Made by a program: the position numbers and the translations under genes
Shown here: positions 1 through 64,000 of the stretch, piece after piece
Layout of the letters: each line of letters begins with the position of its first letter
How positions within the stretch are numbered: the stretch's first letter is position 1
Source of the DNA: an uncultured Methanomicrobiales archaeon
Lineage (GTDB): Archaea > Halobacteriota > Methanomicrobia > Methanomicrobiales > Methanospirillaceae
NCBI GenBank assembly: GCA_963758915.1
Contig: CAVWXH010000009.1
Location: forward strand, 96,001-160,000
DNA: 64,000 nucleotides
Direction of reading: 5' to 3'
The notes under the pieces: generated by a model
Database searches by the model: none
The model's input: only the letters and a program-made list of their open reading frames with translations
What the model was told of the DNA's origin: nothing

Positions 1-384
1 GGCTACATTCCTGAAGATGACGTTATTGTCCAGGAATTTCGCCCCGGGAGCCAGACCATGAAGACGCTTTCCCGGGCCGGGCTTAGAAAAGACATCACGT
101 ACCGGATAATCCTCTCAACTAACCGGACACAGACACCAGACCTCTTCCCGCAATTCAAAGGAAAGACGCCTGAACTTCTTCCCGATGGCACATGGCACCT
201 GACCTGGGAAGGGGATGGAATTGTCACACATTCCGACTCACACCTTTCCGGGGCCGAAATCGTTATTTTGCCAAAGGATCTGGGAAATTTTAACCAGTAC
301 CCGGATCACTACAGCCATATTAAGCTGCCACGGAATTCCGAAGTGGTTGAACAGGTCATCAGGTTCCTGAAAATTCAACGGTAA
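1..384 (+). CDS. alpha/beta-hydrolase (lipase/esterase-like), C-terminal part; 5' end outside window
   Basis: Frame is open from base 1 (GYIPEDDVIVQEFRPGSQTM...). It carries GDGIV and a C-terminal HSH motif typical of PGAP1/lipase-like hydrolases. Confidence 0.6.
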   Translation, partial: GYIPEDDVIVQEFRPGSQTMKTLSRAGLRKDITYRIILSTNRTQTPDLFPQFKGKTPELLPDGTWHLTWEGDGIVTHSDSHLSGAEIVILPKDLGNFNQYPDHYSHIKLPRNSEVVEQVIRFLKIQR

Positions 385-398
385 CTAATACATATCCT

Positions 399-736
399 GG
401 CTGGTATGAAAAACTACGGCAAAACAATCAAAATGCCAATTTTTTCATGTGAATCTATGAGCCAGAGGCTCGTAGCACGCTCTGTTGCTATGGTCAAATC
501 TATCTCGCAGATTGGAGTATTCCCAAATTTACCAACGCTCCGGGGGTTCCGCCCCGCTGCTTTGGCGCCCCGGTTGGGATAGAAACTATACCCCAATACT
601 CTGAATTTAATGAGCCTTCGCCGAAACCCTGCCCGAAGAATATCTTAATGGGGGAGGGGCAGGGAGGGGTGAAACCCCATCCTGTCTTCGTATTTCCCTG
701 TTATTTTTTAAGACACCGAAGGGTTTAAACAAAGCC
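399..736 (+). mobile_element. modular MITE copy R1 (D-hairpin-A)
   Basis: Starts GGCTGGTATGAAAAA. Hairpin CTATGAGCC-aga-GGCTCGTAG at 455-475, internal end CGCTCTGTTG at 478, module A about 496-712. Ends GGGTTTAAACAAAGCC. Flanks CATATCCT and CACATCTT match 6/8. Confidence 0.8.
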
Positions 737-961
737 CACATCTTATGAAAAGCCCCTGATCACCGGGAACCTGTACGATCTGCATGGTTATGACGGTTTG
801 CCTGGGCTGCCTGCCAGGCCCCTGGGTCACAGGTATCCATGGTTACCATAGATTTTCTGACAATTTTCACGGGAAGAACAGATAGGGCGTCATCCCTGTT
901 TTAAAAACCACCCGGATACTAGAGCTGTTTTTATGAGCATACACGGAAAATAGCTTCCTGA

Positions 962-1387
962 ATGCAAAAAAATACCCTGGTCCTTGCCATTATAGTTGTG
1001 GTGATACTCATCACGGCCTCTGCGATGGTTCTTACATCCCTGTTCAGGCCTGCCAGTGCAACAGTTTTCTCCGTGACAACGGACAGGGACCTTTACCATT
1101 CCAATGATGTCATGATGATGAAGATCCTCGTTAATTCCACCGGGTTTACAACCGATACCTTTCTAAAAATAGAGGGAATTAAGGATACATATGGCCAGAC
1201 CCGGTTAACTCATAGTATGAATGCAAACCTCACACCGGGGCCGAACATCTTCCTGTACGATTACCATCTCCCCTCCTGCTCTAAGTGTTCAGGACTTGAC
1301 CCAGGTAACTACCCGATCAATGTTTCACTGGTGAAAAACGGGACTGTCGTTTCAAATTTGTCGGTAACCGTTCATTTAGAACAATAA
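962..1387 (+). CDS. secreted/membrane-anchored hypothetical protein with CxxC
   Basis: N-terminal hydrophobic helix, beta-rich body, SCSKC motif, T-rich tract after the stop. Confidence 0.75.
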   Translation: MQKNTLVLAIIVVVILITASAMVLTSLFRPASATVFSVTTDRDLYHSNDVMMMKILVNSTGFTTDTFLKIEGIKDTYGQTRLTHSMNANLTPGPNIFLYDYHLPSCSKCSGLDPGNYPINVSLVKNGTVVSNLSVTVHLEQ

Positions 1388-1527
1388 TTTTTTTTACAGG
1401 ACACATTTCTCACAGGCCTGGTTGCCACAGGCGATATTATCAATCTTTCAGTGCCCATCTTTTCATCCCCTTGTTGAGCTCCACAATCTCAAGTCCGCTT
1501 TCGGTGAGGGTATATTCACTCTTCACA

Positions 1528-1667
1528 GGGACAGGGAATAATCTCCAAATATCTGAAATTTTCTTCCAATGCCCAATTGAACGCTGCAAAAATGAATGTC
1601 TCACCAGGGGTGGGGCAGGGAGGGGGTGAAGCCAACTCCTGGTCTTAAGTTTCTCATTTTTTTAAAT
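1528..1667 (+). repeat. partial MITE module A (subtype A2), copy R2
   Basis: Aligns by eye to 5430-5570 (CAAATxTCTGAAATTT-CTTCCAATG-CCCAATTGAAC; GGGGTGGGGCAGGGAGGGGGTGAA). Confidence 0.7.
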
Positions 1668-2038
1668 TAATACCCAGTTGATTGTTGAATTAACCAAAAT
1701 TATTCATAATAATTCTTCCATAAACCCACAATGGCAATTATAATGAGAATAAATCCGGTGATAGCATAGAAGTAATTGAGTACGCCTGGATATAACGCCA
1801 TGATGGATATGACTATCCCGAGGAAAAGCAGTAAGAAAAAGATAATTCTTGGGCTCATATACCTCTGTTATCTCATTATATGTGATAAATAGGTGGGAAG
1901 GGAGATCACGATTCCATCAGTACACCCGATCACTGCATTTATTTTTAAAAAAAAATATGCAGGGTATCCCCAAAAAACCCAGAATGATACAGTGCGTCTG
2001 GACCAACATTACGATGCACGTGATACCGGGAACCTGAA

Positions 2039-2689
2039 TTATAGCCTGCCTGGGCCGTAAAGGGAATTTCTAATTGTGACCAGCCCTCCATAGAATTCCT
2101 CCAGGTATTCATCCATCAGAAGGCTCCCTTCCTCGAAAGGGCAGTCTTCCTCAATTATTTTGTTGATCATATCCCGGGTTGGGAGGATCATATCTATCGG
2201 GACACCAGCTTCATTTGACCCCCTGATAAAGGCCTCACGAAAGACCCCGATACAGTATGCGATCCGAAATTTGTAGACCTCCCGGGTCTTTTCCAGGTAT
2301 CCTTTCACCCTCATGGTCTCTATCCTGAGGAAGTCGGCCTGGACTTTTTCATCTTTGCATTTTCCAAGCATGTACTTGTAATGCGCATACGGGTACATCT
2401 CCTCAAGTTCAGCAGGAAGGATCCCACACGTACCGAAAATAACAATATGATAGTCTGACGGTTCAAATACACCAGATATTATTTTCCTGATAATCCGGTG
2501 GCTGGGGCTTGCACTGTATGGTTTACGGACAGCACATGGCATAAAAATAGCAATGTCCCGGGGTGCGACCTCATATTCATCGATGATATACCGGTATGAC
2601 GTTTCAAATTCAGGAAGGTAAAACGGGGGACCAGTCAGGAGATCTTTGGTTGTATTTTTATCCGCCCCCGGTTTTTCCTCGTCTGGCAT
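2039..2689 (-). CDS. DUF5591-type protein (stand-alone domain related to archaeosine synthase ArcS)
   Basis: PCAVRKPYSASPSH resembles the PCSxxKPYSxSxSH signature. Also P-ELEEMYPYAHY. Confidence 0.7.
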   Translation of the reverse strand: MPDEEKPGADKNTTKDLLTGPPFYLPEFETSYRYIIDEYEVAPRDIAIFMPCAVRKPYSASPSHRIIRKIISGVFEPSDYHIVIFGTCGILPAELEEMYPYAHYKYMLGKCKDEKVQADFLRIETMRVKGYLEKTREVYKFRIAYCIGVFREAFIRGSNEAGVPIDMILPTRDMINKIIEEDCPFEEGSLLMDEYLEEFYGGLVTIRNSLYGPGRL

Positions 2690-2891
2690 GGTTATTCCAT
2701 ATCAGATTATCCCGGTGGCACAAGAATATTATTCAGGGGACGGGCCATCTGGTTGCAATGATCTGGTCAATGTCAGACAGACAGTTACAGGTCCCGTTCA
2801 ATTCTCAATTGACTCCCAATTTATTCGCAGTCAACCGTATCATTAAGTGGTTCCGGGCTGACTCTACCATAATCAACAATGGGTTGGAACA

Positions 2892-3356
2892 ATGAACTAC
2901 TCAGTGATCCTGGTGGGCATTGGCATTATCTGCCTGATGACCATCGTGTCCTCAGGCTGCCTCGGCGCAACACCTGGCAGCCCGCAACCAGTACAGACAC
3001 CGCCACCGGTACCTTCGGGGACGCCGGTACAGCCTGGGCACCAGGTGGTAGATGAAGAACAGAACAAAGCGACAGTGAATCTGGCGCTAAACAGCACAGT
3101 TACGCTGAAACTGAACGAAAATCCGACAACAGGGTTCCAATGGAACCTGACGACGACCCCGGGGCTCGTTGTCACCGCTGATAACTACCAGCCAGCGGCA
3201 CCGCAACTCATGGGTTCAGGCGGGGCCCATACCTGGGACATGAAAGCAGTCAGGACCGGCACAGAGGAGGTAAAGGCGGTTTACAGGCGGTCATGGGAGC
3301 CAGTGACCGGCAATGAGACCACATTCTCAATGACCGTAATCGTTGCGAACACGTAA
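2892..3356 (+). CDS. chagasin-family (I42) cysteine protease inhibitor, lipoprotein
   Basis: NPTTGFQW, MGSGG and YRRSWE motifs. Lipobox SSGC and Pro-rich linker. Confidence 0.9.
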   Translation: MNYSVILVGIGIICLMTIVSSGCLGATPGSPQPVQTPPPVPSGTPVQPGHQVVDEEQNKATVNLALNSTVTLKLNENPTTGFQWNLTTTPGLVVTADNYQPAAPQLMGSGGAHTWDMKAVRTGTEEVKAVYRRSWEPVTGNETTFSMTVIVANT

Positions 3357-3989
3357 AAGAAATCAATCCCCGTACTCCGACCTCCTACTCTTTTTTCATT
3401 GAATTGTTCCATTGAAATAGAATATTGCCAGCTATACCTTAATTTGGGATATCCTCGGCAAAACCGGATAACAGATACACCAGCAGGCGGACATCATGGG
3501 AAGACCCCGGCATTGGGTGGACTTTTTATAATTTATGATCATAGTATCGCCCATGTCTCCAAGACACATCTCAAAAGAGATACCTGTCCGTTTACGATCA
3601 CCATTGACGGGACAGGACAGGGCCCGCCACCGGGACTCCCATCGGCACCATCCCGAATCAAACCCTTTTCCCCATCCACCCCACCAGTCATATAGAAAGC
3701 CCGCACTTCCACCAAGGCACCACCCCCACACCAGACCTGTTGACCTGAATATCGATCACGGAAGCCGGCAGGACCGGCCTCAACCGGAAAAAATATTTAG
3801 CAAACTTAATAAAAATGAGTTCAGGCGGCTATAAGGAATTTTTTTTATTGAGAACAACCTTTTTTTCTGTAACAGCTGGACCGGACCGCATTGTAACACA
3901 CCCATGTTGAAAAATTTTTACTGCTGCCGGGCAGAGGGGTCAGTCAGTAATCGGGGATAAGGATAAACCATTTCTACCACTAGTACAAA

Positions 3990-4019
3990 TTTATATAAAA
4001 AATTCTTACATGAAGGTGA
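3990..4019 (+). promoter_or_regulatory. putative archaeal TATA box and GGTGA ribosome-binding site of the TerB-like gene
   Basis: TTTATATA at 3990-3997. GGTGA at 4015-4019, 5 nt before the ATG at 4025. Confidence 0.5.
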
Positions 4020-4024
4020 AATGA

Positions 4025-4441
4025 ATGGGACTTTTTGATAAACTGGCTGGGACCAGGACAGTAGAGCTGAATCCTAAATCAGCACTAGTACTAACCGCGC
4101 TTACCGTTGTTGCAGCAGATGGTGTAATTGACGAAGCAGAAATGCTTGACCTGGCAAAGATTGTCCGTGGGGACAGGAAATCCATTGATGATGCAATGGC
4201 GGTCCTTAAGGTAAATTCACTAGAAGGATCGATGGACCTCGTCACAAAATGCTTAAACGAGAAACAGAAGATCGCGACACTCGCCATAGTAATTGACGTT
4301 GCCATGGCCGATGGGGTGCTCGCTGAAAATGAACAGAAACTCATACAGATGTATATTAACAAGTTTGGAGTATCCGAAGACATTCTCAAACCGATCTTTG
4401 ATACCGTAGCAATCAAGAACGATTTTTCGATCTTCACATAA
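4025..4441 (+). CDS. TerB-family (tellurite resistance-like) protein
   Basis: Duplicated AADG...E and MADG...E motifs in 138 aa. Confidence 0.8.
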   Translation: MGLFDKLAGTRTVELNPKSALVLTALTVVAADGVIDEAEMLDLAKIVRGDRKSIDDAMAVLKVNSLEGSMDLVTKCLNEKQKIATLAIVIDVAMADGVLAENEQKLIQMYINKFGVSEDILKPIFDTVAIKNDFSIFT

Positions 4442-4654
4442 TTTTTTTTAAAATATACCCACGATTTTTGATTACCCCCGGTTCCGGTAAAAAGGTCCCG
4501 GTGCAGGGGTTCCGATCGGAGTGGCTTCCATTCAGGCGGGAATAACCGTCCTGAAAATACCTGATTGCATTTTTTAGTTACTGGTCCTGCCCCATAGCCA
4601 GGGAGGGGATGGATATATGAGATAACGGCCTCCAGATACAATAAGGATCGCTAC

Positions 4655-5326
4655 ATGGAACTGATAAGCCAGTTTATCCTTCCCTATTGGCTCAACCTGC
4701 TTGCACTCTTCCTGATGGCATTAACCGGCGCAATCGCAGCGATTGAAGAAGGTTACGATATTATCGGTGTGACGGCACTCGCGTTAATTGCCGGGACCGG
4801 TGGGAGCCTTCTTCGGGACATGATCCTCCAGCAGGGGATACCCCTGTTTTTCCGTGACCCTTCGTTCCTCTATGCGGTGGTACTGGCAGTCCTGATCGGG
4901 ATAGTGTTCCGTTCATATATATTTCAAAATAAAAGACCATTCAACATATCATTTCTCCTGTTCGATGCCCTCGGCCTGGGGATATTCGGGGTTGTCGGGA
5001 CCCAGATGGCCTTGTTTGCAGGTCTGGCTTCAGCACCGGCAATACTTACCGGTGTGATAAACGCCACCGGCGGGGGCCTGCTCAGGGATGTGCTGACCGC
5101 TCGTGAACCACTTATTTTCAAGCCCAGCCAGTATTACGCGGCTACATCACTCGCCGGGTGCATAATTTTTGTCGCTATTGCACTGTTGCTGGGCCAGAGC
5201 GCGGTAACTGCTGCGTTCGCTGCGATATTTCTGACATTTTTCCTCCGTGCACTAACCATGTGGTTTGACTGGAAGACGAAACCATTGATTGATGTAACCA
5301 TGCTCCAAAAAAAGAAACAGGAATGA
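4655..5326 (+). CDS. trimeric intracellular cation channel (TRIC/UPF0126, YadS-like) membrane protein
   Basis: Two GGGxLRD repeats, DALGLG, about 7 TM helices. Confidence 0.9.
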   Translation: MELISQFILPYWLNLLALFLMALTGAIAAIEEGYDIIGVTALALIAGTGGSLLRDMILQQGIPLFFRDPSFLYAVVLAVLIGIVFRSYIFQNKRPFNISFLLFDALGLGIFGVVGTQMALFAGLASAPAILTGVINATGGGLLRDVLTAREPLIFKPSQYYAATSLAGCIIFVAIALLLGQSAVTAAFAAIFLTFFLRALTMWFDWKTKPLIDVTMLQKKKQE

Positions 5327-5328
5327 AC

Positions 5329-5760
5329 GGCTCTGTAGAATTTCCCTCAAATCTGTCTTGCAGATTGGTAATTCCAACATTTCATCACGCTCCAGGGGCT
5401 TGCGGCCCGCCGCTTTGGCGACCCCGGTTGGGATAAGGAATGATATTCAAATCTCTGAAATTTCCTTCCAATGTCCCAATTGAACCCTGCCAATGAATAT
5501 CTTATCGGGGGTGGGGCAGGGAGGGGGTGAAACCCCCTCCTGTCACCGTATTCCCACTTTTTTTAAATATGAAGGGTTTCCCATGAAAATACCTGAAGGG
5601 AGCCCAATATAAGGATATTTTGAACGAGGCATTTTCATTGTTTGGGTGTGAACACCCTGTTCATGTGTGTTTCTACAGAGCGTGCTATGAGCCGTTGGCT
5701 CATAGATGAGTATGAAAAAGGTCGTCTTTCAGGTGGTTCGTGGAGTTTTTCATACCAGCC
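5329..5760. mobile_element. modular MITE copy R3 (A forward + B, hairpin, D reversed) with perfect 8-bp TSD
   Basis: Ends GGCTCTGTAGAA and TTTTTCATACCAGCC. Flanked by GAATGAAC at 5321-5328 and 5761-5768. Perfect hairpin CTATGAGCC-gtt-GGCTCATAG at 5685-5705. Confidence 0.9.
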
Positions 5761-5953
5761 GAATGAACAACTAATCCAGGGCTTCGCTGAAAATTTCCCC
5801 TGGTACTTTTTAGCAGTAAAAAGGGAGATTGTACTGACGGGGTCTGAATTGCAGATCCCGGACATCCCCTTTTCAGTATTGTTTTTACCTGGTATGAACA
5901 CGACACAGATAATAATACAGGCAACAATCTGGTTCTTCTTTCCAGCCGTGGAA

Positions 5954-7441
5954 TTATACGTGCCTGATCCCGGTATGATCAGACAGCTCGGAATTTATCG
6001 TGCAAAGGTCCCCGGGGTTCATGCGGTGCACATCGCGGTACCCGGTGAGCCTTGCGAAATCCTTCAGCTCATTTGTTGAAACTCTCAGGTAATTCTCAAG
6101 TTTTTTTGCAGAAATATCAATATTCAGGCGTTTCCGCAGGAGGGGGTCCTGCGTGGTAATCCCCATCGGGCACAGTCCTGTACTGCACAACCGGTACTGC
6201 TGGCAGCCGCATGCCATCAGCGCAGCGGTGCCGATAGCAATGGCATCGGCACCGAGAGCAAGTGCCTTTGCAAAATCCGATGAGACCCTGAAACCCCCGG
6301 TGATAATCAGCGAGATATTCTTTGCACCTTTTTCATCAAGGTGTTTTCTTGCCCGGAACAGTGCGAACGGTGTAGGTACAGAGGTCGCGGCCTTGATAAA
6401 CTTAAAGGCCGCACCCGTTGCACCCGGCCTTCCATCCACGGTGATAAAATCTGCACCTGCATAAATAATCGCGTCCATGTCTTCTTCAATGTGCCCGGCT
6501 GCAATTTTTACACCAACCGGTTTCCCCCCGGATTTTTCGCGGAGCCATTCGATTTTTCTCAATAAATCATCCTGGTTTCTGATGTCCGGATAGATGGCAG
6601 GGCTGACGATGTCAGTACCCACCGGGTACCCCCGTACCTTTGCGATCTCAGGGGTGACTTTCTCTGCCGGGAGTCGGGCACCAAGCCCTGGCTCCGCGGA
6701 CTGTCCGATTTTTATCTCAATTGCATCAACAGATTGCAGGTTTTCATCAGTGACACCATAGAGGTTCGGGACATATTCAAAGATATATTTATAGGCATTT
6801 TCCCTGGATTCCGGGAGAATTCCCCCCTCACCCGAACACATCGCAGTTTTTACCCCGGCACTCCCTTTCGAGAGGGCGATTTTCACTTCCCTTGAGAGTG
6901 CACCAAATGACATGTGGGTAATAAATACCGGGGTTTCGATTACCAGGGGTACTTTTGCAGCCGGGCCGATCACAGTCCTCGTCATGACCTCCTGGTCAGT
7001 ACCCACCGGGATCTTTGCAATCTGCGCCCCCATAATCAGGATATCATCCCAGGAAATCGTCGGTTTCCGGGTCCTCATCGGTTCAATGATTGATTCACCG
7101 GTAATGGCCATGGTATGGATATCTTCCATGTAAACCTCCAGAGGATCTGTTTTTCTTGCCCACCCCTCCTGGTATGCGGGAGAGATCTGTTCATGGATAC
7201 CTGGCGCGGTACCCGGATTTTCAGAGCCGCATACCCTGCATATATAAGCCCTGTCAATCAATCCCTGGCCGGGTTCCCGAGGGACCAGTGTGAGGTGAGT
7301 CCGGTCTGCACCGCATATCGGGCAGTTCCAGCCATCAGGAAATTGTTCAGGTTCCGTTCCTGGTTTGATCCCGGTTGTGGAACTACCCCGGCCAGGTTCA
7401 TATTCAAATGTATTACAGACATTACACCGGTAGAGGGGCAT
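5954..7441 (-). CDS. rubredoxin-fused FMN-binding glutamate synthase family protein (archaeal GltB2-like)
   Basis: N-terminal CNVC...FPDGWNCPICG rubredoxin. MSFGALS, SGEGG, EIKIGQSA and CQQYRLCSTGLCPMGITTQ motifs. Start moved to ATG 7441, which has GGTGA upstream. Confidence 0.9.
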   Translation of the reverse strand: MPLYRCNVCNTFEYEPGRGSSTTGIKPGTEPEQFPDGWNCPICGADRTHLTLVPREPGQGLIDRAYICRVCGSENPGTAPGIHEQISPAYQEGWARKTDPLEVYMEDIHTMAITGESIIEPMRTRKPTISWDDILIMGAQIAKIPVGTDQEVMTRTVIGPAAKVPLVIETPVFITHMSFGALSREVKIALSKGSAGVKTAMCSGEGGILPESRENAYKYIFEYVPNLYGVTDENLQSVDAIEIKIGQSAEPGLGARLPAEKVTPEIAKVRGYPVGTDIVSPAIYPDIRNQDDLLRKIEWLREKSGGKPVGVKIAAGHIEEDMDAIIYAGADFITVDGRPGATGAAFKFIKAATSVPTPFALFRARKHLDEKGAKNISLIITGGFRVSSDFAKALALGADAIAIGTAALMACGCQQYRLCSTGLCPMGITTQDPLLRKRLNIDISAKKLENYLRVSTNELKDFARLTGYRDVHRMNPGDLCTINSELSDHTGIRHV

Positions 7442-7903
7442 GGTTTCACCATTGTATAAGAAATGAGTATTATATGGGGACAGCAAATAACCACCGGTTA
7501 TTAATCCGGCAGCAACCCGGGAACTATTGACCCTGAACCGGACTGATTGCCACGGCCCCTTTAAATAAACAGAGTTGAACCCTGTGGAGGTCCGGGAACG
7601 CGGCTGGAGAGAATATAATCTGCTGACCACGCGAGGCCCTGACAATTTCGCCAGAAAAAGCGCTGTCAAAAATCAGCCCACTCGTCGCACGTTTGCCAGA
7701 TAATATACCACGCTCCATTTCTTCACTTCCCGGTTTAATCCGGGATCTTGGAACAGGTCATAACTTATTGTAAGGATATTTTGAAGTAAATCCTGATTTT
7801 GGCGTGTTTTCAAATCTTTCAACCATTCAGTTCGAAACCTGGCGGAAGACATACATTAAAATTGAAAAGTATCCTACCGTCAGGTACAGGAAGTGAATCA
7901 AGA

Positions 7904-8444
7904 ATGAGAAAAATATATTATATCTGTTTTATTGGCATTTTGTTATCCCTGGCTGCCATTTCCCCGGTGATTGCAATTTCACCGGTAACGACCTTACACA
8001 GCAATTATTTCTACTCTGCAACGCTGCTTAAACCCGGACAGAACAGGTTTGCCGGGTCGGCTGATATGTTCACCCTGGTAAAACCTGCCACAACGTACAG
8101 CCGTTTTGCCTCGTATACCCAGATGTCCACAGGTAATACCCAGACATTTACAGAACGTGATTCCGGTAAAACGGTGACCGTCACCAAAGGGCAGGTCGTA
8201 AAAGTCCTGCTTAACGAGAACCCTACAACGGGATACCGGTGGGAGCCGTCATTAAGCTCAGGCATACAGGTAATGGATGATACCTATGCTGCGTCAACAT
8301 CAGGGAGAATGGGCGCAGGTGGGATTCCATACCTGGACACTCAGGATAACAGGTCCCGGGACCCAGCATTTCGATGCTTCCTACAAGCGCTCGTGGGAGT
8401 CCGGGTCTGCTGATAGTTATTCGATACAGTTTATCGTTGCATAA
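7904..8444 (+). pseudogene. secreted chagasin-family (I42) inhibitor with apparent +1 frameshift at about 8326
   Basis: Signal peptide, NPTTGYRW and MGAGG. The next frame continues HTWTLRITGPGTQHFDASYKRSWESGSADSYSIQFIVA*. Confidence 0.8.
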
Positions 8445-8547
8445 GATTACTAAATCCTGACAACCGATTTTTTTTACTCTGCAGCAGGGTAAATTTTAGT
8501 CTTGTTATCACCATCCAAAAATCGATCCGGCAGATTTCGGGTAACCC

Positions 8548-9052
8548 GGCTGGTATAAAAAACTCCAGGTAACCACTAGAAAGGCCACCATTTCCAATGA
8601 AAATACCTATCCGTGGGGATCTGCAGCCCCCTGAAATCGTTGCATGCCTGCAACTTATTTTCATTCTTTATGCCCGGCCGCTGGGATGTCATCGGCGGTT
8701 AATATGAAAATGATCCCCGGGCATTCAATTTTCATCCTGTATGCATGTGGCCTTCCGGCATCATCTCCGTTTTCATGGTTATCTATGTACCAAAGTGCTC
8801 ATAGCACACCTGGTTGAATCCCTGCGTTATTAGAATAAGGAAGGCAAGATACGTAGACAGGGGGGGTTTCTCACCCCCGACAGGATATCCTTTGGGCAGC
8901 GTTTCCAGGCGATAATAAATTTCCGAGTATCGAAGTGCAGTCTCTATCCCAACCGGGGTCGCCAAAGCGGCGGGCCATGAGCCCCGGAGTATGAGTAAAT
9001 CTGGGAATACCCAGGGTCACCAGGATGGATTTAAGGGCATCTCAACAGAGCC
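8548..9052. mobile_element. modular MITE copy R4 (D, C, degenerate hairpin, A reversed)
   Basis: GGCTGGTATAAAAAACTCC at 8548. Module C 8701-8778 matches 20737-20808. Module A is on the minus strand, about 8810-9012. Ends CAACAGAGCC. No clear TSD. Confidence 0.7.
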
Positions 9053-9056
9053 GTCA

Positions 9057-9219
9057 TTCCAACATTCACTTTGCGCGCCCCTGACTCCACACCACCTTCT
9101 GGAAACCCTGATCATGATAGGGAAGACCACTCGAATCTCTGAAAAATTCCAGGGACCCATTGTGGGCATCCTGCCAATGGGAGTTATCCTAGTGAGTCTG
9201 GGGCAGGGATTGGGGGTGA
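9057..9219 (+). repeat. strongly decayed module A2 copy (R4b)
   Basis: TTCCAACATT, AATCTCTGAAA, CCTGCCAATG and GGGGCAGGGA...GGGGGTGA occur in the same order as in 5372-5530. Confidence 0.55.
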
Positions 9220-9242
9220 TAGGGAACAGAAAAAAAGAATTT

Positions 9243-10907
9243 TTAATGTGTTTTTCGCCTGAAAAGGAATACAGCAACGCAGCATATACCGAGCGCTGAC
9301 AGCACACTAAGCGGGTTTAAAGGTTGTGTTGGCACCGGCGCAACGGGTGAGAGCGCAGCATTAATCTGGACCGACTGTCCCGGGCTTATCTTTCCTGATG
9401 TAGTATATGGCGTATACCCTTCCATTTTTATGGTAACCGTATAGCTCTGTGTCGAATCTATCGGGAAATTCTGTAGGTTCAGTGGGGTGACACCCTTGTA
9501 GATGTTGTTGATATAAACATCCGCGCCTCCTGGTGTGGACATTATCTCGGCACTTGCTGTTCCGGCGGGTTGAGTCCCTGAGGCCTGAAGGGTCGCAGCA
9601 ACCTGTGCGGTCTGCCCCGCGACAATTTTGACCGTGGTCGTGTAGTCCTGGTAGCCGCTCTTCTTCAGGAGAACCGTGTAAGTAGCGGCCGTAAGATCGG
9701 TGATATCGAGCGGACCCGAGGTAGACGTAACCCCCTGGTAGTTACCATTGAGATAGACGGTTGCACCTGACGGTGATGAAGTCACAAGGAGATCGCCGGT
9801 GCTGGGGTTCTGCAGCGGTACAAGGGTAACGCTTGCATAGGTCGTCTGTCCCGCGTAGACACTATAGGTATTAGTGAAAGTCTGGTACCCTGCCATTTTG
9901 AGTTGAACCGTATGTGTGCCTACTACAAGACCACCGACAATCTGGTTCGTTTCACCTTTGTAAATGTTATCAACATACAGTCCTGCCCCTACCGGGATTG
10001 AGCTTACCGAAATGCTACCGGTTTGCGTAACCGGGACAAGATTTGCATATACATTGGTGGTCCCACCGCTGACCACCTGAACATTATTGTTCGAGTATAC
10101 CTGGTACCCTGGCATTGAGACCTGTACGTTATGCCATCCAGTGGCAACATTGTAGAATGTTCCCGATGTAACGAGTGAGTCCTGCCCGTTATCAAGGACT
10201 GCAGTGGCCCCGGAAGGGGATGATGAAACATAGATATTTCCGATCTGCTGGACCGGTGTTAATTGTGCATAAATGTTTACAGTCTGTCCGGCAGCAGGAT
10301 TACCTGCAACTGACTGGGTCCATGTCTGGTACCCGGTCGCCGAGACGACGATGGTGTGACCCGGCGTACCGGTTGTACTCACATCAACGGTCACCGGGGT
10401 TGTCCCGACATACTTACCATCAAATGTTACAGACCCGGCCGGACTCGACTGGATGCTGTAATATCCCTTTTCGCCTCCTGGCGGGGGAGTAGCCGGAAGA
10501 GTCACCGGTATAGGAATCAGTTGTGCATTTACTGACACAGTTCCCCCTGCTGGGGGATTACCAGAGTAATACTTCGACCAGATCTGGTACCCTTCCTTAG
10601 AAACCGTTATTGTATGCCCGGGTGTACCGGTCACATATACCGTTGCAGTTGTTGGCGTTGATCCGACATTTGTCCCGTCAACTGATGCCATCGCCCCGGA
10701 AGGAGATGACGAGATCGCGTAATAACCTTCCTGGCCCCCAATGGGGTTCGATATAGAGGGAGTATCCGATGCCGTTACAGGATATGTCGAAATAGATGGA
10801 TATGTCGTTATCGGATACGTCGTAACATCTGCCGCTGACACAGATGAAACCGTTGCCAGTGCCACGACTAACACAAGCATGATCATGATCAGGTTTTTTG
10901 TTTTCAT
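9243..10907 (-). CDS. multi-PEGA-domain cell-surface protein with C-terminal TM/basic sorting tail
   Basis: Signal peptide, about six S-S-P-x-GA..G-TP repeats, C-terminal PLNPL-TM-RRK. Confidence 0.85.
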   Translation of the reverse strand: MKTKNLIMIMLVLVVALATVSSVSAADVTTYPITTYPSISTYPVTASDTPSISNPIGGQEGYYAISSSPSGAMASVDGTNVGSTPTTATVYVTGTPGHTITVSKEGYQIWSKYYSGNPPAGGTVSVNAQLIPIPVTLPATPPPGGEKGYYSIQSSPAGSVTFDGKYVGTTPVTVDVSTTGTPGHTIVVSATGYQTWTQSVAGNPAAGQTVNIYAQLTPVQQIGNIYVSSSPSGATAVLDNGQDSLVTSGTFYNVATGWHNVQVSMPGYQVYSNNNVQVVSGGTTNVYANLVPVTQTGSISVSSIPVGAGLYVDNIYKGETNQIVGGLVVGTHTVQLKMAGYQTFTNTYSVYAGQTTYASVTLVPLQNPSTGDLLVTSSPSGATVYLNGNYQGVTSTSGPLDITDLTAATYTVLLKKSGYQDYTTTVKIVAGQTAQVAATLQASGTQPAGTASAEIMSTPGGADVYINNIYKGVTPLNLQNFPIDSTQSYTVTIKMEGYTPYTTSGKISPGQSVQINAALSPVAPVPTQPLNPLSVLSALGICCVAVFLFRRKTH

Positions 10908-11256
10908 TTTAGTCCTCTGTATAGTGTTTTTAGTCTTTTCCTAGGGTTATATAGTAATCGATTGTATATGACTTTCTTTCCTTGAGGGATAGAAATACCC
11001 GGGGAATAAAAACAACGGGTCTTGGTTTTTATAATAAAAAGCTATCAATTCCTTAATTACGGAATTCTATGCCCTGATACAATCGGATAGAGGATCCACA
11101 GGCCTGTTGCGCCACAATGGATTATTTTTTAAGCCTCTGTGCTAGTGAACAGAAAGTATATACTTACCGGAATTGAAAATAAGACAATAATTTCAGTGTT
11201 TAAGCACCAGGACCGGTTAAACCGGCTGGTACCAGACCTCTGATCAGGAGTATTTA

Positions 11257-11808
11257 ATGGATTACGCCATACCCCTCATCATCCTCGTGGCGAGGATTGT
11301 CGAGACCAGCCTTGACACCATCCGTACGGTCTATATCAGTAAAGGTCATTCAAACCTTGCTGCAAATATCGGTGTTGTAAAAATCGGTATATGGCTCCTC
11401 TCGACCGGGCTGGTACTTTCAAACCTGAATGATTACTGGAGCATTTTTGCATATATTGCAGGATATGGTATTGGGACCCTTCTCGGAACGGAAATTGAAA
11501 AGATCATATCGATAGGGTCTGTAATCGTCCGCCTTATCACGCGTGATGACCCCTCGGACATGATTGATCGGCTCTCAAAAAAGGGATATGGCCTTACAAG
11601 GCTTGAAGGATCGGGGAGTTTTTCAGATTCAGTTACCGTGATCCTGATGATTGTCCCGCGAAGCGAGCAGTCGGTGCTGGTTTCGATTCTATCGAGGGAA
11701 TATCCTGATGTACTGTACACGATTGAGGATGTCCGGTCCTTAAAAGGCGGGGCTGTAATATTCCACAAGGATACCAAAAGCAGGATACTCGGATTTTTCG
11801 GGTTCTAA
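11257..11808 (+). CDS. UPF0316/DUF2179 (DUF5698) membrane protein
   Basis: ARIVETSLDTIR, AYIAGYGIGT and GYGLT..G.G motifs. Confidence 0.85.
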   Translation: MDYAIPLIILVARIVETSLDTIRTVYISKGHSNLAANIGVVKIGIWLLSTGLVLSNLNDYWSIFAYIAGYGIGTLLGTEIEKIISIGSVIVRLITRDDPSDMIDRLSKKGYGLTRLEGSGSFSDSVTVILMIVPRSEQSVLVSILSREYPDVLYTIEDVRSLKGGAVIFHKDTKSRILGFFGF

Positions 11809-12125
11809 AAAAAGTCCCCAAATGAGATGAACTTCCTTTCATTCCATTACCATTCTCTCGAAGACCTGCAGGGATTACGAATTCCCTGCGCAATTGCTTT
11901 TACAACAGGAAGATACTAACACCCTGCAAACCACGTTGGCAATACAGTAACCGGATACCATCCCCTGGTTTTCATCGGGACTGGTACCGGTAGTAATATC
12001 CCGGGTTACCGCAATCACAACTCCTGCGGAGACATCGGATGCTTTGCCTGAATGTTGAGTATAGAGAAATCAAAAACCCGCAGGGCACGCATCGTCAGTC
12101 GAACCGGGAAACGCACGGAAAATTA

Positions 12126-12386
12126 CGCTGTTGAAAAGCTATAATAGGCACCCAGAATCCTGATTTTTCTGAAATTTATCTACGCTCTCGGGGCTCCGCC
12201 CCGCCGCTGTGGCGCCCCGGTTGAGATAGAGACTACCCCCCCAATACATTGAAATTAATGAGCCTTCGGGAAACCCTGCCCGAAGAATATCTTAATGGGG
12301 GTGGGGCAGGGAGGGGGTGAAACCCCCTCCTGTCTTCGTATTTCCCTCTTAATTTTTTTATATTACTAAAGGGTTTCAACAAAGCC
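12126..12386 (+). mobile_element. modular MITE copy R5 (module A only) with perfect 8-bp TSD
   Basis: Ends CGCTGTTGAAA and GGGTTTCAACAAAGCC. Flanked by GAAAATTA at 12118-12125 and 12387-12394. Confidence 0.9.
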
Positions 12387-12391
12387 GAAAA

Positions 12392-13114
12392 TTATAAAAA
12401 TTCCGTCTTTTCAGCAATGGGGAGGACATCTGGGTTCGAAGACCGGCTGTCCAGGGTATGACCAAGCAGCAGATAATCAAGGTGTTCTCCCGGAGGGATA
12501 GTTTCCATTGATCGGTGTACAAGGTAGACCACAATAAGCAACCCGATAATATCGCCCAGGAAATCAGTTACCGAATCAACCAGGCCAAAATTATAGGTAG
12601 TAATGTAGATCAGGTCAATCAGGTACTCGGAGAACTCCCAGGCGAAGCTGAAAATTAACAGGATTACAACGATCCCGGCAAGGACGTCCCCTTCCTGCGT
12701 CCTGAAAATGCGTATCCTCTTTTTAAAAAAGGGCCTCTTTTTCACGTACTCCAGGTAATCGAGGTACTGGTACATGGTGAACAGGATAAGCCCGAGCGCA
12801 ATCGCTGATACAACATGGGCGAGTTTATCAAAAAACGGCACCTCCCAGTACCACCGCATAATCCCACCTGCTACATGGAGGAACAAGGCAAAAGGTACTG
12901 CCATCTTCAACCCGAATGGCAATGATACCTTATCCCTCAATTCAAAGGCAAACGGGACCAGCGTAAGGAAAATAGCGATCAGGGGCCAGAGGGAACGGGT
13001 CACGTCACCGATGAGTATCGACTGAATGTACAGCCCGATAAATATTAATTCAAAAACAAGGGCAATAACAATCTCTGCATTCCTTGCGTTATACACTGAC
13101 CCGTTTCCATTCAT
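12392..13114 (-). CDS. DUF2238/VanZ-like polytopic membrane protein
   Basis: FLH..G, FDKLAH, WEFSEY and DSVTD motifs. About 6 TM helices. Confidence 0.7.
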   Translation of the reverse strand: MNGNGSVYNARNAEIVIALVFELIFIGLYIQSILIGDVTRSLWPLIAIFLTLVPFAFELRDKVSLPFGLKMAVPFALFLHVAGGIMRWYWEVPFFDKLAHVVSAIALGLILFTMYQYLDYLEYVKKRPFFKKRIRIFRTQEGDVLAGIVVILLIFSFAWEFSEYLIDLIYITTYNFGLVDSVTDFLGDIIGLLIVVYLVHRSMETIPPGEHLDYLLLGHTLDSRSSNPDVLPIAEKTEFL

Positions 13115-13391
13115 TAAAAGCTCATAAATACTGCCAGCTTATCATTAAAAATCGTTTGCACTGGTAGCGGGATTAACACCACCTTCAACCCGGCATCCCG
13201 CACCATTCGGACGGTCTATTATCCGGTTAAACGGGCCCCTGATCGATACAGGACTGCAAATGGGAACCAATATGAATAAGGAACCTTAATTGGGGCAGGC
13301 GGACATATGTGATTATTCAAACGCCAGTCAGTTGCCAGGAATGAGAACTGGTAACTCATCAGTAAGAGTCATTGCAGGGAGTCAGATCTGA

Positions 13392-14480
13392 TTGGGACAT
13401 GTATTACTATCACCGCTCAACTGGGGCCTTGGCCACGCATCCCGCGATGTCCCTGTCATACGTGAATTATTAAGGAACCACCACGAGGTCACGATTGCTG
13501 CCGGCGGAAATGCCCTCCAGCTCTTACGAAGGGAATTTCCCTCCTGTAACTGCATAGATTTTCCTGATTACCCGCTGGCAGACAACAAAGGCAGGTTCTT
13601 TTTTCCCCGGTTCACAGCCCACGTTCCCGCGCTGGTACAGGCACTTGCAGAAGAACGGAGAAATTTATACAAAATTCTGAAAGAGACCCATTACGACCTT
13701 ATTATCAGCGATTCACGCCCCGGCGTCTACTCCGATTCTATCCCGTCCATCCAGATATCCCATCAGGTGCACCAGAGTTTTCCTTTTATTGTCTGGCCGA
13801 TCGAACTTATTGCGCTCTATGTGAATGGCAGGGGCTTTAAAAAATTTGATTCTGTCATTATTCCGGACAACCCCCCGGGCCCGCTCTCTCTTGCAGGAAA
13901 ACTCTCGCGTACTACCGGCAGCGGGACAAAAAAGATTTCATATTACTCCGGAATTCTCGCAAGCGTCCCTAAGGTCAGTTCGAGTACCGAGATCGATTAT
14001 CTCTTCCTCATCTCAGGGATGGAACCGCAGCGGACAGCACTGGAAAAAATTCTGATGCCTCAGGTCAGTGATCTGCCGGGAAAAAAAGTAGTGCTGCTTG
14101 GAAAACCTTCTGATAACCGCGTAGTGAAACCCGATGATGATACAACAGTCTATTCATACGTTTCCTACCAGGAAAAAGCGGAACTGATGTCGGGATCGAA
14201 ATTCATCATCTGCAGGTCAGGGTATACCTCAATGATGGACCTGGCCGAGATCGGGCTTAAGAAAGGCCTTTTCATCCCTACTCCCGGGCAATGGGAGCAG
14301 GAATATCTCTCTTCCTATTACAAGGGAAAAGGCTGGTTTATGTCAAAAAGCCAGGCAGGATTACGCCTTTTACGTGCTGTTGAGAACGCAGGGGGGTATT
14401 CGGGGTTCCCAACAATGGCGCACACAGAAGAGAATGTACGAAAATTGTACCAGGAACATCTCGTCCGGTACCTGGAGTGA
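13392..14480 (+). CDS. glycosyltransferase, GT-B fold (GT28/MJ1255-like)
   Basis: WGLGHASR, CRSGYTSMMDL and PTPGQWEQ motifs. TTG start. Confidence 0.85.
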   Translation: MGHVLLSPLNWGLGHASRDVPVIRELLRNHHEVTIAAGGNALQLLRREFPSCNCIDFPDYPLADNKGRFFFPRFTAHVPALVQALAEERRNLYKILKETHYDLIISDSRPGVYSDSIPSIQISHQVHQSFPFIVWPIELIALYVNGRGFKKFDSVIIPDNPPGPLSLAGKLSRTTGSGTKKISYYSGILASVPKVSSSTEIDYLFLISGMEPQRTALEKILMPQVSDLPGKKVVLLGKPSDNRVVKPDDDTTVYSYVSYQEKAELMSGSKFIICRSGYTSMMDLAEIGLKKGLFIPTPGQWEQEYLSSYYKGKGWFMSKSQAGLRLLRAVENAGGYSGFPTMAHTEENVRKLYQEHLVRYLE

Positions 14481-14557
14481 GATTTTATGACAGAGGCTAT
14501 GACCGTTATGTCCCGGAATTTATTTTCGTCCCCGGCTTCTCTCCCTGGAGGGGATCG

Positions 14558-14797
14558 ATGAAAGTATTTGGGCGACAGGTTGAACCTCTTGTCATCTGGT
14601 GGGCGCTGGGTATTGCAATTGCCTACCTGTTTCTGATCTGGCTCATCGCATGGCTGATCTTTCAGGGAGTCCTCCTCGTGGAAGCATATAATACCGGTAA
14701 TTTCTCTTATATTGACTGGAAACTCTGGCGCTATGCCCTCATGGCAGTGGTTTATTTTGCAATTGGCGGTTTCTTAAAGGCAATCCGTTTTATTTAA
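14558..14797 (+). CDS. small two-TM membrane protein
   Basis: GGAGG upstream of ATG 14558 and two hydrophobic helices. Confidence 0.65.
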   Translation: MKVFGRQVEPLVIWWALGIAIAYLFLIWLIAWLIFQGVLLVEAYNTGNFSYIDWKLWRYALMAVVYFAIGGFLKAIRFI

Positions 14798-14970
14798 CCC
14801 ATTGCCAATCCATTCAGAGGCAAATCACCAGGCTGGATCTGCCTTTCAAACCTCTTATTATTACGATAGTGCACCCTACCATTCCATGAAAGTCTCATGT
14901 TCCGAACAGCAAGTAGGACTCTGCTCATTATCGCATTGATTCGTTATGTCATCTTCACGGGGGATGTTAA

Positions 14971-17031
14971 GTGAGACAGGGGTCAGGCCAGGCACCCGGG
15001 TCCGGAAAAATTCCGCCGGACTCATCTCTTCCACCTGCAGATGGCACGGCCGGACCCGTCCGCGCCCGGTATATCACCGGCGAGATCACAAACCTGGCGG
15101 ATGAGGCGATCAGGGCTGCCAATTCATCACTTTACGAAATTGCGGCAGTACCACCTGAACAGAGGACCATCAGTAACACGCTCATCAGGTTCGAAAAGAC
15201 AATGGGGGATTTCGCGCACAGCACGGCCCCACTTACACTCATGGCATATGTATACCCTGATCGTACGATTGCTGATGAAGGGTCGCTTGCGGAGGAAAAA
15301 GCAGGAACATTTAATGTTGAGGTTTTTACCCGCCGGGACCTGTATGATGCACTCAGGGGGCAGGTGCCTGAAACACCGGAAGAATTGCGGCTCTATACAA
15401 ATACCATAAGGCAATTTGAGCGTAATGGTCTCGCACTTCCTGATGATACGGTATCATTAGTCCGGGACTGGAAATCCAATCTCACCCGCATGGAAACCCG
15501 GTTTAGCAGCAATCTCAATAATGATAACAGCTCGCTTGAATACCGCGCCGATGAACTTGAAGGTGTGCCCGGGGAGGCGCTGGCAACATTAGCGATGACG
15601 AAAAACGGCACCTACCTCGTGACAACAAAGTACCCGGACTATTTTGCAGTCATGAAAAATGCGAACAGGAGCGAGACCCGAAAACGCATGTTGTTCGCGT
15701 TTGTCAACCGGCAGGCAGGCGAGAATACGAAGCTGCTGGAAGACGCGATCATGGTACGGCAGCAGATCGCCCATGAACTTGGTTACAGGACCTGGGCAGA
15801 TTACAAGACGGACGGGCGGATGGCAAAGTCGCAGGAAAATGTCACCGGTTTCCTTGCCGAATTAAAAGAGCCGCTGAAGAACAGGATCAGAACAGAACTT
15901 GCAGGGTTATTGGAGATTAAAAGAACTATTGAACCGGGGGCAACTGATATCAGGCCCTGGGATATCCTCTACCTGCAGGAAGTGCAGAGACGGCAGCAGT
16001 ATGCACTCGATGACGAGATTATCCGCCAGTATTTTCCCCTGGATGTTGTCACTACGGGTATGTTTAACCAGTATTCCGGACTCTTCGGTGTTGATTTCGT
16101 CGAAGTAAAGGAAGCAAAGGTCTGGGCAGAAGGGGTCAGGCTGTACCGGGTGGTAAATCAGTCCAATGGGAAGACACAGGCCTACATATACCTTGACCTG
16201 TTTCCGAGGGAGGGAAAATATGGCCACCTGATGACATCCGGGCTTATCGGGGGAAAATTGGAGAATGGCAGTTATAGTATTCCGGTTACCGCAATCGTCG
16301 GTAACTTCCGTGCCCCGAACAATGGTATCCCCTCACTGCTGAGCCATGATGATGTTGTCGGGCTCTTTCATGAATTTGGCCATACCCTGCATAACAGCCT
16401 TACAACAGCACCATATGCAAGCCTTTCGGGGTACAATGTTGAATGGGACTTTATTGAGACCCCATCACAGGCATTTGAGAACTGGGCCTGGGAGCCAGAG
16501 GTACTGGACTCGCTATCAGGACATTATACAGACCATTCGAAAAAAATCCCGCCTGAACTCCGTACCAGGCTGATCAGGTCGCGGGAGATTGATACCGGGG
16601 TCATATATGGGCGCCAGCTCATGATAGCAACCGAGGACATGGAATTCCATTCGACTGAAGGGCAGGTAGATGTAACGGGCATATCTGAGAGGCTATACCA
16701 GGATATTATGGGGATCCCTCCGATTGAAGGGGGTCATGAACCAGCTACTATCGGGCATTTCATGGGGGGGTATGATGCCGGGTATTACAGTTACCTCTGG
16801 TCTAATGTTTATGCCCTCAATATCTATGAACGATTCAGGAAAGACGGGCTTTCGAACCAGAAAACCGGAAGGGACTACAAGCACTGGATCCTTGAACAGG
16901 GCAACATGCAGGACGGGTCCGTACTCCTCAGGGGATTCCTGGGACATGAACCGGGAATGGAGCCATTTTACAAACGTCTGGGCATTACCAGCGGGATAAA
17001 TACAAGTAATCCCGCTGATTATGAAAAATGA
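14971..17031 (+). CDS. M3 family metallopeptidase (thimet oligopeptidase/oligopeptidase A-like)
   Basis: FHEFGH, DFIETPSQ, GYDAGYYSYLW and DLFPREGK motifs. The true N-terminus is uncertain. Confidence 0.92.
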   Translation: MRQGSGQAPGSGKIPPDSSLPPADGTAGPVRARYITGEITNLADEAIRAANSSLYEIAAVPPEQRTISNTLIRFEKTMGDFAHSTAPLTLMAYVYPDRTIADEGSLAEEKAGTFNVEVFTRRDLYDALRGQVPETPEELRLYTNTIRQFERNGLALPDDTVSLVRDWKSNLTRMETRFSSNLNNDNSSLEYRADELEGVPGEALATLAMTKNGTYLVTTKYPDYFAVMKNANRSETRKRMLFAFVNRQAGENTKLLEDAIMVRQQIAHELGYRTWADYKTDGRMAKSQENVTGFLAELKEPLKNRIRTELAGLLEIKRTIEPGATDIRPWDILYLQEVQRRQQYALDDEIIRQYFPLDVVTTGMFNQYSGLFGVDFVEVKEAKVWAEGVRLYRVVNQSNGKTQAYIYLDLFPREGKYGHLMTSGLIGGKLENGSYSIPVTAIVGNFRAPNNGIPSLLSHDDVVGLFHEFGHTLHNSLTTAPYASLSGYNVEWDFIETPSQAFENWAWEPEVLDSLSGHYTDHSKKIPPELRTRLIRSREIDTGVIYGRQLMIATEDMEFHSTEGQVDVTGISERLYQDIMGIPPIEGGHEPATIGHFMGGYDAGYYSYLWSNVYALNIYERFRKDGLSNQKTGRDYKHWILEQGNMQDGSVLLRGFLGHEPGMEPFYKRLGITSGINTSNPADYEK

Positions 17032-17537
17032 GCGGAACAACCGCTCTTGTTGAAACAGGTTGACCATACTTCAGCCAGGGGCAGGCAGGTGAGATCGCAG
17101 GATCTCAGACACCACCCCCTCACCTGCAGGGGATCGCTATGTTACTTACTCCCCAGTTCATTTCACCATTGAAATCCTGTGCCCGGGTGAATGAGGGGGG
17201 AGGACATCCTCCTCTTCCATGCAGTTACCAGGTAAATGTACACTGCCCGGTCATGCAGAAATAATTCAGCCAGATAAGCGACCCGATAAATATTACACCG
17301 AGAATTATTGTCGGAAAGAGCCAGTCAATGGTCTCAATCGGGAAAAATGGTTGTTGTTCCATAAGTCAATGACTCCGGCGATATAACGTCCCGGTCTCCA
17401 GGCAGGTCCTACAATCATGCATTACACTAATTATATAAATACAAATTGCCATGGTTGAGCGGTACCAAAGGTAACGGGATGTAAATGTCCGAAAACCGGG
17501 TCTGCTGATATCCTGCATATTATATGTTAACAAAAGT

Positions 17538-18329
17538 TCAGACAAGAAGTTTTCCAGATAACACATGGACCGCGTGGCCTTCAAGGATTACGCGATCTCC
17601 AATCAGTTTGACACGGACCGACCCCCCTCGGGCCGAACACTGGAACCCGACCATCTCCCTCTTTTTTAATTTCTCCCCCCAGTAAGGCGCAAGACAGCAA
17701 TGAGCCGAGCCGGTCACCGGGTCTTCCGGAACGCCAACTGACGGCGCAAAGAACCGGGAGACGAAGTCGATGTGCGGGAGGTCGGATACTGCCGTGACAA
17801 TGATGCCCCGGGCCCGGATAGCGGTGAGGGCGTTTATGTCGGGTTCGAGACTACAGACATCATCCGCGAGTGGCAGTTCCACTAAGATATCGAACCGGTT
17901 CCGGCCGGTATACAACGGCTCGACCCCGAGCGCCTGGCCTAGACCGGGTACCGGCATGGATGTGGCAGCCGGCTCTGCCGGGAAGTCCATGCTTATCCAA
18001 TCTTCCTCCTTCCGGATGACCAGTGCACCGGAGAGGGTCTCAAAGGTGATAGGTTTCTCCCGTGAAACACGACCGGTCTCCCATAGCACCGATGCGGCGG
18101 CGAGTGTGGCATGGCCGCACAATTCTACTTCCTTTTCGGGAGTGAACCACCGCAGTTTCCAGTTCTCTCCCTCAGGGAACAGGAACGCGGTCTCGGAATG
18201 CTTCAGCTCAGCCGCCACCTGCTGCATCCATGCCGCTTCGGCCTGACCATCCGGGATACAGACGCCCGCCGTGTTACCACTGAACGCGGAGCTGGTGAAG
18301 GCATCAACGAGGTGCAGTTCTGCTTGCAT
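17538..18329 (-). CDS. PhzF-family isomerase
   Basis: VDAF..GN.AGV, SETAF, LCGHATLA and EDPVTGSAH motifs. Confidence 0.93.
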   Translation of the reverse strand: MQAELHLVDAFTSSAFSGNTAGVCIPDGQAEAAWMQQVAAELKHSETAFLFPEGENWKLRWFTPEKEVELCGHATLAAASVLWETGRVSREKPITFETLSGALVIRKEEDWISMDFPAEPAATSMPVPGLGQALGVEPLYTGRNRFDILVELPLADDVCSLEPDINALTAIRARGIIVTAVSDLPHIDFVSRFFAPSVGVPEDPVTGSAHCCLAPYWGEKLKKREMVGFQCSARGGSVRVKLIGDRVILEGHAVHVLSGKLLV

Positions 18330-18496
18330 AGAGGAGAGATTACATGCCGGTGCGTATAAAAATTCTGGAGGGAAGGTAATCGTCGTTTAAAGAGGATTTC
18401 GTTATGACCGCCGCTTCAAAGCGATGATTAAGGGACAGGAAATACGGTTACAGGGAATATCCTGGCGGTTAAGTCCGGGTGGTTCTCCAGGGCCAC

Positions 18497-18537
18497 TGGC
18501 CTTTCAGATTATTTTGCAGGAGTTTTTTATATCAGCC
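18497..18537 (-). repeat. isolated MITE module D (R9)
   Basis: Reverse complement GGCTGATATAAAAAACTCCTGCAAAATAATCTGAAAGGCCA matches 8548-8588 and 24044-24085. Confidence 0.7.
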
Positions 18538-18658
18538 GATAGTTGAAAAAATCAGATTACGCCGGTTGCGACCCTCCAGCGGATGATACCATTACCGGGT
18601 CCACCGTCAGAAGGGTAAAGCGGGGTTAGAACACCCCATTATTCAGTCCTGGTTTCTT

Positions 18659-20560
18659 TCAGTGGATACCGGTAAACCGGTAAAAACCTACAGGCACTAT
18701 TATTTCGAATCGTGCGCCTTTGCCTGGTTTACCGGTCTCCTGAATAATGATACCGGTAATAGACAGGATTTCCCGGCAGAGAAAAAGACCAAGTCCGGTA
18801 TTTTTCCCAAAACTCCGTTCGAAGATCTTTTCTTTTTCATCTTCCGGAATACCAATACCATCGTCTTCAAAAATCAGGCTAAGTCCGTCTCCGGTTTCTT
18901 CGTACCGGAGAATCAGTTCTGTCACAACTCCGGCGTGTTTCAGGACGTTGTCAACAAGGGTTAAAAAGGCGTTCTCAAGCAGTGGATCTGCATAAATTTC
19001 CAGGTTATGTACATTAATCTTCCGTGACATCTCCAGGGGTGGCAGGTGCGAAATTGCCATGACGAACACATGGCTCACATTCTGCCACCTGGGTTGATGA
19101 ATTCCCATATCCTGGTAATTTTTTGCAAACTGTAAGCTCCCAACTATTTTTTGCGTCAGCATTTCACTTTTTTCAAGGTGTTTTTTCTGTGTTTCATCGA
19201 CGAGATCCATGCGGATTAACCAGAGATATCCGGAGAGGGTAAAGATTGCGCTGCTGATGTCCTGGAATGTAAGCGTGTTCAGGAGGTTCAGTTTCTTGCG
19301 GGCCTGTTCAAGGGCCTGCTGGCTTTTATTGACTTCCCTGATACCTTCCCGCAACGCCTGTTCAGTGGCCATGAGTTCTTCATATGCTGCACTGAGTTCC
19401 TCATTCGCCCGTGATAGTTCCGATTCAACCTGTTTACGGTTATTAATTTCCGTTTCGAGTTTTAAAACCGAGGCCGCAAGTTGTTCAGTACGGTCCCTGA
19501 CCCTGGATTCAAGTTCCTCTTCTGTCCGCTTGCGGTCCGTTATATCCAGGAGGACACCCCTGATACCTGCAGGCCTGCCGTTATGAACGATGGTATCTGA
19601 ATAGACAATGACCGGGAATGTGCTGCCATCCTTCTTTCGAGCAGTATACTCAATTCCACCAGGCTTTTCTCCCCGTAACTGAGCAGCAAAAAACATTGCT
19701 GCCCGTTCCCGGTCACCGGGTACCAGCATTTCCATGCAATTTATGCCATTCTTAAGTTCTTCATTTGTAAATCCAAAGGTTTCAAGGGCAATACGGTTTG
19801 TCGAGGTAACAGTCCCCCACTCATCAGTTTCAAAAATCGTCTGGGGCAACAGCTCAACGAAATCCTTGAATTTTTTCTCACTCTCCGCGATTTTACGATC
19901 AAACTCTGCCCGCCGGTTCTCGAGCCCCAGGATCCCGACCATAACAGCGATCATGGCAAGGATGCCGATAATGAAGACGACCATGTTTGCACGGTTCAGC
20001 CCTGCCATGACGACATAGCTGTCCATGTCAACACCAACAATGCCCACAACATTTCCTGATCGGTCTCTGATCGGGGAAAAGCCTGATAATACAGTCCCCC
20101 ATTCATCTGTTGTAAATTCTCGGTTGGCCGTAGGGGTGAGGAAACCCTGGATTAGTCCGGGTTCGGGTCCAGGATACACATCTCCGATATTCGCCGCTAA
20201 CGGGTCGTACCCGTAATCACCATCAACCACAAACTCAACCGCGTCACCGTTTTTTCGCATGGTATAGATGGCCCGGATATCCGGCGTCACCTGTAAAGCA
20301 TGCCTGATCTGGTCCCTGATACGGACAAAACGCGGTGTATCTTCTTCGCCGCTTTTTATCTGTGCGAATTCATCACCATCAACCTGGGACGCCATTACCG
20401 ATGCAACGGAGACCAGCTTTTCCTGTACTCCCTCTTTCAGAGATTTTTGCGTTTCCAGTGAAATTGAATATACGGCGAGGAATGTTATAACGAGAATCAA
20501 TATGAGTAACAGAATTGAAATATTACGGGGAATCTTAACATTCATGCCAGGTTCACTCAC
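18659..20560 (-). CDS. membrane sensor (Cache-like extracellular domain + PAS) histidine kinase-like protein
   Basis: Two TM helices around the DEWG..LSGFSPI sensor domain, PAS (RKKDGS.FPV), and HATPase (DDGIGI, TGLGL). The H-box His appears replaced. Confidence 0.9.
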   Translation of the reverse strand: MSEPGMNVKIPRNISILLLILILVITFLAVYSISLETQKSLKEGVQEKLVSVASVMASQVDGDEFAQIKSGEEDTPRFVRIRDQIRHALQVTPDIRAIYTMRKNGDAVEFVVDGDYGYDPLAANIGDVYPGPEPGLIQGFLTPTANREFTTDEWGTVLSGFSPIRDRSGNVVGIVGVDMDSYVVMAGLNRANMVVFIIGILAMIAVMVGILGLENRRAEFDRKIAESEKKFKDFVELLPQTIFETDEWGTVTSTNRIALETFGFTNEELKNGINCMEMLVPGDRERAAMFFAAQLRGEKPGGIEYTARKKDGSTFPVIVYSDTIVHNGRPAGIRGVLLDITDRKRTEEELESRVRDRTEQLAASVLKLETEINNRKQVESELSRANEELSAAYEELMATEQALREGIREVNKSQQALEQARKKLNLLNTLTFQDISSAIFTLSGYLWLIRMDLVDETQKKHLEKSEMLTQKIVGSLQFAKNYQDMGIHQPRWQNVSHVFVMAISHLPPLEMSRKINVHNLEIYADPLLENAFLTLVDNVLKHAGVVTELILRYEETGDGLSLIFEDDGIGIPEDEKEKIFERSFGKNTGLGLFLCREILSITGIIIQETGKPGKGARFEIIVPVGFYRFTGIH

Positions 20561-20637
20561 GCAGTGATAATTTTATCAGGGGTTCCACGCTTATAGGTTT
20601 CGTTTATTTTAGGGGTTTTTCCAGATTTGCAATTTTT

Positions 20638-21059
20638 CGCTCTGTTGAAACACACATGAACGGAAAGTTCACACCCGGGCTATGAAAATGCCCTTTCAAA
20701 ATCACTTCATATTGGAGTTCGTTCACGCATTTATACAATATGAAAATCCCCACTGGCAATTTCATGTTGTATGCTTGTGGCCCTTCGGCATCATGCCTGT
20801 TTTCATGGGAAATCCTCTCGAATCTATCTTGCAGATTGGTAATTCCAAAATTTCATCACGTTCCCGGGTCTCACGGCCCGCCGCTTTGGCGACCCCGGTT
20901 GGGATAGAGACGATTCCCCCAATACTCTGAATTTAATGAGCCTTTGGAAAAACCTGCCTAAAAGATATCTTGTCGGGGGTGGTAGAGGGAGGGGTGAAAT
21001 TCCCTCCTTTTATGTATTTTACCTTCCTGTTTCTAAACAAGCAGGGTATCAATATAACC
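20638..21059 (+). mobile_element. modular MITE copy R6 (B-C-A)
   Basis: Starts CGCTCTGTTGAAACACACATGAAC. C module about 20737-20808, A module about 20809-21040. Decayed end GGGTATCAATATAACC. Confidence 0.8.
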
Positions 21060-21567
21060 TATAATCCGAAAGGCGCGTCCCATTTGTGGGCACAGGTATT
21101 ACAATGACATTTCGCTACCATTTGTCCGGTTTCAGTAGTGACAAGGTCGTCAAACTCTGTATCTTTTGATTTACAGTTCGGACAAAGAATATCTGCCATA
21201 TGGAAAGATCACCGGGAAACCGAAAGCTACTGTCAGAATACTATGATTTCAGGGTATTTCAACCTCACTAAACACAGAGAAGGTTATTGCCATCCATTGG
21301 GGGGGCCGGGGGTTTCCTACTTCTTCAGCTGGCACCTGGGTCCTGGCGAGTCCCTGTCTGGCATTGTGATCCCGGGCCATGAACCTGACAACTACCTCCC
21401 GGTTTCCCGGATATAGTAGTTCAGAATGCAGACTGCGGAAGCGTCACCTCGGAAGGTCTAATATACACGGGGTACCTTATGGAATCCTGTAGGAGTTCAC
21501 TTAGAACAACTCCTGACTCACAAATCAGGCTGGCAGTACCCTGGCCGTGGGCAGGATACAGGGGACC

Positions 21568-22599
21568 ATGTTTGAAATTGCGGTCATCACCATAGTACTT
21601 GCGTTGGTATTCACCTTTACCAACGGGTTCCAGGACGCGAGTTCTCTCGCAGCTACATTTATTGCGTCCCGTTCAGCAACCCCGAAGCAGGGTGTTATCT
21701 TAATTGCATTCGTGTCATTCCTGGGGGCAATCCTTGGTGGAAGTGCCGTGGCATTTACCTTGTCGGGACTGATTACCACGGGTTCGGGGACCCAGACCAT
21801 ATGGATAATGTTTGTAGCAATAACTGTCGCGATCGGCTGGAACCTCATCACCTGGTGGTTCGGCCTTCCTTCTTCATCAACCCACGCATTAATAGGAGGC
21901 CTGATCGGTGCAGGAATGGCATCGGCCGGAATTGGAGGGGTTTTATGGGGCGTGGGGGGCCTGGCCGGGCCGTCGCACCAGCTTGAAGGGGTCGTTAAAA
22001 TTCTCGTCTTTTTCATTCTCTCCATCGTTATCGGGTTTGCAGGCAGTTTTTTTTTACACAAGATCACCATGCTGCTACTCCGGAATGCAAAACGGAAGAT
22101 AAATACTGGTATTATGCACCTGAACTGGATAGCAGCGGCAGTGATGGGTTTTTTCAACGGGGCAAATGATACCCAGAAGCAGCTTGGTATCATCGCCCTG
22201 GTGTTGTTTGCCGCCGGCCAGACTTCTTCCCCTGATCTGATACCCGTCTGGGCACGCGTTGCCTGTGCGGTACTGATGAGTGTGGGGATAATCGGGGGTG
22301 GATGGCGGATCATGCATACACTTGGCAACCGCTTGTTTAAGATTGAACCAGTCCATTCCTTTGATTCCCAGTTTTCTTCAGGTGCAGCCATAGCAGTTTC
22401 CACGATTGCAGGGGCCCCGGTCTCTTCAACACAGGTCATCACCTCCTCGGTACTGGGGGTCGGGGCTGCAGAGAATGCACGAAAAGTTAAATGGTCGGTA
22501 GGAAAGGATATCCTCATTGCAATGCTGGTAACAATCCCATCAACAACCATCGCAGCCGCCCTGATGTATACGGTTATTTCCCCATTCACAGGAGCCTGA
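21568..22599 (+). CDS. pit: PiT-family inorganic phosphate transporter
   Basis: NGFQDAS, PSSSTHALIGG, GANDTQK and PVSSTQ motifs. Confidence 0.92.
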   Translation: MFEIAVITIVLALVFTFTNGFQDASSLAATFIASRSATPKQGVILIAFVSFLGAILGGSAVAFTLSGLITTGSGTQTIWIMFVAITVAIGWNLITWWFGLPSSSTHALIGGLIGAGMASAGIGGVLWGVGGLAGPSHQLEGVVKILVFFILSIVIGFAGSFFLHKITMLLLRNAKRKINTGIMHLNWIAAAVMGFFNGANDTQKQLGIIALVLFAAGQTSSPDLIPVWARVACAVLMSVGIIGGGWRIMHTLGNRLFKIEPVHSFDSQFSSGAAIAVSTIAGAPVSSTQVITSSVLGVGAAENARKVKWSVGKDILIAMLVTIPSTTIAAALMYTVISPFTGA

Positions 22600-22605
22600 A
22601 CGATA

Positions 22606-23260
22606 ATGAACGAAAAAAAGTCCGAACATGAAAAAAAGATGAAACAAAGTATTTTCAACTCAATCTTCCCGAGGGAATACAACTTTGAAGAAATGCTTGC
22701 AGAACAGGCAGATAAAACCCTTACAGGTGTAGAAACCTTCGTAATCTGGCTCAATTCCAGCCCCCTTACATACCCTGTTCACCTTGTGCAGATTGAAGAA
22801 GAAGTAGATGCCATGCGTCACCGGATGGAAGATCAAGCTGATTAACTCATTCTCCACCCCGTTTGACCGGCAGGATATCTATGACCTCTCCAGGCAGATG
22901 GACTATCTCCTGAATTTTTCAAAAGAGACGGCTATTGAAATGTATACGTTTGGCGTCGGGGCTGACAAAACAATACTTGCAATGGCAGAAGCCCTGCTAA
23001 GGGGTACCGCCTTCACGGTGAAAGGGGTGAAGATCATGAACACTGATAAAGGCGGGGTGGAAGACCTCATCAGGAAAGCCAGTGATGCAGACCACGAAAT
23101 TAAGGCCCTGTACGTTGCAGGAATGGCAGAGTTGTTCAGGACTGATGACCCGATGAACGCCCTGAAAAATCGGGAGATCTACAACCACCTGCGCGACGCA
23201 GGCCGGGCATTACGAAGGACCCTTGACATCCTCCACCATTCGGTCGTCGGGCTCTTGTAA
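22606..23260 (+). pseudogene. DUF47 phosphate transport regulator with apparent +1 frameshift at about 22832
   Basis: EEEVDAMRH lies in one frame and continues as KLINSFSTPFDRQDIY in the next. It sits directly downstream of pit. Confidence 0.85.
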
Positions 23261-23286
23261 ACAAATTCATAATAAAAGAATCAGGA

Positions 23287-23371
23287 TGCGAGGGATGGGA
23301 TTTGAACCCAAGAACCCCTTCGAGACTAGGCCCTCAACCTAGCGCCTTTGACCTAACTTGGCTACCCTCGC
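23287..23371 (-). tRNA. tRNA-Leu(GAG)
   Basis: GCGAGGG acceptor stem, CTAGG-TTGAGGG-CCTAG anticodon arm, long variable arm, GGTTCAAATCC. CCA is not encoded. Confidence 0.96.
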
Positions 23372-23543
23372 TCTCGCGCCATAACAATGAGGATGTCTAT
23401 CTAAAATAATGTATCCATCTGGTTATCAAGGATCCCTTCAATCCATGAGTGTTCCCGTAGTAAGCCGGAGGAAAATCCATCCGGTACATTGAATACCACT
23501 ACACCGATGTATTTTTATATCCACCAACAGGAGATCTCATTCC

Positions 23544-24044
23544 ATGTGGTCTGATATCATTCACGAGTTTGCCGATTCCCCGTCCCAGAGTAAAGTAGTA
23601 CGTTTTCTGCTCGAGAACGGTTTTGGTATCAACAATTCCGGCCGGGTAACGTGTAACGGGATTGAGGTCCCTGCCACGCAGATCGCAAAGGCAATCGGAT
23701 CTGACCGCCGCGTTGTCGATGCAACAGCGCACCGTATCCTTACCATACCATCGCTCCGCGAGATCTTCATCAGGATGAGGGTGACTCCGGACCTGTCAAA
23801 TGTCGCCGAATCACTCGGGCTTACGGTAATAACGGTCCTCCCTAAAAATGCTTCAGAGCGGGGAATTGTCGGCGCTGCAGTCAGGGTACTCAGCGGTCAC
23901 AGCCTCTCTATCCGCCAGATATTTGTTACAGACCCGCAGTTGTCAGAAGAGCCAAAACTCGTTATTATTGTCGATGAAGTACTCCCCCATGGTGTCATCG
24001 AGGAGATCCGGGCCCTTCCCCAGGTAAGAAAAGTAATTATTTAG
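23544..24044 (+). CDS. ACT-domain amino acid metabolism regulator (COG2150-like)
   Basis: N-terminal HTH-like IAKAIGSDRRVVD and C-terminal ACT domain (SIRQI..TDP). Confidence 0.85.
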   Translation: MWSDIIHEFADSPSQSKVVRFLLENGFGINNSGRVTCNGIEVPATQIAKAIGSDRRVVDATAHRILTIPSLREIFIRMRVTPDLSNVAESLGLTVITVLPKNASERGIVGAAVRVLSGHSLSIRQIFVTDPQLSEEPKLVIIVDEVLPHGVIEEIRALPQVRKVII

Positions 24045-24150
24045 GCGGGTATAAAAAACTCCGGCAAAACAATCTGAAAGGCCACCTTATTCATGTTCAC
24101 CTTTGAGCTAAAAGGCTCATAGCACGCTCTATCTCTATAGAAACAAAGCC
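24044..24150 (+). mobile_element. minimal MITE copy R7a (D-hairpin plus both ends, no internal module)
   Basis: GGCGGGTATAAAAAACTCC...GGCTCATAGCACGCTCT...AAACAAAGCC. It begins on the last base of the upstream TAG. Confidence 0.7.
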
Positions 24151-24170
24151 AAAAATAATTTAAAAAAAAC

Positions 24171-24524
24171 GACTTTGTTGAAACCCTTCGGTGTCATAAA
24201 AAATCAGAGGGAAATACGAAGACAGGAGGGGGTTTCACCCCCTCCCTGCCCCACCCCCATTAAGATATTCTTCGGGCAGGGTTTCCCGAAGGTTCATTAA
24301 ATTCAGAGTATTTTTGGGTAGTCTCTATCCCAACCAGGATCGCCAAAGCGGCGGGCCATGAGCCCCGGGAGCGTGACGAAATTTTGGAATTCCCCATCTA
24401 TAAGATAGATTTGAGAGGATTTCCCATGAAAATGCCTGAACGAACGTCAATATGAAGAAATTTTGAAAGGGCATTTTCATGGTTTGGGTGTGAACTTCCC
24501 GTTCATGTGTGTTTCTACAGAGCG
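24171..24524 (-). mobile_element. modular MITE copy R7 (B-A on minus strand) with perfect 8-bp TSD
   Basis: Ends GACTTTGTTGAAAC and GTTTCTACAGAGCG. Flanked by AAAAAAAC at 24163-24170 and 24525-24532. Confidence 0.9.
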
Positions 24525-24541
24525 AAAAAAACGACTTATTG

Positions 24542-25183
24542 TTATAATTGCGATAAGCTGCGGGAGAATTCGCTCACCCTGGCCGCTGCATCAGTTTTTA
24601 AGGGGCTGCCATGCCCCGGAAGCATCAGGTCATAATCGAGACCGGATAATGCAATGATTGAACTTTTAACTTCTTCCATGTTATCCGACGATTCTTCCCC
24701 CGGACATTGGACTTTCCCATCATCATAACCAAGCGTGTCTCCGGTGAATAAGATCCTCCGGTTGGGGTCATACAAGGCAATGCTACCCGCAGTATGCCCG
24801 GGGCAGTGGACGCAGGTGAGTCCTGCAATTTTGTCCCCGTCCTGTAATAATGTGTCCGGGGTCAGGTGCTGTATTGGAGTACACCTCTCTGGCATCTCCT
24901 TCTTTCCGGATACGTAGTCTGCATCATCGGCATGGATAGCAATTATTGCACCGGTGAGATTTTTTAATTCATATACATTCCCTGAATGGCCTGCATGATA
25001 ATGGGTGAGAATAATCGTCGTCACATCATTTGGAGAACGCTTGAGTCCAACCCGGATGTAATTGATTATTTTCCTGCTGTTGCCGGGGAGTCCGGTGTCA
25101 ATGACCACCATCTTTTTCCCGTTGATAATGTAACTGTTCCCAATGATCCCGTCAACCTGATGAACCCCCCGGACTATCTCCAT
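24542..25183 (-). CDS. metallo-beta-lactamase-fold hydrolase (glyoxalase II-like)
   Basis: IDTG, THYHAGHSG, PGHT, TGD and PGHG motifs. Confidence 0.9.
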   Translation of the reverse strand: MEIVRGVHQVDGIIGNSYIINGKKMVVIDTGLPGNSRKIINYIRVGLKRSPNDVTTIILTHYHAGHSGNVYELKNLTGAIIAIHADDADYVSGKKEMPERCTPIQHLTPDTLLQDGDKIAGLTCVHCPGHTAGSIALYDPNRRILFTGDTLGYDDGKVQCPGEESSDNMEEVKSSIIALSGLDYDLMLPGHGSPLKTDAAARVSEFSRSLSQL

Positions 25184-25387
25184 AGTAACACCCGCTCAAA
25201 TTTTGTCTTTTAAAAAATTATAAAAGATTTTTGTGCCACAAGCCGGGCACAGTACGTTGTCCTGTACATATTATCCCGCATTCCTTATTATCAGGATCTA
25301 TTGGTGACGGAACGGGTCCGGCAGGAACGAGATCAAACGTTCAGTTAAAACACGGCAATTTCTAAAAAAAAGGGAGATATGATAGAT

Positions 25388-26032
25388 TTAACCTGAGAAC
25401 GGCCTTGGTAACAGCGAGACGAGTGCGCCAAAAAATGTTGAGACCACGCTGATGCCCAATACGAGCATAATCAGTCCCAGGACAACCGGAATGACGACAA
25501 CAAATACTGCTTTTTCAAATGATAACCCGTTGTTGTCCCTGAACCCGAGAATAAGGAGCACAAACGACCAGACCCACCCGATGATACAGACAAAGGGGAT
25601 CCAGCCAAGCAGGAGTCCGGGAGTTGCCGCGAACATGGTCGTTTTGAGGGTTTCCTTCACACCTTTCCTGCCATCCATCAGGATTACAAAGACATGGAGG
25701 AGGAATCCCACAAGGAAGACCCCGAACAGCAGGGCCATGAAAACCATGTACACGTAGAACAACTGCGAGACCATGACAAAGGTCCCGAATTTTGCCAGCT
25801 GTGCGGATAGTACCTTACCGATAAGGGGGACCATCGAAAGCTGCTGTACGTAGCCGTTGAACATGAAGGCCCCGACAGCGAGGGTAACAATCCCATAAAG
25901 AACAGTGAAGATAATCAGGAGCACGGCATAATACTGGTATGCAACTCCAAGGGATTTTGATCCTGCCTGTTTAAACGCTTCAACAGGTGACATGAGGAAA
26001 CCCTGGACATTTTTTACAAATTCATCTAACAT
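25388..26032 (-). CDS. YIP1-family membrane protein
   Basis: GFLMSPVEAF and AATPGLLLGWIP motifs. About 5 TM helices. Confidence 0.8.
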   Translation of the reverse strand: MLDEFVKNVQGFLMSPVEAFKQAGSKSLGVAYQYYAVLLIIFTVLYGIVTLAVGAFMFNGYVQQLSMVPLIGKVLSAQLAKFGTFVMVSQLFYVYMVFMALLFGVFLVGFLLHVFVILMDGRKGVKETLKTTMFAATPGLLLGWIPFVCIIGWVWSFVLLILGFRDNNGLSFEKAVFVVVIPVVLGLIMLVLGISVVSTFFGALVSLLPRPFSG

Positions 26033-26231
26033 ATACACACTTCACGATATGTGATTAAATAAAGATTTCTGTGGTTTTTCTCAAAATCATATAATAACAC
26101 CACATATACTCATCCAATTACGAATCAGGGGCCTTTGCATTACCAACATTCGCCATACAAAAACAGGCAGTGGATCATTTCGAACCTGGCGAAGGAACTA
26201 CATAGATGGGATGTAACGTATTCTTTGTGAT

Positions 26232-27833
26232 GTGAGTTCCATGGCCGGGCTGAATGAGGACTATTACAAGGAGATTATCGACTTCCTGCCGGATGCGATG
26301 TTTGTTATCGATTCTTCAGGTACTATTATTGCCTGGAACAGGGCGATGGAGGAGATTACTGGTGTTCCGGCATCAGGGATGCTGGGGAAAGGGGACTATG
26401 AATATGCGATCCCATTCTATGGCGAACGGAAACCTATGCTTGCAAACCTTGTAATGATGGGGGAAGAGGAACTCACAGCAAGGTATAATACGGTCATAAA
26501 GACAGGGGACACCTTTGTCGTTGATATTTTCATCCCGGGCTTCAGGCCTGGCGGGGCCTGGTTCTGGGCAAAGGCCCGACCGCTCCGTGACCGGCAGGGG
26601 ACGATAACCGGCGCTATCGAGACGATCAGGGATATCACAGACAGGAAACAGGCAGAAGAGGAAACGGACCGGGCACGACAGAGACTTGCAGAGATCATCA
26701 GCTTCCTTCCCGACCCGACATTTGTGATCGACCGCAACGGGGTTGTCATCGCATGGAACAAGGCACTCGAGGAGCTGACGGGGACCTCAGCAGAACAGAT
26801 GATCGGGAAAGGGGATTACGAATATGCAATCCCATTTTACGGTGAGAGGAAACCCATGCTCGCGAACCTGATCTTCATGCCCGGAGAAGAGATCGGACTG
26901 CGGTACCACAGTGTCCAGAGGACCCGGGACACTCTCGTCGTCGATATTTTTATACCGGGTTTCCGGCCAGGAGGAGCATATTTCTGGGCTAAAGCAAGCC
27001 CCTTATATGACCCGGACGGCAATATTGCCGGTGCGATAGAAACGATCAGGGATATCACGGAGCGGATCCGGATTGAGCAGAAACTGGCACGTTCCAGTGC
27101 CGAACTACAGATCGCCGCAGAGATCCAGCAGAGCTTCCTCCCGGAGACATTACCGGAAATAAAAGGGTTCGATATTGCTGCCCGGAGTGTAATGGCGAAA
27201 GAAGTTGGCGGGGACTTTTTTGATGTGATTCCCTTCGAGGTGATCCCGCTGGAGCTGGGGAAGTATGGGATCCTTATTGCGGATGTTTCGGGGAAGGGAG
27301 TCCCGGCAGCACTTTTCATGGCCCTCTCGAGGATCGTTGTCAGGGTCAATGCACTCTGGCACCGGGACCCGGCAAAAGCAATTGGTTTTGCAAACGATAT
27401 CATCACGCAGGACTCAAAGGCAGGTATGTTCGTCACCCTGTTTTACGGGTCACTTTCAGAAAAGGAAAGGACCCTCACCTATGTAAATGCGGGACACAAT
27501 CCCCCGTTACTATACCGGTGCAGCACAAAAACATTTGAAGAACTCATGCCAACAGGCATATTCCTGGGGGGGTTGGAACATCAGGTATACTCGTCACGGA
27601 CCGTTGAAATCAGTGTAGGTGATATTGTCGTTCTCTATACTGACGGTATTACTGAGTCTATCAACGGGGACGAGGAGATGTTTGGCGAAGACAGGTTGAG
27701 ATTGATCATCCGGGATCACCCCGGGCTTTCCGCCATCGGTATCCTGGAAAAGATACTTGAAGAGGTCAGCTCCTTCGCAGTTGGCCAGCCCCAGTTTGAT
27801 GATATCACCCTGATGGTAATCAAAGGTCTTTAA
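26232..27833 (+). CDS. tandem PAS/PAC + SpoIIE/RsbU-type PP2C phosphatase
   Basis: Two 140-aa PAS repeats. VGGDFFD, IADVSGKG, NAGHNPP, YTDG and DDIT motifs. Confidence 0.93.
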   Translation: MSSMAGLNEDYYKEIIDFLPDAMFVIDSSGTIIAWNRAMEEITGVPASGMLGKGDYEYAIPFYGERKPMLANLVMMGEEELTARYNTVIKTGDTFVVDIFIPGFRPGGAWFWAKARPLRDRQGTITGAIETIRDITDRKQAEEETDRARQRLAEIISFLPDPTFVIDRNGVVIAWNKALEELTGTSAEQMIGKGDYEYAIPFYGERKPMLANLIFMPGEEIGLRYHSVQRTRDTLVVDIFIPGFRPGGAYFWAKASPLYDPDGNIAGAIETIRDITERIRIEQKLARSSAELQIAAEIQQSFLPETLPEIKGFDIAARSVMAKEVGGDFFDVIPFEVIPLELGKYGILIADVSGKGVPAALFMALSRIVVRVNALWHRDPAKAIGFANDIITQDSKAGMFVTLFYGSLSEKERTLTYVNAGHNPPLLYRCSTKTFEELMPTGIFLGGLEHQVYSSRTVEISVGDIVVLYTDGITESINGDEEMFGEDRLRLIIRDHPGLSAIGILEKILEEVSSFAVGQPQFDDITLMVIKGL

Positions 27834-27937
27834 TGAACAGGTCCGCAGATGAACAGTGAACCTTGGGTTTTCCAACTTCTTTTCCGGCTATCCATTACAT
27901 CAGCTGTGTTTTAACCACATTTCATATTACAGGTTTT

Positions 27938-28393
27938 TCAGGTACTCTCTGGCGAGGGGATGTAAGAATCCCCCTTGGCCGGCAACACGGGTACATAGCT
28001 ATAGTCAGGTACTAACGAGTATTGTGAGACCCGGTATCCCTGGTAATAAGGCCAGGTTTCTATCCTGAAACTGGCACGTTCCCCGGGATTCATATTCGTA
28101 AGAGTGTCGTAGGTCGACCCGAGCAACGTTCCGTTCGCATCGAAGGTGGTCGCGACCAGGTATACCTTAACAATTGCTGTGGTCCCGGTATTCTGGGCTG
28201 TACCGGTCACGATGTAGGTCCCGCTGTGTTTATTTATTTCGCCGCTCTGGTTAATGACCGTTAAACTCGGAACGGGTCGTGAATCCTTATGAGGTGACGA
28301 GAGCGAAAGCAGAGGGAAGAAAAGGTACAGTACAAGAACCGTGAGAATGATGATACACAGCATCAGGAAGTACAGTACTTTTCTATATTCCAT
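27938..28393 (-). CDS. FxLYD-domain membrane-anchored protein
   Basis: N-terminal TM followed by G...NTG....FDANG.LLG...PGE..F. Confidence 0.75.
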   Translation of the reverse strand: MEYRKVLYFLMLCIIILTVLVLYLFFPLLSLSSPHKDSRPVPSLTVINQSGEINKHSGTYIVTGTAQNTGTTAIVKVYLVATTFDANGTLLGSTYDTLTNMNPGERASFRIETWPYYQGYRVSQYSLVPDYSYVPVLPAKGDSYIPSPEST

Positions 28394-28489
28394 ACTATTC
28401 CGTATGGTTACTCTGATTTATTTATTCCCATTAATCCGCAGGGCTTGATCGTTGCCGGAATTGTTGGATAACAGAATAATCCCTTCAGA

Positions 28490-28873
28490 TTACCGTGTAC
28501 GAATTACCGGGGGGGACAACACTTTTGAAACCACGTCGAAAAGAACAGGAAAACTCACGGGTTTCATGACAAAATGTTCATAGTATTTTCCATACATATG
28601 GATATCATCAGGAGTTGGGGTTTTGCCTGACACCATTATCACCGGAATACGGCAGGAATCCGGATTTTTTTTAAGAGTCATCAGGGTCTGCCAGCCATCC
28701 ATCGGCTCCATCATCACGTCAAGAAGAATCAGGTCCGGGACATATGCCTGGATCATATCAATGCAATCCTGTCCGCCGCCTGCTGTGATCACATGGTAAC
28801 CTTTTCTCCGGAAGAACAGGGAAAATATCGATAAAATATCAGTATTATCGTCCACGAGGCATACGGTCCGCAA
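28490..28873 (-). CDS. single-domain response regulator (REC)
   Basis: VDD, LLDVMM.PMDGW and KP motifs. TTG start. Confidence 0.9.
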   Translation of the reverse strand: MRTVCLVDDNTDILSIFSLFFRRKGYHVITAGGGQDCIDMIQAYVPDLILLDVMMEPMDGWQTLMTLKKNPDSCRIPVIMVSGKTPTPDDIHMYGKYYEHFVMKPVSFPVLFDVVSKVLSPPVIRTR

Positions 28874-28888
28874 TATGGTCCACTCCGA

Positions 28889-29923
28889 TTAATGTGACAG
28901 GAGGCCTTTTTTCTCCTGGCAATCCGGGTTCCCATGGTGATAGTGCTCTATCAGGAACCTCCTGACCTTTTCAGATTCAAGCCAGCCTTGATCGAGCCGG
29001 GTGACAATCGAATCAATAATGGCCACCTGTTCCAGAATTTTATCCTGGAAGGGATTATCTTCGAATTCAATAATCGATTTAATCACCTGGAGCGGGTTCC
29101 TGATCTGGTCATTCAGGATCTGAAACTGTTCATTATTTTTCTCGATCTGCCGGATCCCCTTTTCCCGCAACTTCTCCTCGAAACTTACCCTGTCGGTAAT
29201 ATCCCGGGATACAACAATTACTGCATTAACTTGGTTGTTTTTGCTTTTCATCGGAATCAGAAGGGTTTCGTACCATTCAGTCCCATAGGGTGTCCGTACC
29301 TGGTCCTGGTGGTGAATCTTCTCTCCCCACCAGATTACCCTGGAAATGAAATTGTCGAGCGACGAGATCAACTCCCCTGTCAGCACTTCAAGGTATGGCT
29401 TTCTAAAGACACCGTTCTGGAAATCAGAGCCAAATCGCATCATTACGACACTGTTGGCATACTCGAGGATCCGCTCCCTGTTTACGATGAAGATCATATC
29501 TTCCCCCAGTTCAGCAATCGTGTGATAGCGTTCTTCACTCTTTCTCAGCCTGACTTCAAGGGAGTGTTTCTTGATAACCATATTGATGGTGATCTGCAGT
29601 TTATCCCCTTCAAGCGGCTGGATATAATAATCAAACTGGGGGGGAGGCGTGGTGAACCCGGAACAGCTGCAACTGGAATCAGATGCAATAAGTAGGAGGG
29701 GGATCTCACCATGTTCCCTGATTTTTTCGGCGCAAGGAACCCAGGCGTCTTCGCCATGCTGTGTGATATCAAGGATAATGAGATCGGGCTTAATATGACG
29801 GGCGATTTTCAGGGCACTATCTCCATTATCAACAATAGCCATTACCTCATACCCCATCGCAGATAGAACTGCATGAATCCCTTTCGTGGTAACCGACTCG
29901 TGTTCGATGAGGAGAATGTTCAT
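28889..29923 (-). CDS. atypical REC + PAS + short HisKA-like helix protein
   Basis: PDLIILDI receiver, PAS/PAC (SRDITDR) and C-terminal LNDQIRNPL. No HATPase domain. Confidence 0.8.
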   Translation of the reverse strand: MNILLIEHESVTTKGIHAVLSAMGYEVMAIVDNGDSALKIARHIKPDLIILDITQHGEDAWVPCAEKIREHGEIPLLLIASDSSCSCSGFTTPPPQFDYYIQPLEGDKLQITINMVIKKHSLEVRLRKSEERYHTIAELGEDMIFIVNRERILEYANSVVMMRFGSDFQNGVFRKPYLEVLTGELISSLDNFISRVIWWGEKIHHQDQVRTPYGTEWYETLLIPMKSKNNQVNAVIVVSRDITDRVSFEEKLREKGIRQIEKNNEQFQILNDQIRNPLQVIKSIIEFEDNPFQDKILEQVAIIDSIVTRLDQGWLESEKVRRFLIEHYHHGNPDCQEKKGLLSH

Positions 29924-30212
29924 GCCTGCCACCGTTTGAACCCCCCGTTATGAACCCGGGAGTGCAAATGCAGGGAAAACCATGTCTGGTTCAACCGCCA
30001 TTTCTCCAGGAACGGAGTGTTTTTTAATTTTGGCGTTAATCCAGGGTATTTTAACCTTCTACATTGGTCACTTGACACCCTGAATTTCGAGCCGATGGAC
30101 CTTATTATCCGGATTTAAGATTGCACATCAGTTAATATATTTATCACGTATTTTCAGATTAATCGCTGCGATTAACATTCATTAGAGCGATGAAACTTCG
30201 TCATCAAAACGA

Positions 30213-31184
30213 ATGTTATCCAGTACAGTACCATTTTCTCCTATGGTATATTCCTACGAAGGTAGATCGTTACCCACCCATTGGTATGGGTACGAGATAA
30301 AACAGCGCTTACTTGTATTATTGATTGAATTTCTCAACGCCATCAAATTCAGCTCAGTAATTCTTGCGTTGACCGGGGGTGCCGGGATATATGCCTCCTG
30401 TTTTATACAGGGGATTCCGTGCACTCCGGCCCTGATTGTTGTTATGGTACTGGTATCATTCTCCGTCTACAATCTGAACAGGAAGACAGATGAGAAAGAA
30501 GATGAGATCAACCATAACGAGAGATTTTTATTTACGAAAAAATTTGAAAAGCATCTCTTTTATGCTGCACTGGTTTCATACGCCATTGCACTCTGTATTT
30601 GTTCGTTCCTAGGACCATCAGCCCTCCTTGTCGGACTGATACCAATCGTCAGTGGAATCCTCTATAGTGTACCTCTTTTACCTGAAACCTGGCATTTTCA
30701 CCGGTTAAAAGAGATCCCCCTGATGAAAAACCTCCTTGTTGCCGGTGCATGGGCATTAACACTCTCGCTGCTGCCGGTTTATGCAAACAATCTCCTTCCG
30801 GGTATACCAGTCCTCCTGACCGGGCTGTTTTTCTTTAATTATGTTTTTATGGCATCCGTTCTCCCCGACATCCGTGACAGGGAAGGTGATGCACAGGTGG
30901 GAGTATATACAATACCAGTCATTATGGGGGTAAGAAATACAGAAGCACTACTTACTGGTGTCACGTTACTAATTGGTTGCGGAATACTGTTCTTAGGAAC
31001 CGGGTACCTGCCTGTTCCAGTACTCGTTCTTCTTGGAGCAGGACTCTGTTATATCCAGTTCTGTATCCTTTCCATGGACAGGGTGCTGGATACTAATTTT
31101 GTCTGCGATGTCCTTGCAGATGGGGGATTTATCATAATTGGTGCAATTGCTGCTGTAATACCTCTCATAAGCGGATTTGCCTGA
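30213..31184 (+). CDS. UbiA-family prenyltransferase
   Basis: NRKTDEKED and DIRDREGD Asp-rich motifs, LKEIP..KN, multiple TM helices. Confidence 0.85.
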   Translation: MLSSTVPFSPMVYSYEGRSLPTHWYGYEIKQRLLVLLIEFLNAIKFSSVILALTGGAGIYASCFIQGIPCTPALIVVMVLVSFSVYNLNRKTDEKEDEINHNERFLFTKKFEKHLFYAALVSYAIALCICSFLGPSALLVGLIPIVSGILYSVPLLPETWHFHRLKEIPLMKNLLVAGAWALTLSLLPVYANNLLPGIPVLLTGLFFFNYVFMASVLPDIRDREGDAQVGVYTIPVIMGVRNTEALLTGVTLLIGCGILFLGTGYLPVPVLVLLGAGLCYIQFCILSMDRVLDTNFVCDVLADGGFIIIGAIAAVIPLISGFA

Positions 31185-31378
31185 AAGGTCGTTGGCCGGG
31201 GATTCCCGGCTCCAAAAATTATTAAATTTTCCCATACGCACCAAAAGACCAGGTAATTGGTATGATGCAAGATTTGGTACATTGTTCATCTCACCGGATA
31301 CGCAGATTATTTAAAGTTGTTGTCCTGATCAAATGATATTTACCGTTAAAAACGGAAATGGTAAATTCACTCAGGTGC

Positions 31379-32221
31379 ATGATGAACCCACTCGACTCCT
31401 ATGAGCTGTACCAGAAAAGTATCCATTCAATTTTCAGTTCACGACTGAAAATCCAGATTCTTTTATCGCTCCTTGTGGAACATCCTCCCCTTTCAAGGCT
31501 CCGTGAAATAACAGGGAGCACGTCGCAGGCATTGATACCCAAAATCCGGAACCTTGAGTCACAGATGCTTATTGAATCAAGAAATTCTGAGTACTTTCTC
31601 ACACCCCTTGGAAAAGCTGTGGCCGTGGAAGTATCGAAATTTGTCAACATCATGAGTGGGATCAGCAGCCATAAGGAATTCTGGGCTATTCACGATCTTT
31701 CTGGAATTCCTGAAGAATTTCTGGAGAGAATTGGGGAACTGCAGGATTCTGAAGTCAAGCTCGATACCCAGGTGGATATTATGCATGTCTACTCCCATTT
31801 CTTGAAAATTGTCAGGGAGGCAGCCTATATCCATGGAATTTCATCAATTATGAGCCCCGGACTGGCGGAAACGGTTGCAGAAAGGGTCGTGGCAGGGGTC
31901 CCGGTAGAACTTGTTGTAAGCAGGCAGGTGATCAGCCTTCTTGGCAAAGAACCCTATATCGGGCAGATAAAACAGCTGTTCCAGTTCCAGAATTTCAAGA
32001 TATGGGTAACCGGTGAAGACCTGAAAGTAGGGATTACGGTGACCGACAAATACCTCTCGGTAGGTCTGTTCAAAAATGACAGCAACCAGTATGACAGCTC
32101 TACCGACCTTTTCAGCCAGGGACGCGAGGCAATCGTCTGGGGTGAGGACTTGTTCAGGTATTACCGGGACCGTTCCGTCCTTCTCGATATCAGTACGGGA
32201 TTCCCGCCAGAAGAACCCTGA
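31379..32221 (+). CDS. winged-helix transcriptional regulator, FilR1/DUF1724 type
   Basis: N-terminal wHTH, FWxxHDLSGIP, VTDKYL and WGEDLF.YY motifs. Confidence 0.85.
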   Translation: MMNPLDSYELYQKSIHSIFSSRLKIQILLSLLVEHPPLSRLREITGSTSQALIPKIRNLESQMLIESRNSEYFLTPLGKAVAVEVSKFVNIMSGISSHKEFWAIHDLSGIPEEFLERIGELQDSEVKLDTQVDIMHVYSHFLKIVREAAYIHGISSIMSPGLAETVAERVVAGVPVELVVSRQVISLLGKEPYIGQIKQLFQFQNFKIWVTGEDLKVGITVTDKYLSVGLFKNDSNQYDSSTDLFSQGREAIVWGEDLFRYYRDRSVLLDISTGFPPEEP

Positions 32222-32453
32222 TGCAAAACGTAACTGCGAAGGTATCGTAAATGATACCGTACTATCAGCCGGTATTTTGGAAGTTCAGGCGACGTCGGGC
32301 ATTTTAATACAGGGTTACAGAAGCAGGCATGAGTAAATCTGGCGGCTCGTTATGGAATTAAAGTAACCATCGCATTCCATTTACTGATTTTATCATTCTG
32401 ACAGTATTCCGTATAGCACCCTTTATTTCCTGGAACATTTGTGCCATACGCTT

Positions 32454-32951
32454 TTATGCCCTGAACTGTTCCATCTCAAGCCAGAGCCGGTACATCCGTT
32501 TTCGTATCTTCCGCGGTAAGGCGAATGCATCCATCAGGTCCTGCTCTATCGATATCCGACGTTTTCCGCCTGCAAGGTTATCGGCATTGGTGATAATCCT
32601 CTCCTCCAGGGTTACTGGCATACAGTCTATTGGAAGAAGACCGAGCAGCGTGCATTCATCGGCAGTCAGTCCTGCACCCGTATGGCATTCAACAATACGT
32701 GCCACTGATTCAGGCTGCCCAAGTCCCCTGCATATCGCTGCTCCTGCCTGTGCGTGCCCAATGGAATGTGTCCGTGAACGCCCGATGTCATGCAGAACCG
32801 ACCCGGCAAGAACAAGATCCGGGTCTGCCGGGGAGCCCTCATGCACGTATTCCATCGCAATGGCGCTTACCGTCCTGCAATGGGCAATTACTTTCGGACT
32901 GCACCCTTCCCGGACAAGCAGTCCTTCAAAAAAAAGGGCGTCGTTATGCAT
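32454..32951 (-). CDS. HD-domain protein (TIGR00295-like)
   Basis: VIAHC, LHDIGRS, H.GAG and ADN motifs. Adjacent to tfe. Confidence 0.88.
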   Translation of the reverse strand: MHNDALFFEGLLVREGCSPKVIAHCRTVSAIAMEYVHEGSPADPDLVLAGSVLHDIGRSRTHSIGHAQAGAAICRGLGQPESVARIVECHTGAGLTADECTLLGLLPIDCMPVTLEERIITNADNLAGGKRRISIEQDLMDAFALPRKIRKRMYRLWLEMEQFRA

Positions 32952-33456
32952 GCCCAAGCGTCTGTTTCATGGTATTGATACGCTTTTTGAGAGCGCGGAG
33001 GAGCATATCATTATCAAAATGAGCCATCTGCTGGTCACAGTCGGGACAGATAAAATTGACATCAATCGCCTGGTTAAAGGTGCAGATGATCCCACAGGTC
33101 TTGCAGATATAGAAGTCATTCTCTTCCTCAAACCGTGCGCGTGCCTCGAGCTTGTCGAGTACCCGTTCAAGGTCCTCACGGATCGCATCGTAAATGGTAT
33201 CCATCCTGAGCTGCCAGAGGTAAGTGAGCCATCCGGTCTCGTTATTCTTAATCCTCCGGTATTCCGCGAGCCGCTTCTCATAGAGGGTGTAAAGGGTGTG
33301 GCGTACCGAGTTTAAGTTGATGCCTGTCTTTGCAGCAAGGTCTTCGTCACTGTATTCGTTATTATCGGGATATTTTGAAAGCAGGTCAAGCCCTTCCTCA
33401 CCTATTATGCGTAGCAGGTATGCACGGATTGCCAGGTTACTCAGTAATTCTTCCAT
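32944..33456 (-). CDS. tfe: transcription factor E (TFE)
   Basis: wHTH with VRHTLYTLYE and GWLTYLW, plus a CxxC...CPxC Zn ribbon. Confidence 0.95.
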   Translation of the reverse strand: MEELLSNLAIRAYLLRIIGEEGLDLLSKYPDNNEYSDEDLAAKTGINLNSVRHTLYTLYEKRLAEYRRIKNNETGWLTYLWQLRMDTIYDAIREDLERVLDKLEARARFEEENDFYICKTCGIICTFNQAIDVNFICPDCDQQMAHFDNDMLLRALKKRINTMKQTLGHA

Positions 33457-34565
33457 CAGGACGTCCTTCCTATATATTGCTGCACAGTGCTAATATGTTT
33501 ATCCAGCATCAATATTGCGTCTCTGCGCGACGGGCCCCACCCGTAAACACTGACTATTGCACCGCCTTTTTCTACCACTGAGCCCTTCCACGGGACGTCT
33601 GCAACAAAAGAAAGCGAACTGACGTCATGTCCCACCAGGAGGTCGTCCCGGGCAAACAGAATTTTTCGCACCGCAAATTGCCGGGGTTCCGGCATTTTTT
33701 CAGGGATCCTGCCTTCACATGCAGCAACATGGAGTGAAAACAGGTTAATCCCGGTTGCCATTTCCACCGTGTCAACAGTCCCCTGGAACCGGGGGTTCAC
33801 CTCAATCAGGTAAGGTTTCTCACCGACGACAAAATCAACCCCGATTGTCCCAACACATCCCGAAGCCGAGGCTATTTTCTCTGCATGCCTCACCATCTCA
33901 TCCACATGAGGATGGATAAACGGTGTAACCGACCCCGAGAACCCATACGCGGCATCTTCTCCTCCCCTGAGCAGCTGCTCGTTTACCGCAACCGCCCTTG
34001 CGCGGGTACCGTCGGTTACGCAGCAGACTGATGCAGGGGTACCATGTACGACCTCCTGCCAGAGCGCCGGCGGCTCATCGAGGTCTTCTTTCCATTTGAG
34101 CCATTCATCATCGTTATGCAGTACCGCATTACGCCAACCCCCGGAACCGCTTCTTGGTTTTACCATCGCGGGATAGGTCCGTTCCGGAAATGTCGCAGGG
34201 ACAGGTACTCCTGTTTCCAGAAAAAAACGGGATGTCAGGCTCTTATCGAGGAACGTTGCTGCCCTCTCCGGGGCCGGGCCATACCGTGGAATTCCGACCG
34301 GCAGCCTCTCGGCCCCGGAGGTCGGGACAAAAATATCACACTCGTGTCGTGCCGACATCTGCTCAATCGCAGCGGGTAACGAATCGAGGTCGTCAAAAGA
34401 TAGGCAGTCATCTGCATACCGGGACAGGTCGCGGTCACAGAAGTGATCGACCGTGCATACCCGGTACCCTGCAGCATGCGCTGAACAGGCCACGTGACGC
34501 GTGGTAAACCCTGCAATCAGTACACGCCGGTTCAGAGGCTTTCTGTCTGTTTTCCTTCCCCACAT
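33456..34565 (-). CDS. ATP-grasp domain protein (COG2232-like)
   Basis: VKP..GSGG, QE, GVDF and IEVNPRFQG motifs. The start may be CTG at 34535. Confidence 0.85.
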
Positions 34566-35053
34566 GGGACAACCCTGATCCTGGCACCCGGAAACTCGGC
34601 TGAAAGTTCCGACCCTTCGAATAGCCGGTCTAAAAACACCGCAAGGCTTGCGATCTCGGAGTGGGGCTGGCTGGTGACCGAGATATTCCAGTCAGCAAGC
34701 CCGTACACCTCTCCCGGGACCTTCTCTGCCCCGACGACCACGAGCAGTTTGCCTGCACCCCGGATCTCCATCTCATGCTCTCGTAGCGGGAGGCCGTACA
34801 TCGTCAGGTGGACCACTTTCCCACCACTTTTCTGCCATTCTTCGATACAACGGCGCCATTTAACCTTATCTTCAATAAAGAAATTTCCCCCCCACTGCTC
34901 CACGACCCTGGTGATGCTCCGGACAATGCCGCTGTCCTGCCCGGCAAGGTACATACCCTTCGCGCCAAGCGCACGCGAAAGTAACCCCACGTGAGTCGTC
35001 ACCCTCTGGTCACGTTCCGGACGGTGACCAAGCCGCAGGACGACGACCTCCAT
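34532..35053 (-). CDS. trm56: tRNA (cytidine(56)-2'-O)-methyltransferase
   Basis: [29 protein letters not shown] and QPHSEI motifs. Confidence 0.95.
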
Positions 35054-35054
35054 A

Positions 35055-35339
35055 TTATAGCTCCGTTTTTTTCACTTTTATCACGCCGTCCTCGATGACG
35101 ACGGGGATGTCCTGCCCGTACCGGCACTGGCAACGGAAAAGCATCTCCGGTATTGATATCACATCGTAGTTGCCGTCCCGGCATTCGATAAGAAGATTCG
35201 ACTTCAGTCTGATGAGCGATGCACTGATATCCCCGGCTGACAACCCTGTTTCCCGGACGATTGACCCTTCTGTTTTCGCACCCCCGTTTGAAAGGATATG
35301 GTAAACTATCCAGTCAATGTCCTCATCTTTCACTGGCAT
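35055..35339 (-). CDS. small wHTH protein
   Basis: wHTH-like pattern. Stop lies 1 nt before the trm56 start. Confidence 0.7.
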
Positions 35340-35417
35340 GTATTGCACCCGTTACAGGTTATAGCTTTTCTGGTTATACCATGACTTTTTTCTTGTCAGG
35401 CTGTGATATCAATGTGA

Positions 35418-35828
35418 ATGACTGCCGGTTCCCAGGGGAATTCCTACCGCGATCTTGCAATAATTGCGGAAAGACTTTTTATGCAGAGTAATGATGACGA
35501 GGAGCAGCTCGCGTCAGCACTCGACTCTGTTGATGATGAAATCAGGCGGGACCTCCTTGCTTCTGACCTCCTGAATGCCTACCAGGTGTTTTACTACCAT
35601 TTCCGGGAATTTCCCGGTGAACTGGTGAAGGAACGACTGTTGTTATTGCCTGCCTCGGCACTCTCCCACGGTGTAGTCCTGCTGGAGATCGATTATGTTG
35701 AGGTCGTTTTTCAGGTGGAGCAGGGGGATCCGGTAATCGCCCTTCATGATGAGGGCCAGGTGATAGCAAATTACCATGGTAAGGATGCCTATCAGAGCGC
35801 GATGCAGTTTATCGATGACAGTTATTGA
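35418..35828 (+). CDS. conserved hypothetical acidic protein
   Basis: Protein-like composition (SDLLNAYQVFYYHF) and fills the intergenic gap. Start uncertain. Confidence 0.6.
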   Translation: MTAGSQGNSYRDLAIIAERLFMQSNDDEEQLASALDSVDDEIRRDLLASDLLNAYQVFYYHFREFPGELVKERLLLLPASALSHGVVLLEIDYVEVVFQVEQGDPVIALHDEGQVIANYHGKDAYQSAMQFIDDSY

Positions 35829-36036
35829 TACCGTATGTGCATTTCTATGGCTCTGACAAGGGGTAGCAGGTCGCTTGTCCGGACCGGGAATAAAAAAGTT
35901 GAAATGCCGGAGCAGATTACCTGATAACAGGGAAGGCCCTGTATCACCGCTATATCACAGCTGGCAACTAAAACAGGGACCGGGTATCCGTATAATTGTT
36001 CAAATCTATCATGAACTGGAACATAAAAGAGGGCTG

Positions 36037-36756
36037 ATGGTGCGTGAAATGCTGTTAAAAGGAGTATTCGGGGTCTTGCTCCTTATCGGTATCATGGTTG
36101 CCGGATGTGCAACTATTAACCAGGACGGTTCAGTGCCTGTCCACACACTGAACCTGAGCCCGGATACAAATCCTGTACCAAAGCCGACTCTCTATATCGT
36201 AAATAAGATCCCATTCAGCTCGCTCCCGGACGTAACAATTGAACCAATTCCAGGAATGATTGTAAACATCAGCAGCTCAAACAAATCGCTGCAGATCGAG
36301 CCGCGTAATGATACCCCGATAACACTCCCGCCGGTATCAGAAAAGCCCCTGTTCACCACGTTCCATGCAGGAGAGAGTGCAAACGACGGAAATACCCGCA
36401 TCACGCTGAATTCCGTGATGTATAACAAGTCCTTTGGTCTCGAACCATACAACCAGCATGGGGAATTCAGCAGTTACCGGCCTGGTTACCAGCTGGTGTT
36501 GCTTAATGTCACCATCCGTGACCTCACCGAGGGAGAACCGGGTAGTGAATCCCTTTTCAATGGTATAATAATAAAAGATCCCAAGGGTCAGCGTTATATC
36601 CCCGGACTCTCGATTATCACCAACGATACTGAGGGGAATAACGACAGGACCGGGTACCTGTTCTACGAGGTGCCGGATAACACAGCCGGGATAACCCTTG
36701 ATTACCATTTTCCGGGTGCAATCGGGGTAGTAGCAAAATTCGAACTCAGTAAGTAA
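36037..36756 (+). CDS. lipoprotein with DUF4352-like C-terminal domain
   Basis: Lipobox VAGC, then V+LNVTI, D..G..Y and G.L.YEVP. Confidence 0.7.
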   Translation: MVREMLLKGVFGVLLLIGIMVAGCATINQDGSVPVHTLNLSPDTNPVPKPTLYIVNKIPFSSLPDVTIEPIPGMIVNISSSNKSLQIEPRNDTPITLPPVSEKPLFTTFHAGESANDGNTRITLNSVMYNKSFGLEPYNQHGEFSSYRPGYQLVLLNVTIRDLTEGEPGSESLFNGIIIKDPKGQRYIPGLSIITNDTEGNNDRTGYLFYEVPDNTAGITLDYHFPGAIGVVAKFELSK

Positions 36757-36833
36757 GAATTTTTTTGGTGAGAGATGAGATATTCATAGCCCCCATCAAT
36801 CAGGTACACCCTGTTTGAGCCGAACTGCTGGCT

Positions 36834-37550
36834 TCATTGGATATTCCGGCCAGCCGTAATCAGGTCTTTTTTAACATTTGCCCTGACAAGAGGGGGTAAC
36901 ACACCATAACTATTCGTCCAATCACCGAAGACCGAAAAAACCCCGCTGACCTCCTCAGGGTTGATACGCAGTAAGACTGATGTATCACCCGGGCGTATCT
37001 CGTTGCAGACAGCGGTTGCCCAGGCATCTGCAAGCGCAACGTCGTGTGAGAAGACGGTTACTGCATCAGCTATCCCAAAAGATATTGAAGGGCCGACGGT
37101 CGCTGACGAGGTGCAAATCCCGATAATTTCGCTCGTCGGAGGCACCGCGAAAGCCACCCGGTCACTCAGCGGGGAGTTACCGGCATGAACCCCGATGAGG
37201 ATCTCCTGGTCAGAAAAGAGTGCGATATCACCCCCATTATCAACCACGCCCATCCCTGCGCCGGCTTCCTTCATCGCTTCGATCCCGGACCAGGCAATTG
37301 CCCCTGCAACCGCAGCCATCGGGCCGACACCGGCCTTCTCAGCCGCCGACACCATGCGTAACACAACAGGTTCGTCAGATCCGGGGGTATAGGGCTCAAA
37401 TGTTGCCCCGAAAAAAGGATCCCCTGCAATACAGCGCTCCACGGCCTGCCGGGCCCTGACAATTCCTTCCACTGCTGCATCGATGTGGGACTGCTCATCG
37501 GCAAGGATAGTCGTAATCGTCTCACGCAGTTCGAAGTGGTGGCGGATCAT
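36834..37550 (-). CDS. UPF0280/COG2122 ApbE-like protein (MA1715-like, sulfide assimilation)
   Basis: VGPMAAVAGAIA, DNGGDIA and CTSSATVGPSISFG motifs. Confidence 0.9.
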   Translation of the reverse strand: MIRHHFELRETITTILADEQSHIDAAVEGIVRARQAVERCIAGDPFFGATFEPYTPGSDEPVVLRMVSAAEKAGVGPMAAVAGAIAWSGIEAMKEAGAGMGVVDNGGDIALFSDQEILIGVHAGNSPLSDRVAFAVPPTSEIIGICTSSATVGPSISFGIADAVTVFSHDVALADAWATAVCNEIRPGDTSVLLRINPEEVSGVFSVFGDWTNSYGVLPPLVRANVKKDLITAGRNIQ

Positions 37551-37734
37551 GTTCTTTTCAGCAGGTACCAGTTTGCAATCAGTATTATTGTAGGTTTGGG
37601 AGATACAATGCCTTATCCCTGGTAAATGGTAGAAACGAATGCCCCATGGTACCCCGGTAAAACACCGATCTCCATACCCTGTCACTCAGGCTCTAAATGT
37701 ATATAGATAAAAGATGAAGGACTTCTGAACAGCA

Positions 37735-39106
37735 ATGGTGATGGGATGGAGGTACCGCCCGTTGAAGAAATGGGGGCACCTGTGCAGGGAGCAGGACCAG
37801 TATATGCTCATGCTCCGGGTCGACGACTGGAAACTTGGCCGGAAAACAGCGGTTTTCCGTTCACTGGTGCCGGATTTCTACGCATTCCCTCCTTTTCCTC
37901 ACATCACGTTATATGGACCGTTCCTGACAACTGCCGGGGAGGCCCCGGAAGCGGTGTATAACGCCATAGAATCAGCATGCAGAAGGAATTCCCGGCCTTT
38001 CCTTCAACCTCTCAGGATATCTCCGCCTTAAAGGCCGCATAGGACAGGCGGTTACCCACCGTGTCGTTCCCTCTGACGATTTTATCAGATTTCATAACCG
38101 GCTCTGGCATTCACTCGCTGCTATCACCCGCAGCCTGAGCTGGATCGACCGGGCCACCTCAATACGGCAGTTCCACATCACCCACGCTTACAACCTCAGG
38201 ACCCGCGATGCGGACCTGATCTGTAAGACCGTGAAAACATCCCAGTCTATTGCAGGTGATACTGGTATCACACGGGTTCAGGACAAAAATAATGAGGAAA
38301 ATCTTCTGTTAAATGCGAAAAAACCTCTAATAATTCCCGACTACGCCCCGCTTACCTCACTTCGGATCATTCTCCTGAAAAATGGAGTTGTTGATAGGGA
38401 ATTCGATCTTCCTGCCCATGAATGGCTCAACAGGCAACTGGTGTTTAACCGGAACAGGACTGCCGTATCCCTGATGCAGTACCGCAAGCTCGCCGGGCTT
38501 GAACTTGCGACGCACCCGGAACCGTTGGAAAAACCTCCATTCATATTGTCAGACCTGCATCTCGGCCATTACAATATAATCAGGTATTGCAGGAGACCGT
38601 TTTCAAATGCTGGTGAAATGGACCGTGTGCTCATCGGCAACTGGAACCAGACCATTGGTGAAGCAGACGAGGTCATATACCTTGGGGACTTACGTTACAG
38701 CCCCGAGGCCCCTCCGTCATCAGAATACCTTACCCGTATGAACGGCAGGGTAACGATGATACGTGGAAATCACGATGCCGATATCCCGGATGCAATCCCA
38801 TATCTTCGGATCAACTATAACGGGGATGAATTCCTCTTCATCCATGACCCGGACGATGCACCACCGGGTTTTACCGGATGGGTAGTACATGGTCATTACC
38901 ATAATAACGACGTTGAACACTTCCCTTTCATCAACGTTGAGACCCGGCATGTTAATGTAAGTTGTGAACTGACCGGTTACCGGCCCGTCAGCCTTGAAAC
39001 AATTCATACCCTTATACGGGAATATTCAGACCTGGGGAACCTGGCAATAATGCCGGGTGCCGGAGGTGCAGTAACAAAGAGGCCTGTACAGCCGGAAATC
39101 CGGTGA
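37735..39106 (+). pseudogene. 2H-phosphoesterase (2'-5' RNA ligase-like) fused to calcineurin-like metallophosphoesterase; apparent +1 frameshift at about 37980
   Basis: PHITL lies in frame 1. Frame 2 is open from about 37980 through FHITH into SDLHLGH, LGD, GNHD and HGHYH. Confidence 0.75.
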
Positions 39107-39258
39107 TAATTCACATTGAGGGGTATTCTTCGGCTTGTGCTGACAAAAAAAACTAACATCAAAGCTTTGTTTAATTTTACCCGGTCATAGGTCTGTCAAG
39201 ATAATTAAGAATAAGGAGACATGCCCGGGTTCTTATAATAAAAAGGAGACTGAATTTT

Positions 39259-39651
39259 TCAGAACTCATCTTTATGGTACAGGGCATGGTGCGGACATGC
39301 ATCCATACAGCGACCACAGAGGACGCAACGCCCTTCCCTGACACGAACTACCCATTTATCATCGAGGTAGAATACTTCATGAGGGCAGACACTGATACAG
39401 GCACCACAATCCACGCATTCTGTCTCATCAAGGATGATCCCGTGTTCCAGGACTCTGACTGTCGCCCCCAGGCTTGCCATCTTCTCCTTGACGATCTTGC
39501 ATGATTCGTCCGGTATGTCAATCAGTGCCTCGCCTTCTGAAGAATCAATAATTGCCCGCTCTACGTTGATCAGCACACCGGTTTCCTTTACCACCTGTGC
39601 AATGATCGGTTTCTGGCCCGCTTTTCTTGAAAAGTTGACAAGGAGTTTCAT
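39259..39651 (-). CDS. NIL domain-ferredoxin (MA1822/MJ0099-like)
   Basis: NIL domain plus two CxxCxxCxxxCP motifs. ATGA overlap with the upstream gene. Confidence 0.92.
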   Translation of the reverse strand: MKLLVNFSRKAGQKPIIAQVVKETGVLINVERAIIDSSEGEALIDIPDESCKIVKEKMASLGATVRVLEHGIILDETECVDCGACISVCPHEVFYLDDKWVVRVREGRCVLCGRCMDACPHHALYHKDEF

Positions 39652-41156
39652 TTCAGCCACCTCCCGCCAATCAGCTTACCTAAATCAATCGCGGTGAGCA
39701 TTGCAACCACGTGCATATCCTTGTCAACAACCGGCATCGCACTGATATTATGTCGTTCGAGTTTCTGGACTGCAATGTCTACCGGTTCATCCTGCGTGGT
39801 CGTGACTACTTTCTTTTTCATGATATCACGCACAAGGGTAGCTTTTCCCGGGTTTGCCACCGCTTTCGAAATATCGTAGGTTGTCACAATTCCGACAAGC
39901 ATTCCATTATTATTTATCACCGGAAGGTGGTTTGTCTCACCTTTCAGAAGTTTCTGCGCCGCTGCCCTGATCTCTTCTGTCTCCCCGACGGAGACCACCC
40001 GCTTGTCCATGATATCCAGCACCCGTGGCCCGTGTACCGATTCATGCATCGGTTTCGCCCTTTTTTCAGGGTTGATTGGACGTGTCGGAAGGACAAGGGT
40101 CATCTTCCCCTGCTCCACCCAGGACCTGAGCATATCGGCGACATCTTTCGCCTTCCTGAAACTGGAAAGCGATGAAGACCGGATTTCTTCACCATTAATC
40201 TCGACCAGGCCACTCCGGAGTTCTGCATAATTTACCTTCCTGATGGCAGGCCGGTTCCTGCTCGGAACACCATAATCAAGAAGGTCGACCGAGATATCCT
40301 CGTCCCTGACAGCGGTACTCCGTACAACCTCAAGGTCAACCACCGGGATTGGGATACCAACCCCCATATACAGGGTCACGCCGTACCCCTGCATCGTTGC
40401 AGCACGGACATAGTCCTGTGACATCTCCTTCATATCACCGGTAACCATCAGTGTACCATATCCACCGGCAGGGGAATGCTGGGTCCCTTCACCGACGACC
40501 ATCCCCTGCGCACCACCAAGGAAGATCGGCACCCCGCTCCCGATCATCCGAAGTTTAGGGTCATTGGAAAGGGGATTTAACACTCCTGCACCTGAAAATG
40601 TAATATTTCCTGAATTCGGGAGGAGCATTCCCATGTAGGTATGGAGGACCCGGTCAGTCGTATTGATCGCCGCGTTATAACGCTGGTAGGCATTCCTTGG
40701 GTTACACATGATCGCCTGGTTCAGGTGCTCGAGGAGCAGGTCAGTTGTGATAGTCCTCCGCGGATAACAGTCAGTCCCCCGTGAAATCGCCCTGAGCTCG
40801 ACCGATTTACCGGCGATAAAGTCCTCGATAACATGGGCCCCGCCATATTGGTCCTCGCGTGTTGTTGACTGCTGGGTAGCCCCGATATAGGTATCTACCG
40901 CTGCAAGTCCCCCGTATGCCTCGACATCATTTAACCATATCCGCTCCATGCGTATCGGTGGTTCTGCATGCCCGAAATTAAAAAAAGCGCCTGATGAACA
41001 CATCGCACCGAAGGTTCCCGTGGTAACGACATCCACTTCGCGGAGCGCCTCTTCCTCCCCTAATTCAGCGACAATTCCGGGCATTTCATCGGCAGTGACC
41101 ACCCGTGCATTGCCATCCCGTACCCGTTCATTGATCAGGTCGATGGACTTCTTCAT
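39648..41156 (-). CDS. L-aspartate semialdehyde sulfurtransferase / homocysteine biosynthesis protein (DUF39-CBS, MA1821/MJ0100-like)
   Basis: VDVVTTGTFGAMCSSG, TDCYPR and NPRNAYQ motifs, with a C-terminal CBS pair. Confidence 0.92.
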   Translation of the reverse strand: MKKSIDLINERVRDGNARVVTADEMPGIVAELGEEEALREVDVVTTGTFGAMCSSGAFFNFGHAEPPIRMERIWLNDVEAYGGLAAVDTYIGATQQSTTREDQYGGAHVIEDFIAGKSVELRAISRGTDCYPRRTITTDLLLEHLNQAIMCNPRNAYQRYNAAINTTDRVLHTYMGMLLPNSGNITFSGAGVLNPLSNDPKLRMIGSGVPIFLGGAQGMVVGEGTQHSPAGGYGTLMVTGDMKEMSQDYVRAATMQGYGVTLYMGVGIPIPVVDLEVVRSTAVRDEDISVDLLDYGVPSRNRPAIRKVNYAELRSGLVEINGEEIRSSSLSSFRKAKDVADMLRSWVEQGKMTLVLPTRPINPEKRAKPMHESVHGPRVLDIMDKRVVSVGETEEIRAAAQKLLKGETNHLPVINNNGMLVGIVTTYDISKAVANPGKATLVRDIMKKKVVTTTQDEPVDIAVQKLERHNISAMPVVDKDMHVVAMLTAIDLGKLIGGRWLK

Positions 41157-41247
41157 ACGAGTATATATCATTTCAAGAATATTTATAGGTTAAGTATATT
41201 ACTCACAGTAATATAGAGTATTTAAACTCCCCAACCTAAACCGGAGT

Positions 41248-41955
41248 ATGGACATTCGCGAGTTTATTTCCGGGATGGAAAGGGTGGCACCTCCCGGCCT
41301 TGCAGAAGAATTCGATACAGGCCGTATTGGCCTTATTATTGAAGGGATAAAAGATATTACCAGGGTTTCATGTGCACTTGATGCCAGTCCGGGGGTAGTC
41401 GGAGAGGCGGTACGGCAGAAGGCGGATATGCTTGTGGTGCATCATACCCCAATCTTTCACCCTGTGACTGCAGTCAGGGGGCCACTGGTACCATTGCTAC
41501 GTTCCGTGCTCAATTCAGGGATGAATATTTTCGTAATGCATACGAATTTTGACCATGCACCACAGGGTGTCAACGATACACTTGCCGGACTCCTCGGGCT
41601 CACGAATACCACCCAGATGACCCTTGGCCTTGTCGGGGACTGTCAGCTGGTACCTGAACAAATTGGCAAAATGCTCCATTCACCACTCAGGATATGGGGG
41701 GACCTGCATTCCATCAGCCGCCTGGCCGTTGTTGGCGGGAGCGGGTTCGATATAGCACTGATACAGGAGGCCAGGGCCCTCGGCGCGGATGCATTCCTTT
41801 CGGCAGAAGCAAAACACTCGGTCATCAGGGAATCGCCGCTCCCCCTGGTTGAGGCCACCCACTATGCCCTTGAAGCACCTGCCATGCAGGAGCTTTCGTC
41901 GCGAATGGGATGGCACTATATTGATGACCCGCCTAAGATGATCGCGAGCCCATGA
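41248..41955 (+). CDS. Nif3-like dinuclear metal centre protein
   Basis: VVHH, HTNFD, GGSG and THYALE motifs. Confidence 0.92.
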   Translation: MDIREFISGMERVAPPGLAEEFDTGRIGLIIEGIKDITRVSCALDASPGVVGEAVRQKADMLVVHHTPIFHPVTAVRGPLVPLLRSVLNSGMNIFVMHTNFDHAPQGVNDTLAGLLGLTNTTQMTLGLVGDCQLVPEQIGKMLHSPLRIWGDLHSISRLAVVGGSGFDIALIQEARALGADAFLSAEAKHSVIRESPLPLVEATHYALEAPAMQELSSRMGWHYIDDPPKMIASP

Positions 41956-42290
41956 GCGGTACCCCTGAAATGGATGAGCAGGCACTCTGGGATGCACTGG
42001 AACGTGACCATGCGCTTTCTATCGACCTGCAGGAGGAGTTACTCCGGATTTACGGGGAACGGGGAAGGAAGGCGATCCGTGCCGTTGATGAATCCCGTGT
42101 AAAAAAATACCTCGATTTCTTTGTCGTCGTGGGGACAAGCGATGAATACGTGGTCGAAGATGAGTTCTGCACCTGCCGTGCCCAGGTGTTTCGCAGCGGC
42201 TCCTGCTGGCATGTGCTGGCAGCAAGGATTGCAGATCTTACCGGCCAGTACGAGGTGGTCGATGAATGGTACATGGAGACCCTGAAATGA
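41952..42290 (+). CDS. SWIM zinc-finger protein
   Basis: CTC...CWH motif. ATGA-coupled to the nif3-like gene. Confidence 0.85.
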   Translation: MSGTPEMDEQALWDALERDHALSIDLQEELLRIYGERGRKAIRAVDESRVKKYLDFFVVVGTSDEYVVEDEFCTCRAQVFRSGSCWHVLAARIADLTGQYEVVDEWYMETLK

Positions 42291-42359
42291 TCGTTATCAG
42301 GCGTCCCAAACACTATTTATCGGAAAAACTCCAATATTTAAAGAGAAACGTGGTCTTTC

Positions 42360-45107
42360 ATGCTCGAAGAAGAATACCAGCTCGATTATTTTAAACAGAA
42401 TGGGCTTGTCAGGAAGGTCTGTACTAAGTGCGGTTCTGCGTTCTGGACACGTGACCCTTCCCGCGAGATCTGCGGCGATGCACCCTGCGAACCTTACAGT
42501 TTTATTGGAAACCCGGTCTTCCGGAGACATTCCGTGGATGAGATGCGGGAAGCATTCCTCTCGTTCTTCGAAAAAAACGGACATACCAGGATTGAACGGT
42601 ACCCGGTTGTTGCACGGTGGAGAGACGATATCTACCTCACTATCGCCTCAATTGCTGATTTCCAGCCGTACGTTACCGCAGGGATCGTCCCCCCGCCTGC
42701 AAACCCGCTTACTATATCCCAGCCCTGTATCAGGTTAAACGACCTTGATTCAGTCGGAAGGTCAGGCAGGCACTTAACCCAGTTCGAGATGATGGCACAC
42801 CACGCATTCAACAGCCAGGACACTGAGATATACTGGAAAGACCGCACAGTTGAACTCTGTGATGAGTTTATCAAATCAATCGGCGGTGACCTGCAAAAGG
42901 TCACCTACAAGGAACACCCCTGGATAGGCGGAGGGAATGCAGGTCCGAGTGTCGAGGTGCTGATTGCCGGACTTGAAGTCGCCACCCTCGTCTTCATGAA
43001 CCTCGGGCGGCAGAAGACGGATGCCCCCGGGATCGACCTGAACGGGGAGATGTACTACCCTATGAAGAGCCGGATCGTGGATACCGGGTACGGGCTGGAG
43101 CGTTTTGTCTGGGCGTCCCGCGGTTCCCCGACCATCTACGATGCGGTCTTCCCGGAAATGGTCTCAAGGGTCATGGAAGCAGCAGGAATGGAACACCTGC
43201 TCGACGATGCCGAGTATACAAAAATCCTCTCCCTCAATGCCAGGTATGCCGGCCTGCTCGGGGATATTTCCGGGGCAAATCTTTTCCAGCTCAGGAACAA
43301 GGTCGCTTCTGCGATAAATGTCCCTCCCGACAAGCTTGACCGTATGATCGCCCCGATCGAGAAGGTCTATGCAATCGTGGACCATACCCGGTGTCTTGCC
43401 TACATGCTCGGGGACTGTATCGTCCCGTCCAATGTCCGTGAAGGGTACCTCGTACGGCTTGTTATCAGGAGGACGTTGCGGATGATGAACGACCTCTCCA
43501 TAAAAGACGGGCTTTCAGACCTCGTAGAGGAACAAATAAAAATCATAGGGCCCCGGCAGTTTGAACAGGACGTCATGGTCATAAGGGAGATAATCGACCG
43601 TGAAGTGGAGAAATATGCCCAGACTCTCGAACGCGGTTCAAAAATTGTCCAGAGAGTGGCCCGGACCTACAAGGCAAAATCAGAACGGGTACCCCTTAGA
43701 GAGGTTATCATGCTCTACGATTCCCATGGTATCCCGCCTGACATGATCAAGGAGATTGCACAGAAAGAGGGGGCAGTCGTTGATATGCCTGACAATTTCT
43801 ACTCGCATATTGCAGACATGCACTCCGAATCAGAGGTAGAAGTTGCAGAAGACCCGTTCGCAAAGTACCAGGCCCGCATCAGGGGCCTCCCTGCCACCGG
43901 GAAACTCTACTACGAGCAGCCCTGCAATACCGAATTCGAGGCAGTTGTAATCGATTTCTTTGATGGATTCGTCGTGATGGACCATACACTCTTCTACCCC
44001 GAGGGGGGCGGCCAGCCTGCCGATACCGGGATGCTCATTACCCAGGAGAACATGGTCAGGGTCAACAGGGTTGTCAAGATCGGCGATGTGGTTCTCCATA
44101 AACTCGAGGGGGGCATTCTCAGGCGTGGTGACCGCGTAAAAGGGATCGTCGACGAAGAACGACGCTGGTCACTGATGCGCCACCATACCGCAACCCACCT
44201 GCTGCTCAGGGCATCAAAAGAGGTGCTCGGGGCCCATATCCACCAGGCAGGTGCACAGAAGGGGGTTGAAAGTTCGAGGATTGATATCCGTCATTTCCGG
44301 CATATCACACCCGACGAGTTGCATAAAATTGAGATGGCTGCAAACCGGATGGTCCTTGCCGATACCTGTATCGATATCAGGTTCGAGGACCGTGTCAAGG
44401 CCGAGCAGTCGTACGGGTTCTCCCTCTACCAGGGCGGGGTGCCCCCGGGCAGGGAGCTCCGTATCGTATCTGTCGCCGGAGACATCGAGGCGTGTGCAGG
44501 GACTCATTGTATGAGCACGGGCCAGATAGGCATGATCAAGATTATGCGGGTGGAGCATATCCAGGACGGGATCGAACGCCTGGAGTTCTCAGCAGGACTT
44601 GCAGCCCTTGCATGGATGCACCACCTCGAGGAGATCGTGAACAGTTCGGCAGATGTGTTCTCAGTCCAGCAGGACAACCTGCCGGCCACATCGCAGCGGT
44701 TCTTTACCGAGTGGAAAGACCAGAAAAAGGAGAATGAAAAACTCTCTCAAAAGATCGTTGAACTTGAGATCGCCCAAATCCAACCCGAGATAATTAAAGG
44801 TGTACCGGTCGTGGTCAGGCGCCTCGACCTTCCGGCGAAGGACCTGACGGCCATTGCAGTACAGGTATCAGGGAAAGGGGGTGTTGCATTCTTCCTGTCG
44901 AAAAACGGTGAACGCGTGGATGCCGTAATCACCTCAGGCACCTCATCGGTGAATGCAGGGGAGATAATCGCACAGGTATCAGGACTTCTTGGAGGGAAGG
45001 GGGGTGGTACTCCGGCTCTCGGACGAGGAGGAGGACCTGCCATCGAGCAGATGGAACTTGCCATCAGGGTCGGGCGCGAGAGGATCACGGCCGCCCTCAA
45101 CAGTTAA
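42360..45107 (+). CDS. alaS: alanine--tRNA ligase
   Basis: ASIADFQP, FEMMAHH, DTGYGLER, editing HHTATH...CAGTH, and C-terminal GGKGGG. Confidence 0.98.
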   Translation: MLEEEYQLDYFKQNGLVRKVCTKCGSAFWTRDPSREICGDAPCEPYSFIGNPVFRRHSVDEMREAFLSFFEKNGHTRIERYPVVARWRDDIYLTIASIADFQPYVTAGIVPPPANPLTISQPCIRLNDLDSVGRSGRHLTQFEMMAHHAFNSQDTEIYWKDRTVELCDEFIKSIGGDLQKVTYKEHPWIGGGNAGPSVEVLIAGLEVATLVFMNLGRQKTDAPGIDLNGEMYYPMKSRIVDTGYGLERFVWASRGSPTIYDAVFPEMVSRVMEAAGMEHLLDDAEYTKILSLNARYAGLLGDISGANLFQLRNKVASAINVPPDKLDRMIAPIEKVYAIVDHTRCLAYMLGDCIVPSNVREGYLVRLVIRRTLRMMNDLSIKDGLSDLVEEQIKIIGPRQFEQDVMVIREIIDREVEKYAQTLERGSKIVQRVARTYKAKSERVPLREVIMLYDSHGIPPDMIKEIAQKEGAVVDMPDNFYSHIADMHSESEVEVAEDPFAKYQARIRGLPATGKLYYEQPCNTEFEAVVIDFFDGFVVMDHTLFYPEGGGQPADTGMLITQENMVRVNRVVKIGDVVLHKLEGGILRRGDRVKGIVDEERRWSLMRHHTATHLLLRASKEVLGAHIHQAGAQKGVESSRIDIRHFRHITPDELHKIEMAANRMVLADTCIDIRFEDRVKAEQSYGFSLYQGGVPPGRELRIVSVAGDIEACAGTHCMSTGQIGMIKIMRVEHIQDGIERLEFSAGLAALAWMHHLEEIVNSSADVFSVQQDNLPATSQRFFTEWKDQKKENEKLSQKIVELEIAQIQPEIIKGVPVVVRRLDLPAKDLTAIAVQVSGKGGVAFFLSKNGERVDAVITSGTSSVNAGEIIAQVSGLLGGKGGGTPALGRGGGPAIEQMELAIRVGRERITAALNS

Positions 45108-45115
45108 TTTGCCTT

Positions 45116-45916
45116 ATGCCAGACGACACGATGCCGGGTGCAGATGGTCCGGGCGGGACAGATACAGGCCCCATGCCGGATGCGAGGGACGTTATCGTCC
45201 TCGAACCCGGGGGCGAGCAGGCACAAAAGATCGCGAAGGCAATGGGGAGCCAGACGGCAGGCGATATCCTCCAGCTCTTAAAAACAGGCCCTAAAACATC
45301 CACCGAAATCACCGACCAGCTCGGGATTCCCATGGGTACTGCAAAGTACCATATTGAAAACCTCCTCGATGCAGGCCTGATAGAGGTCACAAAAACGAAA
45401 TACAGCGTGAAAGGCAGGGAAGTAAAGGTATACGGGCTCAAAGACCAGCTCCTCATCGTCACGCCAAGTGTCACGAATGTAAAGGCTCTGCTCCTGAAGT
45501 ATGCCTCGCTCTTTGGAGTGGTTACCGTTGCAACGGTCCTGATTGGGGCAGCCCTCCAGGTACTAACCCTTTCGGGGACCACTACGGTAATTAATAGTGA
45601 TACGAAAAAAACAGGAATTGAGGCGCTGCCAGCCGCACCATCAGCCCCGTTATTATCAGGGAACGCCGGGGCACAGGGAGCGGGACTTGTCGCAGAAAAC
45701 GGCTCAAGGGCCTTGGATATGAAGGATATGGTAACAACCGCAGTGCCTCCTCACGTACCTGAAACCGTTTTTTCCCAGCCTCTGTTCCAGGTTATTGCAC
45801 CTGCAGCATTCCCTGTCAGGGAGGTCCTTATCGCTTTTTTCTTCGGCGGGTGCCTGGTCATTGCAGTACTCGTCCTCTATGAACTCGTCCAGCGGCGAAA
45901 GGACCAGGGCTCCTGA
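45116..45916 (+). CDS. ArsR-type HTH regulator with two C-terminal TM helices
   Basis: YHIENLLDAGLIEV...SVKGREVKVY, followed by TM-loop-TM-RRK. Confidence 0.85.
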   Translation: MPDDTMPGADGPGGTDTGPMPDARDVIVLEPGGEQAQKIAKAMGSQTAGDILQLLKTGPKTSTEITDQLGIPMGTAKYHIENLLDAGLIEVTKTKYSVKGREVKVYGLKDQLLIVTPSVTNVKALLLKYASLFGVVTVATVLIGAALQVLTLSGTTTVINSDTKKTGIEALPAAPSAPLLSGNAGAQGAGLVAENGSRALDMKDMVTTAVPPHVPETVFSQPLFQVIAPAAFPVREVLIAFFFGGCLVIAVLVLYELVQRRKDQGS

Positions 45917-45960
45917 TTCATATCATTGAAAAAAAGATAGATCCTGGTTATCCCGGTTAA

Positions 45961-46797
45961 TTAACGGTTATATCTCCGGAGCATCAGGAACCCGGCAACA
46001 CCAAGGCCTGCAATAATCCCGAACAAAGGTGCCCCGGATTTGGTGGGGGTTGGCACCGGTGTTTTTGTCTGCACCGGCCGTGGAGTGGTCGGAGTCGGGG
46101 TGAACATAAGTGTCCCTTCAGTAGTAACGACAGGGACAGGGGTTACCGTAACTTTTACGCCAAATGTTTTCTCCCCGATATACCCGGTACTGTCGGCAAA
46201 CCGTGCATTATAGTTACCTGGTTCTTCAACGGGTATATATTGCGAGAAATACCCGTCCTGGCTTCCACCCCTGGTTGCCGTTGCAATATATGCCGGCCCG
46301 AAAACTTTTCCAAGAGGGCCGATCACATCAACTTTAACACCTGAGTTACCTGCCTGTGAAATATACCCTTCAATAAGGAGTGCATTCGGAATGACCTGGT
46401 TGGTCGGGCTGGTGACATGGAGCATATCTGAACGGTCGACCAGTTCAGTTACCCTGATTGTCATGGAATCGGAGCTGAGTTTGGACTGGTAGTCCCCGCG
46501 TGGGATTGCTTCCACCTTGTACATGCCACCTTTCAGCCCGGTTGTCTCGAAAACGACATTGAAGTTTTTATCCTCTCCAATCGTTACCGGAATACTGCTT
46601 ATCTGGTTTGAGGTCTGGCCTGAACTGGAGAACGAGAGGTCAATCGTAGTCCCGGCCGGAAACGTGGTTGTCCCTGTGACAGGAAGGGGTGCACCAACCG
46701 GGAGTTTTCCAGGGCAATCGATCGTCAGCACATATGCGGATGCCACACCCACAACGCAGACCATCACGAGTAACACAATTAATGCGATCTTTTTCAT
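45961..46797 (-). CDS. cell-surface protein with Thr/Pro linker and PGF-CTERM-like tail
   Basis: Signal peptide, TPTPTT linker and PTKSGAPLFG-TM-RR tail. Confidence 0.8.
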   Translation of the reverse strand: MKKIALIVLLVMVCVVGVASAYVLTIDCPGKLPVGAPLPVTGTTTFPAGTTIDLSFSSSGQTSNQISSIPVTIGEDKNFNVVFETTGLKGGMYKVEAIPRGDYQSKLSSDSMTIRVTELVDRSDMLHVTSPTNQVIPNALLIEGYISQAGNSGVKVDVIGPLGKVFGPAYIATATRGGSQDGYFSQYIPVEEPGNYNARFADSTGYIGEKTFGVKVTVTPVPVVTTEGTLMFTPTPTTPRPVQTKTPVPTPTKSGAPLFGIIAGLGVAGFLMLRRYNR

Positions 46798-46964
46798 ACT
46801 GATCAGGTGGCATTATGAAGGTAAATGGTTTCTGGATAAGCCACGTTATACATCCACCGTTTTACCATTCTCATGCGCAGGGGAAATTTCCCTGGCACCG
46901 GACTGTTGTGGTTTCAAAAAATAAATGCCAAAAAAACGGGTTGGGCAGGCAGGTCTTTTCAGGG

Positions 46965-47570
46965 TCAGCACATACCGATATAATTTGATAGTAGCCGGAG
47001 TCCTTTTACCCCGCTCTTTTCCGGGTGGAACTGGACACCAAAGACATTACCGTTATGGATGGTCGATGCAAAGCGGCAGATATATTCCGTGGTCGTCAGG
47101 GTATATTCAGGGAGGGTGTCAGCGTAGTAAGAGTGGACAAAATACATAAATTCCTCCTCTGGAAAGCCGGCGAAGAGAGGGTGGTCAGGTTGTTCCAGAC
47201 GCACCTGGTTCCAGCCCATCTGGGGTACCTTGTACCCGGGCTGGTGTGGAAATTTCCTGACTGTTCCCGGTACAAGGGCAAGCCCCTTATGAAGCCCGTG
47301 CTCCTCGGAAAATTCCATCAACATCTGCATTCCAAGGCAAATCCCGAGGAGCGGCACATCCCCCGAACTCCTGACCACTGCATCACGGAGTTCGCCGAGC
47401 TGGTCCATACCCTCACGGAATGCCCCTACACCGGGGAGGACGATCCCGTCAGCTGAGCCGATCTCTCCTGCATCGGCCGTGAGGAACGGTGAAGCACCGG
47501 CTTTTTCAAGGCCTTTCATGACGCTTCTCAGGTTGCCAAGCCCGTAATCAACAATTGCTATCTTCTTCAT
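46965..47570 (-). CDS. hisH: imidazole glycerol phosphate synthase glutaminase subunit
   Basis: DYGLGNLRSV, LPGVGAF, GICLGMQ and QFHPEKS motifs. Confidence 0.96.
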   Translation of the reverse strand: MKKIAIVDYGLGNLRSVMKGLEKAGASPFLTADAGEIGSADGIVLPGVGAFREGMDQLGELRDAVVRSSGDVPLLGICLGMQMLMEFSEEHGLHKGLALVPGTVRKFPHQPGYKVPQMGWNQVRLEQPDHPLFAGFPEEEFMYFVHSYYADTLPEYTLTTTEYICRFASTIHNGNVFGVQFHPEKSGVKGLRLLSNYIGMC

Positions 47571-48996
47571 CTGCCACATCTCCTGGGATATCCCTTCCTG
47601 AGGCCTGGACTAAGATACCCTGGTCTTTTTTACGCCACCTGCTCTCCGTTGTCCACTCCGGTGGCAGGCCATGGTTTTTTCGCCATTCCTCAAGATGGTT
47701 GTACCATGAACGCATCAGTTCCGGGTTTTTGTTCCCGATCTCTTCAAGCACTGCAATATCACTGGACGGACACATAAAACAGCCGATCCGGTCAAGTCCC
47801 TTCTCATAGAGAATATTATAAGGTCCTTTTTCCCGGAAGATATACAACCAGACATGCATGGCAGTCCAGTTCTGGATCGGTGCTGCAGAGAGCTGGTTCC
47901 GAACATTGCTGTTCCGCCAGACACGGTTTGAAATCGCCCGTTTAAACGACTCGTACTTTCGCTGGCCAATGAACGAGAGGCATTCACCCCATTCCTCTGA
48001 TATCGCCCGTTTTACCGGTTTCAGTTTACATACACCGCAACACCAGCGGTAATCGACTGCAGGCGGCCCCTGGCGGGCAAACGTCTCCCAGAACTCTTTC
48101 TCACCTGAACACCTGACCGCCGTAAGCCCGTAATGTTCGATTGTCTCCTCCACGCACTTGTATGTCTCGGGAAACTCAAGGCCGGTATCAGCGAAAAGTA
48201 TTGGTACCTTCCCTATCGCTTTCATTACCACGAGAAGCGTGGCAAGGCTGTCCTTGCCTCCTGAGAACGAGACATTGACCGGGAGCGGGTTTCTCTCCGT
48301 GACCTCATGGATAAACTGGACCGCTGCAGCCTCAGCTTTTCCAAGGACGACTGCGTTCGCCCTGACGGCATCTTCCCATGTCGCCTGCCCGGGTAGTACA
48401 TCAGACCGTACATTCCTTCGCGTCCTTACAATTGCACCCCGTTCCATCGATTCTGCCGTGGAGGCATCAACCTTGGCCCTTCCGACACCGGCACACTCAC
48501 CGGAACGGGTGAAGATGAAGACCTCGTCCCCTGCATCGACCGAGGGGTCAATATGTACAAGTCCCGGCCTGAGCACACTTGCTCCTTCCAGGAGTGATTG
48601 TTTGGCACCGTCATCAACAATTACGAAGCGCTTCGTTGGTTTTAACAATACAGCCGCTTCGGGGCGGGGGATCGGCTCCCATGCCCGTCTTTCCGGCATG
48701 TAGCGTATGGACCCGACAACAGCACCTGCAACGACGATCTCCTCCATCCGGTCCGGGTCAGGGACTTTATTCAGGAGCGCAATGTGGCCCGGGGGGATCA
48801 AAGAGGCCCCGAAATGGTCAGAAAAGATCCGGTTGACGAGATCGATATCATATATGAAGGCGGGCCGGGCATCCCCCGGCGGGGTAACCGGCACCTCACG
48901 GGTGAATGCCCCGCAGGCACACTGACGCGACATGACCGGGGTATGACAGGAATCACACCAGCGGAGCAGGATTTTTCCAAGATAAGACGGGCACAT
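47548..48996 (-). CDS. PAPS/APS reductase-family protein with Zn-ribbon and PUA domain
   Basis: WCDSC, PUA domain, SFSGGKDS, RWCC.VCK and RIGCFMCP motifs. Confidence 0.88.
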   Translation of the reverse strand: MCPSYLGKILLRWCDSCHTPVMSRQCACGAFTREVPVTPPGDARPAFIYDIDLVNRIFSDHFGASLIPPGHIALLNKVPDPDRMEEIVVAGAVVGSIRYMPERRAWEPIPRPEAAVLLKPTKRFVIVDDGAKQSLLEGASVLRPGLVHIDPSVDAGDEVFIFTRSGECAGVGRAKVDASTAESMERGAIVRTRRNVRSDVLPGQATWEDAVRANAVVLGKAEAAAVQFIHEVTERNPLPVNVSFSGGKDSLATLLVVMKAIGKVPILFADTGLEFPETYKCVEETIEHYGLTAVRCSGEKEFWETFARQGPPAVDYRWCCGVCKLKPVKRAISEEWGECLSFIGQRKYESFKRAISNRVWRNSNVRNQLSAAPIQNWTAMHVWLYIFREKGPYNILYEKGLDRIGCFMCPSSDIAVLEEIGNKNPELMRSWYNHLEEWRKNHGLPPEWTTESRWRKKDQGILVQASGRDIPGDVADEEDSNC

Positions 48997-49115
48997 TCTC
49001 GCGTAATATTCGAAGCAGGAGGATAAATATGGAGGGGATCATGCAACAGAACGGGGCAGGGCCGATAGGGTTGTCCCGGTTATTCTTATCACTCCACCTG
49101 ACAACATGTTCATGT

Positions 49116-49964
49116 ATGTTTGAATCCGTATCAAGGAGTTTTACCCTCATTAAGGAGAGCTGGAAGGTTCTTTCCCTGGATAGGGAGATCCTCCTTTTCC
49201 CGGTGCTTTCAGGGATTGCATTGCTATTCATCCTTATTTCATTCGTGTTACCGGTCCTGTTCCTGGGAGATAGCAGGCCGGCCTTCTCAGGAGGGCTCTT
49301 CCTTGTTAGTCTCTTCCTCTTCTACCTGCTCTGCTACTTTGTCGTGATCTATTTCAATACCGCACTGATTACCTGCGCACGGATACGGCTGACAGGGGGA
49401 AACCCGGTGTTTATGGATGGTATCAGGAATGCAAATGCACATATCGTACCGATATTCATCTGGGCAATGATATCAGCGACAATCGGGCTGGTCCTCCATT
49501 TGCTCCAGGAAAGGGCCGGATTTATCGGGCAGATCATTCTCGGGCTTATCGGGGCGGCGTGGAGCCTGATCACGTACTTTGCCATTCCCGTGATGATTTT
49601 TGAGGAGAAAGGACCGCTGGAGGCAATACAGCAGTCAGCCTCGCTGTTCCGTAAGACCTGGGGAGAGACCCTGGTCGGACAGGTGTCAATCGGGATCGTC
49701 TTTGTACTTCTCGGGATCGCCGGGTTAATCCCGGTTTTCCTCGCGCTGATGTCCGGTATTTTCCCATTGTTCCTCATTTTGCTTGCGGTTTTCATCATCT
49801 ATGTTGCAATACTGATGGTAATCGGATCGAGCCTGCAGGGTGTATATAATACTGCACTGTATCTCTATGCAACGACAGGGAATGTACCGGAGGCCTATTC
49901 AAAAGAACTGATTGAAAATGCATTTGCCCCAAAACCCGTCGGGGGTATGAGAGGAAATATTTAA
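49116..49964 (+). CDS. DUF6159-family membrane protein
   Basis: SWKVL...LLFP, KTWGE and ALYLYA motifs. About 6 TM helices. Confidence 0.75.
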   Translation: MFESVSRSFTLIKESWKVLSLDREILLFPVLSGIALLFILISFVLPVLFLGDSRPAFSGGLFLVSLFLFYLLCYFVVIYFNTALITCARIRLTGGNPVFMDGIRNANAHIVPIFIWAMISATIGLVLHLLQERAGFIGQIILGLIGAAWSLITYFAIPVMIFEEKGPLEAIQQSASLFRKTWGETLVGQVSIGIVFVLLGIAGLIPVFLALMSGIFPLFLILLAVFIIYVAILMVIGSSLQGVYNTALYLYATTGNVPEAYSKELIENAFAPKPVGGMRGNI

Positions 49965-50013
49965 AATATGGCCCCCCCAAATTCGGGGCTATCCCCTTTT
50001 TTGCAGAATTTTT

Positions 50014-50277
50014 AGCTTTGTTGACATCTTCGAAAATCCATCTTACAGATGTTGGGGTTCCTCTGAATTTACTCACTCTCCCGGGGCTCCGCCCTGCCGC
50101 TCTGGCTGCCCTGGTTGGGATGGGAAAATGGTCACGGAAGTCTGAAATTTTTGGGAGTCCGGATGTTAAACCCTGGCCAAAAAGAATCATATTGGGGGTG
50201 GAGCAGGGACGGGGTGAAACCCCCTCCTGTAAACGTATTTTTCATTCTATTGTTACACACCGGATGTCAACAAAGTC
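50014..50277 (+). mobile_element. divergent MITE copy R8 (module A variant)
   Basis: 13-bp perfect TIR: CTTTGTTGACATC (50016-50028) and GATGTCAACAAAG (50263-50275). Contains GGGGCTCCGCCC and GGGGTGAAACCCCCTCCTG of module A. Confidence 0.8.
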
Positions 50278-50290
50278 GGATATTATTTTT

Positions 50291-50617
50291 TTATTCCGGC
50301 TTACGGCTCCGGCACCGTGTCAGGTTCCACCGGACGAAGGCATAGAGTGCTATTACAATGATAGCAATGGATATTCCGGAGATTACATATGCCCCGGGTT
50401 CGATGCCACAGGTTTCACTCCCGTTCGACCGGGCAGCGAGGTCCGCACATCCTGACGGTATTGCGACCAGGAGGTACCACACAATGCAGATATTCACGGC
50501 AAACACTGCAGTCAGGGCCAGTGAAACCGGGACCAGCCAGTCAGTCCCTCCCGTTCCGGGTGTAACGCAACAGGTGGCCACCTCCGTGGAATCCTCAGTT
50601 ATATCCCGATCACTCAT
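50291..50617 (-). CDS. small Cys-containing two-TM hypothetical protein
   Basis: Two hydrophobic segments. Start chosen at ATG 50617. Confidence 0.45.
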   Translation of the reverse strand: MSDRDITEDSTEVATCCVTPGTGGTDWLVPVSLALTAVFAVNICIVWYLLVAIPSGCADLAARSNGSETCGIEPGAYVISGISIAIIVIALYAFVRWNLTRCRSRKPE

Positions 50618-50781
50618 CAGGGATATATTATCCGTCCAGACGGATAAATATCGCGGGGGCTGCAAGGGGCCGGTGGGCCAGGCGTGAACAGGAGTAAAAC
50701 CCCCTCTTGTGTAATGAATGGTCAGGGGGAACGCACAGGTTAATCCCGTACGCTTTTTTGTGTTAACACGACAATGGAACT

Positions 50782-51030
50782 TCAGCTGGTAAGCCACTCC
50801 GGGTTTTCAGATAAAAATGCATTTTCTTTCTGCTCCAGCTCTTCCGGGCTCAGCGAAGCAGACATGCAGATACAGAGGTGTTCAATATAACACCCTGATG
50901 AAAAATGACCGGGACGTTCATCCTTCATGCAAATCCCATAGGTCTTTTTATCAAAATCGTGATATACCTGCGTTTTGCCCTCTTTCCGGGCAATCTCCAC
51001 TGCTTCCTGCCATGATTCCGCCATTTCCAT
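50782..51030 (-). CDS. small hypothetical protein
   Basis: GAGG upstream and protein-like composition with several Cys/His. Confidence 0.6.
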   Translation of the reverse strand: MEMAESWQEAVEIARKEGKTQVYHDFDKKTYGICMKDERPGHFSSGCYIEHLCICMSASLSPEELEQKENAFLSENPEWLTS

Positions 51031-51304
51031 TTCCTCGTATACCTAAATGAATGGGCGGGTTAAAAAAACTGCGGGAAGCTCCCCGTAGCACTATAGCTTT
51101 AAGGAGGGTAACACCCGGCGCAACCATTTTCAAGGAATCGAAACGATTCACCGGGTCGAACCTGCTGAGACAGATCATGGGATTATCAGGAAACACTGTC
51201 AGCTGTAGAAACAGCGGGGAAACCGAAATGGTAACTCTATCCAGGAAATAACAGAATACTATAGGTTTTCCTGTTTTCCACCTCAATATTACCTTTATAT
51301 CCAC

Positions 51305-52444
51305 GTGGATAAATCCAAAACATTACAACCTGAAAATGTCATAACAATAACTGATTCATCTGATATCGTTGAACTGGGGAGCTATGAAGTGAAACTATCA
51401 TCCCGTAGCTGGCTGGCACTCTCGATACTCTTCAGCCTTACCGTTATTATCATAGTATTTGCGACAACTTTTAACCAGGAAACGATAGGTTACATTCTCA
51501 ATTTTAACCTTTTTTTTCTCTTTATTGCCATAGCATTTCGTCTTATTGCGCTGGTGATCTGGGGAGTGAGACTCCAGGTAATGTCAGGGTCACTTGGGTA
51601 CCGTGTCCCCCTTCCCCACTGTGTGAACATGGTACTTGCCGGGCTGCTCGCCGGTACCATCACCCCCGGTCAGGCGGGTGGAGAACCGGTAAGGGTTCAC
51701 GAACTATACCGGTCGGGGGTCAAACTGGGGGACGCCGCAGCGGTTGTTATAATGGAACGGGTCCTTGATGGTATTATTCTGACCGTCATGGGTGTCATCC
51801 TTATGACCCTGATGACGCAGTTATTCTGGAACTCCTTCAGTCCGGCATTGTACTTGCTGGTTATTGTTGCCTGGATCCTGATGATCAGCTTCCTCATCAT
51901 TCCTGTTCTCGCAATCTGGTATCCTGAAATGACCAAGAGACTGCTCATGAGACTGGTAAACTGGCTGATCCCGAAGCTCTCCTGGTGGTCTTCATCACCT
52001 GAAACCCTCGTTGAGCTGGCAGACAGGGAGATCGATAACCTTTTCGGGAGTATGGTCAGGTTTACCGGAACAGCCCGGGTGGGGCTGCTGGGAGGCGGGA
52101 TCACAACCGGGCTTTTCTGGATCACAGAATTCCTGGTAGCTTCGTTTATCATGATGGGCCTCGGGCTCGGCCCGGCTATTATCGAATCGTTTTTCTTCCA
52201 GATCCTTATCGCGATCATTAACATGATCCCCCTCACACCCGGGTCTTCGGGGATAACCGAACTATCGACCACGTCATTGTATGCGTTAATCATCCCCACG
52301 GGGATGATAGGTATTTTTGTCCTGTTATGGCGCTTTATCACATTTTATCTCAATATCATTCTCGGCGCAATCGCCGGCCTGGCCATATTTAAGCGTGAGA
52401 TTGATCTGAGGAACGTCGAAAAGCCGGACCAGGAAAAGGTATAA
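51305..52444 (+). CDS. UPF0104/lysylphosphatidylglycerol synthase-TM (flippase-like) protein
   Basis: ITPGQAGGEP, ERVLD, PLTPGSSGITE and WRFITFY motifs. Confidence 0.9.
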   Translation: MDKSKTLQPENVITITDSSDIVELGSYEVKLSSRSWLALSILFSLTVIIIVFATTFNQETIGYILNFNLFFLFIAIAFRLIALVIWGVRLQVMSGSLGYRVPLPHCVNMVLAGLLAGTITPGQAGGEPVRVHELYRSGVKLGDAAAVVIMERVLDGIILTVMGVILMTLMTQLFWNSFSPALYLLVIVAWILMISFLIIPVLAIWYPEMTKRLLMRLVNWLIPKLSWWSSSPETLVELADREIDNLFGSMVRFTGTARVGLLGGGITTGLFWITEFLVASFIMMGLGLGPAIIESFFFQILIAIINMIPLTPGSSGITELSTTSLYALIIPTGMIGIFVLLWRFITFYLNIILGAIAGLAIFKREIDLRNVEKPDQEKV

Positions 52445-52524
52445 ACTGCCGGCCGGTTACCCTTCCCGGTGTGGGTGGCAGCACCGGGTTATCTGGTACC
52501 CACTAAAAAATACCGAAAAAAAAC

Positions 52525-53355
52525 TCAGCTGTCATCATCGGTGGCACTGCAACTTTCAGAAACGCAGTTTATTGTAGATAAACCTGCCTGATGGTGCCTT
52601 TTGTTATTGTTTACTCCCAAAGGGCCCGTTGTAACGGGTGGCCCCCCGGCGTCCGGCTTCTGGTATACCCGCTGGGTATAGGAGTATTTTCTGGAGATGC
52701 CTCCCACCAGGACGATCCAGTACCATTCATAGAGTGTTTTCCAGAATCCGAACTGTTCATATCTCCGGAAATCGAACCCGACTTTTAGGTTGAGATTAAA
52801 TACTACCCTCCCCTCTTTCCGCACCCGTACCGCAACTTCAAGGTCATCCCCGGCATCCATGATCCGGTACATGCCAGCCCTTTTAAGGGCTTCATATCTG
52901 AAAACCGTGTTACAGCCGAGCGTATAATAGTACAACCGGGTAGCAGCTCCAAACCGCATAAGTGTGTTGAACAGCAGGACGTAGCGCCGGTTTACAGGAT
53001 TGGCTTCGATTGGTGTAACCGGACCAAATGCAAGGACCACACGCGGATCCTTAAACGAAAGAAGAATCTGCTCAACCCAGTCATGGGCAACAATGCAGTC
53101 GGCATCGGTAGTGGCAACAATATCATGCATTGCCCTGGCAAATCCGTCGTTCCGTGCGCCGGGAACCCGCTCTGATTCCTGGATAAAAACGATATCTGCG
53201 TATTCTGCCGCGATTTCCCGTGTGTTGTCTTTTGAATTCCCGTCAACTACAATCAGTTCGTAGGAGCCCCGCGGGACGGTCTGATGAGCCAGTGCATCGA
53301 GACACCGTCGTATCGTTGCACCTTCATTGTACGCCGGGATGATTATTGATATCAT
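52525..53355 (-). CDS. glycosyltransferase family 2
   Basis: ISIIIPAYNE, VVDGNSKD, ARNDG and TDAD motifs. Convergent with the flippase-like gene. Confidence 0.92.
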   Translation of the reverse strand: MISIIIPAYNEGATIRRCLDALAHQTVPRGSYELIVVDGNSKDNTREIAAEYADIVFIQESERVPGARNDGFARAMHDIVATTDADCIVAHDWVEQILLSFKDPRVVLAFGPVTPIEANPVNRRYVLLFNTLMRFGAATRLYYYTLGCNTVFRYEALKRAGMYRIMDAGDDLEVAVRVRKEGRVVFNLNLKVGFDFRRYEQFGFWKTLYEWYWIVLVGGISRKYSYTQRVYQKPDAGGPPVTTGPLGVNNNKRHHQAGLSTINCVSESCSATDDDS

Positions 53356-53714
53356 GATATGCAGGCAGAATTCCGGGAAGAACCCGGGCAATTAATTATT
53401 TATCTTAAAATTAAATGAAACTCAATAGTTAAGAGATTTTCTAAATAATAACGCAACAGTCCTTTCTTTTCTATTACTGTACCAGGTTACAGAGCATCAG
53501 GGTTAGCCCGGTCACCAGGTACGCAATTGTTAGTCCGGAACGTCCGTTCAGGCAATACCCGGCTGAAGAATCCATGGTATCCTGTGAATAGCGGTGCCCA
53601 CACCACGATTCCCGTTGCGTCACGCCGTGGCTTGCTGCCAGGGGTACCCTGGATGCAAAGAACCACATTCTTATTCAACTCTTCGCCCTATCTCTTCATA
53701 CAGAACAGACTGCT

Positions 53715-54776
53715 ATGCCACGACAACAGCACAAACTTTCGAAACGTGCAGGACAACCCCCGGGGTCACTCCGTGTCAACGGTGAACGAGGCGATCTCCC
53801 GGTCCTTATCACCGTCATCGACTATGACGCAACCCACTTCCAGGAGAAACAGGTGGGCCAGATCACCGAATGTTTCCCGTTCAGAGACACTGAAACGGTG
53901 ACATGGATAAATGTCGATGGCCTGGGAAACGCGGGCGTAATCGAGGATCTCGGGAAATGCTTCACCATACACCCCCTCATCCTGGAAGATATATTAAATA
54001 CCGAGCAGCGCCCGAAAATGGAGGACCTGGAGACATATATCTACCTGAACTTAAAGATGCTCTCGTACATCGATCCGGAAATGGATGTCAAGGTCGAGCA
54101 CATCAGTATGATCTTCGGCTCGAACTTCCTGATCTCATTCCAGGAAGACATAGGGGATATATTTGACCCCGTGCGTGAACGAATCCGGAAAGATGGCCGT
54201 ATCCGGAAATTTGGCCCGGATTACCTTGCTTACGCGCTCATCGACGGTATCGTTGACAATTATTTCGTAGTAATGGAAAAGCTCGAGGAGAGGGTGGAGG
54301 ACCTCGAGGAGGAACTGGTGATCAACCCGACCCAGGAATCCCTCCATAAAATCAACCGGCTGAAAAAAGACATGATATTCCTCCGGAAGTCAGTCTGGCC
54401 GCTCCGGGAGGTTATCAATAACCTCGAACGATCAGAATCCACGCTCATTAAAGAGTCAACCACAATCTACCTCCGTGATGTCTATGACCACACGATCCAG
54501 GTGATCGATACCCTTGAGACATTCCGGGACATGGTATCCGGGATGATCGATATCTACCTTTCAGGCCTGAGCTATAAAATGAACGAGATTATGAAGGTGC
54601 TCACGCTTATCGCGACTATTTTCATCCCCCTCACGTTTGTAGTCGGGTTGTATGGCATGAACTTCCGGAATATGCCTGAAATCGATTGGGAATATGGCTA
54701 TTATTCAGTGCTGGTCGTGATGGTCATCATGGTGGTAGGGATGCTTACCTACTTCCGGAGGAAGAAGTGGATCTGA
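53715..54776 (+). CDS. corA: magnesium/cobalt transporter CorA
   Basis: HPLILEDI...QRPK, YGMNF..MPE and two C-terminal TM helices. Confidence 0.96.
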   Translation: MPRQQHKLSKRAGQPPGSLRVNGERGDLPVLITVIDYDATHFQEKQVGQITECFPFRDTETVTWINVDGLGNAGVIEDLGKCFTIHPLILEDILNTEQRPKMEDLETYIYLNLKMLSYIDPEMDVKVEHISMIFGSNFLISFQEDIGDIFDPVRERIRKDGRIRKFGPDYLAYALIDGIVDNYFVVMEKLEERVEDLEEELVINPTQESLHKINRLKKDMIFLRKSVWPLREVINNLERSESTLIKESTTIYLRDVYDHTIQVIDTLETFRDMVSGMIDIYLSGLSYKMNEIMKVLTLIATIFIPLTFVVGLYGMNFRNMPEIDWEYGYYSVLVVMVIMVVGMLTYFRRKKWI

Positions 54777-55029
54777 TAACCCTTCATGCGAGGACACCCC
54801 GGCAGGGTGTGGTTTTACAAAAACCCGGGTGATCCGGCAGTTTACAGGTCCTGGTTATTTCTTCATTCAGGGGATTTTACCCACCGCACTCCTTCAAGGG
54901 TCAGACAGGTGCAAATAGGTCTGTTTTGCCATGAGTGGCAGAAGTTCGTGCTGTCCCGGTTGCCAGCAGATTTTGCTTGTTTAACCGGTTAAAAACAGAA
55001 GAAGCGGCTAAATTACCATCTTTAAAGAG

Positions 55030-55101
55030 TGCGCGGACCGGGACTCGAACCCGGGTTTAGGCGTTGGCAACGCCTAGTGATAACCACTACACTATCCGCG
55101 C
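55030..55101 (-). tRNA. tRNA-Gly(GCC)
   Basis: GCGCGGA acceptor stem, AGGCG-TTGCCAA-CGCCT anticodon arm, GGTTCGAGTCC. Confidence 0.96.
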
Positions 55102-55424
55102 ATTCGGGCTGATTTGTGCTCTACTAGATGCGTATGCAAATATTATAAGGGTATCGAATTATGGCACCCGGACTTCCCGCTTAAAGACCGGTAAGCCCGG
55201 TCTGCTGATGCGACCCCCATTATGCATAATCCATACTGTCCGGCCTGATTTCTTTTTCAACTCGTTTTTTTTAAAGATACGAACCACCAGGAGGCATCCA
55301 GGGTAGTCCCTGCAGAAAGATGAACACGTGTAATGAGATGCCATGGGTCCTGAAAAAGGTTGAATCAGTCGGCCTGTGGAACCGCAATTCAACATCTTAA
55401 AGTAACGAAATAACCCACATACTA

Positions 55425-56051
55425 ATGATGATCCCCCTCATGATCGATTTTTCAGGAAAGCGGGTGGTGATATTCGGTGGAGGGGAGGTCGGTGCACGGA
55501 AAGCAGCATATTTCTGTGAAGAGACCGAAGTGACCGTGGTCAGCCGTTCTTTTTCACCGGCATTCAACGAGTTAACAGTCAGGAAGGTGGAAATGAACCT
55601 CGCAGGAGTCGGGGATTATGAGCTGGACTGCCTGATTAAGACAGCCTTTCTCGTAATCGCCGCAACGCAGGACACAAACCTGAATGACCGGATCGGGCGG
55701 TACTGCGAGATCCGGGCTGTCCTGTTCAATAATGCTGACGGGAAAGCCGGAGATGTGACCCTCCCATCGAAACTGAAAGGGAAGCATTACACCATCTCAA
55801 TCAGCACCAGCGGTGAGAGCCCGGGTGTATCAAGGTTTCTCCGTGAACATATCGGACAATCATACCCCAACCTTGACGGGATGATCGAAGTCCAGAACCA
55901 GCTCCGCACAACATTGAAACAAAAAATACCAGACCAGGAAAGGAGGAGCCGTATCCTGCACGAGGTACTTGACGATGAGAGTGTCTGGAAAGCGCTTGAA
56001 GGCGGGACCAGACCTGCATGGGAGATTATTGAGCGGAGGTACCTCTGTTGA
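55425..56051 (+). CDS. sirC: precorrin-2 dehydrogenase / siroheme synthase N-terminal domain
   Basis: GGGEVGARK, IAAT and ISTSGESP motifs. First gene of the hem operon. Confidence 0.9.
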   Translation: MMIPLMIDFSGKRVVIFGGGEVGARKAAYFCEETEVTVVSRSFSPAFNELTVRKVEMNLAGVGDYELDCLIKTAFLVIAATQDTNLNDRIGRYCEIRAVLFNNADGKAGDVTLPSKLKGKHYTISISTSGESPGVSRFLREHIGQSYPNLDGMIEVQNQLRTTLKQKIPDQERRSRILHEVLDDESVWKALEGGTRPAWEIIERRYLC

Positions 56052-57340
56052 CTTCCAGGCATGGGGACATGGAGCTCTGTTTTACTCCGTTTGCGATAGC
56101 CGGGATCAATCATCATACGGCCGATGTCGCCGCTATCGAAGCCTTCAGGTTTTCCGACGAACCAGCCTTCCTTGCGGATGCGAAGGAACATTTCAAGGGG
56201 GTCATGCTCCTCCAGACATGCAACAGGGTGGAAATAGTTGTACACGGGGATGCGGAGGCACTACGGACATTCCTGCATCAAAAAGGCCGTAGCGAATTCA
56301 CCATGTCTGAAGGAAAAGACGCACTCGGGCACCTCCTTATGGTGGCATGCGGCATTGACTCCATGATTGTCGGTGAAGACCAGATAATCGGCCAGCTGAA
56401 GAAAGCACTCGCAGATGCACAGGAAGCGGGTACCTGTAGCAGTGTACTGGAGCTCTGTATCAACAAGGCTGTTCACGTGGGGGTCGAGTGCCGGAGACGG
56501 ACCCAGATTAACCGTGGGGCGGTCTCCGTCGGCTCCGCGGCGGTACTGCTCGCCGAGGAGCAGCTCGGGAGCCTGAAGGGAAAACACATCCTTGTCATTG
56601 GAAGCGGTGAAATGGGGCTTCTTGTCGCCCAGGCCCTTGCCGCCAAGGACCTCACCGCCATCTACGTCGCCAACCGCACGTACGAACGGGCAGTGATTCT
56701 TGCGAAGAAGATCGGTGGACGGGCGGTGAAATTTGACGAGATGAACCGCTACCTCACCCTTTCGGACGTCGTTATCTCCTGCACCTCGGCGCCACACCCG
56801 GTTATTAAGAAAAGCGACCTGTACGAGGTGATGAAAGGGCGTTGCTGGCCACTTGACGGACACCCGAGGCCCCTGATCCTGGTCGATATCGCGCAGCCCA
56901 GAGACGTGGAGGAAGCAGCAGGCACCCTCGACGGGGTCCACCTTTTTACCATCGATAACCTCCGGCATGTGAATGAATGTACCATGAATACCCGCCAGGG
57001 AGAGGCAGAAAAGGCAAGGGATTTTCTCATGGAGGAACTCGGGCAGTTCGTGTACCTCCTCAACAGGAAAGCTGCTGACGACACCCTTGCGACCCTCCAT
57101 ACCTGGGCCGAGGCAATAAGGATCCGGGAACGTGACCGGGCACTTGGAAGGTTCCCGGTAAAAGATGAAAAGACGGTGGAAATCGTGGAAGACCTTTCCC
57201 GTGTGCTTGTTACAAAAATTTTAAACGATGCAACATTTTCCATCAGGGCATGCGCCGAATCAGGTGACCTCGGAGCAGCCGAGGCACTTGTTGCAGCAAT
57301 TATCAGAGGTGAACGGTTATGTACCCGCAACGAAGATTGA
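56048..57340 (+). CDS. hemA: glutamyl-tRNA reductase
   Basis: QTCNRVE, GEDQIIGQ, GSGEMG and DIAQPRD motifs. Confidence 0.96.
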   Translation: MTSRHGDMELCFTPFAIAGINHHTADVAAIEAFRFSDEPAFLADAKEHFKGVMLLQTCNRVEIVVHGDAEALRTFLHQKGRSEFTMSEGKDALGHLLMVACGIDSMIVGEDQIIGQLKKALADAQEAGTCSSVLELCINKAVHVGVECRRRTQINRGAVSVGSAAVLLAEEQLGSLKGKHILVIGSGEMGLLVAQALAAKDLTAIYVANRTYERAVILAKKIGGRAVKFDEMNRYLTLSDVVISCTSAPHPVIKKSDLYEVMKGRCWPLDGHPRPLILVDIAQPRDVEEAAGTLDGVHLFTIDNLRHVNECTMNTRQGEAEKARDFLMEELGQFVYLLNRKAADDTLATLHTWAEAIRIRERDRALGRFPVKDEKTVEIVEDLSRVLVTKILNDATFSIRACAESGDLGAAEALVAAIIRGERLCTRNED

Positions 57341-58314
57341 GGAGACTCCGGAAGCAAACGCTCCAGCCGCTTTTCAGGGAGACAATACTTCATACGACAG
57401 ACCTTGTAGCACCATTATTTATAGACGAGACCGCAATCGGGAAAATTCCGATCGGGTCAATGCCCGGGCAGTACCGTTACCCGCCCGGTGAGATTGCACT
57501 TCACGTCCAGGCCCTCTACAATGCAGGGATCAGGGCAGTCCTCCTTTTCGGTATCCCGGCAAAAAAAGACGAGGAGGCAAGCGAGTCCTATGCGGGGTCC
57601 GGGGTTATCCAGAGCGCGGTCCGTTCCATAAAAGGGCTGGTACCTGGCATGACCGTAATCACGGATGTCTGCGCATGTGAATACACATCTCACGGGCATT
57701 GCGGGATCTTCCACCATGGAAGGTGTGGACCAGATCTCGATAATGATGCATCTCTTCTCCTGATGGACCGTATAGCGGTAAGTCATGCAGAAGCAGGTGC
57801 AGATATTGTTGCACCTTCCTGCATGCTCGATGGCATGGTTCACTCGATCCGGACGGCACTCGACAAGTCTGGTTACCAGGATATCGCAGTGATGTCGTAC
57901 TCCACCAAGTTTGCAAGTGCCTTGTACGGACCGTTCCGTGAGGCGGCAGATTCTGGTTTCTCCTCCGGGGACCGGAGCACCTACCAGATGGATCCGGCAA
58001 ATGCCCGGGAAGCGTTTCTCGAATCTCAACTTGATGCAAAAGAAGGCGCTGACATCCTGATGGTAAAACCGGCCGGTAACTACCTCGATGTGCTTTCTGC
58101 GATCTGCACTATCGGGCTCCCGGTCGCGGCCTACCAGGTAAGCGGGGAATACTCCCAGATCAAGGCAGCATCAGAACGTGGCTGGATCAACGAAAAAGCA
58201 GTCGCTCTCGAAGCCCTGACCTGCATAAAACGGGCAGGTGCAGACCTGATCATCACCTATTTTGCCCTGGATGCAGCCCGGTGGCTCTCCGAAAAGCCCG
58301 ATGGACACCCCTGA
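57319..58314 (+). CDS. hemB: porphobilinogen synthase (Zn-type)
   Basis: RLRRLR, DVCACEYTSHGHCG, YGPFR and MVKP motifs. Confidence 0.96.
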   Translation: MYPQRRLRRLRKQTLQPLFRETILHTTDLVAPLFIDETAIGKIPIGSMPGQYRYPPGEIALHVQALYNAGIRAVLLFGIPAKKDEEASESYAGSGVIQSAVRSIKGLVPGMTVITDVCACEYTSHGHCGIFHHGRCGPDLDNDASLLLMDRIAVSHAEAGADIVAPSCMLDGMVHSIRTALDKSGYQDIAVMSYSTKFASALYGPFREAADSGFSSGDRSTYQMDPANAREAFLESQLDAKEGADILMVKPAGNYLDVLSAICTIGLPVAAYQVSGEYSQIKAASERGWINEKAVALEALTCIKRAGADLIITYFALDAARWLSEKPDGHP

Positions 58315-58387
58315 AAAAGGAAGAACGATATGCATACCTGGTTCATGAGAATTCCCGAATTCAAAAAGCGATACAACGGGTGACAAT

Positions 58388-59642
58388 ATGAAAAGCAATG
58401 AAATTTTTGAGACTGCAAAGACCCTTATGCCGGGTGGCGTAAGCAGCCCGGTCAGGGCAATCAAACCCTACCCGTTCTACACGGAATCTGCCCACGGGGC
58501 ACATCTGAAAACTGTTGATGGCAACGAGCTTATAGACTGCTGCATGGCCTACGGCCCGTTAATCCTCGGCCATTGCCACCCGGATATCAGGGCAGCAATC
58601 GGGCGGCAAATCGAAAAGGGATGGCTGTACGGCACACCAAGTCCCCTTGAACCGGAAATGGCCAGGAGGGTCACGGGGACCCACCCCGGTATGGACATGG
58701 TCAGGTTTGTTTCCAGCGGATCAGAAGCTGACGATGGCGGCAATACGCCTGGCCAGGGGGTTCAGCGGAAAGGAGGATATCGTTAAAATCGAGGGGGGGT
58801 TCCACGGTGCACATGACGGTGTTCTCGTCAAAGCCGGTTCAGGAGCTACCACGCACGGTGTCCCCGACTCTGCAGGAGTCCTCCCCGACATCGTCTCCCA
58901 CACCCGCCAGGTGCCGTATAATGATCCTGATGCACTCGAAGAGATCCTTTCCCGGGATGATAACGTAGCGGCGTTCATCCTCGAACCGGTCCTTGGGAAC
59001 ATCGGCCCTGTCCTGCCCGAATTCAATTATCTCAGAGAGGTCCGTGAGATTACAAAAGCCCACGACGTCCTCCTTATTTTCGATGAAGTGATCACCGGTT
59101 ACCGGATCTGCATGGGTGGTGCACAGGCCTACTTCGGCGTCCGCCCTGACCTCATGACACTCGGAAAGATCGTGGGAGGGGGCCTGCCAATCGGGATGTT
59201 TGCAGGACGACGGGAGATCATGGAGCTGGTCTCACCGTCCGGCCCGGTATACCAGGCTGGCACGTTCTCAGGAAACCCACTCTCCCTTTCAGCGGGTATT
59301 GCAACAATTGACTGGCTCGATACCCACCCGGAGGTATACTCCATGATGAGACTTGGAACAGAGGCGATACGGGACTCCATTCCGGAAGATGCCGGTGGTT
59401 CCTTTGTGATGCTCGGGTCCATGTTCAAGTATTTCTTCAGGGATGAGGCGCCGGCCAATTACAGCCAGGTGAAAGAATGCAATACGGAGGCATTTGGCAG
59501 GTTCTGGAAAGAGATGTACCGTGCAGGTGTTTTCCTGCCACCTTCCCAGTTTGAGACCAATTTTCTCTCCGCGGCGCACACGGAAGAGGATGTTGAACTG
59601 ATATCTGATGCCTACCGGCAATCACTGGGACCATCCCAATGA
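58388..59642 (+). pseudogene. hemL: glutamate-1-semialdehyde 2,1-aminomutase with apparent +1 frameshift at about 58729 (probably a sequencing error)
   Basis: PGGVSSPVR...VSSGSEA lies in one frame. [10 protein letters not shown]...FDEVITG...GKIVGGG lies in the next. Confidence 0.93.
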
Positions 59643-60550
59643 CGTTGAAACTCGGAACACGGGGCAGCAGGCTGGCACTTGTCCAGGCTGATCGGGTCTG
59701 TACCATGCTGAGAGCAGAGGGGGTTGATTGTGAAAGAACGATCATCGCTACGGAAGGGGACACAAATACCGGTGTACCGCTCCATGAAATCGGTGGCCAG
59801 GGGCTCTTTGTACGGGCCCTTGATGATGCGATCCTCCGTGGTGAAATTGATGCAGCCGTGCACTCCATGAAAGATATCCCGGCAATCCGTCCCCCGGGGG
59901 TACTGACAAGTGCCGTGCTCCCAAGGGACTCCCCTGCCGACTTCCTTGCGCATGAAAAAAGTATTGACCTGGTAAAAGTCGTCGGAACATCGAGCACGAG
60001 GAGAAAGGCACAATTACTGCGGCATGACCCCTCGGTCATCGTTGCAGCCCTGAGGGGAAATGTCGATACACGGATAAGAAAACTTACCGCCGGCGAATAT
60101 GATGCAATCGTGCTGGCAGAGGCGGGGCTTGAAAGGCTTTCAATAAAACTCCCGGGTGTACGTCTTCCCCCGGAGAAGTTTGTCCCGTCACCAAACCAGG
60201 GTACCATTGCAGTCGTCAGTCGCGTTGACCCCTCGCTGTCGGAAACGATGAGCCTGCTCGATGACCCCGTCACCCGTTCTGATGTCGCAATCGAACGGAT
60301 AGTAATGGAAGAGGTAGGAGGGGGTTGCTTCACTCCTCTTGGTATCTATTGCCGGAACGGTCACCTGATCGCATCTGTCCTTTCGCTTGACGGCACCCGG
60401 GAGGTCAGGGTCGAACATGATATCGCGACCGTAACAGAAGCCCGGGACCGCGGCCGTGAGCTCCATAACGAGGCCCGGGAACTGATTAAAGAGGCCTATA
60501 CATTACTCGGAATCAGAACGCGGGACGACGGGACAGGAGGGTGCAAATGA
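59639..60550 (+). CDS. hemC: hydroxymethylbilane synthase
   Basis: [28 protein letters not shown] and GGC motifs. Confidence 0.96.
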
Positions 60551-60651
60551 AGAAAGACCAGGAATTCACCCCCGTTATCACAGATATGCACGGGAATGGC
60601 ATCGTTATCAGCAGACACAATTATCAGGAAGCATTCGGGGATTACACATGA
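60547..60651 (+). CDS. putative 34-aa mini-ORF coupled to hemC and cobA
   Basis: ATG overlaps the hemC stop (ATGA) and its TGA overlaps the cobA start (ATGA). Translation: [34 protein letters not shown]. Confidence 0.4.
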   Translation: MKKDQEFTPVITDMHGNGIVISRHNYQEAFGDYT

Positions 60652-61403
60652 CAGGAATAGTATATCTGGTGGGGTCAGGTCCCGGTGGCACCGGCCTCCT
60701 GACATTACGGGCACAGGAAGTGATCGATTCGGCAGAGGTCATCCTGTATGACCAGCTCCCGGGTGAGGAGATCCTGAATTCGCTCCCGACTACCGCAGAA
60801 AAGATCGACTGTGGCAAATATGGAAGCGATCACACCCTCGAACAGGACGAGATCGAGGCACTTCTGGTCGACAGGGCACAGGCAGGTAAGCGGGTAGTCA
60901 GGCTGAAGGGGGGAGACCCGTTTGTATTCGGGCGGGGCGGGGAAGAACTGGAGGTCCTCGTTGCTCACGGGATTCCCGTTGAAGTAGTGCCGGGTGTAAC
61001 GAGCGCAGTAGCCGTTCCTGCTGCAGTAGGTATCCCGCTCACTCACCGGAAGTATGCCTCCCAGGTGACCATCCTCACCGGCCACGAGGACCCGAAAAAA
61101 GCCGGTACTGCACTGGACTGGGAACTCCTTGCAAAAGGGAGGGGGACGATCGTGGTCCTGATGGGAGTGAAAAATCTCCCCAATATCGCAGAGTCACTGC
61201 TCACTCACGGAAAAAGTCCTGATACACCGGTCGCAATCATCGAGCGGGGTCTCCGAAAAGACCAGCGTGTCACCGTAGCCCCGTTAAAGGATATCAGTAG
61301 CAGGGCACACGCAATTGGCGTCACTCCCCCGGCGATTATCGTGATCGGGGACGTGGTGCGGCTCTACCATAAAGACCGGCAGTCATTCGTAGCCAGGGAA
61401 TGA
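60648..61403 (+). CDS. cobA: uroporphyrinogen-III C-methyltransferase
   Basis: VGSGPG, RLKGGDPFVFGRGGEE and GIPLTHR motifs. Confidence 0.95.
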   Translation: MTGIVYLVGSGPGGTGLLTLRAQEVIDSAEVILYDQLPGEEILNSLPTTAEKIDCGKYGSDHTLEQDEIEALLVDRAQAGKRVVRLKGGDPFVFGRGGEELEVLVAHGIPVEVVPGVTSAVAVPAAVGIPLTHRKYASQVTILTGHEDPKKAGTALDWELLAKGRGTIVVLMGVKNLPNIAESLLTHGKSPDTPVAIIERGLRKDQRVTVAPLKDISSRAHAIGVTPPAIIVIGDVVRLYHKDRQSFVARE

Positions 61404-61551
61404 CAGTTCAGAAAGATCGGGTCATAGGGGTCCTGCGGAAAAGAAAGGCAGGTTAGCCCGGTAATCCCACCCTTCTTCGACGTCCGTAACCCGATTCCAA
61501 AGGTAAAACAAGCATTAATACCCTTACGCAACCTTATTTTAATGCAATACC

Positions 61552-62085
61552 ATGGAACTTTCCGGCGGACCGACAAAAGACGAGGTGATGGCGATTTCGC
61601 TGTTCAAACTCGGGCTTCTTGAGGGAGATATTTTTGCCGATATCGGTTGTGGGACAGGTAAGATTTCTCTTGCAGTCTCACACCGGGCCTCGAAAATCTA
61701 TGCTATAGACAGGCGGAAAGAGGCTATAGAGCTTGCCCGGGAAAAGGCAGAACGGAAAGGAAAAGAGAACATCCTGTTCTTCCACGGGGAAGCTGTTGAT
61801 TTTTTGCCATCCATTGACCAGCTGGACTGTGCTTTTATCGGGGGTTCGGGTAACCTCGAGAGGGTGCTCCGGATCCTTCACACACTTGGCACGCGCTCAA
61901 TTGTCGTAAACGCGGTGAAAGTCGAGACATTGCACCTTGCGATCACAACGATGGAGCAACTTGGAATTTTTAAGGAGGCGGTCCATGTACAGGTCTCCCG
62001 CTCTTCTCCACTTGCCGGTGGTACCATGTTTAAACCAATTGATCCGGTCTATATCATTGTCGGAGGGTCACAGGAATGCTTGTAG
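61552..62085 (+). CDS. cbiT: cobalt-precorrin-6B C15-methyltransferase (decarboxylating)
   Basis: GGPTKDEV, DIGCGTG and FIGGS motifs. Confidence 0.92.
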   Translation: MELSGGPTKDEVMAISLFKLGLLEGDIFADIGCGTGKISLAVSHRASKIYAIDRRKEAIELAREKAERKGKENILFFHGEAVDFLPSIDQLDCAFIGGSGNLERVLRILHTLGTRSIVVNAVKVETLHLAITTMEQLGIFKEAVHVQVSRSSPLAGGTMFKPIDPVYIIVGGSQECL

Positions 62086-62681
62086 GCCTTGGTCTCGGAC
62101 CCGGTGATCCCGAACTCCTTACGCTGAAAGCAGTACGACTCCTCAGGGATGCAGATGAAGTGTATGTCCCGGGATCAATTGCAAAAGAACTGGTGGCCCC
62201 GTACCGGAATGCCACCGTTCTTGAATTTCCGATGACAGAGGATGAGGATGAGATTGGCAGGTGCATGGAACGGAATGCGGATGTTATCGCACCTGTTGCA
62301 GTGGATGGCCTCGCAGTGCTTGGTATCCTTGGCGACCCGAATTTTTTCTCCACTTATTCACGGCTCTGCCGGACCATGCAGGAACGACACCCGGGAGTGG
62401 TATGCACGAGTGAACCTGGTGTAAGTGCGATCACCGCTTTTGCCTCGGTATCGGGGGTATCACTCTCGGGAGGTTTTCTTGTAACCGACGGAGGTGAGCA
62501 GGGCTGCCGTATCCTCCTGAAAGTGAAACGCCCAAGGGAAGTAATAGAAACACTGAAGGACGAAGGATACCGTGAATTTGTCCTTGTCGAGCGGATGTTC
62601 CTCCCTGATATGCGGGTCTGCCGTGGGGATGAAATCCCGGAAAAGAGCGACTATTTAAGCATCCTGTATGCAGGGCGGTGA
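62076..62681 (+). CDS. cbiL: cobalt-precorrin-2/factor II C20-methyltransferase
   Basis: GLGPGDPELLTLKA, GDPNFFST and PGVSA motifs, plus operon position. Confidence 0.9.
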   Translation: MLVGLGLGPGDPELLTLKAVRLLRDADEVYVPGSIAKELVAPYRNATVLEFPMTEDEDEIGRCMERNADVIAPVAVDGLAVLGILGDPNFFSTYSRLCRTMQERHPGVVCTSEPGVSAITAFASVSGVSLSGGFLVTDGGEQGCRILLKVKRPREVIETLKDEGYREFVLVERMFLPDMRVCRGDEIPEKSDYLSILYAGR

Positions 62682-62684
62682 GGT

Positions 62685-63407
62685 ATGAACGTACCGGAAG
62701 TGTACTTTGTTGGTGCGGGGCCCGGGGACCCGGAACTGATCACGGTAAAAGGGCAGAACCTCCTTCTCAGCGCTGATGTCCTGATTTACGCAGGCTCGCT
62801 TGTGAACCCGGCCCTCGTTTCAGAGTCCCCGGCACCGGTAAAACTTGACAGCTGGGGGATGTCGCTCGAACAGCTAATCCCTGCAATGGTCATTCCTGCC
62901 AGGGAAGGTAAGCTTGTCGTCAGGCTGCATTCAGGTGATCCATCCCTCTACGGGGCAATTGTCGAGCAGATGGAGCTCCTTAATAACGAAGGGGTCACTA
63001 CGCACGTAATCCCCGGAGTCTCTTCGATGTTCGGCGGTGCTGCCGCATTACAGGCCCAGCTGACACTGAAAGGTGTCTCAGAGAGCGTAATAATAACCAG
63101 GCCTGCAGGAAAAACTCTCGAACATGACCAGATACGCGAGCTCTCTTCCCACCTGACCACCATGGTCATCTTCCTCGGTACCGAGCAGCTCGAGGAGGTG
63201 CTCGCCAAGGTCTCACATCCACCCGGGACACCGGCTGCAGTGGTCTACCATGCAACCTGGCCGGACCAGAAGATTGTCAGGGGGACTGTGGCAGATATCG
63301 CAGTAAAGGCCCGGGCAGCCGGGATCCAGCGTTCAGCTCTCCTGTATATCGGAGGAGTGATTGACCCGGGAATGCGGGGTGAAAGGAGGTCTTTCCTTTA
63401 TTCATGA
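62685..63407 (+). CDS. cbiF: cobalt-precorrin-4 C11-methyltransferase
   Basis: YAGSLV, RLHSGDPSLYGAI.EQ and ATWPDQ motifs. Confidence 0.94.
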   Translation: MNVPEVYFVGAGPGDPELITVKGQNLLLSADVLIYAGSLVNPALVSESPAPVKLDSWGMSLEQLIPAMVIPAREGKLVVRLHSGDPSLYGAIVEQMELLNNEGVTTHVIPGVSSMFGGAAALQAQLTLKGVSESVIITRPAGKTLEHDQIRELSSHLTTMVIFLGTEQLEEVLAKVSHPPGTPAAVVYHATWPDQKIVRGTVADIAVKARAAGIQRSALLYIGGVIDPGMRGERRSFLYS

Positions 63408-64000
63408 GCGACACAGTCGTCATTTCACTTGCACGGTTCGGGCCCGTTGCAGAGCATATCGCATACAAACTGGACGCCGATCTTCTCGGGTATGAACCTG
63501 ATGTTTTTTGCACCGCTTTTGCACAGTACCGGAGGATTGTTGCCGTCATGTCAACCGGGATCGTGGTAAGGAAAGTAGCACCTCTTCTTGTCGATAAGTG
63601 GACAGACCCGGCGGTCGTGGTTGTGAGCCCGGATATGGCCTTTGCTATCCCGGTTGTCGGAGGTCACCATGGGGCAAATGACCTTGCCCGCGAGCTTTCC
63701 GCGCTTGGAATCCAGCCGGTCATAACAACAGCGACCGAGACACAGGGGCTCGAATCTGTTGAAGGAATTGCCACACGTTTCGGGCGCCATATCGCTAACA
63801 GGGATACCACCCGTGCGGTAAATGCAGGGATCCTGGACAACCGGACTCGGGTATATACCGTGCAGGGGCCGGCGGTTGTGCTTGCGAGCCCCGGGGTCTC
63901 GTTCCTGTCGCGCCCGGGAATCTACACGGTCGGTCTCGGGTGCCGGCTTGGTGTGACCTCCGATGAAGTCATTGCAGTAGTACACCAGGCACTCGAAGAT
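63404..64000 (+). CDS. cbiG: cobalt-precorrin-5A hydrolase, truncated by the window end
   Basis: Translated by hand: MSTGIVVRKVAPLLVDKWTDPAVVVV...GGHHGAN...ITTAT...GLGCR. ATGA overlap with cbiF. Confidence 0.92.
   Translation, partial: MSDTVVISLARFGPVAEHIAYKLDADLLGYEPDVFCTAFAQYRRIVAVMSTGIVVRKVAPLLVDKWTDPAVVVVSPDMAFAIPVVGGHHGANDLARELSALGIQPVITTATETQGLESVEGIATRFGRHIANRDTTRAVNAGILDNRTRVYTVQGPAVVLASPGVSFLSRPGIYTVGLGCRLGVTSDEVIAVVHQALED

Follow-up and report, generated by a model that had tools for sequence, protein, structure and literature searches.

The window, a 64,000-nucleotide stretch of a contig from an uncultured Methanomicrobiales archaeon, harbors nine merged loci of a dispersed family of putative MITEs, which correspond to eleven intervals picked out in a first-pass annotation of the sequence (8548-9219 and 24044-24524 each merge); BLAST searches (E<1e-5) recovered no further family copy within the window. 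The elements measure about 260, 340-357 or 432 nt and are non-coding, and six program-called ORFs that overlap window copies gave no Pfam match. Their build is modular, combining a core, an 80-nt accessory B end module, modules C and D, and small D/E pieces. Their tips, arranged as inverted pairs, read NGCT(C/T)TGT(A/T)GAAA or GGCTGGTATGAAA, just as first described when all the listed intervals are read, the types found in the window copies being GGCTCTGTAGAA, GGCTTTGTTGA and GGCTGGTATGAAA. The small D/E pieces lie at a fixed ..CATTT|TCATGG.. motif with no obvious duplication.

Three copies are flanked by exact 8-bp duplications that abut the tips, and all three of these, noted in the first reading, are real. 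The 432-nt MITE at 5329-5760 (plus strand; 5321-5768 with its flanks) is built from a 354-nt element (tips GGCTCTGTAGAA / TTCTACAGAGCG) and an inverted B module (5683-5760), and has GAATGAAC at 5321-5328 and 5761-5768. The 261-nt basic MITE at 12126-12386 (plus strand; 12118-12394 with flanks) is bracketed by GAAAATTA at 12118-12125 and 12387-12394 and has a 98% identical copy elsewhere in the same genome (G000:C3:78862). The 354-nt MITE at 24171-24524 (minus strand; 24163-24532 with flanks), with an inverted core and a C module, lies between copies of AAAAAAAC at 24163-24170 and 24525-24532; in the sister genome G010 a copy of a different build is found only a few bases from this site. As a separate observation, the left GAATGAAC copy (5321-5328) includes the stop codon of the ORF at 4655-5326, and the right GAAAATTA copy (12387-12394) that of the minus-strand ORF at 12392-13114.

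The remaining copies are more heterogeneous. At 399-736 (plus strand) a B end module (399-478) is followed by a 258-nt element (479-736), with flanks that agree at six of eight positions, as had been stated (CATATCCT / CACATCTT); its orthologue in G010 is the 258-nt element without B and with a 7/8 duplication, and at the same site in a second sister genome, G006, a 15-nt tip is all that remains. The old composite copy at 8548-9052 (minus strand) comprises a B module split by a nested 170-nt piece (8597-8766), followed by a core-inverted element and the terminal tip CAACAGAGCC, and its orthologue in G006 is ~90% identical and free of the nested piece. A 422-nt copy at 20638-21059 (plus strand), where modules C and D precede the core, has a degenerate right tip and flanks without a match, and G010 has 277 nt of different sequence at this site. 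An older 264-nt copy at 50014-50277 (plus strand; tips AGCTTTGTTGACATC / GATGTCAACAAAGTC; flanks 5/8) has a counterpart in G006 that carries a B module and a different left arm. The smallest members are a 107-nt mini element at 24044-24150 (plus strand), made of a B module and two fused tips with no visible 8-bp duplication around it; a truncated copy at 1528-1667 (plus strand), a core piece with a G-rich hairpin whose tips are not recognizable; and a solo fragment at 18497-18537 (minus strand), which corresponds to nt 1-41 of the B module and sits at a synteny break with G006 and G010. The proposed kinship of the eleven intervals thus extends to all but 9057-9219, a doubtful member of unassigned strand whose likeness to the core is limited to a 30-nt G-rich stretch (9185-9214, 70-77%); its 9057-9184 portion, used as a query, matched only itself in the genome.

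Genome-wide abundance, target duplications and insertion sites

BLAST searches with the listed window copies against the whole genome expanded the family to ~195 loci covering 47,683 bp, or 2.0% of this 2.38-Mb Methanoregulaceae-type genome, a density of ~1 copy per 12 kb; the original figure of about 10 copies is right for the window and far too low for the genome. The core is present at 152 loci. The tip motif GCTTTGTTGAAA (≤2 mismatches) occurs 438 times, as against 103 times in the reversed genome used as a control, with 56 exact copies of this motif and 39 of GCTCTGTAGAAA; the commonest MITE tip is GGCTTTGTTGAAAC. Many copies are truncated or nested, and dated copies span 154-571 nt. The family appears to have been recently active, given that the best copy pairs are 96-99% identical (median 80%) and that three window copies have no counterpart in either of the two closest genomes.

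Among 213 inverted tip pairs genome-wide, 19 have an exact 8-bp flanking duplication and 33 reach at least 7/8, far above chance, with registers other than 8 bp yielding 0-2; the anticipated genome-wide excess of 8-bp flanking repeats is therefore present. Tips are found on both sides at 79 of the 152 core loci, and the flanks of these match at 8/8 in 18 cases and at 7/8 in 14; when the right flank was shifted by 5 nt as a control, no core locus reached 7/8. At 39 of the 79 two-tipped loci the flanks match at ≤5/8; such flanks, like the missing tips at many core loci, are as expected for old copies and lend no added support. The sister genomes also provided the predicted empty sites with one 8-mer: G010 has a clean one for 12126-12386 with a single GAAAATTA, and both G006 and G010 have one for 5329-5760 with a single GAATGAA(T). 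Further, both elements of 24044-24524 are missing from G006, and 50014-50277 is missing from G010.

The duplicated 8-mers are A+T-rich (74% vs 50% for the genome). By rough ORF-based gene calls, on which all gap and gene-end counts are based, a family copy is present in 83 of 395 convergent gaps, 66 of 1025 tandem gaps and 15 of the 384 divergent ones (chi-square 89); the family avoids divergent gaps, and core copies occupy a fifth of the convergent ones. Gene starts lie at least 22 nt from all 32 dated copies, save for one 27-nt overlap with a called ORF at C9:211807-212291. Insertion directly at stop codons was considered as a rule and rejected: it applies to two of the three dated window copies, yet only 4 of the 32 dated copies genome-wide have a gene end 12 nt or less away. 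The bias toward gaps between gene ends may reflect a target preference combined with selection against promoter hits.

The probable partner IS and its relatives

The IS5/ISH1-type transposase with the same tips that had been postulated to lie outside the window has a counterpart on another contig, where an IS5-family gene is borne by a 1092-bp IS (G000:C6:46019-47110) with tips GGCTGGTATGAAAAA and GGCTCTGTAGAATTC and the exact 8-bp duplication TAAATAAC. Its product matches the NCBIfam model of IS5-family DDE transposases (NF033579; 203 bits, cut-off 140) and Pfam DDE_Tnp_1 (PF01609; 72 bits, cut-off 23), and the Y-2-R-3-E-6-K motif is legible in the translation. The leftmost 93 nt of the IS share 99% identity with a MITE end (C3:420310-420402); between the IS tips and the MITE tip seen most often, two or three positions differ. 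We rejected the idea that the MITE interior derives from that of the IS: the match stops at the left 93-101 nt, the exception being a 55-nt IS fragment at C10:117513-117566. The frame is open over 285 codons, with intact catalytic motifs and no stop codon within the element. Compared with 14 relatives, however, the gene has gained 1 nt after roughly codon 6, which puts the conserved start codon out of frame; the sole remaining start is a TTG 15 codons farther in. This is the single full copy of the IS in the assembly (18 contigs, 94% complete), and no match to it (E≤1e-40) was found in the MITE-rich genomes G006 (83% complete) and G010 (97% complete).

Related ISs of ~1007 bp were recovered in records of Methanoregula, Methanolobus and Methanosarcina (loci L006-L051), labeled in their source records only as 'IS5 family transposase'. 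Like the present elements, they have GGCTCTGTAGAA tips and 8-bp duplications, the latter exact in 17 of 33 loci examined, and their proteins are 55-75% identical to that of the partner IS, with the frame open to the right end in four of the five relatives translated. They differ from it in lacking a B module and in having the start codon in frame. A more distant comparison is offered by ISH1 and ISH1A of Halobacterium salinarum, which are IS5-family elements of about 1.1 kb with a single transposase gene, as in the partner IS, and which we take to be what ISfinder labels the 'ISH1 group'. The left end of ISH1A (TGCCTCGTTGAATC) is like GGCTTTGTTGAAAC at 10 of 14 positions, both beginning with NGC, and ISH1 is reported with the 8-bp target duplication AGCCGCCA (PMC7002104). 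The ISH1A transposase is homologous to that of the partner IS over its full length, yet the two are only 25% identical (E 1e-15). Furthermore, unlike for ISH1, the hosts here are methanogens rather than haloarchaea, and the partner IS has the extra 80-nt end module and a frame without an internal stop. The likeness to ISH1 drawn in the first-pass annotation thus extends to the NGC ends and the duplication length, and the transposase itself is a distant one.

IS5-derived MITEs have already been published from methanogens and haloarchaea (PMC3852290, PMC7002104). Those of Methanosarcinales, with the partners ISMac15, ISMma12, ISMba19 and ISMbu10 (Kamoun et al. 2013, PMC3852290), are tabulated in that study as non-coding, 140-252 bp in length, with 15-17-nt inverted ends, 5-24 copies and duplications of 0 or 3 bp; by these published descriptions, the present family contrasts with them in its ~195 loci, 8-bp duplication and modular build. 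No description of this MITE family was found in the literature searched.

Mode of mobilization and rival readings

On the sequence evidence, we consider it very probable that the family represents non-autonomous transposons (MITEs) moved by an IS5-type DDE transposase encoded elsewhere in the genome. This reading draws on the tips, the duplications, the empty sites, the ends held in common with an IS5-family IS and the genus-wide spread of the elements. Accordingly, the features by which prokaryotic MITEs are recognized are all seen here: short, dispersed, multi-copy elements without a transposase gene, inverted tips, a duplication of fixed length, ends common to an autonomous IS, and presence/absence polymorphism with intact empty sites. 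In the predicted cycle, an IS5-family DDE transposase made elsewhere in the genome would recognize the MITE tips and excise or copy the element, which would then insert into an A/T-rich 8-mer that is duplicated thereby; the B module, with its tip GGCTGGTATGAAA, can take the place of one end in the MITEs and in the partner IS alike. The enzyme would be supplied by an IS of the type at C6:46019. Whether that copy is itself still functional divides the evidence: the proposal that the MITEs are real and this IS is a dead relic, with the enzyme coming from another IS copy that was lost, is unassembled or resides in other cells of the population, has in our estimate slightly less than an even chance. 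The frameshift behind the start codon, the solitary full copy in a nearly complete assembly, the MITE-rich sister genomes devoid of an IS match and the slight difference between the commonest MITE tip and the IS tips speak for it; against it stand the intact catalytic motifs in the remaining open codons, and also the exact duplication and the near-identity of the IS's B end to a MITE end, which argue for recent movement.

Two other readings concern the hairpin-rich nature of the elements. The core is GC-rich and holds two hairpins along with a four-run G motif that overlaps a perfect hairpin, and it is conserved across genera better than the tips; 75 of the 187 G-quadruplex-type motifs in the genome (40%) fall in family loci, and MITE-like repeats in another genus also contain the segment 12272-12334 (36 matches in G020). 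Together with the enrichment in convergent gaps, the recurrence and the G-rich motifs could point to a functional cargo kept by the host, for instance a 3'-end/terminator element, a site where a protein binds or a small RNA, with the transposon merely spreading it. We regard this as quite unlikely, as numerous copies are truncated or nested and 95 distinct core copies showed few two-sided changes, at 0-6 per pair on the plus strand and 12 for one minus-strand pair, against 0-51 broken cells per pair on either strand; after this pair-by-pair check of the consensus fold on both strands, an RNA gene under selection was rejected. RNAalifold likewise found almost no structure in the 95-copy core alignment, and a strand-specific terminator was rejected for want of an orientation bias in tandem gaps (21 vs 27, p 0.47). 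An Rfam search returned only two tRNAs for the window at the gathering score and nothing for 5300-12420 even at E≤1, so that the suggested check for a catalogued non-coding RNA gave no match to the elements. The strong hairpins, and the D/E pieces at their fixed motif, also recall REP- or PATE-like palindromes, for which the mobilizing enzyme is an IS200/IS605- or RAYT-type tyrosine (HUH) transposase. As such elements produce no target duplication and carry no inverted tips, whereas the present family as a rule has both 8-bp duplications and inverted tips, the latter matching those of a DDE IS, this origin is extremely improbable; for the family as a whole it is already contradicted by the duplications, the tips and the G010 empty site.

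The B module and implications

Returning to the IS5-type MITEs, we also entertain, as an unlikely extension, that the B module is a separate mini-element that would land on the tips of relatives already in place and thereafter provide their new transposition end, jointly with a core serving as cargo for mobilization or host use at gene ends. If true, the landing of B at resident tips would constitute a form of end-targeting, and we know of no description of this kind for IS5-family elements.

The family as such is clear but ordinary mobile DNA, namely IS5-derived archaeal MITEs with abundance as their main distinction, and it opens no new mechanism. What is recorded here is a very dense set of MITEs with an identified partner IS, hosted by a genus of methanogens from peat and sediment that is so far uncultured; sister genomes keep the MITEs without a detectable IS. 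For annotation, this means that many 'conserved' intergenic stretches and spurious ORFs are these MITEs. The family is also relevant to the assembly and binning of Methanoregulaceae genomes and to strain typing based on insertion polymorphism.

Gene-less elements in the window and across the genome

The first-pass annotation had listed eleven intervals of the window as one family of MITEs (gene-less elements with inverted tips and 8-bp duplications) with ISH1-like ends. We read all eleven together with their flanks and found the tips to match its description; a repeat scan likewise connected these intervals through many long direct and inverted pairs and through a 73-nt G-rich stretch present six times. 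The three exact 8-bp duplications it had reported are borne out, each adjoining the tips (GAATGAAC at 5329-5760, GAAAATTA at 12126-12386 and AAAAAAAC at 24171-24524), as is the 6/8 flank match of 399-736. Three further intervals are fragments: 1528-1667 comprises the core only, 18497-18537 is half an end module (a solo fragment of module B), and 24044-24150 is a 107-nt mini element consisting of B and two fused tips. Ten intervals thus stand as family members; the eleventh, 9057-9219, is doubtful because its segment 9057-9184 matches nothing but itself in the genome. Nine of the BLAST loci fall in the window, none of them overlooked at first pass.

The window occupies C9:96001-160000 of the source methanogen genome (G000; 2.38 Mb, 18 contigs). 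BLAST searches of this genome with the window copies recovered 1243 matches, which merged into 195 loci summing to 47,683 bp (2.0% of the genome). When as many as two mismatches are allowed, the tip motif GCTTTGTTGAAA has 438 occurrences, versus 103 for the reversed genome; exact copies number 56 for GCTTTGTTGAAA, 39 for GCTCTGTAGAAA and 18 for GCTCTGTTGAAA. Pairing each forward tip with each reverse tip 60-1600 nt away yielded 213 pairs, false pairs included, whose flanks were compared in all registers. The register of eight bases starting one base outside GCT gave 19 exact repeats and 33 at 7/8 or better, as against only 0-2 in neighboring registers; it alone stands out. Tips were present on both sides of 79 of the 152 core-holding loci, and the flanks of these 79 matched at 8/8 in 18 cases, 7/8 in 14 and 6/8 in 8; moving the right flank by 5 nt as a control left none at 7/8 or better. 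The duplicated 8-mers are 74% A+T (genome, 50%), with A or T nearly always at positions 3-7, and the sizes of the dated copies cluster at ~260, 340-357 and 432 nt.

Empty sites bearing a single 8-mer, which the first-pass annotation had proposed to look for in relatives, were found in the two closest sister genomes, G006 and G010 (flank identity ~90-93%): the site of 12126-12386 is empty in G010, with a single GAAAATTA, and that of 5329-5760 is empty in both, with a single GAATGAA(T). Both elements of 24044-24524 are missing from G006, and G010 has a differently built copy a few bases off, indicating that this A-rich spot was hit twice; 50014-50277 is missing from G010. Older copies are common to relatives, with 8548-9052 present in G006 and 399-736 in G010, the latter being cut by deletion to a 15-nt tip in G006. 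The 261-nt copy (12126-12386) finds matches in all 12 other same-genus genomes searched, in 16 of 24 genomes of the family and in 1 of 16 from the order's other families.

Several further local features were noted. The mini element 24044-24150 shows no additional 8 nt relative to the empty G006 site, differing in this from its 354-nt neighbor, and its first base completes a TAG where G006 has TAA. Three insertions touch stop codons (24041-24044, 5324-5326 and 12392-12394), those of the ORFs adjacent to 5329-5760 and 12126-12386 lying within the duplicated 8-mers. Immediately to the left of the solo B fragment, at 18384-18497, synteny with both G006 and G010 is broken, and in each of these genomes the first ~580 nt of the query 17800-21900 match other contigs. 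A 33-nt stretch recurs four times at 9411-10133 (spacing ~220-237 nt) within a long minus-strand ORF (9243-10907), where it probably reflects a repeated protein domain. Two minus-strand tRNA genes lie at 23287-23371 and 55030-55101.

An IS5-family partner and its likeness to ISH1

Once tips up to 5 kb apart were paired, the search recovered the partner IS, a 1092-bp element on another contig (G000:C6:46019-47110) with an exact 8-bp duplication, TAAATAAC; an IS5-type transposase outside the window with the same tips had indeed been predicted. Its 285-codon frame contains the sole strong DDE_Tnp_1 match of the genome (PF01609, 72 bits; NCBIfam NF033579 'IS5 family transposase', 203 bits, cut-off 140), and a Y-2-R-3-E-6-K motif is readable in the translation. 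The right tip is GGCTCTGTAGAATTC; at the left end the 80-nt B module (GGCTGGTATGAAAAA...) comes first and an inner tip, CGCTCTGTAGAAATC, next. The left 93 nt share 99% identity with a MITE end (C3:420310-420402), and beyond the left end there is no match in the MITEs. Records of Methanoregula, Methanolobus and Methanosarcina often contain transposase relatives (55-75% protein identity); among the 33 relative loci that were examined, 17 consist of elements of ~1007 bp (one, 1094 bp) that share these tips, are flanked by an exact 8-bp duplication and lack B.

When the left ends of the partner IS and 14 relatives were aligned, the partner IS showed one extra base directly after the conserved start codon and its ribosome-binding site; consequently, the reading frame from the native start stops after 10 codons, leaving a TTG 15 codons further in as the only possible start of the long frame. 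In the partner IS and four of five translated relatives (L006, L012, L042 and L051), the transposase frame has no internal stop and ends in the flank (partner IS: L001:757-1614, equivalent to G000:C6:46256-47113), with bases 1-3 of the duplicated 8-mer forming its TAA in the partner IS. Such run-out fits the length scatter of the database homologues (289-456 aa), some of which bear a neighboring gene's name. Elsewhere in the genome we found just degenerate relics of related IS5-type transposase genes (C3:83494-84336 and C3:326867-327329; 34-49% identity), one of them split, inverted and adjoining a MITE; a 55-nt partner IS fragment (C10:117513-117566) lies beside a different MITE. The IS DNA as query matched 2 of 12 other same-genus genomes (G001 and G004), always without B, and found no match in the MITE-rich G006 and G010; incomplete assembly may hide IS copies.

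Plasmid records with translated matches hold mostly haloarchaeal IS5-family genes at ~30% identity, including members of the ISHvo2, ISH28 and ISHma13 families. The ISH1A transposase, taken from an annotated gene on a Halobacterium salinarum plasmid, aligns with that of the partner IS over its whole length (25% identity, E 1e-15). The ends of ISH1A are TGCCTCGTTGAATC and, when read from the opposite strand, TGCCTTGTTTTGCC; the former matches GGCTTTGTTGAAAC at 10/14 positions, and the ISH1 duplication is likewise an 8-mer (AGCCGCCA; PMC7002104). The likeness to ISH1 noted at first pass is hence real in ends and duplication length, on which, rather than on protein clustering, it is judged.

Modular build of the family

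The 153-nt core (152 loci), with two GC-rich hairpins and a four-run G motif, is accompanied in the family by several alternative arms, a C module (76 loci), the B module (46 loci) and D/E pieces (~20-25 loci) rich in ATGAAAAT/ATTTTCAT. In nearly all its loci B directly adjoins the tip of a complete element, whatever follows that tip, and duplications bracket the composite, implying that the outer tip of B serves as an end. A parallel is offered by a related IS in a Methanomicrobiaceae record (L052, 1344-2437), whose right end is extended by 85 nt up to a second tip copy, an exact 8-bp duplication bracketing the longer form. B content differs between orthologous elements; a possible explanation is that the old duplicated 8-mer received a second insertion and the cores then recombined. 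The D/E pieces occur within a ..CATTT|TCATGG.. motif belonging to B or C. Those at 8597-8766 (missing from the G006 orthologue) and 20740-20808, ~70-170 nt long, form a second layer of insertion or duplication.

Core conservation and place among known MITEs

Could the core itself be functional? In favor, copies occur in 83 of 395 convergent gaps, compared with 66 of 1025 tandem and 15 of 384 divergent ones, as classed from rough gene calls (long ORFs). Also in favor, the segment 12272-12334 recurs in another genus, within MITE-like repeats having tips of the same kind, and 75 of the genome's 187 G-quadruplex-type motifs ((G3+ N1-7)x4) lie in MITE loci, that is, in 2% of the genome. Against this, copies decay without compensation, orientation in tandem gaps is even (21 versus 27), and Rfam and Pfam searches gave no match for the elements; the Rfam comparison had been suggested at first pass. 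The simplest reading is an A/T-rich target preference combined with loss of copies hitting promoters or genes.

We found no description of this family in literature searches on MITEs of Methanoregula and on ISH1, IS5 and MITEs of methanogens, though ISfinder and paper supplements may hold it. The portion of a 2026 survey of archaeal ISs that describes a Methanoregula genome with a high IS content does not treat MITEs (PMC13343696), and MITEs of Methanosarcina and Methanococcoides with IS5-family partners are tabulated by Kamoun et al., 2013 (PMC3852290). The first-pass finding was correct in both observation and interpretation: the MITE family is well supported, abundant and recently active, its IS5-family partner has been identified, and the family is a further member of the already known kind of IS5-partnered MITEs.
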